Shown in pieces: positions 1 to 64,000 of a stretch of 64,000 bases of DNA (position 1 is the first letter of the stretch; each line of letters starts with the position of its first letter). Under the pieces are notes generated by a model. It worked only from the letters and a program-made list of their open reading frames with translations. It had not been told where the DNA came from and ran no database searches. Where the stretch lies: contig NC_092389.1 of assembly GCF_030028105.1 (NCBI RefSeq), forward strand, positions 56,917,241 to 56,981,240, read 5' to 3'. A program made the position numbers and the translations under genes. The DNA comes from Mobula birostris. Its lineage: Eukaryota.

Positions 1-1397
1 AAACTTCTGACGATGAATCTTGTAGTGAGGATACGGGAAACATTTTATTCTGATGACTCTTCCATGAAGGTCATATTTGTGCTGGTGTCACTGCACAGTA
101 GAACGGTGCATCACCCCTCCAAAGTCTGCAAAATCTTCCTGAAGGTCTTTTGCATTCAAACGGGGGGTTTGATTTGCCTTTCTAGCAATCCTACGAGCAG
201 TTCTCTCGGAAAGTTTCATTGGTCTTGCAGACCTCAGCTTGACCTCCACTGTTCCTGTTAGCTGCATTTCTTAGTTACATTATGATCTCCGAAATGATAT
301 CGTATTTGTAAGTAGCTACCATGCACAATCCTGATTTGATGGAGACAGACGTGAGAAGCACGGAGGAACATCTGGAGAAACTTCTGAAATGCCCACTTCG
401 CTGCCGCTGCTACTGTGTGATCGAGAATCACCGGAGGGGAAGGTCCCAAATCCTCGGCTTTGCCTCTTGCTTGTTACCGGGGCCAGGGTCGAAGCGCTTG
501 GCGGAGATGGTGCTCGGTGTCAGAGGGCTGGTCGGAGGCTAGAAGTTTTCGGACGGGCTCAAGTCGGCTGTGGTCGGGTGCTTCTAGGATGCTGAATCGG
601 CAAGTTTGCGGCGCTGGAAGCTCATGGCAGGGAGAGTTTTTCTTTCTTCTACCGTCTGCGTGAGATGATGGGACTTTCGAAAGACTTTGAGACTTCTTAA
701 CCGTGCCATGGTCTGTTCTTTATCAAATTACAGTATTGCTTTGCACTGTTGTAACTATATGTTATAATTATGTGTTTTTTGTCAGTTGTTCAGTCTTGGT
801 TTGTCTTGTGTTTCTGTGATATCACACCGGAGGAACATTGTATCATTTCTGAATGCGTGCATTACTATATGACAATAAAAGAGGACTGCGTGTCCTCATA
901 ATCTAATCTAATCTAATCTATCGAACTGTGGAAACGGCTACCTGAAAACGCTTTGCTATCTTTTTTTAGCCTTCCCCTGCTTTGTGGGCACCAACTATTT
1001 TAATTTTCAGGGTGCTAGACAGCTGCTTAGAGGAGCCCATGGCTGCTGATTGTTGGGACAAGGTTTGAGGATTCAGGGTATTTATAAACCTTTGAAATTT
1101 GCATAACCTAGCCTATCCTACCGATGATCATGGACAAGCCATAGCCCTAACAAGCTGCTGAGACCTTGGTAAAAGTTAAATGAGAGCTCAAATCTTTGCA
1201 TGGTGCTCCTTTCCAGTTTTTTCACTCTAAAATTGTACAAAACATAAATAATACACTAATCTTGCTTAAAATGTTGAAAATAATGTTTCATCTTTAATTC
1301 TATGACTGTTGGAGATCAATTCAGATTCTACTCACTGAACTATTCAGAGTCGCAGAAATTTTGACCAGGGGTGCCCAGACATTTACATGCGACTGCA
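1..1397 (-). mobile_element. Tc1/mariner DNA transposon (left end plus N-terminal transposase, defective), interrupted by an insertion at ~284-920
   Basis: Segments 1-283 and 921-1397 are reverse-complement homologues of the Tc1 copy at 48293-49600 (transposase N-terminus). The terminal repeat 'aattttgaccaggggtgcccagacatttacatgcgactg' lies at ~1357-1396. The element runs off the window start. Confidence 0.85.
284..920 (+). mobile_element. Non-coding ~650-bp non-autonomous retroposon (SINE-like) with an (aatct)n tail, nested in the Tc1
   Basis: Ends in 'gacaataaaagaggactgcgtgtcctcata(atcta)4' and splits the Tc1 transposase. Colinear along its length with the copy at 59066-59750 (-). Confidence 0.75.
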
Positions 1398-1830
1398 GAT
1401 GAGGTCCTGGTGAGAGCGGACATGGAGCACTGTGCACAGGTCTGGTCTCCCTCCCCGAGTCAGCCTTCAGGATGAAGGGAATGAAGAGAAGGTTTCCCAG
1501 ATTGGCTGATGGGGTGGGGGTGGTTGTGTCCTCGCAGAGATTATACAGGCTGGGACTCTCTCAAAATTAGAGAAGTAACAGGTGGTCTGACTGAGACAGA
1601 CACAGGCTCACAGGACAGAGATGAGAAGAAATTTCCTCACCCAGAGTGCTGTGAATCTGTGGCATTTTCTCCACAATGTTTCTAAATTCAAAAGGCAAAT
1701 TTAGGGCTACAGCGGTGACGGAAACACTGTGGGGAAGTGGCGCTGAGGTCAAAGATCAGGCATGTTTTGAACGAAGGGCAGAAAAGGCGTGAGGGGCCGA
1801 ATGGCCACACCCATTCATGTTTAGCTTCTA
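1398..1830 (+). mobile_element. Degenerate CR1-clade LINE 3' fragment
   Basis: Decayed RT C-terminal DNA ('cactgtgcacaggtctggtctcc', 'cagagtgctgtgaatctgtggcatttt') and a CR1-type 3' end ('gggccgaatggcc'). Confidence 0.65.
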
Positions 1831-1882
1831 AAGCACAGGTTTACCTTTGCACTTTTTTCACAATCGACCCTTTGGGTTGAGA

Positions 1883-2010
1883 CAGTCCTGATGAAGGATC
1901 CCGGCCTGGAATGTCGATTGTACATTTCTGTCCACAGATGCTGTCTGACCCGCTGAATTTCTCCAATATCACGTTTCTTACTCGAGATTCCAGCATCTGC
2001 AGTCTCTTGT
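1883..2010 (+). mobile_element. Penelope-derived 3' module with a degenerate hammerhead ribozyme
   Basis: cagtc-CTGATGA-a-ggatcccggcct-GGAA-tgtc-gattg (GAAA core mutated), followed by the family tail 'agatgctgtctgacccgctga...ttccagcatctgcagt'. Confidence 0.7.
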
Positions 2011-2059
2011 GCCTCCCTTTTCAGAGCTTGTCCCTTTCAGTCCCGCCTCACACTGATCC

Positions 2060-2362
2060 AGGCTCTTCTCTCCGGCTTCATCTCTGTCCTGCTTCTTCTT
2101 TAGCCCATCGTGCCTACTGGGACACAGGCCCCGACCAGCAGCTCACCACAGTCCCCTGTCCAGGGCGAAGGCTGATCGGCCCTGTGGCTTCTCCTTTCAC
2201 CACAATCGTCTTCCCAGGGAAGGTCCTTCCGATCTCAGGGATGAAGCCTGTGAGATTCAGTTGACGTTTCTGTCTCATTGGGTTTTTACGGCATGGGGTT
2301 ACTCGCCCCATTCCCGACCCTCATCCTTTTGCAGCCGGGCTTGGGCAGTCCATTGCCAAGTT
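2060..2362 (-). mobile_element. RTE-clade-derived short element
   Basis: Minus strand reads 'cccaagcccgg...gagggtcgggaatggggcgagtaaccccatgccgtaaaaac', a motif I recognise from RTE-type 5' regions. Left boundary is approximate. Confidence 0.55.
2313..2362 (-). ncRNA. Decayed twister (P1-type) ribozyme motif, 3' cleavage-product portion
   Basis: Minus strand AAC-TTGGC-AATG-GACTGCCCAAGCCCGG-CTGCAAAAGGATGAGGG-TCGGGA resembles the twister layout (U)AAC-ACUGCC-AAUG-CCGGUCCCAAGCCCGG-...-GAGGG. Several substitutions; the 5' P1 strand is absent. Confidence 0.55.
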
Positions 2363-2559
2363 TTCATTTCTGTTCAGACCTGCTTAATCTGTTTCTGATC
2401 CCTCCCTGATATAGATACCACAATTCCTTCCCACAGACAGCGACATCACTTTAATTCCCTGAGACTGCAGCGCGTGTAGTGGACAATCGCGGTACTGCAG
2501 GGGATCAGCAGCTCCCCGAAAGTGAAAGCATTCTGAATCAGGAAGTGCTGCGAGTTAAC

Positions 2560-2970
2560 ATGGCTTCGAAAGGACCGGCCGAGAGCTGGACCGAAGAGGT
2601 AATTTGTCCCGTCTGTCTGGATTTCTTCACCGATCCGGTTATACTGGAGTGTGGGCACAACTTCTGTCGCTCTTGTATCACACGGTGTTGGGAAAGGGAG
2701 GAGAGAAACTCCTGCGCGGAATGTAGGGAGGTGTTTGCTGACCGCACCCTCAGGGTAAATCGGGCCTTAGCAAATCTGGCTGAAGAAGCTCGAAATATAA
2801 ACCTAAATCGGAAAGGGAAGGAAAGTAAACTTCACTGCGAGGAACATGAGGAAGAACTGAAGCTGTTTTGTGAGACGGACAAGACACTGATCTGTCTGAT
2901 CTGTGCAGCTGCGCAGAAACACTGAAAGCACCACTTCATGCCGATTAAAGAAGCTGTTAAAATCTACAAG
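2560..2970 (+). CDS. TRIM coding exon 1: C3HC4 RING + B-box2 (premature TGA at 2923-2925)
   Basis: MASKGPAESWTEEVICPVCLDFFTDPVILECGHNFCRSCITRCW..CAEC; CEEHEEELKLFCETDKTLICLIC..H*KHHFMPIKEAVKIYK|gtaaaa. Upstream acceptor 'ttccttcccacag' ends at 2436. Confidence 0.9.
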
Positions 2971-2994
2971 GTAAAACTAACCTGAATTTGATTT

Positions 2995-3462
2995 TCACCC
3001 CATCCTCCCTTGTCCTGTCCAACTCTCCGCTCTTTGTGGGGATCTCTCTCGATGTCACTCGCTTATCCACTCGCTCCTCGCCACTGATCTACCTCCTGGC
3101 ATTGACACCTGCAAGCAGGACAAGTGCTACACCCGACTCCCTCGTCACCATTCAGGGTTCAAACAGCCCCAGTTCCTCCCGTTTCTTCCATGGTCGATTG
3201 TCCTTTCATATCAGAATCCTTCTTCAGCTCTTTTCCTCTTCCACCTGTCCCCTCTCAGCTTCTCACTTCATTACCTCCCCCACATTCCCCCTCACGTCTC
3301 ACCCGTCACCTGTCAGCTGGTTCTCACCCCCAAGCTTTTTATTCTGGCTTCTGCCCCATTCCTTCCCAGTCCTAATGAAGGGTCTCATCCCGAAACGTCG
3401 ACTGTTTATTTCCCCTGCATAGATGCTGCCTGACTCACTGAGTTCCTCCGGCATTTTGTGCG
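2995..3462 (+). mobile_element. Penelope-like element remnant in a TRIM intron, ending in a hammerhead module
   Basis: 3030-3165 is homologous to the Penelope linker at ~63490-63640. A pyrimidine-rich tract, the hammerhead motif and the tail 'tagatgctgcctgactcactgagttcctccggcattttgtg' follow. Confidence 0.75.
3367..3404 (+). ncRNA. Type I hammerhead ribozyme, predicted inactive (CUGA>CUAA)
   Basis: cagtc-CTAATGA-a-gggtctcatccc-GAAA-cGTC-gactg. Stem I is perfect; core G5 is changed to A. Confidence 0.7.
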
Positions 3463-3537
3463 ATAATCGGGTTTGATCACCTGTTTCTTATGATCCATCT
3501 TTTTTTGTTACTTTTTCCTTCTCTCTCTGACTTCCAG

Positions 3538-3633
3538 GATCAGCTTAAATCTTCCTTAGACTCTCTCACAAAAAAGAAATCAGACTTCCGGGAAAAGGAG
3601 CAGCAACAGAAAGAGAAGATTTCCGGAGTTCGG
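3538..3633 (+). CDS. TRIM coding exon 2 (coiled coil, 96 bp)
   Basis: cttccag|DQLKSSLDSLTKKKSDFREKEQQQKEKISGVR|gtgagg; phase 0/0. Confidence 0.9.
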
Positions 3634-3689
3634 GTGAGGCTTCCTGAGCGGAATTTCTGATATTAATCGATAGTTTTGCTCCCTTTAAT

Positions 3690-3995
3690 GCGGAATAGCA
3701 GAGTATCGCAGCTCCAGTGACCTGGGTTCGATCCTGACCTCTGGTGCTGTCTGTCTGGAGTTTGCATGTTCTCCCTGTGACCACGACAGTTTCAGACACA
3801 TCCCAAGGACATACTGGAAAAATGGTTAATTGCAATTAACCCCGTGAAGGTGGGGGAGGGTGTATGTGAATCAGCTGGGAGTTAATGGGTCAATGAGCGG
3901 GAATAGGTTTCAGGAAAACTTGAGGGAATGGGGTTGACGGGAATGCTCTCAGAACTAGCATGGATTTCAAAGGACCGAATGGTCACCCTACTGTC
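3690..3995 (+). mobile_element. tRNA-derived SINE (V-SINE/HE1-like) with CR1-type tail
   Basis: B-box 'ggttcgatcc', V-domain-like 'ctgtctggagtttgcatgttctccctgtgacc', and 3' 'ggaccgaatggtc' resembling CR1/HER1 ends. Confidence 0.7.
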
Positions 3996-4051
3996 ATAAG
4001 CAAATACAACACAGCAATACGGTACATTGATCTTCACCTTTCATTCGACAG

Positions 4052-4285
4052 GAACAGTCCAACAGCATTCAGACCCACATTACATCCCAGTTTGCTGAAC
4101 TGCGCCAGATTATCACTGAGAAAGAGCAGAGCTTACTCAGGAATCTCAGGATGGATGAGGCGAGGATTCTAAATCCAATGGAGAAAAATCTTCAAGAGAT
4201 ACAAAAGAATATTAGGATTCTTCAGGAGGAAATCTCAAAGATAAAGGAACAGATGGATCGAAAAGACAGTGTGATATTTCTCAAG
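4052..4285 (+). CDS. TRIM coding exon 3 (coiled coil, 234 bp)
   Basis: gacag|EQSNSIQTHITSQFAELRQIITEKEQSLLRNLRMDEARILNPMEKNLQEIQKNIRILQEEISKIKEQMDRKDSVIFLK|gtgagg. Confidence 0.9.
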
Positions 4286-5496
4286 GTGAGGGATTATATT
4301 TCAATTTATTTCTGTCAAAGGACACTAAATGAACAGTGGAATATTTGAAGTAAACAGTGGCCATTTCTAACAAATCAGTTGCCGCTGCTGGCGACCTCGC
4401 ACAGTTTGTTATACTTGTACGTTACACCTTCCAATCACTCCAATAATCATGTTCCAAAATGTCGAAGATAGGTATTCGATCCTTCAATAGCAACATACAA
4501 TCTTGAAGCGATGAAACTTAAGTGTAATTAATCGTAAATTAAGCTGCAATGAATTGGTCAACAAAAGGTATGCCATCCATCTGTCCACAGCTCAAAACAG
4601 CCCAGAACAAAGTACTAATACCTCACCTTTTCCTTTTACCACACCCCACTCACGTGACTAGTTGCCATAATAACCATGTAACTCAGAATACAATGCAGAG
4701 AGAAAACAGATGTGTTGCTCCTACACACAACATTTACAAACGGCAGTAAACTGTCTCACCAGACAATTGATACAACTATTCAGTGCTGATATTGTCCCAA
4801 AACCGGACTTCCACAACTTCTGTACATCACAGGACAGAATCCAATCTTCTCTGAAATGATTTACTCTGATTATAATGCAGAGCTGCTGATTGTGTCTTTG
4901 ATTATCACATTAAATATTCTCTAAATCTCACATTGACACACAGTTCCAGTCACAGACTGTGAATGTGTCTGGTGCGGTGGGTGTGAGGGTCTCTCTGTCA
5001 ATCACTGAGAGCAAAGAATGTGACCCACACATCAGATTTATCCGCTATATCCGGTTTCCGCCAGATTACGGAAACATTCACCGACTCTACATCTTCAGAT
5101 AAATTTCACATGGGATTACATCCCATTCTCCATCATAAACAAGCCATTCGGTCCATATTCTGCTATCAATTTCACTGCTTCACAAGCCTCTTCCCACCTA
5201 TCCACCACACCCAGCGACAGTGCTCTGATCTCCACGGTCCCTCATCTGTTTATCTAGTTTACCCGTGACATTCAATCTCTGCTGTTCCGCTTCAACCACT
5301 CCTGTGCCAGTGAGTTCCACATCCTCTTCACTAAATTTCTTATCGGATTCATTATCAAATCCATCACTGATTTGAGTTCGCCCATCTCATCATTCTAACG
5401 CTTCATCCAGATGAAAATGCATGACGTGTCCTGTCTTCCTTGCAAGTTTCATCCTCTCAGTAATGGCCCAGCTTTCAGAGAAATACCCTGTAATTT

Positions 5497-6128
5497 AACC
5501 CCTGGTTCTGCATTGTCTGTGTGTGTGAGTGAGTGACTGCAGGAGTGGGAATTTTCAACCCCTGGTTCTGTATTGTCTGTGTGTGTGAGTGACTGCAGGA
5601 GTGGGAATTTTCAACCCCTGGTTCTGTATTGTCTGTGTGTGTGAGTGACTGCAGGAGTGGGAATTTTCAACTCCTGGTTCTGTACTGTCTGTGTGTGTGA
5701 ATGACTGCAGGAGTGGGAATTTTCAACCCCTGGTTCTGTATTGTGTCTGTGTGTGTGAGTGACTGCAGGAGTGGGAATTTTCAACCCCTGGTTCTGTACT
5801 GTCTGTGTGTGTGAATGACTGCAGGAGTGGGAATTTTCAACACCTGGTTCTGTATTGTCTGTGTGTGTGAATGACTGCAGGAGTGGGAATTTTCAACCCC
5901 TGGTTCTGTATTGTCTGTCTGTGTGAGTGACTGCAGGAGTGGGAATTTTCAACCCCTGGTTCTGTATTGTCTGTGTGTGTGTGTGAGTGGCTGCAGGAGT
6001 GGGAATTTTCAACCCCTGGTTCTGTATTGTCTGTGTGTGTGAGTGACTGCAGGAGTGGGAATTTTCAACCCCTGGTTCTGTATTGTCTGTGTGTGTGAAT
6101 GACTGCAGGAGTGGGAATTTTCAACACC
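5497..6128. repeat. Intronic minisatellite, ~11 copies of a 56-60 bp unit with an internal (TG)n
   Basis: Unit 'aacccctggttctgtattgtctgtgtgtgtgagtgactgcaggagtgggaattttc' repeated head-to-tail with no spacers. Confidence 0.95.
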
Positions 6129-6201
6129 TTGTAATGGTTTGGATGAAATTCAGGATGTCGAGAGTCTCAGTCTATTCAGATTTGTGTTTTATTTCTTTCA
6201 G

Positions 6202-6224
6202 GAGGAAGCTCGTCAGAACAGGAG
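6202..6224 (+). CDS. TRIM coding exon 4 (23-bp micro-exon; donor mutated)
   Basis: tttctttcag|GAG GAA GCT CGT CAG AAC AGG AG|gaagga. Phase 2 joins exon 5 to give AGG (Arg). Confidence 0.75.
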
Positions 6225-6311
6225 GAAGGACATGCTCTTTACTGAAACCCTGTATGGATTTGTAAAATAGTTTAGAATAGCAGTTTATCACCATCAGTTT
6301 ACTATTTACAG

Positions 6312-6430
6312 GATTAATGATGATGTCCCGGAATTGTCAGTGACAGATGAGGCCCTACCGGTGGAAAAATTTGATCACCTCTATTTGCTGAACACAATGC
6401 TGAGAGAAACACTTGATGCCATTAATCGAG
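6312..6430 (+). CDS. TRIM coding exon 5 (119-bp linker)
   Basis: tttacag|G-INDDVPELSVTDEALPVEKFDHLYLLNTMLRETLDAINR-G|gtaaaa. Confidence 0.85.
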
Positions 6431-8569
6431 GTAAAACTCACAAAGATTCATTTCTACTTGTTTGTGAGATCACAATTAAGTTCAATTTTGAGGCAAAGAT
6501 TGCTGTAATATTGGGTTGAAGTGGAACTGAAGTCTATTCCACATCAACCCCACCGACGGGGGGGGGGCGTCACTGTCACATGGTCAGCTGGAGATGTCAG
6601 ACCCCTGAAGACACCAGCACAGGGCCACAATACAACCAATACACGAGACAGGCAGATGAACCACTGTGTCCCGATCCCAGGCCACTGCACTAACACACCT
6701 AGACATGAGTTTGAATCCTACCACAGGAGCTGAGAAATTAATACTGGCTTGATGATATTGCAGGGAATAAAAGTGGGCTGTGGTCACCGGGCTTGTCAGA
6801 AAAATGCACAAGTCCTTTGTGCGCTGTGAGTGCAGACTCTGATTGACGCAGGTCTTTCCCCTTCTGGATCTGCAACTCTCACTGTTGTTCGAGGGAAAAG
6901 AGGGGAGCGGTAGTGATTGGGGACTCAGTCGGGGAACAGACAGGAGAATCTGTGGATGTGAGTGGGACACCCGAATGGTATGTTGCCTCCTAGGTGCCAG
7001 AATCAGGGATGCTTCGGATCGTGCCTGCAGCATTTTAGAGAGTGAGGGAAAACAGCTGGATATATCGGTATATTTCGGGACCAATGACATTGGAAGTAAA
7101 AACAAAGAGGTCCTGAAAATAGAATTTGGAGAGCTTGGTGGAAAGCTCAGAAGCAGTACCTTCAGGTTTATAATTTCTGGACTGCTGCCTGTGCGACGTG
7201 CTGGTGAGGGTAGGAGCAGGATAATTTGGCAGATTAAAGCATGCCTGAGAAGCTGGTGCAGGGGGCAGGGCTTCAGGTTTTTGGATCATTGGGATCTTTT
7301 CTGGTGGAGAAATGACCTGCTCAAAAGGGATGGGTTGCACCTGGACCCGAGGGAGAACAATATTCTCACAGGGAGGTTTGATAGAGCTGTTGGGGAGGGT
7401 TTAAACTAATTTGTTGGGGGGGGGGGTGGTTAGGAACGAGTGAAGGGGTAGGATTGATGGTAAAAATGCAAAGATAGTGTGCAGTCAGACTGTCAGATGG
7501 GGCAGCCAGATACGAGGACAAAACTGCAGCCAGCTGGGTGAGTATCAGTGCATTAGGGATGCAGAATGAAAAAGGATAGGAAATACAGTACCCAAAGTGT
7601 TATATCTCAATGCATGGAGTGTGAGAAATAAGGTGGATGATCTTGTTGCTCGATTACAGATTGTCAGGTATGATGTTGTTGCCAATCATGGCTGAAGGAT
7701 GGTTGTAGTTGGGAGATGAATGTCCAAGGTTACACATTGTATGGGTGGTATAGGAAGGTAGGCAGAGGGGGTGAAATGGCTCTCCTGGTAAATCAATAGA
7801 AAGATGTAACATAGGATTGGAAGATGTTGATTCCTTGTGGGTTGAGTGAAGGAAATTCAGAAGTGAAAATGACACTGATGACAGTCATATACAGGATCCC
7901 AACAGTAGCTGGATGTGGACCACAGATTACAACTGGAAATAGAGAAGGCCAATGAAACAGACAATGTTACAATAGTCATGGGAGAATTCAACAAGCAGGT
8001 CAATTGGGAAAATTAGATTGATAATGGATCTCAAGAGAGTGAATTTGTTGAATGCCATGTGATAACTTTTTAGTGCAGTTTATCATTGAGCCAACTCGGG
8101 GAACAGCTCTACTGGATTGGATGTTATGTATTGAACCAGAGGTGATATCTTAGGAAAAAAACCTGAGGAGGCCGTGCTCACAACATGACTGAGTTCAACT
8201 TGAGATTTGATAAGGAAAAAGTAAAGTCTGACGTTGTAGTATTCCAGAGGAGTAAAAGAAATTACAGTGGTCTGACAGAGGAGCCGGCCAAAGTAAATTG
8301 GGGGGAGATGTTGTCCAGAATGACAGCAGAGCACAAATGATATCAGATTCTGGGAAAATGAGGAAGGTGAAGGATAGATATATTCCAAAAGTAAATAAAT
8401 ACTCAAATGACAAAATAGTACAATCGTGGCTGATAATGCTGATGTAAATGCAAAAGAGTGGGCATACAACAAAGTGAAAATTAATAGGAAGACAGAGAAT
8501 TGGGAGGCTTTTAAATACCTACTGAGAGGAACTGAAAAAAATGATTGGGAGGGGAAAAATGAAATATGG

Positions 8570-8888
8570 AATTGAATTGAATTGACTTTATTACTTACAT
8601 CCTTTCTATAAACGAGCAGGAAAAATCTTCCGTCTAAATGTGCAGTTTATAGTAATTTATGAAAAATAATATGTATAACATTCCAGTCAATATAACATAG
8701 AAATACAGTTGTCTCAGCACGAGTTAATCAGTCTGATAGCCTGGTGGAAGAAGCTGTCTCCGGACCCTGTTGGTTCTGGCTTTTATGCTGCGGAACCAGT
8801 TCCTGTATGGTAGCGACTGGTACAGTTTGTTGTTGGGGTGACTTGGGTCTCCAATGATCCTTCAGGCCCTTTTTACACACCTGTCTTT
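8570..8888 (-). mobile_element. Rex1/Babar LINE 3' fragment nested in CR1
   Basis: (aattg)n tail plus 'ctttatt', and decayed Rex1 RT C-terminal DNA ('gcctggtggaagaagctgtc'). Confidence 0.65.
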
Positions 8889-8915
8889 ATAAAACAAGTA
8901 AGCAAACAATATCAA

Positions 8916-8960
8916 GCAACACACATCAAAGTTGCTGGCGAACGCAGCAGGTCAAACAAA
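8916..8960 (-). mobile_element. 45-bp 3' stub of the Penelope/hammerhead family flanked by a 13-bp TSD
   Basis: Minus strand 'tgacctgctgcgttcgccagcaactttgatgtgtgttgc' matches the family tail. 'caaacaatatcaa' is duplicated at 8903-8915 and 8961-8973. Confidence 0.7.
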
Positions 8961-11039
8961 CAAACAATATCAAATTGATTTTCAAGTATTGTGAAAAAAT
9001 AAAATAGAGATGAGAGTGGATATAGGACCACTAGAAAATGAGGCTGGATATATAATAACAGGGGACAAAGAGATGATAGATGAACTAAATGAGTATTTTC
9101 ATCAGTCTTCACTGTGGAAGACACTGGCACTGTGCCAGGTGCTGAAGGGTGCGAGGGAAGAGAAGTGAGTGCAGTTACTGTTAGAAAGGAGAAGGTGCTC
9201 AAAGAGCTGAAAGGCCTAAAGGTACATAAGTCACTCAGACCAGATGAACTGCACCCTAGTGTTCTGAAAGAGGTAACGGTAGACATTGTGGAGGCATTTG
9301 AAATGATCTTTCAAAAATCATTGGACTCTGGTGTGGTGTCAGAGGACTGGAAATTACAAATGTCACCCAACTCTTAGTCATGAGGAAGGCAGCAGAAATG
9401 AAGTTATAGACCAGCTAGCCTCACCTCTGTGGGTGGGAAGACATTAGTGTCAATTGTTAAGTATGAGGTTATGGAATACTTGGTGATACTGGACAAGATA
9501 GGACGCGTTGGCATATAATAAGATTGGTGAAGGGGCCAGTAGTGTTGAGGAAACAGGTAGGCTTCAAAGGACTTGGATGAGGAGACTGGGCAAGAAAGTG
9601 GCAAATGATACACGATGCTGGGAAATTCATGGTCATGCACTTTGGTAGGAGACATAATATGCAGATTATTTAAAATGGGGAGACAATTCAAAAATCTGAG
9701 ATGCAGATGGATGTGGGAGTGTTTCTACAGAACACCCTGAAGGTTAACTTGCAGGTAGAGTCAGTTGTGAGGAAGGTAAATGCAATGTTAGCATTCAGTT
9801 CCAGGAGTTTAGTATACAGGAGCAGGGATGTGATGCTGAGGGTTTATAAGGCAATGGTGAGGCCTCACCTTGAGCATTGTGAACAGTTTTGGGCTCCTCA
9901 TCTGAGAAAAGATGTGCTGGCATCGTAGAGGGTTCAGAGGAGGTTCACAAGGATGATTCTGGGAATGAAAGGGTTATCAGACTTGAAACGTTTGATAGCT
10001 CTGTGCCTGTACTCACTGGAATTTAGAAAGATGATGGGGGATCTCACTGAAACCTTTTGAATGTCGGAAGGCCAAGACAGAATAGATGTGGGAAGGATGT
10101 TTCCCATGGTGGGGGAGTCTGGGACAAGAGGGCACAGCCTCAAGATACAGGGGCGTCTTATTTAAAAACAGAGACGCAGAGAAATTTCTTTAGCCAGAGG
10201 GTGGTGAATTTGCAGAACTTGTTACCACAGGCAGCCGTGGAGGCCAGGTCGTTGGGCATATTTAAGGCTGAGCTTGACAGGTTCTAGATTGCACACAGTA
10301 TCAGAGGTTGTGGCGAGAAGGCCGGGGAGTGGGGCTGAGGAGGAGATGAAAAGGATCAGCCATGATTGAATGGTGGAGCAGTCACAGTGGGCCAAATGGC
10401 CAAATTCTGCTCCTATAATTTATGAGCTTATGGTTATCAGACCACAACATTGAAGCATTGTGGGAACGAGCCCGGACAACCCAGCCAGCATTGACATTGT
10501 TCAGGATTTCATCTCAGGAGAAGCACACACAGCATAACCAGACTGGCAAAACAGCCCGACACACACATACACAGGAAGGATTGGCAGATTGTAGTCAGAG
10601 ACGCAGCAATGTACGTTGATATTTCCTTCAGTAACCTAGAAACTATTCTCTTCAGACACGGTAATTTATTTGCTTAAACAACTCACACATGTCACACATT
10701 GTCAGCACACACCAGACATGTGATGACACACTGTAACATAGAAATACTTCAATGTGCACAAACACACTGATATTTACCACAATCAACACACACACATACA
10801 CACACAATATCTGAGTGTGGCACATGGCCAAAGAAATAGGCCCACGTTCTGACTTAGGAATGAAATCTGCCGTCCTTACCCAGTCTGTTCTGTGCATTGA
10901 GCTGCCCTCTGACGTGATGTCACATCAACAGTTCACAGACAGACTCCAGGGTGAGATTCCTCAGGAGGATGATCTGGGAGGGTTTGACGGATATTGAACC
11001 CACGGCCCACTTCATCCATCTGCAGACTGAGATGTCTTC

Positions 11040-12515
11040 CTGAGCATGTCCCGTTTGTGTGTGTTTGTCCCACATCCATCTAACCATTTCCTATCTATGT
11101 ACCTGTGTAACTTCATCTTAAAATATTTTAATTTTACCTGTTTCTACAGCATCTGACAGCAAATTCCATCTGCCCACCTCCCTCTCTGTGAGAATGTTAC
11201 CCCACAGATCCCTCATAAAATCTTCCCCACTCACTTTCAATCTGAGCCCTCTGGTTCTGTACTCCTATTTCTCAGAAAAAGACTCACTTTATCTCAGCCC
11301 GTTATGAATGTATTTACCTCGATAAGGGGTCATCCCTCAACATCCTACACTACAGCTAAATAGCCCAAGCTTAACCACTCTCCGCTTTTAATCCAAGCCC
11401 CCCAGTCCTGGTAACATCCTCCTGAATCTTCCTGTCCAGTGTAATGATGCCCAACACGGGTTGACTCTGTGGTTAAAAGGCATACGGTGCACTGGCCTTC
11501 ATCAATCGTGGGATTGAGTTTAACATAGAAACATAGAAACATAGAAAATAGGTGCAGGAGTAGGCCATTCGGACCTTCGAGCCTGCACCGCCATTTATTA
11601 TGATCATGGCTGATTATCCAACTCAGAACCCCGCTCCAGCCTTCCCTCCATACCCCCTGACCCACGTAGCCACAAGGGCCATATCTAACTCCCTCTTAAA
11701 TATAGCCAATGAACTGGCCTCAACAATCTTCCTGCATCTAGCCTGTCCAATCCCTTTAGGATCTTATACGTTTCAATCAGATCCCCCCTCAATCTTCTAA
11801 ATTCCAACGAGTACAAGCCCAGTTCATCCAGTCTTTCTTCATATGAAAGTCTTGCCATCCCAGGAATCAATCTGGTGAACCTTCTTTGTACTCCCTCTAT
11901 GGCAAGGATAAGAACCGAGAGGTAATGTTGCAGCTATATAGGACCCTGGTCAGACCCCACTTGGAGTACTGTGCTCAATCCTGGTCACCTCACTACAACT
12001 ACAGGAAGGACGTGGAAACCAATAGAAAGAGTGCAGAGGAGATTTACACGGATGTTGCCTGTTTTTGCTGGGGGTCGGGGACGGTATGCCTTATGAGAAT
12101 AGGTTGAGTGAACTCGGCCTTTTCTCCTTGGAACGACGGAGGATGAGAGGTGACCTGATAGAGGTGTACAAGATAATGAGAGGCATTGATCGTGTGGACA
12201 GTCAGAGGCTTTTTCCCAGGGCTGAAATGGCTAGCATGAGAGGGCATAGTTTGAAGGTGCTTGGAAGGAGATACAGAGATGTCGGAGGTATGTTTTTTAT
12301 GCAGAGAATGGTGAGTGCGCGGACCGGGCTGCTGGTGGTGGTGCTGCAGCCGGAAACGACAGGGTCTTTTAAGAGACTCATGAATGGCTACATGGAGCTT
12401 ATAAAAATAGAGGATCATGGGTAAGGCCTAGGTAGTTCTAAGGTAGGGACATGTTCGACACAGCTTTGTGGGCCGAAGGGCCTGTATTGTGTTCTATGTT
12501 TTCTGTGTTTCTATC
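11040..12515. mobile_element. Stack of CR1 3' ends: old (-) ~11040-11440; (+) ~11455-12515 interrupted by a young (-) copy at 11523-11905
   Basis: ORFs LYRTLVRPHLEYCAQ and RRRMRGDLIEVYKIM (+), and [27 protein letters not shown] (-); (catagaaa)n and (ctatgttt)n tails. Confidence 0.85.
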
Positions 12516-12589
12516 TTTCACTATATTCGGGGAAGTGGAAATGCAGACAATACCCGAACTGTGGTCTATCATCGACATCAAAGACCTTG

Positions 12590-14585
12590 CTTAAGTTCCT
12601 GTGGACAGTGTCGAATAGGCTGATGAATACAGGACTGAAGGTGTTATATTTGAATGCTCCAGTATACGGAATAAGGTAGATGATGTTGTAGCACAGGTAG
12701 AGATTGGCAGGTATAACGTTGTTGACGTCACTGAGTTGTGGCTGAAAGGAGATGCTGGTTGAAGCCCAACATCCAAGGATACACCTTGTATTCAAAGGAC
12801 AGGCAGGTAGGCAGAGGGGATGGGGAGGCTCTGTTGTAAAAAATGAAATGAAATCCTCAGCGAGAGGTGACATAGGGTTGGAATATGTTGAGTCATTGTG
12901 GGTAGAGTTAAAAACTGCAAGGGTACGAAGACCCTGATGGTAATTATATACAGACCTCCAAATAGTAACCAGGGTCGAAATGGGATACAAATTACACTAG
13001 GAAATGGAAAAAAAATGCAATGTGACAGTCGAAATGGGGGATTTCAACATGGAGGTAGATTGGGAAAATCATGTTGGTGCTGCATCCCAAGAGAGGGAAT
13101 TTGTAGAATGTCCCCAAAATAGCTTTTTAGAACCACTTCTGGTTGAGCCCAATGGGAGAAAGGCAATTCTAGAGTAGAGTTTCTATAGTGATTATGATTT
13201 GGGAGACTAAGGGAAAAGAATCTTTAGGAAGCAGTGATCATAAAATGATAGAATTCATCCTGAAGTTTGAGAGGGAGATAAAGTCAGATGTATTGGTATT
13301 AGAGTGGAGTAAAGTTAGTTACAGAGGCATGAGGGAAGAGCTGACCAAAGTAGATTGGGAGGGGTCACCAGCAGGGATGATTGCAGAACAACAAAGACTG
13401 GAATTTCTGGGGGCAATTTGGATAGATAGATCCCAAAGACGGAGGAGTATTATCAACGGAGGATGTGGCAACCTTGTTTAACAAGGGAAGTCAAAGACAG
13501 CATAAAAGTGAAAGAGAGGGCATACAATAGAGCAAAAATTAGCAGGATGTTGAAGTATTGAGGAGATTTTGATAATCAACAGAAAGCAATTACAAAGCCC
13601 GAAGGAGAGAAAATGAGATATGAGGGAAAGTTTGCCTACAATACTCAAGAGGACACAAAACTCTAAAGAGTAAAAGAGAGGCAAGAGTGGATATTGGACC
13701 CCAAGAAAGTGACACTGGAGAGGAGACATGTGACAAAATACATTGTCGAAGTACTTATTTAATATTTTGTGTCAATCCTCACTGTGGAAGATACCAGCTG
13801 TGTGTCAGAAATGTGAGAGTGTCTGGGGACAGAATTGAGTGTTGTTGATGTTGCTGAGGAGAAAGTGCGTGGGAAGATTGAAGGTCTGAAGGTAGCTGGA
13901 CCAGATGGACTACACCCCAGTGTTCGGAAAGAGTTAGCTGAAGAGAATATGGGGGCATTAGTAATGATCTTTCAGGAATCACTAGATAATTGGACATTCA
14001 AGACGAATGGAAATTGCAAAGGTCACTTCACTCTTTATGACGGGAGAGCAGCTGAGGAAAGAAAATTACAGGTGAGTTAGTCTGGATGTGGTGAGCTTGG
14101 AAAGATGCTGGAGTCCAGTATTAATGGAACTGCTTTTGGGTACATGGAGGCACATGATAAAATAGGGCAAAGACAGCGTGCCTTCCCTGAAGGGGAAATC
14201 TTGCCCGACAAGTCTGTTGGAATTCTTCAAAGAACACAAAGCTGAGATAGACAAAGAATGATTTGGATGACAGAATTGTTGCCTTTGTGGCCAAGTTTGC
14301 AGATGATATGAAGTTAGGTGAAGGGGAAGGTAGTGGTGCAGAAGCTCAGAGTCTGGGGAAGGACAGAGACAGATTCGAAAATGGACAAAGATGTGATAGA
14401 TGGATTATCGAGTAGGGAAGTCGTGCATGCAATTTGGCAGGTGGAATAAAGGCATAGACGATTTTGTAAACAGTGAGAAAATTCAAAAATCAGAGGTGCA
14501 GAAGGGACTTGGGTGTCCTTGTGCAGGATTCCCTAATGGTTAGTTGCAGTTTGAGTCAGTGTTAAGTTCAGCAAGCTCAACAGCT
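12590..14585 (+). mobile_element. Degenerate CR1 ORF2 (endonuclease-RT) fragment
   Basis: ESLWVELK, IYRPPNS, LGSSDHKMI and GPDGLHPSVRKELAE motifs spread across broken frames. Confidence 0.85.
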
Positions 14586-14589
14586 TTTT

Positions 14590-14953
14590 TTATCCTTTTT
14601 TCCCTTCTCTCTCTGTCCCTCTCACAATAACACCTTGCCTGCTCTCCATCTTCCTCTGGTGCTCCCCTCCCCCTTCCTTTCTCGATAAGGTTCCCGTCCC
14701 ACGATCCTCTCCCTTCTTCATCTCTGTATCCCCTTTTGCCAATCAACTGTCCAGCTCTTGGCTCCATCCCTTCCCTTCCTGTCTTCTCCTATCATTTTGG
14801 ATCTCCCCTCCCCCTGCCACTTTCAAATCTCTTACTAGCTCTTCTTTCAGTTAGTCCTGACGAAGGGTCTCGGCCTGAAACGTCGACTGTACTTATTCCT
14901 GTAGATGCTGCCTGGCCTGCTGCATTCACCAGCATTTTGTGTGTGTGTTGCTC
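14590..14953 (+). mobile_element. Penelope-derived non-autonomous element with an intact hammerhead core
   Basis: Pyrimidine-rich body, then the hammerhead, then the tail 'tagatgctgcctggcctgctgcattcaccagcattttgtgtgtgtgttgct'. Confidence 0.8.
14852..14889 (+). ncRNA. Minimal type I hammerhead ribozyme (intact core), sense within TRIM intron 5
   Basis: tagtc-CTGACGA-agg-gtctcgg-cct-GAAA-cGTC-gactg. Stem I tagtc/gactg, stem II agg/cct, palindromic ACGT stem III, GUC cleavage triplet (predicted cut after 14884). Confidence 0.8.
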
Positions 14954-15029
14954 GGCTCCCATTATCACCTTCTTTACTGTTTCGAACCTTCACACTCCCT
15001 CACTTCATACTCACAAATGAATGTTAACA

Positions 15030-15935
15030 TTGAATGAAGGGCCTGTTCCTGTGCTGTACTGTTCTATGTTCCCTGTTCCCTGTTCAGAAGAATGAGAGGA
15101 GATCTCAGGGAAACACAAAATTCCTCCAGGAGTCAACAGGCAGAATAGAGTGAGGATGTTTCCTCTGTCTGATGTGTCAAGGTTCAGGGGTTACTGTCTC
15201 TTTGGGATTTTCTGCACGGCATGGGTGGGAGTGGGCTAACAGACATTCAGTGCATTTAAAATCACAGAGCCATCGTCGTACAGCATAGAAATGTGCCTTT
15301 CGACCCATCACCTTCGTGCTAACCTATTTACCCATCTACATTCATCCCATTGGCCAGCATTAGGTCAGTCTCCTTCTCTGCCTTGCCAATTCAAGTGTCT
15401 GTCCAAGTGTCTCTTAAACACAGAGGACTGGAGGCCTGTGACCTGCAGAGGTCGGTGCTGGGGCTGGGGTTGTATGTCATTCCTATTTATGATTTGGATG
15501 ATAATGTCGGTGACATAGTTAGGAGGTTTGTTAATGACACTAAAATTCATGGTATAGTGGACAGGGAAGAGGGTTATCTCTGTTTACACCGGGCCCTTGA
15601 TCAACTGTAGAGATGGGTACAGGGAGAATGTTTTAAAATACATCTTGGCAGGGACGTGGATAAGAAAAGGTGAAAGGAATAATGGGCAAATGGGACTAGC
15701 TCACTAGAGCAAGTTGGTCAGCACAAACGAGTTGGGCCGATGGGCCTCCGTGACCTCCAGTTTAAATCTATTCACCCACCCCTTTCCCATCTTAATCCAC
15801 CCCTTTCCTGCACTCGTTTCTGCTGTCTATTTATTTCTATCCTTGAGGGAAGATGTCGACCTGAACCGTAGACTGTCCATCTCTCTCCACACCTCCTGCC
15901 TGACCCGCTCGGTTCCTGCAGCATTTTGTGTCTGT
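15030..15935. mobile_element. Mixed short CR1 fragments and a degenerate Penelope/hammerhead tail (~15770-15935)
   Basis: CR1 RT remnant (IYDLDDNV..RFVNDTKI) and the tail 'ctgcctgacccgctcggttcctgcagcattttgtg'. Confidence 0.6.
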
Positions 15936-16072
15936 TTGATCGGGAAATCTCTGCTCTCCGTCCAGCAGAAAGTCCTTGGGGAGACATTAGTTGTCCACCC
16001 GGTTTCGTTCGGTCAAACCACGGGAAAGGTTCGTGTCGGCCACCAGACCGCGCCTGAGGCCTAGCGGCCTTT

Positions 16073-16225
16073 CCCCCGATCTCCGGGGCCGCGCTGCCCG
16101 AGTCGCCCCCCGATCCCCGGGGCCGCGCTGCCCGAGTCTCCCCCCGATCCCCGGGGCCACGCTGCCCGAGTCTCCCCCCAATCCCCGGGGCCGCGCTGCC
16201 CGAGTCTCCCCCCGGTCCTCGGGGA
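16073..16225. repeat. GC-rich minisatellite, ~4.5 x 34 bp, just upstream of the SPRY exon acceptor
   Basis: Unit 'cccccgatccccggggccgcgctgcccgagtctc' starts at 16073, 16107, 16141, 16175 and 16209 (partial). Confidence 0.92.
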
Positions 16226-16253
16226 CTCTCTAATTCTCTGCTTCTCCCCCCAG

Positions 16254-16798
16254 TCTCTGTCACCCTGGATGTGGAAACGGCGAATCCGTGTCTCGAGGTG
16301 TCTGAGGATCGGAAGAGTGTGAGATGGACCGAGACCAGGAGGAATCTCCCTGACACCGGGAAGAGATTCACAAACAGGGCTTGTGTGCTGGGATCAATGG
16401 GATTCACATCGGGGAGACATTACTGGGAGGTGGAGGTGACGGGGAATCGGGACTGGTGTCTGGGAGTCGCCGCAGAGTCTGTGGAGAGGAAGGGACGGGT
16501 CGGACTGAGTCCGGAGACCGGATTCTGGGTCATCGCGCGGGTTGATGACGTGTTACATCGGGATTGTGACGTGATCATCTCCCCTGAGTCCCGTCTCCCT
16601 GCCGGTCCCATCCCCGGGAGGGTGGGAGTTTATCTCAGTTACCCGTCCGGGACAGTTTCAGTTTACAACGCGGAGACCAAGTCCCATCTCCACACCTTCA
16701 CTGGGAATAAATTCACGGGGAAACTTTATCCTTTCTTCATGACTTGGGATGGAAACCGGTGGCTGAGAATCTACTCCGGTTCCGCTCCGGGTCTGTAA
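16254..16798 (+). CDS. TRIM coding exon 6: PRY/SPRY (B30.2) domain
   Basis: ccccag|(V)SVTLDVETANPCLEVSEDRKSV..RFTNRACVLGS.GFTSGRHYWEVEV..WCLGVA..GRVGVYL..HLHTF..KLYPFF..stop. AATAAA at 16866-16871. Confidence 0.93.
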
Positions 16799-16995
16799 AC
16801 GGGTCGGGTCCCGGGACCGGCGTCAGGAGTAAAGTCCCTTGTAAATATAAATGTGTGGAGAGTGAAATAAACACGAGATGAGAATTATCGATCCGTTAAT
16901 TTTAACTCGTTCACCACATCCGACAACGGAACAGAAACACCGCGGATTCAGCCGCAGCCGCGGGGCGGCGGGTTCTGAGCTCCCCCGGGTCCTAC

Positions 16996-17110
16996 AGTCC
17001 ACCTGCACTGAGACAGGTTAAATGTGACCAGTGGGGCGGTGCTGACTGGGAAAGTCCACCCGCACTGAGACTGGTTAAATGTGACAAGTGGGGCGGTGCT
17101 GACAGGAAAA
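16996..17110. repeat. Two tandem copies of a ~57-bp unit downstream of the TRIM polyA signal
   Basis: 'gtccacctgcactgagacaggttaaatgtgaccagtggggcggtgctgac' occurs twice with few mismatches. Confidence 0.8.
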
Positions 17111-18410
17111 GACAGTGAAGATTGATACAAAGTGTTCATTAAGTTCATCTGACATTTCTTTGTCCCCATCACTACCTCACCAGCATCATTTTCCAATCCA
17201 ATATCAACTCTCATCTCCCTTTCACTCTTCATGTAACTGAAAATGAACTTTTAGTATACTGCTTTATGTTATTGGCTAGTTTGCCTCATATTTCATCTTT
17301 AACATTCTTATGGCTTTTTTGTTGCCTTTTAGCAACATCGAAACATAGAAAATAGGTGCAGGAGTAGACCATTCGGCCCCTCGAGCCTGCACCGCCATTT
17401 ATTATGATCATGGCTGATCATCCAACGCAGAACCCCTCCATACCCCCTGATCCCCGTAGCCACAAGGGCCATATCTAACTCCCTCTTAAATATAGCCAAT
17501 GAACTGGCCTCTACTGTTTCCTGTGGCAGAGAATTCCACAGATTCACCACTCTCTGTGTGAAGAAGTTTTTCCTAATCTCGGTCCTGAAAGGCTTCCCCT
17601 TTATCCTCAAACTGTCACCCCTCGTTCTGGACTTTCCCAACATTGGGAACAATCTTCCTGCATCTAGCCTGTCCAATCCCTTTAGGATTTTATACGTTTC
17701 AATCAGATCCCCCTCAATCTTCTAAATCCCAACGAGTATAAGCCTAGTTCATCCAGTCTTTCTTCATATGAAAGTCCTGCCATCCCAGGAATCAATCTGG
17801 TGAACCTTCTTTGTACTCCCTCTAGATTTTAAGAGCATCCCAATAATCCAACATCCCACGCACCTTTGCTCCCTTATATGCCATTTGCTTAGGTAATACA
17901 CAGTCCTTAACTTCCCTTGTCAGCCATGGATTCCCACCGCTGCCATCTGAGAAATTCTTCTGTGGGACATGTCTCTCCTGTGCCTTGTATTCTATTCCTA
18001 GATACGTCAGCCACCTCTGTTCAGCCATCATCCCCGCAGTATCCCTCTCCAATTCACCTGGGCAAGCTCCTCTCTCATGCCTTTGTAATTCCCTGTATTC
18101 CATTGTGAGACTGATACATGTGACTTGGGCTTCTCCCTCTCAAATTGCAGAATTAATTCAATTATATTATAATCACTGCCTCCGAACGGTTGCTTTACTT
18201 TCAGCTCCTGGAGATGATCAGGGTTAGTACACAACACCCAATCTTAGATGGCCTTTCCCACAAGTAGGCCCAAACACAAGCTGCTTTACAAAGCCATCTC
18301 GTCGGCATTCAACAAATGCCCTATCGTGATCTAACAACAACCTGATTTTCCCAACCCTTTGCATATTGATGTCCCCAATATAATTGTGACGCTACCGTTA
18401 TTATATGCCT
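17110..18410 (-). mobile_element. Degenerate CR1 ORF2 (-) with a young CR1 3' end inserted at ~17335-17823
   Basis: Minus ORFs GGSDYNIIE and NPWLTREVKD; near-intact FFTQRVVNLWNSLPQ. The insert is almost identical to 11523-11905. Confidence 0.85.
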
Positions 18411-19029
18411 TTGCCCGTTCAATACTGTGAATTAATTTAAAGTCAGTCCCTTAACTTAATAAAGTTTTTATCTGAAAACCACCAACCCCACCAAAGATTG
18501 TACTGGAGACTGCATTTGATTTTTTTTCAGCCATATCTGCTTCACACTGAAATAGTATGTGTTTACCAGTTTCATAATGACAAAATGTACACGACACAGA
18601 ATGATGTTTTCCAGTTAGATACAAGGCATAATTAAACATCATGTGGGCATTTCTAAGTCGTGTCAATATCATTTCTTCCATTCTTATTTTTGGCCCTTCT
18701 TCCATAAACCCGATTGGTTTATGTATTCCGTGAAGGTGCCTGTCCTGTATCCTACAAGTCTTGCCATAAGTCCCTAACTCTTAACACTACTAACCCCTAA
18801 GCTAAGATTTGCTAAGTGGAAGGTCTATATCCACAGTTGAACTTTTAACAGGTTGTGTTGCTAAACAGTCAACCCCATCATTTCCCTCACCAGTGTGATG
18901 TGCAGGGCCCATAAGGTGCAGACACATAAACCAAATTTGTATATGAAATACTGCTTGACGAGGTCCCAACAGTCAATCTGACCTACTGCTAGAATGACCT
19001 GTTTGATGGCTCATCAAACCCTTTTCTTG

Positions 19030-20095
19030 CTTTTTAAATCTTTTTATTAATTATTATTGAAAATGAACAACAGAGAAAAACACATCAAAATAATCAAGAT
19101 AACATATCCATATGTACAGTAAAATTTAAATTATCAACCAGGCTAAACAGAAAAGCAATAATAATCAAAAAACAAAGTATTAAATCTTTATTTTTTTATG
19201 GAAAAAAGGAAAGAAGGAATAAAAAGGAACCCCTACTAACTAAAGCAGAGAAAACCCCTAATAACTAAAAAAAAAAGGGAAAACCCCATTTGGAGCACAA
19301 CCCCGGAGCTTTGCGCCATACAAGCTTCCATAAAAAAAAGACATCAAACCACCAACCAAATTCATATAACCAAGCATCAGAAAAGGACCATCTTAATTAA
19401 CTCAAGTCAAATGATAATAACGGGCAAAAGAGCCACACCTTTTCTCAAAGTCAAATTTAGGATCAAAAGTTCCACTTCTAATTTTTTCCAAACTAAGACA
19501 TAAAATCACCTGAAAGAACCATTGTATCAAAGTGGGAGCAGAGGCATCATTCCATTTTAATAAAATAGCCCTTCTAGCCAATAATGTGACAAATGCAATT
19601 ACATACTGGTCAGATATAGAAATACCGTGAACATGTTGAGGAATTATACCAAACAAAACTGTCAATTTATTAGGTTGAAAATTGACTCTTAAAGCTTTAG
19701 AGATTATAGAAAAAATGGATTTCCAAAATTGTTTCAATACAGAACACGACCAAAACATATGTGTCAATGTAGCTATCTCAGTTTTGCATCTATCACACTG
19801 ATTATTTACATTAGGAAAAATTTTAGACAATCTCTCCTTCATCAAATAATAACAATGTACAATTTTACATTGAATTAGATAATGACTGGCACAAAATTCA
19901 CAACCAATCCTCTGAGATCAAGGTCATATTAAGCTCTCTTTCCCAATCTTACTTGATGTTAAGGAAAGGAGAATTGTCCTGTTGTAATAGCAAATTATAA
20001 ATTTTCCCAATGAAGCCTTTCACGAAAGGGTTCATTTTTAAAATAAGGTAAGAATCTTGTATATATGGAAAATTACTTAAATATTCTTGTAAAAG
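19030..20095 (-). mobile_element. L1-clade LINE 3' fragment
   Basis: ORF 19402-19845 has the L1 ORF2 C-terminal CCHC (CDRC..ATLTHMFWSC..FW). A T-rich 3' UTR and AATAAA follow on the minus strand. Confidence 0.85.
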
Positions 20096-20502
20096 ATGTC
20101 TGACCTGAAGATATTGCAAAAACCTTCAAACCCGAAAAGGATTCTGAACAAATTACAAGTTTGTAAGCAACAATTTCCTCCACCCACTGTAATGATGACA
20201 AAGAATTCTGCTTCCTATACCCATAAATGGCTGGTAAGTGATTTCTTTATCATTGCCTGCAATTCAGACACACAGAAAAAAGAAAACAATCACACTAACA
20301 TTCCCAGTTAAATTATGTTTCAATCCATCTGTAAAAATGGTTACTGTATGATAGTAACTGTCATTAATATACTCATGAACCAACAGACTCTCAGGCAGAA
20401 CAGAGTCCACTTGTGTAACCTAAAATTAACTACAGTCATTGAGAAAAAAACACAAAATGGGGTTAAGGAGAAAGCTACAGTGGGACATATCGTATCATCC
20501 AA

Positions 20503-21312
20503 TAGTCATAGTCATAGTCATACTTTATTGATCCCGGGGGAAATTGGTTTTTGTTACAGTTGCACCATAAATAATAAATAGTAATAAAACCATAAATAGT
20601 TAAATAGTAATATGTAAATTATGCCAGTAAACTATGAAGTAAGTCCAGGACCAGCCTATTGGCTCAGGGTGTCTGACCCTCCAGGGGAGGAGTTGTGAAG
20701 TTTGATGGCCACAGGCAGGAATAACTTCCTATGACGCTCTGTGCTACATCTCGGTGGAATGAGTCTCTGGCTGAATGTACTCCTGTGCCCACCCAGTACA
20801 TTATGTAGTGGATGGGAGACATTGTCCAAGAGGGCATGCAACTTGGACAACATCCTCTTTTCAGACACCACCATGAGAGAGTCCAGTTCCATCCCCACAA
20901 CATCACTGGCCTTACGAATGAGTTTGTTGATTCTGCTGGTGTCTGCTACCCTCAGCCTGCTGCCCCAGCACACAACAGCAAACATGATCGCACTGGCCAC
21001 CACAGACTCGTAGAACATCCTCAGCATCGTCCGGCAGATGTTAAAGGACCTCAGTCTCCTCAGGAAATAGAGACGGCTCTGACCCTTCTTGTAGACTGCC
21101 TCAGTGTTCTTTGACCAGTCCAGTTTATTGTCAATTCGTATCCCCAGGTATTTGTAATCCTCCACCATGTCCGCACTGACCCCCTGGATGGAAACAGGGG
21201 TCACCGGTATCTTAGCTCTCCTCAGGTCTACCACCAGCTCCTTAGTCTTTTTCACATTAAGCGACAGATAATTCTGCTCACACCATGCGACAAAGTTTCC
21301 TACCGTCGCCCT
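20503..21312 (-). mobile_element. Young Rex1/Babar LINE 3' portion (uninterrupted RT C-terminus)
   Basis: WCEQNYLSLNVKKTKELVVD..YKYLG..KGQSRLYFLRRLRSF..TERHRKLFLPVAIKL; (tatgac)n tail with AATAAA. Confidence 0.92.
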
Positions 21313-23179
21313 GTATTCAAGGTTACACCTGAGTACAGTACACCCAACAATACACCCATGTTCCCAGCGTGATATGAACCCAGCCATCTAAAACTGAAAA
21401 CCAAATGTCCTCTAGCACAGGATGATAATTTCTTTGCACTCTCAAATTAATCCAATTTGTTAACATCAGCTTCAACCTCTGTCACTGGAAGGGCAATTGT
21501 CCCATTTCAGCCAGTAAAGCCGAAACAAGGGACGACTTTACTGCACCACAGCAAAATCTTAAAGCCTGTGCTCGTATCACACCCAAGTATTTTAAAGTTG
21601 AATATGAAACTGATCCATAAGCCACACAGCCAGAATCAAGAACAGATTGAATTAAACAAATATAAATGGTCAACTAAGATTTTAATGTTGCGCTCCAAGA
21701 ATACCCACACAGATGCCTGAGGATATTTAATGCTCCTTTACATTTATCAATTATTTTACTGATATGGTGCTTCCATGTCAGCTTATTATCCACCCACATG
21801 CCTGGAAATCTCACCACTGACATATTTTCAGGAGTTTGACCGTATAATTTCAAATCAAGTGCAGGTCTATTAATCCTGTTTGTAAGACACATAACGTGTT
21901 TTAGTGACTGAAAACTTTAAATCTTCATCTATTTGCCCACTGTTTGACCTATTAATTGTAAATTTCATCCTATTTGCAGTAAAATTGAAATGCTACCTCT
22001 AATCTATAAAGCTATATCATCTGTATAAAGTGATTAACCCAGCATACCCATCTCAGAGAAAATGCCATTAATCATAATATTAAATAATGAAGGGCTAAAA
22101 TACTGCTTAATGGGGTCAAATTTTCCATCTCATAGAAACACAAACATAACATGCCCACCTGTACCCGCTCAGTCCGTCCAAATAAACTCAGATAAATTAT
22201 GCAATCTCCCCTCACTCCTAATTTCCAAATTTCAATCAAAAATCCTTCCATAACATATCATATGTATTTACAATATTAACATACTGCTATTACAACATCT
22301 TTATTTAGCCGTGCTTTCCTATAATCATCTTCCAAACCTAAAACTCATTCCAATGTCATTCTATCCTTCCAAAATCCACTCCAATAAAACACTATATCAT
22401 CTCTCTTTCCAAAATAGAACTGAAGCGCTCGATTACCAGACATTCCATCAGTTTACATAAATGAGGCATTAACAATATAGGCCATAACTAGAAAGATCAA
22501 ACTGGGATCTGCCAGGTTTCAGTACAGGCAATCCTGCTGCCATATTCCATGAGGGAGGGAGATGGCCCAATCTCTAAACACGATTCAAAAATGTTAATAT
22601 TTTCACAAAAGAGAGTTACATACAGCTACAATTACATATATCACCCTTTCCTGGGGATGTCTGACTTGCATTAACAATACTTTTAAAATTTGTACAAAGA
22701 AAACTCTACGTCAATGATACTATCATTGATACAACTGACTTCCAACACATCAGGGTATTCACTTAGAAACATATCCCAACGTTGTTTAACTTCACTTAAA
22801 TTATCTTGATTAAGAATGACAGCAGATGACCCAGAGAGTAACACAACCTTCCCTGTTTCAATAAAAATCATTTTGCCCTCATTAATCAATCCTGAAATAT
22901 TAATATCATTTTAAATCCCCCCATTTTCTAAATCATACCCCAAACAACTCCAAGTTAAATATCCCTTCAAATATTATGTCAATATGACTTCCAGTAAATC
23001 ACATCCTTCCTCACCACGACCTGCGCCCTTTTTTTCTTAATAGTGTCACTTGCAGACGGATGCATCATCACATTAAAAACTTACATTTCTCCCAATTTGC
23101 TTTACCAAATACTCCACCTCCTACAAGTGGCATCCCATCCCCGATATGAATCCAAACTCAAGCTCATAAAGACAGGAAG

Positions 23180-23520
23180 GCTGACTGACGTTCATATTAA
23201 CTAATCACCGTGTGAGTTCTCATTTGACCGACACGCATTACAGCCAATGACAGAGGGGCTCAGAGGCGGGTCTGATCTACGTTAGGCTGGTGGAAATCTG
23301 CCCCATGTTCAGCCCCTGCTGCTCCTCTCCATCGCCATGGCGGAGTTAAGCGAGCCGCTGCGGTCGGTGGTCGCCGGTCTCGGCACCCACAGGGACGGAT
23401 GCGGTTCTCCTCCGACGCCTCGGTGAGTCCATTCCGGTGATGTCTGTGGTGGCTGAGAAACAAAATGCAGGGAGTTAGCGGGGAGGAAGGCCTATGACTA
23501 CAACTCCCAGAAGACCCCGC
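23180..23520 (+). promoter_or_regulatory. CpG-rich promoter-like island with a candidate first exon (ATG 23337, donor after 23422)
   Basis: CCAAT (~23244), GC box 'gaggcggg', Kozak 'gccATGG', 'CG|gtgagt' donor, and the ZNF143/THAP11-type motif ACTACAACTCCCAG at 23497-23510. Confidence 0.55.
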
Positions 23521-25125
23521 TGATGACACAGAGGTCGGGGGTGTTGTGGGTAGTCTGGAGGGTTGTCAGAGATCACAGCGGGAAATGGATAGGATGCAGA
23601 ACTGGGCTGAGAAGTGGCAGATGGAGTTCAACACAGATACGTGTGAAGTGGTTCATTTCGACAGGTCAATTTTGAACACAGAATATAACATTAATGTTAA
23701 GACTGTTGGCAGTGTGGAGGGTCAGAGAGATCTTGGGATCCGTGTCCATACGACACTCAAAGCTGCTGCGCAGGTTGGCAGTGTTGTTCAGAAGGCGTCT
23801 GGTGTGATGGCCAACATCAGCCGTGGGATTGAGTTGAAGAGCTGTGAGGGAATGTTGTAGCTATATTAGGAGACATTTAGTCCCCACTTGCAGTACTGTG
23901 TTCAACTCTGGTCACCTCACTACAAAAAGAATGTGGATATGAAAGAGGGAGTGAAATGACTAACACGAGGGGGACATAGTTTTAAGGCGCTTGGAAGTCG
24001 GTACAAGGGGGATGTTAGGGGTAAGTTTTTCACACAGAGAGTGGACGGTGTGTGGAATGCACTGCCAGTGACTGTGGTAGACACAGATACAATGGGATAT
24101 TGTAAGAGACTCTTAGATAGGTACATGGAGCTTAGAAAAATAGACGGCTATACGATAGGGAAATCCTGGACAGTTTCTAGAGTAGGTTACATGATGGACA
24201 CAACATTGTGGGCTGAAGGGACTGTAATGTGCTGTAGATTTCTATGTTCTGTGTCAAAGGCAGGCAGAGGGATTAGTTTAAATGGACACCAGGACAGCAT
24301 GCAAAAGTTGGGCCGAAGGGCCTGTGTCAGGCCGTAAGGGAGGGGCTCTGTCCCAAACATCGACTCTATTCCATTCAATAGATGCTGCCGGACTTGCCAA
24401 AATTCTTGAAAAGTTGCATTCAGTTCTGCTTAGCATTCTGTACAAAGGGTGTTTTGTGCTGGAAGACTGCAGAGGAGATTCATCATGATTGAGGGGGTTT
24501 GTGTCCATAAGACCATAAATCATAAGAGCAGAATTAGGCCATTCAGCCCATTGAGTCTGCTGACTTTCTGTCATGGCTGATCCCGGATCGCACTCAATTC
24601 CATACACCTGACCTCTCGCCATATCCTTTGATGCCCTGACCGATCAGGAAACAATCAACTTCTGCCTTAAATATACCCACAGACTTGGCCTCTACCGCAG
24701 TCTTTCACGGAGCATTCCAAACATCCAATACTCCCTGGCTAATAAAAAAAATAATCCTCCTTACTTCTGTTTAAAAAGGTGGCCCCTCAACTTTGTGGAT
24801 GCGCCCTCTAGATCTTGATAGCCCCACTATTGGAAATATCCTCTCTGCATCCACCTTATCTGGTTCTTTCAGCATTCAGCAGGTTTCTATGAGATTCCCT
24901 CTGCATTCTTCAGAATTCCAGGGTGTACGTGCTCAAAGTTGACAAATGTTCCTCATATGTTAACTCCTTCATTCCCTAAATCATCCTTCTGAACCTCCTT
25001 TGTACTCTCTCCAATGACAACTCATCCTGTCCGAGATATGGGGCCCAACACTGTTGACAATACTCCTGGTGTGACCTGACTATCGTCTCATAAAGGCTCA
25101 GCATTATCCCCTTACGGTTATATTC
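23520..25125. mobile_element. CR1 3' fragments: (+) ~23520-24250 and (-) ~24505-25125
   Basis: WAEKWQMEFN..CEVVHF, 'VWNALP', and (ctatgtt)/(ccataaga) tails. Confidence 0.85.
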
Positions 25126-25599
25126 ATGGGGCAGGATTGGACAGTATCGATCTACAGAGGGAGCTTGGAATCCGAGCTCACTACTCCAGATACTGGTTCC
25201 AGTGTCAGGCAGTTATGTTGCATCTGGAGAATTGCATTCCAATGTCGGAATAATGCAGAGGTTTTGGATGGTGAGTGGAAGAGGCTAAACAGGATGCTGC
25301 TCGGATAAAGTGAGACTGGACAATCTCAGGTAATCTCCGGCAGAGGCTGAGGGAGGTCTGACAGGCTTTTGCAGGATCGTGGGAGGCACAGACGGAGTGG
25401 ATGTGTTCCTTGTGTAGGCAGAGAGATTGGTTTGATAACGCATGAAATGTCCGGTTCAGTTGGTTCAGAACAACACAAGGAGCAGAAGGGCCTGTTATGG
25501 ACAAGTACAGCAAGCAGAGCAGGTAAACTGGATAAAGTGTTCCCAGTCAGAGCACAGACTGTGATGTCAGTGGATATGCCAGCATCACAGTTCTCCCAC

Positions 25600-28080
25600 C
25601 AAAGATACTTTACTGCCGGATAAAATGAAGTTTGTGATGTTTATAACCGATGTGGTGAATTGTACTGCTCAGGCATCCCATCCTACTCAGTAAATTAAAA
25701 TTATTGTGAAAGCTGCAGAAAGGTATCTTGGTGTAACTGATGTTTTGTGGGAAGCTTTAAATGAAGATTTGTTAGGTGGGGTATCTGTATCCCAGTCTAC
25801 CTGTGAACATGCATAATAGGACTAAAATATTGCAATGAAATGTGAGAACTCTGATTTACAGTGGTCAAGACTTTAAGAAGTTTACTTCTCATTTGTCAGA
25901 TTTTTCCGATGTTATATCTGTTCAGGAAACCTGCACATTTTAAGTTTTTTTTACTCCTGTGCATGATTATATTGTCATTCGGCCTGACAGGTTAGTTGGC
26001 AGAGGGGTGGTGTTGCCAGTTTTATAAGGAAAAGGGCAGGGTATAGAGTTATGAATGGGAACAAAATGCATGAGGAACTTGTAGAAGAAATTCTGGATTC
26101 AACAGGTATGTATCAGATTTCCTTTTTTTGAAAATATTAACATTTTGAATCATATTTTGAGGTTTGGCCATCTAATTTCCTCATGGAAAATGGTTGTAGT
26201 AGTGCCCATTCTAATACCTGGAGCTCCCCGTCTGATCCTCCTTGTTATAGGCCAATATCAATAATGTCTCCTTTATGTAAACGTGTGGAATGTATGGTAA
26301 TCGAGTGTTTAAAAACATAGAAACATAGAAAACCTACAGCACAATACAGGCCTTTCCACCCTCAAAGTTGTGCCGAACATGTTCCTACCTTAGAAATTAC
26401 TAGGCTTACCCATAGCCCTCTATTTTTCTAAGCTCCATGTACCATTATATTTTTGATAAAAGAGATGATTTCACATTTTATCAGAGGGGAATTCGGAAGG
26501 GGAGAATAACATTGGAATTAGTTTTAGGTTTGGAAGATCATATTAGGCAAGCACAGTTAAATAAAGGTGTTGTAATAGCAATAGTTTTTGATCTTGAAAA
26601 TGCAAATGATATTTATTGAAGGACAGACTTTTTGATTAATATTTGGAAATGCAATTGAGGGGTCTATTGTACATTTTTTTTCTAATTGTTTTTATTTGGA
26701 CGTCTTACATAGAAACACAGAAAACCTACCGCACAATACAGGCCCTTCGGCCCACAAAGTTGTGCCGGACAAGTCCCTACCTTAGAAATTACTAGACTTC
26801 CCCATAGCTCTCTATTTCTCTAAACTCCATGTACCTATCCAAAAGTCTCTTAAAAGACCCTATCGTATCCGCATCCACCACCGTTGCCGGCAGCCCATTC
26901 CACGCACTCACCATTCTCTGAGTAAAAAACTTACCCCCGACATCTCCTCTGTACCTACTCCGTAGCACATTAAACCTGTGCCCTCTTGTGGCAGCAATTT
27001 CAGCCCTGGGAAAAAGCCTCCGACTAGCCACACGATCAATGCCCCTCATCATCTTACACACCTCTATCAGGTCACTTCTCATCCTCCGTCGCTCCAAGGA
27101 GAAAAGGCCGAGTTCACTTAACCTGTTTTCATAAGGCACGCTCCCCAATGCAGGCAACATCATTGTAAATCTACTCCGCAACCTTTCTATGGTTTCCACA
27201 TCCTTTCTGTAGTGAGGCGAGCAGAACTGAGCACTGTACTCCAAGTGGGGTCTGACCAGTGTCCTATGTAGCTGCAACATTACCTCTCGGCTCCTAAATT
27301 CTGTTGATGAAGGAGAATACACCGTATACCTTCTTAACAACAGAGTCAACCTGCGCAGCTGCCTTGTGTGTCCTATGGACTCGGACCCCAAGATCCCAAT
27401 GATCCTCCACACTGCCAAGAGTCTGACTATGAATACTATATTCTGCCATCATATTTGACCTACCAAAATGAACCACCTCACACTTATCTAGGTTCAACTC
27501 CATCTTCCACTTCTCAGCCCAGTTTTACATCCTATCAATGTCCTGCTGTAACCTCTGATAGTCTTGTAAAGGTATGGGTGGGAAAGTACGACATTGAATT
27601 CATTTTTTATGTTTGGAAGATGATATTAGGAAAGGACAGTTAAATATAGATGACGTAACAGCTGTATTTTTACTATTCAAAAGGCAGATGGTATTTATGG
27701 AAGGAAAGACTTGTTATGAAATTGTGGAAATGAGGATGGGGGCGATTATCTAACTTTTTCTAAGTTTTTTAAAAATTGTATGTCTTGTGTCAGGTACGGG
27801 TGTGCAAGTTATATTCAGGATGTTATGAGATAGAAATTGGGATCCCACAAGGCAGTATTTAATATTTCATGTTTTACTTAATAATATTTTTTATGAGATA
27901 GGTAAATCACTATATGCAGATGATGGAGGTTTATGGATTCGAGGTAGCAATTTCAATTTCACTTTATATAGGATGCACTAGCAATTAATAAGGTGGAAAA
28001 GTCGGCAAATAGATGAGATTTAAGTTTTCGGTAGCTACAAGACAATTTATGTGTTTTACAAACAGAATTAATGGACCTCC
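25600..28080 (+). mobile_element. Old Nimb/I-like LINE fragments (+) with nested CR1 3' ends (-) at ~26315-26440 and ~26708-27560
   Basis: QRGIRKGR..LEDHIRQAQLNKGVVIAIVFDLENA (RT domains 2-3) and 'tatgcagatgat' (YADD) at ~27913. CR1 ORF 26792-27418 (-). Confidence 0.7.
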
Positions 28081-28084
28081 ACTT

Positions 28085-28460
28085 GATTTCACGTGTATTT
28101 GACCTCCACGTGTATTGCTATTGTCCTGCTGATCTAAGGCTGAGTGGAGACGATCGGCGATCGGCAAATTGCAGTGGGTCCAGGTCTATGCAGAGGTTGG
28201 AGCTGATTACAGCCATGACCAACTCCTCAAATCGCTTCTTCACAGTAGATGTGAGCACCATCGGCTGTTTTAACAGAATGCATTCTGTGCAGAAACTAGT
28301 CGTGTGGTTAAGGCAGCCACCGGAAACGCTGCAGAGAGTTGTGAACAAGTTCAGTGCATCATGCAAACCATGGACACTGTTTACACATCTCTCTGCCTCA
28401 ATAAAACAGTCCATATTATCAAAGACCCCACACACGTTGAACATTCTGACTTCCTGAGAG
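28085..28460. mobile_element. Rex1-like fragments in both orientations
   Basis: Minus strand LTSTVKKRFEELV..LDPLQFA; plus strand LQRVVN..IIKDPTH. Confidence 0.55.
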
Positions 28461-28648
28461 ATGGGCAAATAACTTCACAATCTACCTCACGCAGTGTTGT
28501 GATTAATTGGTCTGTATGATTTGTTAATTTAATTAATTGTCCCCCTACATTTCACGAAACCGCACTCCCAGTCTCGAGGTGTTGAATTGATCTTTATGGA
28601 GGGGATGTAAATCAAAAGTTATCACTGTGCCTTGATTCACTGAAAGCA

Positions 28649-28785
28649 NNNNNNNNNNNNNNNNNNNNNNNNNNNNNNNNNNNNNNNNNNNNNNNNNNNN
28701 NNNNNNNNNNNNNNNNNNNNNNNNNNNNNNNNNNNNNNNNNNNNNNNNNNNNNNNNNNNNNNNNNNNNNNNNNNNNNNNNNNNNN
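28649..28785. other. Assembly gap (N run)
   Basis: 137 Ns. Confidence 0.99.
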
Positions 28786-28919
28786 ACACTAAATGGAAAC
28801 AAACAGGCCTCTCCCTGAAACCACAAGCCTTTATCTTCTGAGAAAACATTGAATCTTTCCAACCAGCGAGAAATTATACGACATCTGTAATCCACTGTGC
28901 GTGTGAAACAGTCATCACG

Positions 28920-29400
28920 GTGCGGGGTGGGGGAGCGGTGGTGGTTTGGACGGGTGGGTGGCGGAGACAGCAAGCTACAGGAAAGGGGGAATTGGGGAGA
29001 AAGGGAGAGGCAGCGAAAGGCTGGGCATAATGGAGTAAGAGACAATAAGGGAAAGATGCAGGGCAGTGACTGTGTAGGGAAGAATGTGTGGAGAAAGATT
29101 GGGAGAGTGTGAAAGGGAACGGATGAGGAAAAGAGAGGAGATAGAGAAATTGAGGAAATATATGTGTATAGACAGAGAAAGATAAGAGAGATAGGGGAGA
29201 CAGAGAGAGAGAAAGAGAAGGAGAAAGGGGGGTGGAGAGAGAGCGGGGGGGACTGTGGAGGAGAATGGAGATCGTGGGAAGGAGATTGGAAGAGCGTAAG
29301 GAGAAGTGAGGAAAGAAAGAGAAAGGGGGGAGTGAAAGAAGCGGGGCCCCGGACACGGGACAGGGGTCTCAGAGCTGTAGTGGTAGCATGATTGAGAGAG
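28920..29400. repeat. Purine-rich (GA) low-complexity tract
   Basis: Strong G/A strand bias with no coding signature. Confidence 0.7.
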
Positions 29401-29609
29401 GAGTTGGCAAGCAGACCCGAGGTATCCCCAGTAGTGTTAGGGTTTAGGTGAGGGTGTACAGAGGTCTCGGAGGATTAGGAAGCTCCCAGATATGTTGGCC
29501 TATGTCGTGCCCGTGGACGGGCGGAAGGTCTACTGTTCGGGGAGCAATGTCACTCTGTGTATCTGGATGGGTTTTTGTGTCTGTAGGATTGGTTGGCGAG
29601 TTATTTAGA

Positions 29610-31777
29610 AGTCATGACAACATGACTTTATTTGGTGGGGGGAGAGTGTAAGAGGTTTCTTCTTTTATGTTACTGCATAGGCTAATTAAAATGGCTTCTT
29701 TGTTATGATATAACTGAAATGGCTCCTTTGTTATGTTAACTGCTGTCATCACGGATCACTACACTAGGTATGATCAGGCGTTTCCCAGTAAGGACCAGAA
29801 AGCGTCTACAGTGGCGAAGGTATTATGGGAGAGGTATTTTGTTCATTATGGCCTCCTCAAACGACTACATAGTGATCAGGGACGGGACTTGGAGAGCAGG
29901 TTTATCCATGAATTACTGGATATGCTTGGGGTTGAGAAATCCAGAACCACCCCCTATCACCCACAGGGTGATCCTCAGCCCGAGAGGTTTAACCAGACCC
30001 TGCTGGACATGCTCGGCACTTTGGAGATTGGATAGAAGAGTAAGTGGAGTCAGCACATCGGGCATTTGGTTCACTGTTACAATTGTACCCGCAATGACAC
30101 TATGGGGTACTCGCCTTATTTTCTGATGTTCGCGCGGGAAGCGATGTTGCCCACTGACCTTTGTTTTGGGACTGAAGCAGGTGAATTACCTATGAAGCCC
30201 TACGTGAAGTATGTATCCGATATGAGGAGGGAGTTGAAAAGGGCGTATGAGTTGGCTGAGCGGCGGCCACCAAGCAGAATCAAGGGAATAAGAGGAGGTA
30301 TGATCAGAAAGTGAAGTTCACCCAACTTATGCCGGGAGACCGTGTCTTCATACGGAATTTATGACTACCTGGTAAGCACAAGTTAGCCGATCGCTGGGCG
30401 GCCACCCCCTATGTGGTAGACAGTCAGATGCCGAACCGACCTGTTTACCGGGTGAGACCAGAGGATGGGAATGGGCTTATACTGTTTTTTCATCGCAACC
30501 ATCTGTTGCCCCGGGACAGGAGGTGCAGGTGGACCCAGCGCCCGATATCGAGCCTGTGCCTAGTACGAGGACTCTACGGAGCCGCAGGGTGACGGGGCAG
30601 CCCACTTCGGGGAAGGCTGAACCATGCCTGGCCCCGAAGAGGGATACTGATTTGGAAGATGATAATTCGGATGTGTGGTACCTGCTTCCGTTCGTTAAAT
30701 CCCCGGTACCGGAAGAAGAGGCTCCTGACCCTTCCCTTACTGAGTTAGGTGACAGGACGGAGAGTGTTGGGGGGCTGCCTGGGATACAGCCGGCTTTGCA
30801 AGGAGAGAGGGTGGAACCAGAGCCCGAGACAGAGAGCTCCGAGTTGCTGAGGGGTCCCAGTGAGTGAGCGGGCAAGGGTTCGACAGGTAGACCCGGGGTG
30901 TCTCCAGTGGTTTCTGAGCCGGAAGCGTCACCAGAGGAGGTACGGAGGTCTCAGAGAAGTAGGAACCCTCCGGAGAAGTTGACCTATATAGCGCCAGGAG
31001 AACCGGGTGTGATCTCTACCGCCCTGGGAAGTTTTGTCACTGCTTTATGCACCTGGGTTGGATTTTGTGTTTTGCAAGGAGGATTGGTGAACTCCTTTAA
31101 TGTCATGAGGACATGACTTTATTTGGTGGGGAGAGAGTGTAGGGGGTTTCTTCTTTTATGTTACTGCGAAGGCTAACAAAATGGCTTCTTTGTTATGTCA
31201 TAATATAAAAATGGCTGTTCTGCAATAATAACTGCGATGTGAGGAGTTCTCTCTCTCTCTGCTTGTTTGGGTTATATTATCGATAAGAGAGCCAACGAAC
31301 CAATGAGTGTCCATGTTATTCTTTTTGTGGGTGATATTCTGTCTCATATGGCTGGGAACCGTATGGTTTGGCGGGCTTTTCAGGAGGAGACCCGGAGAAG
31401 ATGGACGTGCTGGACGCGCTCTGGTCGACCACCGTGGTTGGTCCCGAGCGGCGAGTCGAGGGGGTCGGAGGAAATTAGCCTGGCCGGAAAGAGGACCCCA
31501 CTAATTGAGCTCCAACGGTTGTTCACGAAGTGGTTGAACTCTGATAAGATGCGCCTCTTACATTCCCTTTTTAAATTGTGTCTCTATTAATTGCATAGTT
31601 CCAGTGAGATTTATCAGGTGTAATCTGTAAATTGTACATGGTGTGCTGTCCGATATTTGAAGTGTGAGTTTGTACCAGGTGACATTACACAGTAACTACG
31701 CAAACCGTGAGACACGGTTGGGCGGACGGACGTGGGTTTCCGCGAGATAAACACGAATCGATAGCCTGAGTGTTACA
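29610..31777 (+). mobile_element. Gypsy LTR retrotransposon 3' part (integrase, PPT, LTR 31138-31777), preceded by a duplicated PPT/LTR stub
   Basis: VITDHYTRY.QAFP.KDQKASTVAKVLWE..LHSDQGRD.ES..TTPYHPQGD.QPERFN. PPT 'tggtggggagagag' precedes TGT..ACA. The same PPT and LTR start also occur at 29612-29740. Confidence 0.9.
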
Positions 31778-31869
31778 CGCTTATCAAATCAGAAGTTCAA
31801 GCTTTGCTTATGGAGGCTTATGGAAAGCATTGTGAGATAAGTGAGATTTGAATGTGCTCAGGGACTTAT

Positions 31870-32010
31870 ACTGCACACAGATTTGGTGGTGCACATGGAT
31901 TTTTGGGTTCACTCTGATCTGGGGTGCAGGCAGATTTGGGGTTTACACTTGGAGTTTGCGGTACACGCAGACTTGGGGTTGCACATAGATTTGGGGTTGC
32001 ATGCGGATTT
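31870..32010. repeat. Degenerate 18-bp tandem repeat
   Basis: About 8 copies of a 'cacagatttggggttgca'-like unit. Confidence 0.75.
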
Positions 32011-32846
32011 GGAGATATGCAGTGTCGGTGCTGCCCACGGATCTTAAGGTACACATAGATTTAAGGTGGAAACGGGTCTCGGCAGTGTCGGCGTATTTCA
32101 GAGAAGGGGCTGTAAAGTAAGTGTATATGTTGGCATCACAGTTCTCCTACTGAAGATATTTTGCTGGTTCTGTAAAATGAAGCTTGTGATGTTTATAATG
32201 GTGAATTGTGCTGCTCAGACATCTAGTCGTATAAAGGAAATTAAAATTATTGTGAAAGCTGCAGAAAGTTATCTTGGTGTAACAGGTGTTATGTGGGATG
32301 CTAAAATAAAAAGTAAGTAGTGTTTTATTTCCAAGTTCTCTGCATCACACTTCAGTCCAGATACTGGAGGGAACACTCCTTGAAGTTGGAGAGTCAATCG
32401 CCATCTCTTCATACGTCGACATATTTCTTCATGTTAGCCAATCATTCAAGGGGAAAGCGCAGACTGGTGTGATTGACATTCAATTGTCCCACCACCATCA
32501 TACTAGCTCCTCGCCTCCCTCTGGGTCGTCGAATTGTGAGGTTGGTGGGCGTGAATGGGGATATATGGACATAGCCGGAGATCAATGGGTCGGCGGCATT
32601 CCATGAGTAGTTCTTTGACTGAAATCTGTCTGAGCCAATGAGGTAGAGTCGTCAGGACGGTGTTTTGCCACCGCGCCCCCCCCCCCCCACACACACACAC
32701 ACTGGCCTAATGTCGCGGAGCAGCCGGCCAATGGGAGAATCCACCAGGGAATAACACCTGGAAGGCCAGGCGGTGAATGTGAAATGCTGGATCCCGGCTT
32801 CGAGACACTGTGGCTGCCGTTGGCTTGTGCTCAGGACTCGGCTTTA

Positions 32847-33742
32847 TCAACGAATGAATCGAAGCATCGAGATGAGCGGATAATTCACCGCACTGATCAC
32901 CTGCTCCCTGAATTTCGATTGAGTCACCGCGTAAATAAATGTGTTCGTGCAGCAGCTGAAATCCCTCAACAAAAAACCGACGTTGTGAAAGATCCATTCA
33001 GAATCATTGAAATCGTGTCCTTTTCCTGTGACCTGATAAAATATGAAATTAATAACATTTGTCATCCACAGGAAGATGAAGTTGCCGGAGAGGGTGAAGA
33101 GTAAAACCACAGACCTCCTCCTGCTCTCCATCTCCGGGTCACTGCGGTTCTCCCCGTTGTTTTGACCCTTCAGCCCCTTACGGACCCGACTGGCCACTAA
33201 AATGTGTCTGACTGTCAGAGCGTTGAGCAGCAGGATCCCAGCGAAAGGGAGGAACGGAGTTAAAATTCTATCGAGCCAGTCGTACCCTATCCATCCTGGG
33301 TCAGTGAAATAATCTTCCATGTAGGTGCAGAGCCACGGTGCATTGTCGCTGATCTCTCTGGATTCCCGTGTGAAGTATCGAGGAATATTTTTCAGACAGA
33401 ACAGTACGCCGGTTGCTGTTAGAACTACAGCCGCATTTTTCCCGGTGCAATAATTTGTTTTCAGATTCTGGCAGCAAATGGCGACAAACCGATCAAAGGT
33501 GAACGTGACCGTGAACCAGACAGAACAGTCTGTAGCTGTGTACCTCAGCACATCGATAACACTGCACACAGGGGTGATGCTCAGAAAATTCCACAGAAAG
33601 TAATACCATTTGATCCGATACAAAATGACCCCGGTGACAATGGTCAGTAGATCGGCCGCTGCCATGGCCACCAGGTAGCGAGTGGTGCAGGTAGAGAGGC
33701 CGCAGTTTCCCCGGGACAGGATCACAATCGCCACTAAATTCA
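32847..33742 (-). CDS. GPR139/GPR142-like class A GPCR, paralogue A, exon 2
   Basis: ctag|TG-N-L-V..; YLVAMAAADLL (TM2), SVWFTVTFTFDRFVAIC (TM3), ECL2 Cys, CCTNTFIY..QSKFR (TM7/H8). Open to the stop codon; 323 aa with exon 1. Confidence 0.92.
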
Positions 33743-34504
33743 CTAGAGGGAGGGGGGGGCGAGAGAGAACAGAGAGAGAACAGAACAGACACTGGGCATT
33801 AATGATCACATTCTCTGGGTATTAACAAAGGATCGGGTTTCAGTTAAAGATCACGAGTGCGAGAGTCTGTGAACGGCTGCTAATATAACAGACACGCGTC
33901 ATACTGTCTTTTTTTCACTTTGGAAATAAGACGATGTGTGGGGAATTGTCGGGGATAAAATCGAGCTACATGAACAACAGCAATCGGTGCTCATCCCGAT
34001 TCCAGTCGCGGATGGGGCTGGTTTCACTGATTTGACCGTGACCGACCAGGCCTCCGGAATCTCAGTACCCAACGGGGCCGAGGAGCAATGCAGAGAGTGG
34101 TAACAAACATAAAACACTAACGAAGTCGGTAGGTCAGACAGCCTTCATGAAATTGAGCAATCTCTCGTTTCAGGACGAGACGCTTCTTCAGGATGAAGCG
34201 GTGTCCCAATTTACGAAGCGCCTCGGAGGAAGTGCAGGGACAACTCAGTAACCAGAGGCTGAGCGGCTGCTTTAATGCATTAATTCTACAGTGCAGTTTA
34301 TTTCCATAACACACGTCAGCAGAACCGTGGATACTGCTTCAGGTGATCAGACCCAATTTACTGACCAACATGCGGGGGATCCGACAGTGAGAGACTTCAC
34401 GGGGAGACATGAGACACAGGACCAGGTGTTCTTTCTGATCAATAACTCAGAAAGTGTGAACTTGGCAATTTAAACCTCTCCTGGTCCCCCTACGGCGAGA
34501 ACAG

Positions 34505-34830
34505 GCTGACCCCAGCACTGGGACAACTCTGTGCAAAATCCCATTAAAACCCGCCAAGTCACCCCTTCCCGGAGAGCTGCCTGTCCCCAGCACTGGGACA
34601 ACTCTGTGCAAAATCCCATTAAAACCCGCCAAGTCACCCCTTCCCGGAGAGCTGCCTGTCCCCAGCGCTGGGACAACTCTGTGCAAAATCCCATTAAAAC
34701 CCGCCAAGTCACCCTTTCCCGGAGAGCTGCCTGTCCCCTGCACTGGGACAACTCTGTGCAAAATCCCATTAAAACCCGCCAAGTCACCCCTTCCCGGAGA
34801 GCTGCCTGTCCCCTGCACTGGGACGACTCT
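34505..34830. repeat. Intronic minisatellite, ~4.3 x 75 bp, near-perfect
   Basis: Unit 'ccccagcactgggacaactctgtgcaaaatcccattaaaacccgccaagtcaccccttcccggagagctgcctgt'. Confidence 0.95.
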
Positions 34831-35078
34831 TGAGAAGGCGTCATGAATGGCAGTCACAACGCTGCAGTTAATTCCTTGAGTTAGAAAAGAGTCCCAGGTT
34901 TAGCCTCGTTTCCGATTAAATATAGAAAAGAAATCAGAATGTTGAATTGATGGAATGGATACCACTGACGGATATTTGTGCAACGAACATCAAGTTGGAA
35001 GTTTGTAAACTGATCATAAACAGGTTCACACCGGTTAACACACAGAAATACGGAACACGAATTGCTCTCCTCACTCAC

Positions 35079-35154
35079 CAGTTACTCCAAGGACCGCAAT
35101 GAATACGAAGGATATTTTCTCCACACTCTCGTACCTCTCCCACGTTGCAGACAT
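35079..35154 (-). CDS. GPR139-like paralogue A, exon 1 (76 bp)
   Basis: MSATWERYESVEKISFVFIAVLGVT-G|gtgagt; phase 1 matches exon 2; homologous to paralogue B exon 1. Confidence 0.88.
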
Positions 35155-35330
35155 GTTCTGTGTCCAGCGATTCCCCCAGCACCCCGTGCTACAGGGGATC
35201 TCGGAATGAAGCGTTGAAGCACCACCTGCCTGAGATATTAATACTATTAGCGACTGCCCAGGGACAGATTTGAAGAGTTTTAAAAATAAAGATGTTTAAA
35301 TTATTTACACACCGATTGCGTCAGACAAAT
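35155..35330 (-). promoter_or_regulatory. Conserved upstream block of GPCR A
   Basis: Alignable with 55800-55977 (+) and 48124-48292 (-). O/E-like TCCCTGGGCAG at 35254-35264 (-). Confidence 0.65.
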
Positions 35331-36059
35331 GAAATCCCCGCGGTGTCAGATTAATTTAGTGCATTAAATTTCAGATCATTTGTGGAAGTTAGATTGTACC
35401 AGCAAAGCTATCTGAACCTTTCGAGGTATCTTATCAATTAATTGTGCTTCCAATGTAAATATGTGCTTCAAAGGAACCATTTGTCAGACACAGAATATTG
35501 AAGTATGTCATTGTAGCTTGTGAAATTACATTGAATCTCCAACTGTCACCATTTTCCTCAGGAATATAATCTCTTGATGCAGTTTGTGCGAGGGAGGTTC
35601 TACCAAGAAAGTCTATAAGAAAATGCCTGTTTATGCTGATGAATAAACACTTTCATATCCATTAAACACTCCAATTTCTTCAGTGAGTTGGTCGTGGGCT
35701 GAACTTTTGGGAACTTGTACACGACCCAGCCCTAAACCTAACATATGGGCATCAAACCCAGCAGTCGAGTGAGGGGTGAAAGAACACGGATTGCGAGTGG
35801 TGGTGGGGGAGGGGGAGACGGGGGTTTTGAGAGCTGGGATCAGGGGGGGGAGCGGGGAGACTGGTGGTGTGTGTGCAATCGCTTTGAAGGTGCCCATGGT
35901 CGTTGGAGCCCGCATTGATGGCGCTGGAATCAAAGCGATTGCGCAACCACCGACTGCGACTCCAGCCTTGAACTCCGTGCTGCTGCTGAGACTCCCGCCT
36001 CCCCTCCCCCCACCACCACTCTGCAACCCCGTCTCTCTCACATCTCATCATCTACAGTC

Positions 36060-38640
36060 ACAGAATAGAGGGGCGTCCTTTTCGAACGGAGATTAGGAGG
36101 AATTTCTTTTAGTCAGAGAGTAGTGAATCTGTTGGATTCATTGCCACAGGCAGCTGTGCAGGCCGGATCTTTATGCGCATTTAAGGCAAAGTTGGATGTA
36201 TTCTTGATTGATCACGCCATGAAGGGATGCAGAGGGAAGGCAGAAGATTGGAGCTGAGGGGAAAACTGGATCAGCCATGATGAAATAGCGGAACAGACAC
36301 CGTGAGCCAAATGATCTTATGGTCTTTTAAATTTCCTTACCTCTCTCAGATCTCTTCTCCATCTTCCACGTTCTAAAGAATACATTCCTAACCTATTCTA
36401 GGTTTCTTTGCCACTCAGGTTCTCCAGACCCGGCAACACCCTTGTAAATTTTTCCTGTACTATTTCGGATTTCTTTCCATCCTTCTTGTATGCAGGTAGC
36501 TGAAACAGCAGGCAATACACCAACTTAGGCTTCAGCGAAGTATTATCTAAGTATAACATGCTATCGTCTATGCTCAGTATTTGATTGATGAATTCCAGTG
36601 TGCGAAAAGCTTTCTTAACCGACCTACCTGTGCGTAACTCCATTGAAGTGAATTATGGGCTTGTATTCCCATATCCCTTTGTTCTACTGGTCCCCTCCAT
36701 GACCTAGCGTTCACTGTGCAAATCCTACCCTGGGCTGGTCCTACCGAAGTCCAAAACCTCGCAATTGTCGGCCTTAAATTCCTTGTTCGCTGTCTACTAC
36801 ACACCCAATCCTGGACTCATCAGCAACTCTGCTAATTTAGTTTACTATTGTTTAGTTTAGTTTACCATATCGTCATATTGTCATGCGAATCACTCATACA
36901 GATAAGAAACAACAAAATACCAATCCCTGCGTCACATCAGTGGTCAGAGGCTTCCAGGCAGAGAGGCAAACATCTACTACCCGTTTTCGAATTTTACACA
37001 AAGCCAATGTCTAACGCAATTTACTACCTCACCTGAATGCCAAATTACGAAGCCTACACGCCCAGTCACCTATGTGGGACCTTGTTCAATGCCTTGCTAA
37101 AGTTTCTGCGGATAATATCCACTGCCTTGCCCTCATCCACTTCTAGCTCACTTTCTCTAAAATCTCTATGAGGTTGGTTAGATATGACCGACCACTCACG
37201 AAGCCATGTTGATTATCCTTCCTCAGTCCATGTCTATCCAAATACTTGTATATCCAGTGCCTTAGAATAACTTCCAATGACTTTCCCACAACTGATGTCA
37301 GACACACTGGTCCATGATTTACTGGTTTATCTGCAGTGTCTTTTTGAAACAAAGGGACAACTTTGGCCCTCCTCTAGTCCGCTGTTACCTGTTCTGTCGC
37401 TTGGTCCGCTGCGGCCTCTCCACACATCCCAGGCCTTGGGGATTTAACGACCCTGATACGCCACATGGTAGCAAGCACCTTCAGTTGTGTAATCTGCACA
37501 GCGTCCATGAAGTTGATGCTGCTCTCCCTTAATTCTATGCTTCCGTCTCCATACTAAATACAAATTCAAACACAATAATTTAAAATCATTCCCATCTGTT
37601 TTGGCTCCAGATATGGATTGTCATTGTGATCCTCCTGACGACTAATTTCGAGCCTTGTATTTTTTGCTCTTTGCATATCTTTGTGATTCTCCTTCACCGT
37701 GTCTGCTGGCGAAGCCTCAAACCTTCATTCACACTCTCGATTTTATTCTTACGTTTTCTCTTTCAGATCTTACAGATATTTTATTACACGAGCACCTTAT
37801 TTGTTCCTACCTGCTTAAAACTGCAATTTACCCCCTTTTTCTCTCTGAACGAGGGCCTCAATATCTCATGAAAAGCAAGGTTCTTTACATCGTTGTCTTT
37901 ACGTTTTACTCGGACAGGCACATGCAATCTTGGTTCTCTCAAAATTTGCTTCAGAAGACCTCCCGCTTAGCAAGTGCACCTTTGACAGAAAGAAAACCTG
38001 TCTCAATCCACACCTGATAGATCATTTCGGATACCATCAAAGTTAGTCTTCCTCCAATTTACAATCTCAACCGGCGGACCAGGCCTCTCCTTACTCATAT
38101 TTACTTTGCAGCTTACGGCACTGTGGTCACTGGATACAAAGCGTTCCCCCCACACATGACTGCCACCTGCACTGTCTCATTCATTAGCTGCAGATCCAGT
38201 CTCGCCTTCTCTTGCTGAGACTGATGAAGGAAACCTTCCTGTGCACACTTGATAAACGCGGCCAATCTGGTTCTCAGTTCCACCCACAAAGCCACACAAG
38301 TCGAGTTCTCCTTTCTGTCTTAGCGGAGCACTGATGTGATATTTTCCCTGACAAGTAACGCCACGCCTCCTACTTCAATGTCTCTCTCTCTGTCACGCCT
38401 AAAACAACCGAGCCCCAGATTATTGAGCAACCAGTTCTTCCCCTTCTGCTTCCAAGTCTCACTGATGGTCGCAACGTCATCATTCAGGGAGTTGATCCAG
38501 ATCCTGAACTCATCGTCTTGCACTGACAATTCTTGCACTGAAATATTCACAGCTCAGGGCACTAGTCGCACCATGCTCACCTTTTACTTTGTTGTTGGGC
38601 TCACCGACGTCTGCCTTCCACAGCATTTCCAATAATTGTA
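36060..38640. mobile_element. CR1 fragments: (+) 3' end ~36060-36325 and a long decayed (-) ORF2 ~36330-38640
   Basis: PVCLTSVVGKSLEVIL..QHGFVSGRSYLTNLIE and DVATISETW..GGVALLVRE. Confidence 0.85.
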
Positions 38641-38844
38641 CTGGCATTCTTCTTCCTGTCCCCATGCAAATCGGGTTGAAATTCTACCCTGCAGCAGTCA
38701 CAAACCTTCCCGCCAGGATATTAGTGTTCCCCCCACTTGCGGTGCAAACTATTCCTTTCGTACAGGTACACGATCGCTGGAAGAGAGCCAAATGATCCAA
38801 AAAATCTTATTTCGAGGATTCTGTAGGATGTCGACAATCGAACG

Positions 38845-39765
38845 AGTGTAATTATTTCTAAAGTACGCCTTTTTTCAACACCAAGAAATGGCGACGTCAC
38901 ACCCGCCACCAAAACATTATAACACACTACCTAACCCGTAACATACACGGCGAACTTAACTCTTAACAGTCTGGGTGAATACTGCCGAATGAAGACGCTG
39001 AACACGCCCCGTCCCCAGGAATTCACTCTAGCAGACGAGCAGGGGCCCGTAAAACTCTGTCTTCACGGGCAGCTGCCGGGGAGGAAAAACAGTCAATGAC
39101 GGAAGGTCTGCAGGTGGAGGCTGGCCCCTGCGCGGGGTCTGAGCCACTTTCACTAGAGAAACCAGGTCCAAACGGGCAGGCTTGACACCATTCACACTAA
39201 TAACTGTCCGGGACATATCCAAAATCCAGCGTTAAAATAACATACTCTGCTCCAACACGCGGAGCATGCCTGCGTAAGGCGGCCTCAGGGGACCCCGATG
39301 TCCATCATAATACACAAATACATATTTAGCCTCCTGCAGACACGGCAACACGTGCGACCGCGGGCCATGCTGCGTCGTGGGCACGGGAGTTCATATCTCG
39401 GTGTTGTCGACTGCCGCTGCGAAGCAGACCACGGGACCGTGGATGTCAAGAGAAACTCTCCCAGCACCTGTAGGCGTCCTGCAGAGGTGGTCGAAACCTG
39501 AGAACAAGGTCTGGACCGCGGTCTTCAAACCGCATAGCATTCGAAGTAACTGAATCAAACCAACCGGTGTAATAACGGCCGTTTTAGGAATGCCACTCGG
39601 GTGGATAGGGACCTGGTGAGAGCCGTGAACGAGACTGAGCTTCGAGAAAATAATTTTCCCCGCCAGGCAGGCAGAAATCCTGGATGTGCGGGACTCGGTA
39701 TTGATCAGGGGCCAAAGCTTCGTTGAGGCGGATTGTGTCGAAATTGCAGGGGCCATAGCAGAGAT
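38845..39765 (-). mobile_element. Decayed, internally deleted Gypsy fragment (RT and integrase C-terminus)
   Basis: PDQYRVPHIQDF / LAGKIIFSKLSLVHGSHQVPIHP..IPKTAVITP.GL..RM..GLK; VISVNGVKPA. Confidence 0.7.
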
Positions 39766-39769
39766 ACTT

Positions 39770-40905
39770 CAAAGTTCAGAGTAAATGTATTACCAAAGTA
39801 TATTGTTGTCACGGTATGCAACACTAACATTTATTTTTGTGAGCATACTCAGCAAACTGAAGGATACTAACTATACCAGGATCAATGAAAGATCAACAAG
39901 AGTGAAGAAGACAACAAAGTGTGCAAATGCAAAATATATACAAATGATAATAACATGAGATAATGGGATAAAACGTCCTTGAAAGTGAGATGATTGGTTG
40001 CGGGATGAATATCATGATGGGGCAAGTGAAGTTGGGTTAAGTTATCCCTTTTAACTCACGTCCTTGAAAGTGAGATGATTGGTTGCGGGATGAATACCAT
40101 GATGGGTTAATTCAAGAGCCTGATGGCGGAGGGCTCGGAACTGTTCCTGAACCTGGTGGTTCGAGACCTCGGGCTCTTCTACCTTCCAACTGATGGTATC
40201 AGCGTGACCTGCGTGGTAGAGGTCTCCATTGCTGGATGCTGCTTTCCTACGACAGCCTTTTATATAGATATGCTTCGAGGCTGGGTGGGCTTCACCTATC
40301 GTCTGCGGAGAACAGAGGAATCTGGGAACACAATTCCATAATCCAAGGTAGGTTCATGAAAAGAGCGTTTGGCTCATTGGCCTTCATAAATCAAAGGGCT
40401 GCGTACATGAATTGGAATCTTATGTTGAAGTTGCACAGGATGCTAGTGAGGATGTTAGTGTCAGGATGCTGTTTGGTCATCTGCCTAGAGTAGAGATATC
40501 AAGAAGAATGAAAAATTACACATGAAAATTTATAATAATGCTCCCAGAAGCTGAGGCCCTGAGTTGGAGAGAAAAATTCAATAAGTTTTTCTCTCACCCA
40601 AATTGAGACTTTCCCCCTCAAGATGGGTGAGCGATGAACAAATGGTCAGTGGTGAAGGACAAAAACATAATGTTTAAGGCAAGTTGAGAAGGATCTTCTT
40701 TACTCAGAGGGTAGTGTGAGTGTGGAATGAGTTGAAGAGGAAGTGGTGAGTAAAGGTTCATAGAAACATAGAAAACATACAGCACAATCCAGGCCCTTCG
40801 ACCTACAATGCTGTGCCGAGCATGTCCCTACCTTAGAACTACCTAGTGTTTACCCATAGCTCTATCTTTCTAAGCTCCATGTACCCATCAGGAATCAGTC
40901 TCTTA
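39770..40905. mobile_element. Rex1-like 3' end (-) ~39770-40275, CR1 (+) ~40320-40750, CR1 3' end (-) 40758-40905 truncated by the LTR
   Basis: 'ctgttcctgaacctggtggt' Rex1-type DNA; (catagaaa)n CR1 tail ending abruptly at 'agtctctta|TGTGACG'. Confidence 0.7.
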
Positions 40906-43900
40906 TGTGACGTAACCGGCAACAATGAATATCAATCGAGTCAGGTTATATAAAAACAGCCAAACATGTACTAAACACGGATAAACAATAAAACACAAAC
41001 GGAGATCTTAACCGGAAGTTAACCGCTATGCGGCTGTTCAACAAATCGTCACTCGGTACTGGTTCTTAAAACGATAAATGCGAAAACAGTTCTTAAAGCG
41101 ATAAAATCAAATACAGTTCTGAAAATGGTAAATTCCGAAGTCCAACAGAGTTGTACATTCAATTGGGAGAGACTTTTCTGTAGAAAGATTTCTTCCTAGA
41201 CGCGACTTTACTGTTGGTTCTGTCCAAAGGATTCACGATGAAGGAAATAAACGGCTTAAAACAACTGGCCTTACTTTCTAGAGAGCAAATTCTGCATGAA
41301 CTACCCTCGTCTTTCGGCAGGAGTTATCCGCGATGCAGGTTGCTACTTCTGCAACTCAGTAAGGTCGATCCTTTATTAAACTGTCGAACATCCCGAATAC
41401 TCTTAATCCTTCATATCCTGTACTTCGATAAAGTCTTCACTCTCCAATACTTCTGAAAAGGTATATCACAAATCTACCAGAAAGGGCAAACTGCCAATCC
41501 AACACTATTGTACTTTACAATAGAACGTAAAACTCCGTTTTAAATAATGAAACTGCGTCATAAAATAAATACGTAACAGAAACGGAGACACAGACTAACG
41601 TTCTAGCTGGAAAACTAAAAACTAACTGCGTCACCTGAGATCTTCCCTTTTATACCCGTGGTGAACATGTCATCATGTGACCTCACATAGGCGGGAAAAT
41701 TACATCAGGTGACCTCCAAAAGACCATTACATCATTCTCACAAGAAAGTCACAAGATCTCCTTGAACTATGTAACATCTCCCATCACAAAAAAAAAGTTG
41801 TCTCTTAAGGAACAAAATTTTCGCAATTAACAATTTACACAACAAAAAATACAAAGGTATAAAATTTACAACATACACAGTATATACAGTCTTGCCTTTC
41901 AGCACTTTACAAACTAATATACAGTAGGAGTGGTACAAATGATAAAATACCGCTCCTTTAAAAAAAATCATTGTGCATTTAACATCTAGATAGACAATCA
42001 GCGATCACATTATTTTCACCCTTAATATGAGTGATCAAAATATCGTACTCCTGCAACATTAAACTCCAATTTAATAATCTTCTATTTTTATTTTTCATCT
42101 TACTCAAAAACACTAACGGATTATGACCGGTATAAACTGTGACTGGTTTATGAGGTGAACTAACATACACTTCAAAATGTTGTAAAGCCAAAACAAGAGA
42201 TAACAATTCTTTTATTCTAATGTTGAATAATTTCTTTGATGGACAATAAATTTCTTAGAAAAATTATCTACCGGACGATCAACTTCATCACCATCATCTC
42301 CTTGAAGTAACACTGCTCCTGCCGCTTCATCACTAGCACCTACAGCTAACGAAAATGTTTTTTCATAGTCAGGAGATTTAAGTACAGGTTGACTACATGT
42401 TATAGTTTTCAATTTATCAAATGCCTCCTGACAGGACTCTGTCCAAATAAATTTTTCGTTTTTCTTCAAGAGATTAGTTAATGGAAGAGTAATGTTCGCA
42501 AAATCCTTAGAAATTTTTCTGTACTATCCTACCATACCCAAGAATCTTCTCAGAGTTTTTCTACCAGTTGGAGTGGGTACTTCAAAAATTGCCTGAACTT
42601 TCGCCTGAATGGTTGCTAATTTTCCCTGACCCACAACATAAGCAAGGTAAGTCACTGTGGCAGGGCCAAATTCACTTTTAGCTAAGTTAATAGTTAAGTT
42701 ATCTTTTTAAAGTCTCTCAAATAATTTCTCCACCGCAGTAATATGTGCTTTCCACGTATTATTTCCTGCAAGTAAATAATCAATAAAGGCATTTGTATCT
42801 TTCAATCCCTGAATCACACTATTAATCATCCTCTGAAAAGTACCTGGTGCACTCTTCATCCCAAATGGAAGAACATTATAATCATGTAACCCAGATGGGG
42901 TTACAAATGCTGAAATCTCTCTACCTCTATCCGTCAATGGAACACACCAATAACCTTTCAACAAATCAATTTTTGTAAGGAATTTGGCTTGTCCAACTTT
43001 ATCCACACGATCATCTACCCTAGGGATTGGATGTGCATCAGTTTTTGTCACAGTATTCACCTTCCTGTAATCTGTACAGAACTATTGTCTGGCTTAGACA
43101 CCATAACACACGGTGAACTCCAATTCGAATTAGAATAACTAACAATATCATTCTCTAACATGTACATAATTTCTTGTTCAGCAAGTTCACATTTTTCCCT
43201 GTTCATTCGATATGGATGTTGTTTTATGGGTTTTGAATCTCCCACATCTACATCATGTGTAGCTACGGTGGTTCCTCTAGGAACGTCTGGAAATAAATCC
43301 CTATATTTAAAAATTAACTGTTTCATCTGCTCTCTCTGCTCTGGCTGCAACTGAGCTAATTTTTCATCAATATTTTCTAGAATTTTTTGAATTTGATAAC
43401 CTGATGAAATAATGTTGGGTTTAAAATTAGTTTCAGATGAATCATCCATTAAGTATTTATCAAGATCAGACTCATTATTGATCACAGCAGTTATAGGAGC
43501 AGCTTCTCTCTCATAATATGGTTTTATCATATTTATATGACACAGCTGTGTTTTCTTACTTTGATCTTGAGTTTTTACCACGTAATCCACATCATTTACC
43601 TTAGATTTAATCTCAAAAGGACAATGCAATTTAGCTTGTAATGGGTTCGTTTGCATCGGGTAAAGAACCAACACCTTATCGCCAGGCTTAAATAACCTCA
43701 TTCTAACTTCCTTATCATACCAAGTCTTTATCTTCTCTTGAGCCAATTTTAAATTTTCCTTTGCCAAGCTACAAGCTTTATATAATCTTTCTTTAAATTT
43801 TAAAACATAATCTAGCACATCAGTGTGTACCTCTTTATTAATCCACTGTTCCTTCAACAAGACCAAAGGTCCTCGAACTCTACGCCCAAACACAAGTTCA

Positions 43901-45678
43901 AGAGGACTAAAACCTAATGATTCCTGTACTGCTTCCCTTACTGCAAAAAGTAATAAATGTATACCTTCATCCCCGTCCTTTTCATTTTCCACACAATATG
44001 TACTAATCATAGTTTTTTATTGCACAATGGAATCTCTCCAAGGCTCCCTGTATTTCTGGATGATAGGCTGATGATATCATCTGTTTTGTTCCCAGTTTAT
44101 AAACTATCTGCTGAAACAATCCAGACATAAAATTACTACCTTGATCCGGTTGTATTTCCTTCGGCAACCGAAAATAAGTAAAGAATTTTATAAGAACTTT
44201 TGTCACAGTTTCGGCTGTTATATTCCTAAGAGGTACTGCCTCTGGAAACCTAGACGCTGTGCACATAATAGTTAAAAAATATTGATGTCCAGTTTTAGTT
44301 TTTGGCAAAGGACCTACATAGTCCACAATGATTTTTGAGAACGGCTCACCAAATACTGGAATTGGTTGCAGTGGGGCCACTGGAGTAACTTGATTCGGTT
44401 TGCCCACAATTTGACACGTATGACACGTTTTGCAAAATACTGTCACATCTTGTCTTAAACTAGGCCAATAGAAATGTTTAGACATCTTGTTCATAGTTTT
44501 ATTTTCACCTGACTGGCCACCCAAAGGTTTACTATGAGCCATAATTAAAATCTCATTTCGATAAACTTTAGGAACTACTACCTGATGATTAACTTCCCAT
44601 TCCTCACCGGCAGGAATTCTAGGCGATCTCCACTTTCTCATTATTACCCCCTTTTCAAAATAATATCCTACTGGAACTTTTTCAATTTCACTACCGGGAA
44701 GAGTTTGTTCCTTTAATTTAACTATCTCAGGATCTCTACCCAGCTCTGCAATCATCTTCTTCCGAGATAAGGACAAATCTTCCTGGTCAGTCCTACTACC
44801 AAAATCATGATCAAACAATGTAGGTAAGAAAGTTTCTGATACATCCTCAAAGTTTGAATCTTGAGTTGAACAATCATAGGTAACAACCTCATCCTTTACA
44901 TCAGTCGTTTTAGCCATAGCTCTTGTTACAACACAGGAAGAATCTGTGCTAGAATCCTTCTGTGGTTCCTCAGAATTAAGATTTATTGCCAAATGCACTT
45001 CAGCAAAAACTTGTCCACCTGCTAAATCATTCCCTAACAAAAGAGAAACATCATTCACAGGTAAACTGGATTGTAGTCCTACTTTAACAACCCCTGTAAC
45101 TAATCCTGACCGTAAATTTACTATATGTAAATGTACTGGCATGAGGGCACTCCCAACTCCCCCTATATAATTTACCTCAGCAATGTCAGACTCAGGACTA
45201 AACTGTAGCACACTGTCCAATATTAGTGTTTGAGAAGATCCAGTATCTCTAAGTATTCTTATAGGCACTGAATTGGATCCTTCTTTCTAGGATACAAATT
45301 TTTCTGTTATAAAAGTTGCATATCCATTCTTAACTTGGTCAGACATGACAAATCTTCATTAATATTTTCAGAACCCTGTGAATTCACAGGTTTCTCCATA
45401 TGCTGCACACAAGCATCTGTGACGGTTTCTTTCTCTTTCCGTTTCAATCGAAAGCAGTCAGCTACTACATGTCCAGGTTTCTTACAATAATTACAAATAA
45501 TACCAAAATGTCTTTCCTTCTCATGTCTCCCTTCATCCTTACTTTACTCGCTAACTTCAGATTTAATTTCTAGTTTATCTTGATTCTTTGTGCTATTTTT
45601 CCTTTTAAAAGTTCTACCTAGAGAAACTTATTCTTATGAATTAAAGCATACTTATCAGCTAATTTAGCAGTCTCCTGC

Positions 45679-46192
45679 GATATAAACAGAAAATAATCTG
45701 CAGATGCTGGGATCAAAGCAACACTCACAATACGCTGGAGGAAATCAGCAGGTCGGGCAGCATCCGTGGAAACGATGGGTCGACGTTTCGGGCCAGAACC
45801 CTTCGTCAGGACTGAAGAGGGAAGGGGCAGAGGCCCAATAAAGAAAGTGGGGGAGGATGGGAAGGAGAAGGCTGGTAGATTCCAGGTGAAAAAACAGTAA
45901 TTTGAAAGACAAAGGGGTGGGGGAGGGGAAGCAGAGAGGGGATAGGCAAGAAAGGTAAAGAAGGAATAGGGGAAAACACAATGGGTAGTAGAAGGAGGCG
46001 GAACCATGAGGGAGGTGATAGGCAGCTGGGCGAGGGGACAGAGTGAAATAGGGATAGAGGTAGGGAGGGGGAGGGCATTACCGGAATTTGGAGAATTCTG
46101 TGCTCGTACCAAGGGGCTGTAGACTACCTACACGGTATATGAGGTGTTGCTCCTCCAACCTGAGTTTAGCCTCATCATGGCAGTAGAGGAGG
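45679..46192 (-). mobile_element. Penelope-like element 3' end inserted in the Gypsy gag
   Basis: Minus strand LLYCHDEAKLRLEEQHLIYRVGSLQPLGTSTEFSKFR* (GIY-YIG endonuclease C-terminus), a pyrimidine tract, the hammerhead and the family tail. It splits gag ..DTATL|QETAKLAD. Confidence 0.88.
45777..45814 (-). ncRNA. Minimal type I hammerhead ribozyme (intact core, short stem I)
   Basis: Minus strand cagtc-CTGACGA-a-gggttctggccc-GAAA-cGTC-gaccc. Confidence 0.75.
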
Positions 46193-48108
46193 CAATGTAG
46201 CAGTGTCCCTTTCATTTCAGTATGTTCTCACTTCAACAGGAATCCTTCTTTTAAATTCCTCCAGTAAAATCAACTCTTTAATATATTATGCTCCCCATTC
46301 ACATTTTTAGTTGATAACCATCTCTCAAAATTCACAGATTTCTCATAGGCAAATTCCACATAAGTTTTTTTTTCTGCAGATTTCTTCAAATTTCTGAATC
46401 TTTCTCTATACGCTTCCGGAACCAACTCATATGCCATTAATATATGCTGTTTAACAATATTATAATCCAGTGCTTGATCAGCGTTTAAAGCTGTGTACAC
46501 TTGTTGTGCCTTGCCCTTAATTCCACTTTGTAACATCACTGGCCACTGTTCTTTCGGCCAGCCTAAACTCAGAGCAATACTTTCAAAATGCTGGAAATAT
46601 TTGTCCACTTCAGCTTCAGTAAATGGAGGAGCCAAAATAACCTCATGACTAGCCATAAACTGTTTCTTAGAACCAGAAGACTGATTTCCCATCCTTAATT
46701 TCTCCATCTCTAACTCAAATTTCCTCTGTTTTTCAGCTTCTCTATCTTTAAATTCCCTTAATTTATTTGTCTCTCTTTCATCAAATTCCCTTTTTTATTA
46801 GCCTCTCGTTCGGCTATTTGCGCTTTAAATCTTCCAAACTTCATCTGTTCAAGATGTAGCTGCATTTCCAGATTACTCATTGGAAACCTATCTAACACAT
46901 CATCATCACACGTTTTCAAACTAACATATTGCTCAGCGATTTTTCTGTGAATTAAAGCCTTTGTGGTATTCTTCGTAATTCCCTTAATATCCAACTCCCT
47001 CGCCATCTCCAGTACAACAGGTTTTCTCGCAATCTCTAAAAACACAGGGTAAGGCGTCTCCATAATGTCGTCAACATTCATTGCTGCTGAATACCACTCA
47101 CATACCGATCAAACTTAAAAAAAAAACGGATATTTCCCTTTTCCAAATCAGAATGGCAATTAACAGCACTTAAACTCAAAAATTTTGGAACAAGATCCCG
47201 GACGAGCCCCCACAAATTATGTTACGTAACCGGCAACAATGAATATCAATCGAGTCAGGTTATATAAAAACAGCTAAACATTTATTAAAAACGGATAAAC
47301 AATAAAATACAAACGAAAACCTTAACCGGAAGTTAACCATTATGCGGCCGTTCAACAACTCATCACTCGGAACGGATTCTTAAAAAGATAAATGCAAAAG
47401 CAGTTCTTAAAGCGGTAAAGTCAAATACAATTCTTAGAATGGTAAATTCGGAGGTCTAACAGATTTATACATTCATTTGGGAGAGACTTCTCTGGAGAAG
47501 GATTTCTTCATAGACGCGACTTTCCTGCTGGTTCTGTCCAAAGGATTCACGATGAAGGAAAAAGAAAAAACGGCTTTTAACAACTGACCCTCATTTCTAG
47601 AGAGCACCTTCCATGAACTTCCTTTCTCCTTTGGCAAGAGTTAAATTCGATACAGGTCGCTACTTCTTCAAGGAAGAGTCAAGAATGTCGATTCTTTATT
47701 AAGCTGCCAAATATCCCCGACTTCTCTTAATCCTTCATATCCTGTACTTCGATGAAGTCTTCACTCTCCAATGTTACTGAAAAGATACATTAACAAACCT
47801 AGCAGCGATTGTCAAACTGCTGGTTCAGACTTCTATTTCTTATGTTAGAACATAAAACTCCGTTTTAAATCAACACTGCGTCGTACTGCAAATACACAGC
47901 TGAGCCGAGTATCTCATTGACGTTCGAACTGGAAAACTAAAAAAAAATAATAACTAACTGCGTCATCTGAGGTCTTCTCTTTTATACCCGTGGTGAACAT
48001 GTCATCACGTGACCTCACATCGGCGGGAAAATTACATCAGGTGACCTCCAAAAGACCATTACATCATTCTCACAAGAAAGTCACAAGATTTCTTTGAGCT
48101 ATGTAACA

Positions 48109-48292
48109 CAACATAGCAGATACTCTCTCTGTCCAGTGATCTGTCCTCCTGTGGTACAGGAAATCTCTATGAATAAAATGTCGAGGCACACATGCCTGGG
48201 GTTTTAATACCATTTAGCAACTCCACAGGGACAGATTTCAACAGATTTAAAAATAGAAGTGTTTAAATTATTTACCAATTGATTACATCAGA
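48109..48292 (-). pseudogene. Relic of a third GPR139-like gene: promoter and first codons only
   Basis: Minus strand 'acagagagaGTATCTGCTATGTTG|tgttacat(LTR)' aligns with B 'acagagaaaATGTCTCCAATGTTG'. The upstream block aligns with the A and B promoters. Confidence 0.8.
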
Positions 48293-49600
48293 CAGGTGGC
48301 ATGCAAAGGTTTGGGCACCCCAAGAGATTTGAGCTCTCAGATAACGTTCAACAAGGTCTCAGACCTTAATTGCCTTGTTAGGGCTACGGTTGTTCACAAT
48401 AATCGTTAGGAAAAGCCAAGTTATACAAATTTCAAAGCTTTACAAATACCCTGACTCCTCAAACCTTGTCCCAACTATCAGTAGCCATGGGTTCCTCTAA
48501 GCAGCTGCCCGGCAGTCTGAAAATTAAAATAATTGATGCCCACAAAGCGGGAGAAAGCTAAAAGAAGATAGCAAAGCGTTTTCAGGTAGCCGTTCCTCAG
48601 TTCGTAATGTAATTAAGAAATGGGAGTTAACAGGGACGGTGGAGGTCAAGTTGAGGATTCGAAGACCAAGAAAACTTTCCGAGAGAACTGCTCGTAGAAT
48701 TGCTGGAACGGCAGATCAAAACCTCCGTTTGACTGCAAAAGACCTTCAGGAAGATTTAGCAGACTCTGGAGTGGTGGTGCACTGTTCTGCTGTGCAACGA
48801 CACCTGCACAATTATGACCTTCATGGAAGAGTCATCAGAAGAAAACCTCTCCTGCGTCCTCATCACAAAATTCAGCGTCAGAAGCTTGCAAATGAACATC
48901 TAAACAAGCCTAATGCATTTTGGAAACAACTCCTGTGGACTGATGAAGTTAAAATAGAACTTTTTGGCCGCAATGAGCAAAGGTATGTTTGGATAAATAG
49001 GGTGCACAAATTTAACGAAAAGAACACCTCTCCAACTGTTAAACACGCGGATGGATTGATCATGCTTTGGGCTTGTGCTGCAGCCAGTGGCATGGGGAAT
49101 ACTTCACTGGTAGAGGGAATAATACATTCAATTAAATACCAGAAAATTCTGGAGGCAAATATCACACTGTCTGTAAAACAGCAGAAGATGAAAAGGAGAT
49201 GGATTCTACAACAGGATAATAATCCCAAATACACCTAAAAATCATAGAATTCGAAGTCTTTTGCAAGGAAGAAGGGACGAAAATCCCCCAAACAAGAATT
49301 GAAAGACTATTAGCTGACTTAGCAAAAACGTTTACAAGCTGTGATATTTGCCAAAGTGGGGGTTACTAAGTACTGACCACGCGGGATGTCCAAACTTTTG
49401 CTTCGGGTCCAATTTCCTTTTTTTTTTGTTATTTTGAAAATGTGAATGATCGAAATATAATAAGTAATCTTGCTGAAAATATTAAATAAACATGTCATTT
49501 TAACTTTATGCTGTTGGAAATCAGGTCATCCTTTACTCACTTAGATATTCACAGTTACAGAAATTTTGACCAGAGTTGCCAAAACTTTTGCGTGCCTCTG
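48293..49600 (+). mobile_element. Tc1/mariner DNA transposon, defective
   Basis: Termini 'caggtggcatgcaaaggtttgggcaccc' and 'gttgccaaaacttttgcgtgcctctg'. Transposase RRPRKLSER..LWTDE..TVKH..QQDNNPK, then a stop and loss of the SPDLNPIE segment. Confidence 0.92.
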
Positions 49601-50159
49601 TTACTATCCGTCCTGGTCCTCTTACACTTGTAGATTCTTAACTCAACCCGTAAGGATTCAACATCTTCTGCTCGCTTTCTAACGACTTGATGTCATTGTT
49701 TACTAGGAGAATCAATAAATGAAAACAACCTTGAGATCTGACACACCTCCAAATTGGCAGAAGCCCTCAAGTCCCTGTATACGTCGGTGTAAAAACCCAA
49801 ATTCGCGTACATACCACAAGCTCTGTGCACATCCCTCAGTCCGTGCACTCCCCAAAACCACTAACCCTCTCATGCACATCACATTATCCCAGACCAAGAA
49901 TTATTCCAAACAATTCACCAAGTAGCTGCCTCCACTTTAGAAAATTAGTAAGAATAAAGTTCCCTGAGAGTGCATGTATTATCAAAGTATCTATAAATGA
50001 AATAACTTTGAAATTTGACACTACTGCAAATCCACCGACACCCCCAAATATGTGTGCACCCAACGATACGCACCCCATATTCGACAACGCACTGCCACAT
50101 TCCGAAAGGCCTAGCGTACCTCCAAATCGCCGCGCAAAAACAGATGTGGACTAAACCAA

Positions 50160-51365
50160 GATCATTTCAAACTTGACAAAAGGGCTTCCGCCTTCTTAAG
50201 AAAATGCCGTATTGAAAGTAGAGCAGTAGATGTAGCCAATACGGATTTCAGCTGGGCATTTAACAAGGTACCTCATGCAGGGCTTATTGAGAAAATAAGG
50301 GGGTATGGGATCCAAGGGGACCTTCCCTTGTGAATCCAGAACTGCCTTGCCCACAGACGGCAAAGACTGCTTGTCGATGGATCAGATTCGCATGGAGGTC
50401 GGTCACCAGTGGGATGTCTCAGGGGTCTGTTCTGGGATCCCTGCTCTTCGTGATTTTTATAAATGACCTGGATGAAGAAATCGAGGAATGGGTTAGTAAA
50501 TTTACTAATGACACTAAGGTTGGGGGTGTTGTGGATTGTGTGGAGGGCTGTCAGAGTTTACAACGGGACATTGATAGGATGCAAAACTAGGCTGAGAGGT
50601 GGCAGATGGAGTTCAACACAAATAAGTGTGAGGTGGTTCATTTTGGAAGGTCACATATGATGGCAGAATATAGGATTAATGGTAAAACTCTTGGCAGTGT
50701 GGAGGATCAGAGAGATATTTCGGTCCGAGTCCATAGGACACTCAAAGCTGCTGCGCAGGTTGTCTCTGTGGTTCAGAAAGCACACACTGTATTGGCCTTG
50801 ATCAATCCTGGCATTGGTTTGAGGAGCCATGAGGTACTTTTGTAACTATATCGGACCCTGGTCAGACCCCACTTGGAGTTCTGCGTTCAGTTCTGGTCAC
50901 CTCACTATTGGGGAGCATGCCTTATGAGAATAGATTGACTGAACTTGGCCTTTTCATAGTCATAGCCTTGGAGCGAAGAGGATGAGAGGTGACCTGATAG
51001 ATGTGTTTAAGATGATGAGAGGCATTGAGCGTGTGCATAGACAGAGGCTTTTTTTTTTCCCAAGGGCTGAAATGGCTAGCACAACAGGGCATAGTTTTAG
51101 GTGCTTAGAAATAGGTACAGAGGAGATGTCAGGAGAATTTTCTTTTTACGCAGAGAGTGGTTAGTGCGTGAAATGGGCTGCGGGGACAGTGATGGAGGCT
51201 GATACGATTGGGCCTTTTAAGAAAATCCTGGACAGGTACACGGAGCTGAGAAAAATGAAGGGCTATGGGTAACCCTAGGTAATTTCTAATGTAAGGACAT
51301 GTTCGGCACAACTTTGTGGGCCGAAGGGCCTGTATGTGCTGTAGGTTTTCTGTGTTTCTATGTTT
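50160..51365 (+). mobile_element. CR1 LINE RT to 3' end
   Basis: VTSGMSQGSVLGSLLFVIFINDLD..SKFTNDTK and MRGDLIDVFKMM; (ctatgttt) tail. Confidence 0.9.
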
Positions 51366-51489
51366 CGAGTGCCGATTAGATATATTTTTCGAGCAGCTCG
51401 TGGTTAAGCTCACTGGGCGATCTGATATTCTGGATTGAGTTTATTGCAGTGAACCCGATTTGATTAGCGAGGTTAAGGGAAAGGAACTC

Positions 51490-53180
51490 TAAGTTAAAGG
51501 GTCGTGGCTCAGGAATCCCTCGGATTCAGTCCATTTGAGCTCGTGTTTGGTCACGCTGTGAGAGGGTCTTTGAAACGAATGGGGGAGAAATATCTGGGTG
51601 ACGAACCTTCTCCTGCTAACCTTTTAGATTATCTGTCCAAGTGTCGCTTTAAGTATAGTGGGGCATATAAGATGGCAAGGGAAAGTTTGAAGGCAGCTCA
51701 GGTAAAGATAATATACTAGGTGTGATCGGAATGCTAACCACAGAGTGTTTTCTCCAGGAGGCCAAATGCTTGTCCTGCCTCCATTATTGGTTCCGTGTGG
51801 TGCAGTAATGCAACTTAGTAAAGACTCCAAATCTTAACTGTAAGACCCGTCATTGTCATATTAACCTTTTGATACTTTAAAATTGGTTATAAACGCTCTG
51901 TGCCGCACGGTGGAGCTCCATCTGCCGCCTCTCAGCCCAGTGTTGAGGTCTCCATCTGCTGGTGATGAGAGAAATGTTGCTTCCATTTCTGAACTGATTA
52001 TTTGTGGTATATTACGAAATTCCAAAATACCGGCTGATTTGGTCACTCAGCTCTCTTAACTGAACCCTCAAAAGCGCTCTGGCGTCTTAAAGGGAATCAT
52101 CAGAATTCGGCCCTCTTCCCTGATATTCCATCCTGTACGAATGTGCTTCAGCATAATATTGCTGTGGGTAACATCTGCACAGGGTAAACCACATTAAGCG
52201 CCACTGGGTGAACCCTATTAAGCGCCATCTCCCATGAAAGGAAGTAAGGTAAATGCAAAAACTAAGCTTGACTCCTGTCATAGTCCTCGTCTAGACGATT
52301 GTATTGACTAGGCAACCCAAGTGCCATTAACACAGCGGCCATGAGATTTCTGCTTTTCCGAATCCTGGTGATTTTTGCCAGAACAAAGTCATGGCTTTTG
52401 GAATGAATCCCAGCTGGAAGAGGTGTTCAGTTGGTGAACGGTGCGGAATTAATACTGATGCTCTCCAAGTGTGAATTTGAGCAGACTACAGTTACCTACC
52501 TGGGTAAAGTTGCACATCATGTCAAGTTTGCTTTATCGGGGCTGAGGTGGAAGTCGTTGCCAGCATCATAGAGAAGGCATTGTTGAGTTTTGCTCCCTCT
52601 GTAGCAACTCCTGATTTCAGCCGGTCCTTTGTTGCTTATGCTAGGGATGTCTGTGCTCCTCTCAGTTGATTTAATAGGGGTGGAGCATCCTGTGTACCAT
52701 TTCTATAAGAAACTCGAGGTCTGTATGAAACACTACTACGCAAAAAAGAGGGAGGCGTTAGCCCTTATTCTTGCCCTGAATCATTTGATGTCTATATTTC
52801 TTCCAATTCTCCACTCATTGAGTATGCACTCATTAACCTCTGGTCTCTGTCTGCAGAAACAGGAATACGAATCAGCGGTTAATGCGGTGGAGTTTATTCC
52901 TGCAGGGTTATGACCCACCTTTTTGCTACATTTGTGGAAGGAACAATGTGCTTGCAGAAGCTCTTCCGAGGACGAAGGTGTACCTGGCGTTCTATGTTTT
53001 TTTATGCAACATATTGCATGCATTATTGGGGTAGCTTTAGGTTGCCGCAGAACAAACTTTCTGATGGGGGGTGTTATGACCTGCAAAATTCCTGGCATGT
53101 GTGTTATCTTTAACCCGTCTGGCAGTTCCCTGGGACACCTGCAATTCCCGTTCCATTGTTGGAACATGCCGGAAACTGCT
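51490..53180 (+). mobile_element. Heavily decayed Gmr1-type Gypsy fragment (IN C-terminus, RT, RH, PPT, LTR start at ~53071)
   Basis: QESLGFSPFELVFGH.VRG at 51504, later KREALALILAL (RH), then 'gatggggggTGTTATG'. Confidence 0.7.
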
Positions 53181-53497
53181 TAAAAACAAAGCCATACCCA
53201 TCATATTCCCCCTCCCCCCGCCAAATATCACCTATTCTTCAGCCAGCACTACCACACTAAACACCACAATTTTTCCCATTACCCTTATCTTAGTAAGTAC
53301 CATTTGTTTGTAATTCCTGTTGTGGTACTTCCCGAGAGCGGAGATTTTAACAACGATTTCGGCCATAAATAGAAGGATCAGGTGTTAGAGTAAGAACTAC
53401 TCCTGTCATTGTCCATAAGGAAATAAGAATGACCTAAACTCTAAATATGATTCAAAATGTTAATATTTTACAAGGAGTGTTGTCAAATGTGTAATCC

Positions 53498-53731
53498 NNN
53501 NNNNNNNNNNNNNNNNNNNNNNNNNNNNNNNNNNNNNNNNNNNNNNNNNNNNNNNNNNNNNNNNNNNNNNNNNNNNNNNNNNNNNNNNNNNNNNNNNNNN
53601 NNNNNNNNNNNNNNNNNNNNNNNNNNNNNNNNNNNNNNNNNNNNNNNNNNNNNNNNNNNNNNNNNNNNNNNNNNNNNNNNNNNNNNNNNNNNNNNNNNNN
53701 NNNNNNNNNNNNNNNNNNNNNNNNNNNNNNN
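53498..53731. other. Assembly gap (N run) adjoining a (CA)n microsatellite
   Basis: 234 Ns followed by (ac)n. Confidence 0.99.
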
Positions 53732-53919
53732 ACACAGACGTACACACACACACACACACACACACAGGCACATATAGATAGAGACAAACATGCACACGCA
53801 CATGACCACACTTCAGTATCCGCCTTCCCAGCTCTATCAGCATCCAGCGTGCTACGATTAAAACACACTTACACACTTCGACTGCTGAGGTTGAATTCAC
53901 CGTCCCACATGAGTCTGCA

Positions 53920-55005
53920 AATGTTGTGAATATGACTAAGTCATCGAAGACATTGGAGGGGCTGGTAGAGATGAAGGTTAAAAGGGCAATTTTGCCTGGC
54001 AAATCTGTGGGAATTGTTTGAAGAAATAGCAAGCAGGGTAGACAATGGAGAAGCAGTTGTGCACTTAGATTTACAGCATGCCTTTATCAAGCTGCCACGC
54101 ATAAAGCCAGGAACTCGTGGTATGACAGGAAATATCCTTGCATGGACAAAGCAGTGACTGATTTGTAGGAGGTAAAGAGTGGGAATAAGGGGAGCCTTTT
54201 CTGGTTGACTTCCGGTGAGTAGTGGAGTTCCACAAGGGTCTGTGTTGCGACTGATCATTTTTATTTTATTTGTCCATAACTTGAATGATGGAATTCATGG
54301 TTTTGTTGCAATGCTTGCCGACGATATGAAGATAAGTGGAGGGGCAGGTAGTTTTGCGGAAATGTAGAGGCTACCCAAGGACACAGATTCATTGAATTGG
54401 CAAATAAATGGCAGATGGACCTCTGTGCCGGAATGTGAACGGTCTTGCACTTCGGTGAGGACATTAAAGTGTTGTCTATTTTATGAATGGAGAGAAGACA
54501 AACAAAAAACAAAAAAACGAGGAACAAGGGGACTTGAGAGTCCTTGTGCAGGATTGCATAATAACTCATTTAAATGTTGAGTCTGTGGTGAGAAGGCAAA
54601 TGCAATATTGGCATTCATTTCAGGAGGACTAGAGTATAAAACGAAAGGGTGAAATACTGAAAATGTATAAAGCACATGTGCGGCCTCACTTGGAGTATTG
54701 TGAGCAGTGTTGGCCCTTTATCTTTGGGAGGAGATAGTGAAACTGGAGAGGATTGAAAGTGGGTTCAGGAAGATGATACAAGGATTGAATGGCTGGTCAC
54801 ATCAGAAACATAAATTATAAAGTATAAACATATGTTGGCTCTGGGCCTGTATTCACTGGAATTCAGAGGAATGAGGCGTACCTCATTGAAATTTATCGAA
54901 TAGTAAATGGCTTCGATAGAGTGAATGTGGAGAGGATATTTCATATGCCTAAGCGTCCCAATGTTGCTGCTTTATGGGATGGTCTTCTGAGCTTATGGTC
55001 TTATT
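53920..55005 (+). mobile_element. Degenerate CR1 RT to 3' end
   Basis: 'agtggagttccacaagggtctgtgttg' (SGVPQGSVL) and 'cggcctcacttggagtattgtgagcag' (RPHLEYCEQ). Confidence 0.85.
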
Positions 55006-55799
55006 TACAACCACAAACAAGCATTTTGTTGAAGACCCTCTCAGTATGGCCCCCTAAACTACAACGACATATTTTACTTCAATCGGTTGTGCCCGACTAC
55101 TGGTTTATTTGAAGTGCATATTTGCATTGGACGCACATATAATTTGTGACACTTCTGAAGGTACAGAGAGCTTTGTAGGACAAGTTAACTATCACAAATG
55201 GTCTAAGATCTTCTGAAATCTGAGAACTCTAATTACCGTTGTGAGGGTTGACACATGGACTGCAAGGAGTGCAGGACGACGCATCTTGTATCGGTTCCAT
55301 TGAATGTGGTGTCATGGTTGGCTCGGACGCTGTGGGCTGGAGGGTCTGTTCCTGCGCTTTACCTTTCCCCGTTCTATGTGGCTGACAGACAAGCAGAGGG
55401 CAGCGAATTTTATTTTCTGAGACCATATGTGTATCTCAATGGACATTGACATATTTTTGACCCAGTGACAAGTTTGGTACGTCTTACACGAACAAGCTGA
55501 TGATAGTTGCTGGTAATCAGACGTGAGAGATAAGGTTGTAGTGAGATGAGCTGCGATCACAATTGGTGCAGCATAAGATTGGAGCACCGTTTAACACTCA
55601 GATGATCGCATAAACCGATGGATGAAAGCTGTACCGACAGAAGATGAAGTGGAGAGCTGGGTCAAATGGCGATTGAAGCAATGTCCTCTATGCTGGATGA
55701 ATGCTACTCATAATTTACAGCCATCAGTCACATCACAATGTTCATTGTCCGTAGTTTCACAAATAATTCGCTAAATTAGTCATAAGCTGTCACACTGGG

Positions 55800-55977
55800 A
55801 CCTGTTTGACATACTGTAATCGGTTTGTAAATAATTTAAAAATCTTTATTCTTAACTGTGTTGAAATCAGTCCCTGTGGAGTCGTTAAATGGTATTAAAA
55901 ACCCCAGACATGTGCTGCCTCAACATTTTATTCCGAGATCGCCTATAGTACAGGGGACAAATAACTAGACAGAGAAA
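55800..55977 (+). promoter_or_regulatory. Conserved upstream block of GPCR B
   Basis: Homologous to the A and relic upstream blocks. TAATTT at 55832, O/E-like TCCCTGTGGAG at 55871-55881, TATA-like 'tattaaaa' at ~55894. Confidence 0.65.
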
Positions 55978-56053
55978 ATGTCTCCAATGTTGGATAGGTA
56001 CCTGAGTGTGCAACGATCATTGTACGTGTTCATTGCCGTCGTTGGAGTTCTCG
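55978..56053 (+). CDS. GPR139-like paralogue B, exon 1 (76 bp)
   Basis: MSPMLDRYLSVQRSLYVFIAVVGVL-G|gtgagt; phase 1. Confidence 0.88.
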
Positions 56054-57338
56054 GTGAGTGACCAGAGAATTTATGTTTTGTATTCTGTGTGTTAACTTGG
56101 GTGAACATGTGTGAGATTATTTTACCAGCTTCCAACTTGATGCTCATTGGACCAATATACTTCAGTGATAACGATCCCGTCAATTGAACATCTTTATTTT
56201 TCACATTAATGTTAAATGAAGCTATATTTATACCTCAGCTCTAACACCATAAGACCGTAACTCAAGGGATCGACTCCGACGTTGCTCTTGCCTGAAACGA
56301 CGCGTTGCATAGAGTGGTACCAGTGCTGCGGCGTGCAACCCTCCGGCAATGTGTGACTGGGAGAGTTTTACATCGTGTGTTTGACTGTTTCTGAGTTATT
56401 GATCAGAGTGAACACGTGACCTTTAATCTGACCTTTTCCAGAGTTTACCTGTACCGGGAACGGGTAGCTCTTTGGGACGGTGTGCCTGGGGTGGGGGGTG
56501 GGGGGTGGAATTCAGTGGGACTTTGCCCAGAGTTGTATCAGTGTTTGGGACAGGTGGTGCTCTGGGAAGGCCTGATGGGGAGGATTTTAATAGCATCTTG
56601 TCCAAATTTGTACCAGTGCTAGGGATAGGTAGCTCTACGGGAGCGTGTTACTGGGAGAGTTTCACCTTGTGTCACTAGTTCTGAGTTGTTGATCGGTGTG
56701 AACCTGCTCCTGCTTCTGTACTAACGTCTCCCTGTAGGGTCTCAGAGTCAATAATTGTGTCCGATCAACTGAAATAGGGTCAATGGATTGAACTGTGTCA
56801 TCGAATTGCACTGAGCTGTAGAGTTAATCCATTAAATATACCTTTTGTTACTAAGATGTCTCAACATTCACTATGAGACTCGTCGTAAACAGAGTCACCA
56901 CTTCACCCTGAAGAAGGGTTTCGGCTCGAAAAGCTGAGTGTGTTAAAGTTCATGAACGCTGCCTGACCCGCTGAGGTCCGACAGCATTTTGTGAGCTTTG
57001 CTCCCCTCTGTATCCCTTCTCGGCCAACTCAGATGCTGACTTTCCAGAGGCCTGGCCAGTCACTGTTAAATCAATGAAACCGGCCCCATCAGCGACTGGA
57101 ATTGGGTTAGAAACAATTGTTGGTGCTCATGTAGCTCGGTTTTAATCTCCGATGATTCGGCACAATTCGTCTATTCCTAACACTGAAGAAGACTGGTCAG
57201 AGACAGCGTGACCAGTGATTTTAGAGCGGAAGCCGTTCAGCGACTCTAGCACTACCGACATTTATCTGAAACCCGAACCTGTGTTAATGCCCGGAGAACG
57301 TGTTCAGTAATGCCGCATGTCTTTTTTTTTCTCTCCAG

Positions 57339-58246
57339 TGAATTCAGCGGCGTTTGTGATCCTGTCCCGGGGAAAGTGCGGCCTCTCGACCTGCACCACT
57401 CGCTACTTGGTGGCGATGGCAGCGGCCGATCTACTCACCATTGTCACCGAGGTCATTTTTATTCAAATCAGACTGTATTACTTAATGTGGAGTTTTCTGA
57501 ATATTACCCCTGTCTGCACGGTTATCGAAGTCCTGAGGTTCACAGCCGCAGACTGTTCTGTCTGGTTCACCGTCACTTTCACCTTTGATCGGTTTGTCGC
57601 CATTTGCTGCCAGAAGCTGAAAACAAAATATTGCACCGGGAAAACTGCGGCTGTGGTTCTGACAACAACCGGCGTAGTGTTCTGTCTGAAAAACGTGCCA
57701 CGGTACTTCACGTTAGAATCCACAGAGATCATCGACAATGTACCGTGGTTCTGTGCATACAGGGACCGTGTCTTCACTGACCCAGGGTGGGTGGGATACG
57801 ATCGGCTAGATACGGTTTTAACTCCATTCCTCCCTTTCGGCATAATTCTGCTGTTGAACGCTCTGACAGTCAGGCACATTTTAGTGGCCAGTCGGGTCCG
57901 TAAGGGGCTGAAGGGTCAGAGCAACGGGGAGAACCGCAGTGACCCGGAGATGGAGAGCAGGAGGAGGTCTGTGGTTTTACTCTTCACCCTCTCCGGCAAC
58001 TTCATCCTCCTGTGGGTGACGTACGTTGTAAATGTCATATATTATCAGCTCTCAGGAAGAGGATTCGATTTTACTGATTCTGAATGGATCTTTCACCTCG
58101 TCGGGTATTTGCTGAGGAATTTCAGCTGCTGCACAAACACGTTTATTTACACGGTGACGCAGTCGAAATTCAGGGAGCAGGTGATCAGCGCAGTAAAATA
58201 TCCGGTCACTTATGTGCTTTATTTAATTAATAAAGTCCCGTCCTGA
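57339..58246 (+). CDS. GPR139/GPR142-like class A GPCR, paralogue B, exon 2
   Basis: ctccag|TG-N-S-A..; YLVAMAAADLL, FTFDRFVAICC, CCTNTFIY..QSKFREQ. Open to TGA; 327 aa in total. Confidence 0.92.
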
Positions 58247-59065
58247 GCACAAGCCATTCCTGCCTCCAGCTACTCTCAGTCACCGCAGAATCTCCCAGGT
58301 GCTTTTCCCGCGCGTTTTGTTCCAGCGGCTGGCAGCTCTGTGACATTAGGAGCAGCCAAGATATGGACAAGCTGGGAGTTTGTGCTGTATGTGTGTGTGC
58401 GTGGCGGGGGGGGGGCGCGGAAGTGTGCGTGTGTGTATTTGTATGTCTGTGTTTGTGGTTGTTTGTGTGAAGGAGAGAGACACGTGTTTAAACTGGAAAG
58501 AGTTTTGACAGGATGTTGCCAAGACAAGTGGCCTGGGTTACGCAAAAAGTCTGGCCTGGCAGGGACTTTACTGCTTGCAACTTTTGTAGAATGAGAGGCA
58601 CCCAAATCGAAACGATTAAGATTCGGAGAAGTTGCGATAAACTGGACGGTAACATTTCGTTCACGGGGACAACTGGAGTATTTCATATAGTTCCATGGAG
58701 CGATTCACCGCATGGTCTCCCAGTAGTCATTCCCGCTGACTATTGGAGCATATAGTAGAGTACCTTTGAGTGCCCTGCTTCTACGTTCTGCCCATATGGC
58801 CTCACAGGACGTTATCGCCAAAATGTCATTTCTAAATGCTGATATTACACCTCTCTCGCTCGGCTGAACCTCTATCCCAGTGACACAACTGTAGTACCTA
58901 TATCGCTGAATAGTCATCTCTCGGTCCTGCCCTTCGCTCAGTCGTGTTTCTGTCACGGCGGTAACATCCCAGTCCTCACAGCTATTCCAGGTCGGTTCAT
59001 CCGCCTGATCTGTTCAACACCGACCATGAAATGTGCTTTGTAAATGAGTATACCCGATACGATTT

Positions 59066-59750
59066 TTTTTTTTAGATTATGAGAACATTCAGTCCTCTTT
59101 TATTGTCATTTAGAAATGCATACATGCATTAAGAAATGATACAATGTTTCTCTGGAGTGATCTCACAGAAAACAGGACAGACCAAGACTAACACTGACAG
59201 AACCACATAATTATAACATATAGTTACAGCAGTGCAAAGCAATACCATAATTTGATGAAAAAAGTCCACGGGCACAGTAAAAAAAAAGTCTCAAAGTCCC
59301 GAGTCGATCGACTCCCTAGTCCCCGATAACAGGAGGCAAAAGGGAGAAACTCCCTGCCATAAACCTCCAGGCACCGTCAACTTGCCGATACTTTGGAAGC
59401 AGCCGACCACAGCCGACACTGAGTCCATCCGTCCGAAAACTCCGAGCTTCCGACCAGACTCTCCGATACAGCCTCCCGAGCGCCATCCTCTGCCGACGCC
59501 TTCAACCTCACCCCGGCTGCTGAAACACACAAAGCCGAGGATTTCGGGGCCTTCAGCTCCGGAGATTCCGGTTACCACACATTAGCAGCGGCAGCGAAGC
59601 GGGCATTTCAGAAGTTTTCCAGATGTTCCTCCGTACGCTTACGTCTGTCTCCATCAAATCAGGATTGTGCACGGTCCCCTACTTGACAGATAACAGGCAT
59701 CATCACCGAAGTGGCCGCGCGTGCTGCTGTGGCGCTGCCATCCTCTCCCC
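59066..59750 (-). mobile_element. Second, more complete copy of the non-coding SINE-like element seen at 284-920
   Basis: Poly(T)-'agattatgagaacattcagtcctcttttattgtc' 3' end; GC-rich 5' end 'ggatggcagcgccacagcagc' on the minus strand; colinear with 284-920. Confidence 0.8.
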
Positions 59751-59959
59751 CTTTCCGGGAGGATTTATATTAAGCTTTTCGGTACAACAGAGACAAAACA
59801 CCTCAGAAGGATATTGATACTCTGCAACGGCAATATTGGAAATAACTCTCAGATTATAACATAGTCCTCGCCTTTATATTTCGCAAGTATGTGGATAACC
59901 CCACGTTCTATTTTATCAACCCTGTACCATAGCCAGAACAACCAGATCCACAAATCCCT

Positions 59960-61260
59960 CTCATCGTCTCCATTACTAATCCACTCAGTTCGCCTCTGCA
60001 ACCTCTCCAATGCAATCTCATCCTCAAACCTCCCTGCACTATCTCCAGTACAATCATATCCCACATCCGCTCTGCACTATCTCAAATACAATCACATCCA
60101 ATCCCCTCTGAACTCTCTGAAATACAATCACAGACAATCCCCTCTGCACTATCTCAAATACAATCACAGACAATCCCCTCTGCACTCTCTCAAATACAAT
60201 CATAGACAATCACCTTTGCATTCTTTGAAATACAGACACACCTCAATACCTTCGGCACCCTCCAATATAATCACATCCAAAATCCCCTCAACAACCTCTC
60301 TACAATACTGACACTCCCGATACGATACCCTCTGCACTTTGTCCTAGACAATCACATTCCAATTCTTTCTCCAACTTCTCCAGTACAATCACATCCCCAT
60401 CCATTCTACCCTCTCCCATAGAACCACTTCATTAATGCCCTCGTTATCGTCTGCAGTGCAATCACACCCACAATCCCCTCGGCGTCCTCTCCAACGTAAT
60501 CTCACGCTCAATCCCCTTTTGCGCTTTGTGCAATACAATCACATCCCAAACACCTCTGCATCCACTCCATTACAACAACACCCTATCTCTTCCATATCCT
60601 CTCCAATATTATCACATCCCAATAACCTGAGCATGCTCTTCAATTAAATTACTCTCCTAATCACCTCTGCCCTCTCTCCAATGTAGTCACACCCGCAATC
60701 CTCTCTGCATTCTCTCCAAAACAAGGGGTGATTGATAAGATGGTGGCCTATGGTAGAAGAAGACGTTATTAACTTCCTTTCTGCATTTTTACTCATAGAG
60801 TGGAACTACAGGTGCATGTAAGGAGAGCTGCACCTTAGGCCACGAACCTGTCCATCAGCCCTGCTGCGGACCACTCGTGCAAAGAAGAGACCCGTGTGCT
60901 GCACGACAGCAGGACTATGTGAGTACATGTAGGAGGGGACTATGTTAAACACAAATGTGCTTGGTTTCCTAAAATTTACTCCTTCTACCTTAGACCACAG
61001 ACTTATCAATCACAACCCCAGTATCCTCTGGACCCTAACCCATACAACGACAACCAAATTCTCCTCGGCACCTTCTGCAACATAATCACGCACTCAATGC
61101 GCTCTACACTGTTTACCATGCAACAACACCCCAATCGCCTCTGTACTTTGTCCTATGCAATTACATTCCAATATCCCTATGTACTCTCTGCTGTACAATC
61201 ACAAACAATCCCTCATGCACCCTCGCCAGTACAATCACAAACCCCATCCCTTCTGGAACC
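59960..61260. repeat. Degenerate ~36-bp satellite, interrupted at ~60720-61005
   Basis: Unit ~'caatcccctctgcactctctccaatacaatcacacc'; best preserved at 60060-60240. Confidence 0.85.
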
Positions 61261-61349
61261 TAACTGATAAACCCACACTCCTAATACCCCCGTCTCTACT
61301 CTCTGCGAAGGCTGAGAAAAATCCATCTCTCTCTCCCCATCCTCGCCAC

Positions 61350-62930
61350 ATTCTGTAGAGGTTGTATTGAGAGCAACGTGGGCAGCTGCATCACTGCCTG
61401 GTTTAGAAATTGCACCATCTCTGGTCGGAAGAACCTGCAACGGATAGAGATGTCAGCTGAGAAGATCTCTTCCCACCATTAGAGACATTTACACCACACG
61501 CTGCATCCGTAAAGCAAACAGCATTATGAAGGACCCCACGCACCCCTCATACAAACTCTTTTCCCTCCTGCCATCTGGAAAAAGGCACCGAAGTATTCGG
61601 GCTCTCACGACCAGACTATGTAACTGTTTCTTCCCCCAAGCCATCAGACTCCTCAATACCCAGAGCCTGGACTGACGCCAGCCTACCGCCCTCTACTGTA
61701 CCCACTGTCCTGTTTATTATTTATTATTATTTACTGTAGTGCCTGCACTGTTTTGTGCACGTTATGCAGTCCTTGAGAGGTCTGTAGCCTAGTGTAGTTT
61801 TTGTGTTTCTTCTTACGTAGATCTGTGTAATTTTTGTATTGTTTCATGTAGCACCATGGTCCTGGAAAATGTGGTCTCGTTTTTACTATGCCCTGTTCCA
61901 GCAGTTATGGTTGAAATGAGAATAAAAAGTGAACTGACTTGACTTGACAAATCACGCAGGATCGACCCAAACAGGGGGTCTCGGGTGAGCTCACACCTCA
62001 ATCTCATACGTTTGTGGGGTCAGAGATGGTCTTTCCCAGACTTAGGTAGCCGAACAGAAACTGGGTATTTCACCGTTATCTACCTATTGCAGCGAGCTCA
62101 CTCCCACCGGGATGATGGTGGTGGCATTCTGGGAATCACATTTTTTAAAAAAAATTACCAGTGCTTTCAATTCAATCCAGCCACGTCATCTGTGCAAGAC
62201 GCTGCGAAGGATGGGCGTAGGACAAATTCACTATCTCCTGGATTACTGGTTTCCTGACTGATATACCCCAGTTTGTAACCGCTGGGTGGTTCTCTGCCTG
62301 AGGTGGAGATGAGTGACACTGGAGCCCCACAAGGGACTGTCCTGTCCCCGTTTCTGTTCACGCTGACACCTCAGACTTTCAGTACAATTCTGAGTCTGGC
62401 CACTTGCAGAAATTCCCTGATGACTCTGTGGTATTTGGTGTATCAGAGATGGGCAGGAGTCGGAGCACAGAGGACTGGTGGACAGGTTTGTGGAATAGTG
62501 AGGGAGGAATCACCTGCCCCTGAATATGGCCAAAACCAGGGAAAAGGTGATTGATTTTAGGAGGAAGAGGACAGCAACGAGTCCTGTATACATTCTGGGA
62601 GAAGACGTTGCGGTGGTGGAGGAGTACAGCATTGGGGAGTACAGCGATTCAGGAACAGCTTCTTCCCCTCTGATCCAATCCAATTCCTGAATGGACATTG
62701 AATCTTTGGATACTACCCTGGATTTTTTTAAAATATACATTATTTCGGTTTTTGCACGTGTTTTTAATCTATTCAATATATATAATTTACTTACTGTTTA
62801 TTTCATATAATTGTTACTGTCATTATTATTATTATTATTACTCTGCTAGATTATGTATTGCATTGAACTACTTCTGTTAAGTTAACAAATGTCAATTCAC
62901 ATGCCGGTGATCATAAACCTGATTCTGACT
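61350..62930 (+). mobile_element. Two or more Rex1/Babar LINE fragments
   Basis: IMKDPTHPSYKLFSLLPSGKRHRS..TTRL..FFPQAIRLLN-encoding DNA with a (gactt)n tail; DTGAPQGTVLSPFLFTL. Confidence 0.85.
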
Positions 62931-62959
62931 GCACTGGTGTTGCCTCCTGCACCAAAGCG

Positions 62960-63870
62960 AAGCAAGTTGACTTCCTCAATGTTGCCTGTAAATTATTTCA
63001 CCCTGCTCTCAAATTCACCTTGCCCATTACTCCCTTCCCCTTTTCGATTTCACTGTCTCTAGCTCTGGTGACAGTTTATGCATTGATGTCTATCACAAAC
63101 CGACTGAACTGGACTCTATCTCTTTTACAAGTTGTTACTTATAAAAATGTCGTCCCTTTCTCTCAATTCCCCTGTCTCTGCCGCAGCCGCTCTCAGGATG
63201 CTGCTTTTCATTACAGAACGAAGGCGATGTCCTCCTTCCTCAAAGAGAGGGGCTTCCCTTCCTCCACCGTCAACGCTGCCCTCAACCGCATCTCTCCCAT
63301 TTTGCACACATCTGCCCTCACCCCATCCTCCTACAACCCCACCAGGAATATAGAGAGAGAATTCCTCTTGTCCTCACCGACCACCCCACCATCGTCTGTG
63401 TCCAGCACATAATTCTCTGCAACATCCGCCATCTCCGGCAGCATCCCAGCACCAAGCACATCTTTCCTCCCCCTCAACACGTTTTACTTTCCGCAGAGAT
63501 TGCTCCCCACGTGACTCCCTTGTCCATTCTCCCCTCCCGACTGATCTCCATTCTGGCACTTATCCTTGCAAGTGGAACAAGTGATACATCTGCTGCTTCA
63601 CCTCCTCCGTCACGACCATTCAGGTCTCCAAACAGTCCTTCCAGGTGAGGCGACACTTCAACTGTGAGTCGGTTGGGGTTATCTATCGTATCTATTTCAT
63701 CGTATCCCCCGGGATCAATAAAGTATGAGTATGAATATGACTATGACTATGACTGTGCTGTGACTTCTTGTATACTGGTGAGACCTGACGTAGACTGGGA
63801 GACCGCGTCACCGAGTACTACCGCTCCAGCCGCCTAAAAAAGCAGGATTGTCCAAACGGCCCCCAATTTT
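62960..63870 (+). mobile_element. Penelope-like element fragment (RT C-terminus, linker, GIY-YIG), interrupted by a Rex1 tail at ~63702-63754
   Basis: VPFSQFPCLCRSRSQDAAF..RTKAMSSFLKERGFPSSTVNAAL; F.CESVGVIY ... LYTGET.RRLGDRV.E. Confidence 0.85.
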
Positions 63871-63904
63871 AATTCAAAGGTACATTTAATGTCAGAGAAA
63901 TGTG

Positions 63905-64000
63905 CGAGGCCTCTTGACCTGGTGTGTATGGATTTCCTGTCAATAGAACCCGATACCAGAAACACGATGAATGTCTCAGTCATCACGGTTCACTACACCA
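63905..64000 (+). mobile_element. Gypsy integrase fragment (same family as 29610-31777), runs off the window
   Basis: PLDLVCMDFLSIEPDTRNTMNVSVITVHYT; overlaps in sequence with 'gtcatcacggatcactacac' at 29745. Confidence 0.8.

What the first reader, a model, noticed from the sequence alone, without database searches (positions are those of the whole stretch)
14852..14889. Dispersed minimal hammerhead ribozymes carried by Penelope-derived elements, one intact and sense-oriented inside the TRIM intron
Seen: the motif CAGTC-CTGANGA-(A)-stemII-GAAA-C-GTC-GACTG recurs at 1883(+), 3367(+), 14852(+) and 45777(-). More decayed versions lie at ~15845(+), ~24340(+), ~34165(-) and ~56905(+), each followed by the same ~60-90 bp tail. 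The 14852 and 45777 copies keep all core nucleotides. The 45777 copy sits just after a Penelope GIY-YIG C-terminus, which ties the family to PLEs. Established: PLEs carry minimal type I hammerheads with a palindromic (ACGU) stem III that cleave best as dimers, and an extra A after A9 is tolerated in natural hammerheads. Inference: about 8 copies in 64 kb suggests a very high-copy ribozyme-bearing non-autonomous family in this lineage. Copies sense to a host pre-mRNA could cleave it or pair as dimers.
Basis: partly seen in the sequence, partly recalled or inferred. Interest (0 to 1): 0.8.

Follow-up and report, generated by a model that had tools for sequence, protein, structure and literature searches.

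The report
Penelope hammerhead repeats in ray genome
These are real copies of a known tiny self-cutting RNA motif carried at the ends of a very abundant jumping gene in a ray, and the copy inside the TRIM intron is most likely an inert leftover in a broken gene.

Summary
The motif is real. 14852-14889(+) is a complete minimal type I hammerhead (ACGU helix III, extra A, predicted cut after 14884). It belongs to the pseudo-LTR of a Neptune/Nematis-type Penelope-like retroelement (PLE) of a ray; an intact autonomous copy with a hammerhead in each repeat lies elsewhere in the genome (L140). The kind was described in 2014, and this scan already noted it in four other shark/ray genomes.

Copy number is very high: 34,338 exact-pattern matches; extrapolated about 80,000 intact and 650,000 in all.

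Host cleavage is not supported. The TRIM copy has a premature stop and a broken donor. Intronic copies show no sense depletion (35 sense, 30 antisense; intact 5:3, small sample). Cores decay like flanks, and covariation is one-sided only.

Two extras were not found in my literature searches. Insertion 5' ends pile up at the ribozyme's 5' edge, not at its cut site. A subfamily with the core change A6C, which cripples Mg-dependent cleavage in other hammerheads, still amplified. Both suggest catalysis is not needed for insertion. No cleavage or expression was shown.

The parts
14852..14889 (+). Complete minimal type I hammerhead: helix I 14852-56/14885-89, CUGACGA 14857-63, extra A 14864, helix II 14865-68/14873-76, GAAA 14877-80, ACGU palindrome 14880-83, predicted cut after C14884
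14605..14952 (+). 5'-truncated PLE insertion: pyrimidine-rich pLTR part, hammerhead and short tail, no ORF remnant; 80-88% identical to the pLTRs of the intact element L140
2560..16798 (+). TRIM (RING-Bbox-CC-PRY-SPRY, A33-like) gene, 6 exons, intron 5 = 6431-16253; probable pseudogene
2923..2925 (+). In-frame TGA at codon 122 in exon 1; paralogues have R at 76 of 81 motif matches
6225..6226 (+). Exon 4 donor position reads GA, not GT/GC
1883..1920 (+). Short copy (hammerhead plus tail), core broken (A13G), upstream of the TRIM start codon
3367..3404 (+). Copy in TRIM intron 1, core broken (G5A), preceded by a PLE linker remnant at 3076-3132
45777..45814 (-). Copy with full core but only 3 bp of helix I, from another subfamily
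46084..46227 (-). GIY-YIG C-terminal remnant of the same insertion as 45814
15823..15953 (+). Decayed copy in TRIM intron 5, core lost
8903..8969 (-).
24325..24425 (+). Decayed copy
34084..34201 (-). Decayed copy upstream of a GPCR-like ORF
56898..57019 (+). Decayed copy upstream of the paralogous GPCR-like ORF
62924..63875 (+). Old PLE RT/linker/endonuclease fragment; no hammerhead seen after it in L101

Best explanation
The motif is the pLTR hammerhead of an autonomous Neptune/Nematis-type Penelope-like retroelement. Shown: element anatomy (pLTR-hammerhead-tail, ORF, pLTR-hammerhead-tail, target duplication), copy number, truncation pattern. Inferred from known PLE biology: the element's RT starts internally in the tail about 95 or 135 nt behind the ribozyme core, copies 5'-wards and usually stops early, so nearly every insertion carries the ribozyme. 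With no helix III a single copy cannot cut; it needs a partner (a tandem pLTR) and probably the element's protein. Once inserted alone, copies are passengers that decay neutrally, fastest at CpGs. The 14852 copy is one such passenger and probably does not cut its host RNA at a meaningful rate.
For: L140 is complete: hammerheads 3,735 nt apart, 1,089-aa ORF with RVT_1 (E 2.9e-5) and GIY-YIG (E 1.1e-3) Pfam hits (both under the curated cut-off), CX4CxxC linker and a roughly 14-bp flanking duplication. Exact counts 34,338 and 62,354 with 0 in reversed controls. Two 3' ends, 47 short and 41 long of 88 copies, match the PLE tail of PMC11167929. Core vs flank mismatch 8/450 vs 67/2880 at non-CpG sites; G8 in a CpG 4/45. 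Monomer MFE buries the core in a rod (-11.0 vs -7.0 kcal/mol). LRP-family introns: 35 sense/30 antisense of 65; intact 5/3. In the TRIM pre-mRNA no second intact catalytic strand exists.
Against: No cleavage assay and no RNA evidence. The orientation test covers two genes, 400 kb and only 8 intact copies, some from single inverted insertions, so modest depletion is not excluded. In a 131-nt context helices I and II form with probability about 0.55, in a 221-nt context about 0.02, so folding is uncertain. Clade rests on a motif, not a tree. A slight excess of 5' ends at the cut site (865 vs 771, p=0.02) could reflect rare cleaved templates.
Confidence: 0.85

Rival explanations
1. In this lineage the hammerhead sequence is kept mainly for non-catalytic roles (transcription start, RT stop, protein binding); catalysis is dispensable for mobilisation. 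Compatible with the best explanation, but a stronger claim.
For: 5' ends: 18 of 88 tail-selected copies end at -5..-1 before C3, 2 at -11..-6, 0 at the cut site. Genome-wide among 27,342 exact cores, 1,871 break at -5 and 1,922 at -4 versus 745 at the -8 control. A CUGCUGA (A6C) subfamily: 1,604 non-A matches, 81 of the first 100 being C; A6C cut kobs from 0.30 to 3.6e-6 per min at 0.3 mM Mg2+ in another hammerhead (PMC7151607). Core mutants did not affect anole PLE insertion in vitro (PMC11167929).
Against: Most subfamily majorities, including the youngest, keep the full core while flanks diverge. A6C stays active in Mn2+ and at higher Mg2+, and that subfamily may have been moved in trans. 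The pile-up is only about 2.5-fold over the control, and junction positions are blurred by microhomology.
Confidence: 0.3
2. The short copies are a separate non-autonomous SINE/retrozyme family with its own source genes or circular RNA intermediates.
For: A discrete short class (about 100-140 bp) exists; 10 of 30 inspected have 8-15 bp target duplications. Internally deleted tandems with two hammerheads 400-960 bp apart occur. Retrozymes derive from pLTRs (bioRxiv 2026.07.22.740005).
Against: Short and long copies share sequence and tail ends and form a continuum up to full length. No tandem arrays of short units were seen in the loci read.
Confidence: 0.12
3. Sense-oriented intronic copies cleave host pre-mRNA, and the 14852 copy regulates or disables this TRIM gene.
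For: The copy is intact and sense in intron 5. Tens of thousands of intact copies give possible trans partners. A dimer hammerhead fold is allowed (-11.5 kcal/mol).
Against: Gene has a stop at codon 122 and a GA donor. The cis partners are dead (G5A; decayed). An inactive extended duplex is far more stable (-30.3). No sense depletion. Minimal PLE hammerheads were inactive as monomers and weak as dimers (PMC4209133).
Confidence: 0.05

Closest known systems
Metazoan PLE min-HHR (Cervera and De la Pena 2014, PMC4209133; parts 1-2 of 4 read)
   Same: Type I, no helix III loop, palindromic 15.2-16.2, extra base after A9, short helix I, in both pLTRs, mostly dispersed single copies of truncated PLEs
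   Different: Helix II only 4 bp; copy number far above the 4,000 (coelacanth) and 9,000 (Xenopus) reported; cartilaginous fishes not named in the parts read
Neptune/Nematis clades of EN+ PLEs (Craig et al. 2021, PMC8557442; passages read)
   Same: C-terminal GIY-YIG with CCHH, CX2-5CxxC linker, partial tandems, inverted 5' pieces, optional 30-40 bp tail
   Different: About 380-aa Pro/Ser-rich N-terminal part with an internal repeat; clade not tested by tree
Poseidon PAc of Anolis (Frangieh et al. 2024, PMC11167929; parts 1-2 of 4 read)
   Same: Two 3' ends behind the hammerhead; no sign of ends at the cut site
   Different: PAc start codon overlaps the hammerhead; here the first ATG of the long ORF lies 166 nt after C3, beyond the tail; Poseidon lacks the linker motif
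Non-LTR retrozymes (PMC7229834, passages; bioRxiv 10.64898/2026.07.22.740005, parts 1 and 3 plus passages)
   Same: Type I hammerhead, pLTR-derived, high copy (axolotl up to 120,000)
   Different: Retrozymes are tandem arrays, mostly with canonical hammerheads; these copies are dispersed and minimal

Membership tests
PLE minimal hammerhead (min-HHR) | Core CUGANGA...GAAA..UH with helices I and II | tested here: met
   14852: 5-bp helix I, 4-bp helix II
PLE minimal hammerhead (min-HHR) | No helix III loop; palindromic 15-16 positions | tested here: met
   ACGU at 14880-83
PLE minimal hammerhead (min-HHR) | Extra nucleotide between A9 and 10.1 | tested here: met
   A in 45 of 45 young and 67 of 75 older copies
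PLE minimal hammerhead (min-HHR) | Located in both pLTRs of an RT/GIY-YIG element | tested here: met
   L140
PLE minimal hammerhead (min-HHR) | Compensatory covariation among families | tested here: not met
   232 copies: pair-keeping one-sided changes at two pairs (60 and 69 copies); two-sided 0-4 per pair. One lineage, so little room for it
PLE minimal hammerhead (min-HHR) | Cleavage as dimer | not testable with these tools
   needs an assay
Rfam hammerhead families | Score against Rfam models | tested here: not met
   no hammerhead among 3 hits at E<=5
Neptune/Nematis PLE | CX2-5CxxC linker before a CCHH GIY-YIG at the C-terminus | tested here: met
   L140 protein against PMC8557442
Neptune/Nematis PLE | RT phylogeny | not tested
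   no named reference RTs in hand
Non-LTR retrozyme | Tandem arrays of hammerhead units | tested here: not met
   window copies are solitary; only partial tandems in selected loci; no genome-wide array search

The most novel reading that the evidence does not exclude
In rays the PLE hammerhead's 5' helix marks the 5' boundary of the template (an initiator-like start site, or an RT stop on the hairpin). Reverse transcription from the adjacent tail then yields a strong-stop-like cDNA of 100-140 nt that inserts on its own. That would seed hundreds of thousands of hammerhead-headed repeats from uncleaved RNA, with catalysis so dispensable that an A6C-core subfamily could spread. The genome would be a natural large-scale record for the open question of what PLE hammerheads are for.
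Probability: 0.25. Interest if true: 0.6.

Novelty: new member of a known kind. Interest (0 to 1): 0.32.

Why it matters
As a ribozyme it is a known kind. Its value is scale and what the insertion junctions record: the role of hammerheads in PLE mobilisation is still described as unclear (PMC8557442), and this family offers tens of thousands of young insertions, an intact source element and a natural core mutant to test it. It also suggests that introns tolerate intact minimal hammerheads in sense orientation.

Tried and rejected
Rfam scan: no hammerhead hit. CUGANGA alone is barely above chance (56 vs 43.7), so the case rests on the full motif. Folding z-scores of single copies and tail are not significant (-1.24, -0.69, +0.60). 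RNA evidence: no RNA holder listed; contigs of four guessed-RNA runs laid on L140 cover the element but cannot show starts, ends or strand, and no GT..AG joint was among the 15 joints shown of 317, so this is evidence neither way. Cap-derived G at the -4 ends: not supported (first 30 listed: 12 C, 9 G, 9 A). A spliced exon joined at the AG before helix I, as in D. virilis: no common upstream sequence among the junctions read. Poseidon clade: rejected on the linker motif. The orientation test was planned for 750 kb in five genes; only 400 kb in two genes was obtained, which leaves modest depletion open. Lunse et al. (RNA Biol 14:1499) was not held; seen only as cited in PMC6765202 (passages). 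Literature searches for shark, cartilaginous fish, elasmobranch or batoid PLE hammerheads and for end pile-up or solo copies found no description; supplements of PMC4209133 and of the 2026 preprint (one chondrichthyan genome sampled) were not seen and may list such families, and Repbase/Dfam could not be checked.

Full report
OBSERVATION. The sequence at 14852-14889 reads as a complete minimal type I hammerhead: 5-bp helix I, CUGACGA, an extra A, 4-bp helix II, GAAA, the ACGU palindrome, and a predicted cut after C14884. Only 14857(+) and 45809(-) keep both core boxes. The 45814 copy has only 3 bp of helix I; 3367 has G5A and 1883 has A13G. The strict descriptor gave 0 hits in 200 simulated windows. 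Rfam has no matching model hit.

HOST. The nearest named relatives of the PRY-SPRY exon are A33-like TRIM proteins of myliobatiform rays, up to 89% identical. The gene has six exons from 2560 to 16798, and 14852 lies sense in intron 5. Exon 1 has an in-frame TGA at codon 122, where 76 of 81 paralogue motif matches have R, and the exon 4 donor reads GA. It is probably a pseudogene of a large family (inference).

THE ELEMENT. A 34-nt pattern with an intact core has 34,338 exact matches in the 4.0-Gb genome and a 31-nt tail pattern 62,354; reversed controls 0. In 400 kb of intron-rich DNA there were 65 copies, 8 of them intact. Extrapolated, that is about 650,000 (500,000-830,000) and 80,000 (35,000-160,000), if that DNA is typical. 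Following the tail into the body and a protein search led to L140, one of 11 regions fetched. It has pLTR-hammerhead-tail, a 1,089-aa ORF, a second pLTR-hammerhead-tail 3,735 nt on, and a flanking duplication of about 14 bp. Pfam RVT_1 and GIY-YIG hit below their cut-offs; 36 longer relatives were found for the C-terminal part. The CX4CxxC linker places it with Neptune/Nematis rather than Penelope/Poseidon according to PMC8557442 (passages). The 14852 insertion is only pLTR and tail (14605-14952); 45814 also keeps the endonuclease C-terminus. So the family is autonomous, with mostly truncated insertions.

ARE DISPERSED COPIES UNDER SELECTION? In 45 young copies chosen by their tail and 5' flank (of 88 distinct), non-CpG mismatches were 8/450 in the core and 67/2880 in flanks (p=0.61); CpG sites decay faster, G8 4/45. 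In 75 older copies G12 was A in 24. Between subfamily majorities the 38-nt motif is nearly constant while both flanks change, which points to selection on source elements, but changes are one-sided only. For orientation I used two LDL-receptor-family genes whose strand was inferred from PF00058 exon clusters: 35 sense and 30 antisense copies, 9:4 with core boxes, 5:3 intact. No depletion is visible; the sample is small and some pairs are single inverted insertions.

MECHANISM. By PMC4209133 (parts 1-2 read), minimal PLE hammerheads showed no monomer activity and low dimer activity. By PMC11167929 (parts 1-2 read), the anole PLE hammerhead cleaved only with the element's protein, core mutants still inserted, and RT started internally at two tail sites. 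Here the 3' ends fall in two classes, 47 and 41 of 88. The predicted monomer pairs GACG with CGUC and buries the core; the dimer hammerhead fold (-11.5) is much less stable than an extended duplex (-30.3). Within the TRIM pre-mRNA no other copy has a working catalytic strand. I conclude the 14852 copy is most likely inert (inferred; 0.85 for the whole reading).

TWO FURTHER FINDINGS. First, 5' ends. Of 88 tail-selected copies, 27 reach -340 or beyond, 23 end at -339..-12, 2 at -11..-6, 18 at -5..-1, 16 at 0..27, none at the cut site and 2 beyond. Genome-wide, among 27,342 exact cores, 1,871 break at -5 and 1,922 at -4, against 745 at the -8 control (the control pattern is one base shorter at its 3' end). 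By eye about 27 of 30 inspected -5 cases are true junctions, 10 with target duplications and 13 with inverted pieces. At the cut site the count was 865 against 771 at the next base: a small excess at most. Templates therefore seem uncleaved, with a preferred boundary at helix I. An initiator-like start (consensus recalled, not from a call) or an RT stop on the hairpin would both fit; I could not separate them. Second, an older subfamily carries CUGCUGA: 81 of the first 100 of 1,604 non-A matches are C, and 5 of the 65 intronic copies (6 listed, one a false match dropped). A6C strongly reduces Mg-dependent cleavage in other hammerheads but spares Mn-dependent cleavage (PMC7151607, passages).

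COMPARISON AND NOVELTY. The motif meets the structural features of the 2014 min-HHR class; covariation and cleavage are not shown. The reported counts were 4,000 and 9,000 in coelacanth and Xenopus and up to 120,000 canonical retrozyme copies in axolotl (PMC7229834, passages). My searches found no paper on ray PLE hammerheads or on the end pile-up, but supplements and repeat libraries were not seen. Four earlier notes of this scan report the same kind in other shark or ray genomes; they are unchecked leads. Other papers seen: PMC6155905, PMC6765202, PMC2377424, PMC3846280 (passages); bioRxiv 2026.07.22.740005 (parts 1, 3, passages); bioRxiv 2026.10.27.761883 (word search only, no Penelope mention).

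VERDICT. Observation confirmed, interpretation partly supported. New member of a known kind. Interest 0.32, raised a little by scale and by the junction and A6C evidence on an open question.

Noticed in passing
window 34084-34201(-) with 32847-33821(-); 56898-57019(+) with 57311-58246(+): Two paralogous single-exon GPCR-like ORFs each have a decayed copy about 300-400 bp upstream with shared odd features; probably one old insertion duplicated with the gene, so not independent (by eye).
   Followed up: no
window 41979-47108(-): Broken Gypsy-like LTR retroelement (gag, protease, integrase, RT pieces); the 45814 PLE insertion sits inside it.
   Followed up: no
L012 and related young copies, just upstream of the hammerhead: TACTAAC variant, pyrimidine tract and CAG/TAG resemble a 3' splice site at the 5' end of helix I, as reported for D. 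virilis Penelope; no splice joint seen.
   Followed up: partly
L132-L139: Internally deleted partial tandems with two hammerheads 400-1,800 bp apart; the natural candidates for cis-dimer cleavage.
   Followed up: partly
L140 ORF, N-terminal part: About 380-aa Pro/Ser-rich N-terminal part with a duplicated block of about 70 aa.
   Followed up: no
window 48537-49238(+): Tc1/mariner-like transposase fragment (by appearance).
   Followed up: no
window 5500-6130 and 16060-16220: Minisatellites inside TRIM introns 3 and 5.
   Followed up: no
window 44776-44855(-): Weak SNORD34 Rfam hit (E 0.28, below gathering score) inside the Gypsy-like ORF; probably chance.
   Followed up: no
G000:C7:186405107 and 186778731: Identical-scoring LRP exon hits about 374 kb apart; possible tandem or assembly duplication.
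   Followed up: no

What the first reader, a model, noticed from the sequence alone, without database searches (positions are those of the whole stretch)
32847..58246. GPR139-like receptor cluster with a repertoire-type signature: variable outside, near-invariant inside
Seen: A and B have identical architecture (76-bp exon 1, one phase-1 intron, very short N-terminus). The TM5-ICL3-TM6 stretch LLLNAL..GNFI differs at 1 of 53 residues. The ECL2/TM5-top stretch RYFT..LDxxL differs at 14 of 40, with further clustered changes in ECL1 and TM6/ECL3/TM7-top. Both have DRF, lack the TM6 proline and read NTFIY. A third, destroyed copy lies between them. Established: mammalian GPR139/GPR142 are single-copy sensors of aromatic amino acids, and cartilaginous fishes have few classical ORs. 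Inference: this may be a birth-and-death family with diversified ligand pockets and shared G-protein coupling, i.e. an uncharacterised chemosensory or immune-sensing receptor repertoire.
Basis: partly seen in the sequence, partly recalled or inferred. Interest (0 to 1): 0.78.

Follow-up and report, generated by a model that had tools for sequence, protein, structure and literature searches.

The report
Giant hidden receptor repertoire in rays
The two genes belong to a family of about 2,400 related cell-surface receptor copies in this ray genome, with variable predicted binding pockets and a conserved inner face, lying among immune genes; they likely form a large undescribed set of chemical sensors, but where they are expressed and what they bind is untested.

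Summary
In detail: two intact two-exon class A GPCR genes, differing at 1 of 53 residues in ICL3 and 14 of 40 in ECL2. The "third copy" is only a promoter plus a few codons, cut by transposons.

Two TM3 patterns give 1,821 + 645 loci genome-wide (controls 0). About half of sampled loci are intact, so roughly 1,200, against 2 classical OR hits.

They are not GPR139. True GPR139 and GPR142 are separate single genes (~24% identity). The family is sister (100/100) to an apparently single-copy amphibian/sturgeon gene and is expanded in sharks and rays.

dN/dS is 0.95 in the pocket and 0.29 inside; 16 of 18 selected sites lie in the outer half. ICL3 DNA is also likely homogenised by gene conversion (silent p 0.03 vs 0.26), yet its residues persist where silent sites are saturated.

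Clusters interleave with TRIM-B30.2 genes and sit among MHC class I genes, here and in sawfish. Expression and ligands are untested.

This scan noted the family before in other genomes; I found no paper describing it. The MHC/TRIM linkage, amphibian orthologue and conversion pattern are added here.

The parts
35079..35154 (-). Gene A exon 1 (76 nt; short N-terminus and most of TM1)
32847..33742 (-). Gene A exon 2 (end of TM1 to stop); 7tm_1 E 6.8e-20
33743..35078 (-). Gene A phase-1 intron, holding a 75-bp minisatellite (34506-34830)
35315..35323 (-). Conserved promoter 9-mer TGACGCAAT of gene A (C/EBP-ATF-like; label recalled, function untested)
55978..56053 (+). Gene B exon 1 (76 nt)
56054..57338 (+). 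Gene B phase-1 intron
57339..58246 (+). Gene B exon 2; 7tm_1 E 1e-18
57848..58006 (+). Gene B TM5-ICL3-TM6 tract (residues 196-248; gene A counterpart 33233-33075). Includes an 85-nt run identical between A and B; likely homogenised by gene conversion and under purifying selection
57701..57820 (+). Gene B ECL2/TM5-top variable tract (residues 147-186; gene A 33380-33261)
48109..48287 (-). Remnant of a third copy: promoter, 5' UTR and first ~6 codons, first ATG lost
40903..48108 (-). LTR retrotransposon that cuts the third copy (LTRs 47217-48108 and 40903-41776, 82% alike; integrase and RT pieces; broken)
48537..49235 (+). Tc1/mariner-type transposase ORF just upstream of the remnant
2563..16795 (+). 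Neighbouring TRIM pieces (RING/B-box 2563-2922; PRY-SPRY 16250-16795), members of a TRIM array interleaved with the receptor array

Best explanation
Genes A and B are members of an elasmobranch-expanded class A GPCR family of about 2,400 loci that evolves by duplication and loss; each receptor likely binds different outside molecules through a variable pocket and likely signals through one shared G-protein interface, most likely in immune or barrier cells (inferred, untested). Shown: copy number, clustering, broken copies, separate ancestry from GPR139/142, pocket-focused diversification, conserved ICL1/ICL2/ICL3/helix 8, and interleaving with TRIM-B30.2 and MHC class I genes. Inferred: (a) segmental duplication seeds new copies; (b) gene conversion keeps resetting the ~150-nt ICL3 tract among copies that are still 65% or more alike, while outer segments escape it; (c) ligands are diverse peptides or small metabolites, possibly microbial or damage-derived; (d) the site of action is leukocytes or mucosal/skin sensory cells. 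Odds: repertoire with diversified pockets about 0.85; immune/barrier role, given that, a little over half.
For: Copy number: 1,821 + 645 exact hits of two exclusive TM3 patterns, controls 0; 439 exact hits of one 29-nt ICL3 string. Intact fraction: 29 of 57 pattern-picked family loci have an open exon 2. Other species: 2,610 database proteins at E<=1e-3; every named one among the top 120 is from a shark, skate or ray. Selection: omega pocket 0.95, other outer 0.72, TM core 0.37, intracellular 0.29. Site test: 18 sites with posterior >0.9, 16 in the outer half (Fisher p 2e-5), 2dL 27.8; null simulations gave 0-3 sites and 2dL 0.4-6.2; segment-specific trees gave 16 sites and 2dL 17.4. The five TM positions that line the GPR139 agonist site (D84, E105, E108, R244, N271; PMC12775434 passages) map to columns of 3.1-3.6 bits entropy, while D3.49, R3.50, N5.58, W6.48, N7.49 and ICL3 D/R/S are invariant in 62 of 62. 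Conversion: four-fold p is 0.027 in ICL3, 0.256 in the outer half and 0.23 in the intron; ICL3 variants are scattered over the tree; the uniformity vanishes between subfamilies at <=51% identity. Immune neighbourhood: at least 86 receptor loci alternate with 36 TRIM PRY-SPRY exons in C24:54.0-58.85 Mb. Forty family-pattern hits at C6:176.4-178.0 Mb enclose and are flanked by MHC class I exons. In sawfish, 10 'probable GPR139' genes lie between MHC-Ib genes near B2M, and others lie beside C4 and TRIM39-like genes (PMC10751288 supplement). A TGAYGYAAT 9-mer sits at about -178 in 50 of 64 promoters; shuffles give 1%.
Against: There is no tissue, cell-type or ligand evidence. Pocket omega as a whole is about 1 (pairwise 0.95, CI 0.62-1.48), which relaxed constraint would also give. 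With only 18 subfamily representatives the site test drops to 3 sites and 2dL 9.1. The site test is my own grid code and the null had no recombination. The PHI-type test was significant only within the B subfamily (p 0.001), not across representatives (p 0.85). Neighbourhood is weak evidence of function: mammalian OR clusters also lie beside TRIM genes and in the extended MHC (recalled). The promoter 9-mer is absent from gene B and from the C17-type promoters examined, and it also occurs in the LTRs of this window. The counts include pseudogenes, at least one chance hit (1 of 18 sampled) and possibly haplotype duplicates on unplaced contigs (L021 has the same score and ICL3 sequence as L019/L020).
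Confidence: 0.48

Rival explanations
1. The same repertoire, but used by sensory neurons: an additional olfactory or taste receptor family, expressed one receptor per cell in the nose, mouth or skin, standing in for the ORs that cartilaginous fishes nearly lack.
For: About 1,200 intact copies against 2 strong 7tm_4 hits in this genome. OR-like design: very short N-terminus, almost all coding sequence in one exon, hypervariable TM2/3/5/6/7 pocket positions, fixed intracellular loops. Sharks have a keen sense of smell but few known receptors (PMC10116579 abstract). Database GPR139 orthologues carry Srw/Srx chemoreceptor Pfam hits, and the Atlas neighbours include Srw-type clusters.
Against: No GPCR is among the 50 most specific genes of the catshark brain+olfactory library (PMC11979771 section 11); this is weak, since V2Rs are missing from that list too and multi-mapping would hide paralogues. 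Published work finds the shark nose to be microvillous and V2R-expressing. Clusters repeatedly interleave with TRIM and MHC-Ib genes.
Confidence: 0.3
2. Mostly passive amplification: a small functional set rides along in duplication-prone, often subtelomeric domains together with TRIM genes, and most copies are redundant or silent, with a relaxed rather than selected pocket.
For: About half of sampled loci are broken. There are large groups of near-identical young copies (two groups of 15 within 5%). Pocket omega is about 1 overall. TRIM genes are amplified in the same regions. Conversion alone can preserve ICL3 DNA among close copies.
Against: Intracellular omega 0.29 and core 0.37. Invariant residues persist across subfamilies with saturated silent sites. 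Several subfamilies are shared between sharks and rays. Site-level omega>1 exceeds the null.
Confidence: 0.12
3. Receptors for self or conspecific peptides (gametes, reproductive tract, or MHC-linked individual recognition), diversifying by co-evolution within the species.
For: Old subfamilies are embedded among MHC class I genes in two batoids. After GPR139, the nearest solved structures by sequence are peptide receptors.
Against: Most copies lie off the MHC contig (C17, C24, C33, C34). Nothing ties the family to gonads.
Confidence: 0.08

Closest known systems
GPR139 / GPR142 (class A orphan receptors activated by L-Trp and L-Phe)
   Same: Best PDB match (E 3e-15 by profile); same phase-1 intron just before N1.50; shared N5.58 and W6.48; the automatic RefSeq name.
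   Different: Separate clade; 23-25% identity to this genome's own GPR139. True GPR139 (C11) and GPR142 (C28) are single genes. Agonist-site residues are not kept, and the family has a C3.25 and an ECL2 cysteine and a DPEMExRRxS ICL3 that GPR139 lacks.
'GPR210' orphan subtypes of gar, coelacanth and fishes (Rinne et al. 2019, PMC6504862, passage seen)
   Same: The family, its amphibian/sturgeon sister gene, a coelacanth/silverside gene and an anchovy/ray single gene form one clade (99/100). That matches the paper's three extra subtypes beside GPR139/142. Equating UniProt H3B118 with its GPR210B id rests on recalled accession arithmetic, not on a call.
   Different: That paper used no shark genome ('shark' 0 occurrences) and reports low-copy genes. 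Here one branch has thousands of loci.
Vertebrate OR/TAAR/V1R repertoires
   Same: Birth-and-death clusters, a large pseudogene share, a variable pocket with fixed intracellular loops, and a compact gene.
   Different: No 7tm_4 match for A or B; different ancestry; expression in sensory neurons not shown.
Expanded innate-immune families (TRIM-B30.2, NLR-B30.2, FPR, MRGPR; recalled)
   Same: Co-amplified with TRIM-B30.2 arrays; a variable recognition part with a homogenised signalling part.
   Different: No leukocyte expression or microbial ligand shown; not related to FPR or MRGPR by the searches run.
[quoted passage not shown]
   Same: These are members of the family.
   Different: The names are automatic best-hit labels; I found no paper treating them as a family.

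Membership tests
Class A (rhodopsin) GPCR | 7tm_1 match over the cut-off and seven helices | tested here: met
   (model low confidence, pLDDT 59)
Class A (rhodopsin) GPCR | N1.50, D2.50, C3.25 plus ECL2 Cys, D/E-R3.50, W6.48, N7.49xxxY7.53 | tested here: met
   60-62 of 62 members each
Class A (rhodopsin) GPCR | G-protein coupling | not testable with these tools
   needs a cell assay
GPR139/GPR142 orthologues | Groups with GPR139 or GPR142 in a tree | tested here: not met
   GPR139+142 100/100; family plus amphibian/sturgeon gene 100/100
GPR139/GPR142 orthologues | High identity to the conserved single gene | tested here: not met
   23-25% to own GPR139, which is 83-93% to other shark, coelacanth and most tetrapod orthologues
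GPR139/GPR142 orthologues | Agonist-site residues D2.61, E3.29, E3.32, R6.51, N7.39 | tested here: not met
   hypervariable columns; B has I, E, R, Y, Y
GPR139/GPR142 orthologues | Activation by L-Trp / L-Phe | not testable with these tools
   needs an assay
GPR139 superclade (139/142/GPR210-like) | Nearest known relative and shared phase-1 intron before N1.50 | tested here: met
Odorant receptors (OR) | 7tm_4 profile match | tested here: not met
   only 7tm_1; one search finds 2 other loci
Odorant receptors (OR) | Sparse expression in olfactory neurons | not testable with these tools
   runs carry no tissue labels
Birth-and-death multigene family | Many clustered paralogues, with pseudogenes and lineage-specific clades | tested here: met
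Birth-and-death multigene family | Diversifying selection on the recognition surface | tested here: met
   weaker with 18 representatives; recombination not modelled in the null
Segmental concerted evolution (gene conversion) | Silent sites locally homogenised, and only among similar copies | tested here: met
Segmental concerted evolution (gene conversion) | Direct recombination signal across subfamilies | tested here: inconclusive
   p 0.001 within the B subfamily, not significant across representatives
MHC-linked gene | Lies among MHC class I genes in more than one species | tested here: met
   holds for the C6 subfamilies and sawfish, not for A and B on C24; the shark sheets lack gene names

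The most novel reading that the evidence does not exclude
Sharks and rays possess an undescribed GPCR repertoire of over a thousand intact genes, as large as mammalian odorant-receptor sets, grown from one ancestral vertebrate orphan gene, with old branches inside the MHC. It acts as a germline-encoded, pocket-diversified sensing system (innate immune or an extra sense of smell) whose signalling face is standardised by gene conversion.
Probability: 0.55. Interest if true: 0.92.

Novelty: new variant of a known kind. Interest (0 to 1): 0.82.

Why it matters
Cartilaginous fishes are described as poor in GPCRs (PMC8455134, passage) and in odorant receptors (PMC10116579, abstract). A family of about 2,400 loci, roughly half intact, hidden under one automatic name, would overturn the first statement and could answer how sharks smell so well with so few receptors. 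Alternatively it would reveal an MHC- and TRIM-associated innate sensing system. It is directly testable: one ICL3 probe should detect hundreds of paralogues at once, and frogs carry an apparently single orthologue suitable for expression, knockout and ligand work.

Tried and rejected
Expression. No RNA holder is on record. Contigs of four guessed-RNA runs (116-200 laid per run) cover exon 1 and exon 2 but also intron pieces; no exon1-exon2 joint appears in the rows shown (11 joints not shown) and there are no tissue labels. Inconclusive and not used as evidence. A second lay on ICL3 showed pieces 95-97% alike in unnamed organisms but could not separate conversion from constraint.

DNA-level element in ICL3: rejected, because silent sites saturate between distant subfamilies.

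Exon-2 remnant of the third copy: none found.

Structure. The AlphaFold model of a close relative (P0002) had pLDDT 59 with ECL2 under 50. Foldseek returned generic peptide and chemokine receptors, so pocket positions were taken from sequence numbering instead.

Literature. Ten searches found no paper on the expansion; two searches were poorly aimed. Term searches were blank for the family in the main texts of PMC11979771, PMC8455134, PMC11406177, PMC10751288, PMC11886862, PMC12863176 and bioRxiv 2025.06.08.657570 (whose one GPR hit is GPR91), and in the readable supplements of PMC10529500, PMC7677710 and PMC13186322. The supplement of PMC11979771 and those of the bioRxiv preprint (a tandem-cluster survey) could not be seen and may name or profile these genes. 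Subscription papers are not searched.

No holocephalan member appeared among the named hits I saw; chimaeras were not searched specifically.
Full report
OBSERVATION. The window holds two intact two-exon genes on opposite strands: A (35154-35079 and 33742-32847, minus, 323 aa) and B (55978-56053 and 57339-58246, plus, 327 aa), each with a 76-nt first exon and a phase-1 intron. Both match Pfam 7tm_1 only. The third copy is a 180-nt promoter-and-start remnant (48287-48109), with an LTR retrotransposon starting at the next base and a Tc1-type ORF upstream; nothing of exon 2 survives. TRIM RING/B-box and PRY-SPRY exons lie at 2563-16795.

SIZE OF THE FAMILY. The window is G000:C24:56.9 Mb in a 4.0-Gb genome; the nearest named proteins are from rays. 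A search with B scored 131 of 5,140 candidates, all at E<1e-152; 124 lie in C24:54.1-67.8 Mb and 2 have stops. One exact 29-nt ICL3 string occurs 439 times. Two mutually exclusive degenerate TM3 patterns occur 1,821 and 645 times, controls 0. They catch 163 of the 167 intact members I hold. Of 18 hits of the first pattern that I fetched, 17 were family members and 1 was chance. Clusters lie on C1, C3, C4, C5, C6, C9, C11, C12, C17, C24, C33 and C34. Among loci picked by pattern rather than by score, 29 of 57 have an open exon-2 frame: 2/9, 9/11, 8/18, 0/2 and 10/17. The 18 were chosen because the top list missed them, which biases downward. That suggests about 1,200 intact genes (range roughly 1,000-1,500); exon 1 was not checked for all, and unplaced contigs may duplicate some. 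The same genome gives 2 strong classical OR hits. Databases hold 2,610 related 90%-clusters; all named ones in the top 120 are sharks, skates or rays.

WHAT IT IS RELATED TO. Human GPR139 is the best PDB match, but only at E 3e-15. True GPR139 is a single gene on C11, 83-93% identical to other shark, coelacanth and most tetrapod orthologues; GPR142 is on C28. A and B are 23-25% identical to the C11 gene. In a 52-row ML tree (LG+F+G4, 290 columns; 29 of the earlier 72 rows dropped for speed, 9 added) GPR139+142 form one clade (100/100). The expanded family is sister (100/100) to a gene found as one cluster per species in frogs, salamanders, a caecilian and sturgeon. With two further low-copy orphan lineages these form a clade at 99/100. 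This fits the three extra 'GPR210' subtypes that Rinne et al. noted in gar, coelacanth and fishes without shark data (PMC6504862, passage). The family's exon-2 acceptor sits in phase 1 just before N1.50, as in GPR139. So the family is a cousin of GPR139, not confined to cartilaginous fishes, but expanded only there as far as these searches show.

VARIABLE OUTSIDE. I used 100 distinct C24-type coding sequences, from 128 intact of 151 loci examined; identical copies and 9 distant rows were removed. Regions were fixed beforehand from Ballesteros-Weinstein numbering, and the pocket list is recalled from the generic class A set. Omega is 0.95 (pocket), 0.72 (other outer), 0.37 (TM core) and 0.29 (intracellular). 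Tree-free pairwise values agree: 0.95 (CI 0.62-1.48) versus 0.36 (0.22-0.56). A FUBAR-like grid of my own gives 18 sites with posterior >0.9, 16 in the outer half (p 2e-5), including 2.61, 3.29, 3.32, 3.33, 6.55 and 7.39, with 2dL 27.8. Segment-specific trees give 16 sites and 17.4; 18 representatives give 3 sites and 9.1. Eight null simulations without recombination give 0-3 sites and 0.4-6.2. The GPR139 agonist-site residues D84, E105, E108, R244 and N271 (PMC12775434 passages) align to columns of 3.1-3.6 bits in 62 members, four of them among the selected sites; the ECL2 tryptophan is mostly kept. The same positions vary in 72 shark proteins. As a group these are therefore unlikely to be Trp/Phe sensors (inference).

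INVARIANT INSIDE: TWO CAUSES. Four-fold silent divergence among 18 subfamily representatives is 0.027 in ICL3, 0.256 in the outer half and about 0.23 in the intron. The few ICL3 variants are scattered over the tree, and recombination is detectable within the B subfamily though not across representatives. The uniformity extends to a subfamily 66% identical on another contig (0.13 vs 0.54) but vanishes at <=51% identity (0.50-0.77). This homology dependence points to gene conversion rather than a DNA element. Yet D227, R233, S236, DR3.50, N5.58, W6.48 and N7.49 are invariant in 62 of 62 members, and the DPE..RR motif is present in the amphibian and sturgeon genes. P6.50 survives in 11 of 62.

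NEIGHBOURS. In C24:54.0-58.85 Mb at least 86 receptor loci alternate with 36 TRIM PRY-SPRY exons. Both families also co-occur at the ends of C4, C5, C6 and C33. On C6, 40 pattern hits at 176.4-178.0 Mb enclose two MHC class I alpha-2 exons and are flanked by others at 174.9-175.1 and 178.5-180.2 Mb; the 12 hits fetched from 176.4-182.4 Mb are members at 42-51% to B. One of these MHC-linked subfamilies has a horn shark member, so it predates the shark-ray split. The sawfish MHC table of Verissimo et al. 2023 lists 13 'probable GPR139' genes, ten in a row between MHC-Ib genes near B2M and others beside C4 and TRIM39-like genes (supplement rows). The main text never mentions them, and the two shark sheets carry no gene names. 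I assume, but did not check by sequence, that those sawfish genes are family members. A TGAYGYAAT 9-mer sits near -178 in 50 of 64 distinct promoters (shuffles 1%), but not in B or the C17 type. Its likeness to C/EBP-ATF sites is recalled and untested.

HOW IT LIKELY WORKS. Shown: a large, old, still-turning-over family with a diversified pocket and a standard inner face. Inferred: many ligands, one downstream pathway. I put that at about 0.85. The cell type is open. Company with TRIM, MHC-Ib and C4 tilts me to immune or barrier sensing (0.48 overall). The OR-like design and the shark-smell paradox keep a sensory-neuron role at 0.30, and mammalian ORs also sit by TRIMs and the MHC (recalled). 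Passive amplification gets 0.12 and conspecific-peptide recognition 0.08. Public contigs did not settle expression (see Tried and rejected).

NOVELTY. The genes are in RefSeq under automatic names. Ten literature searches found no description of the family, and published statements point the other way ('relative paucity' of GPCRs, PMC8455134 passage; a batoid tandem-cluster survey names Pcdh, V2R and SUCNR1, passages). Supplements I could not read may list them. Earlier notes of this scan reported the family in other shark and ray genomes. One called it restricted to cartilaginous fishes, which the amphibian/sturgeon sister gene qualifies. The kind of system (an expanded GPCR repertoire) is known; this family, its size, its MHC/TRIM setting and its converted signalling loop appear not to be. 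Verdict: real, new variant of a known kind, interest 0.82.

Noticed in passing
window 2563-16795; G000:C24:54-68 Mb and C6:196-209 Mb: A TRIM RING/B-box/PRY-SPRY family with at least 150 close PRY-SPRY copies (377 candidates), interleaved with the receptors on C24 and forming a second array on the MHC-I-bearing contig.
   Followed up: partly
L163 (G000:C3:115.34 Mb): A single further orphan GPCR of the GPR139 superclade, grouping with an anchovy gene (99.9/100); probably another 'GPR210' subtype.
   Followed up: partly
P0350, P0415-P0434: An amphibian and sturgeon gene labelled 'probable GPR139' in databases that is not GPR139 but the sister of the elasmobranch family; no amniote hit among the 25 returned.
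   Followed up: partly
window 35315-35323 (-), 48282-48290 (-); also 41699-41734 and 48031-48066: The conserved promoter 9-mer TGAYGYAAT also occurs twice in each LTR of the neighbouring retrotransposon.
   Followed up: no
window 34506-34830: A 75-bp minisatellite (4.3 copies, 97% alike) in gene A's intron; gene B's intron has degenerate relatives at about 56305-56700.
   Followed up: no
G000:C6:177.6-177.9 Mb: Receptor hits alternate minus/plus with a period near 39.5 kb for about seven repeats: a very young tandem amplification of a two-gene cassette in the MHC region, or an assembly artefact.
   Followed up: no
G000:C34:25.4 and 28.8 Mb: Only two weak MHC class II beta hits, on a different contig from class I (C6), between receptor clusters at C34:20.3-20.9 and 35.6 Mb.
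   Followed up: no
G000:C24:56.11/56.29/56.48 Mb: Identical-scoring copies spaced about 183 kb apart indicate a large recent triplication containing receptors and TRIMs.
   Followed up: no
window 5406-6197, 16039-16242, 60004-60234: Tandem arrays of period 56, 34 and 36; the 34-mer lies just before the PRY-SPRY exon.
   Followed up: no
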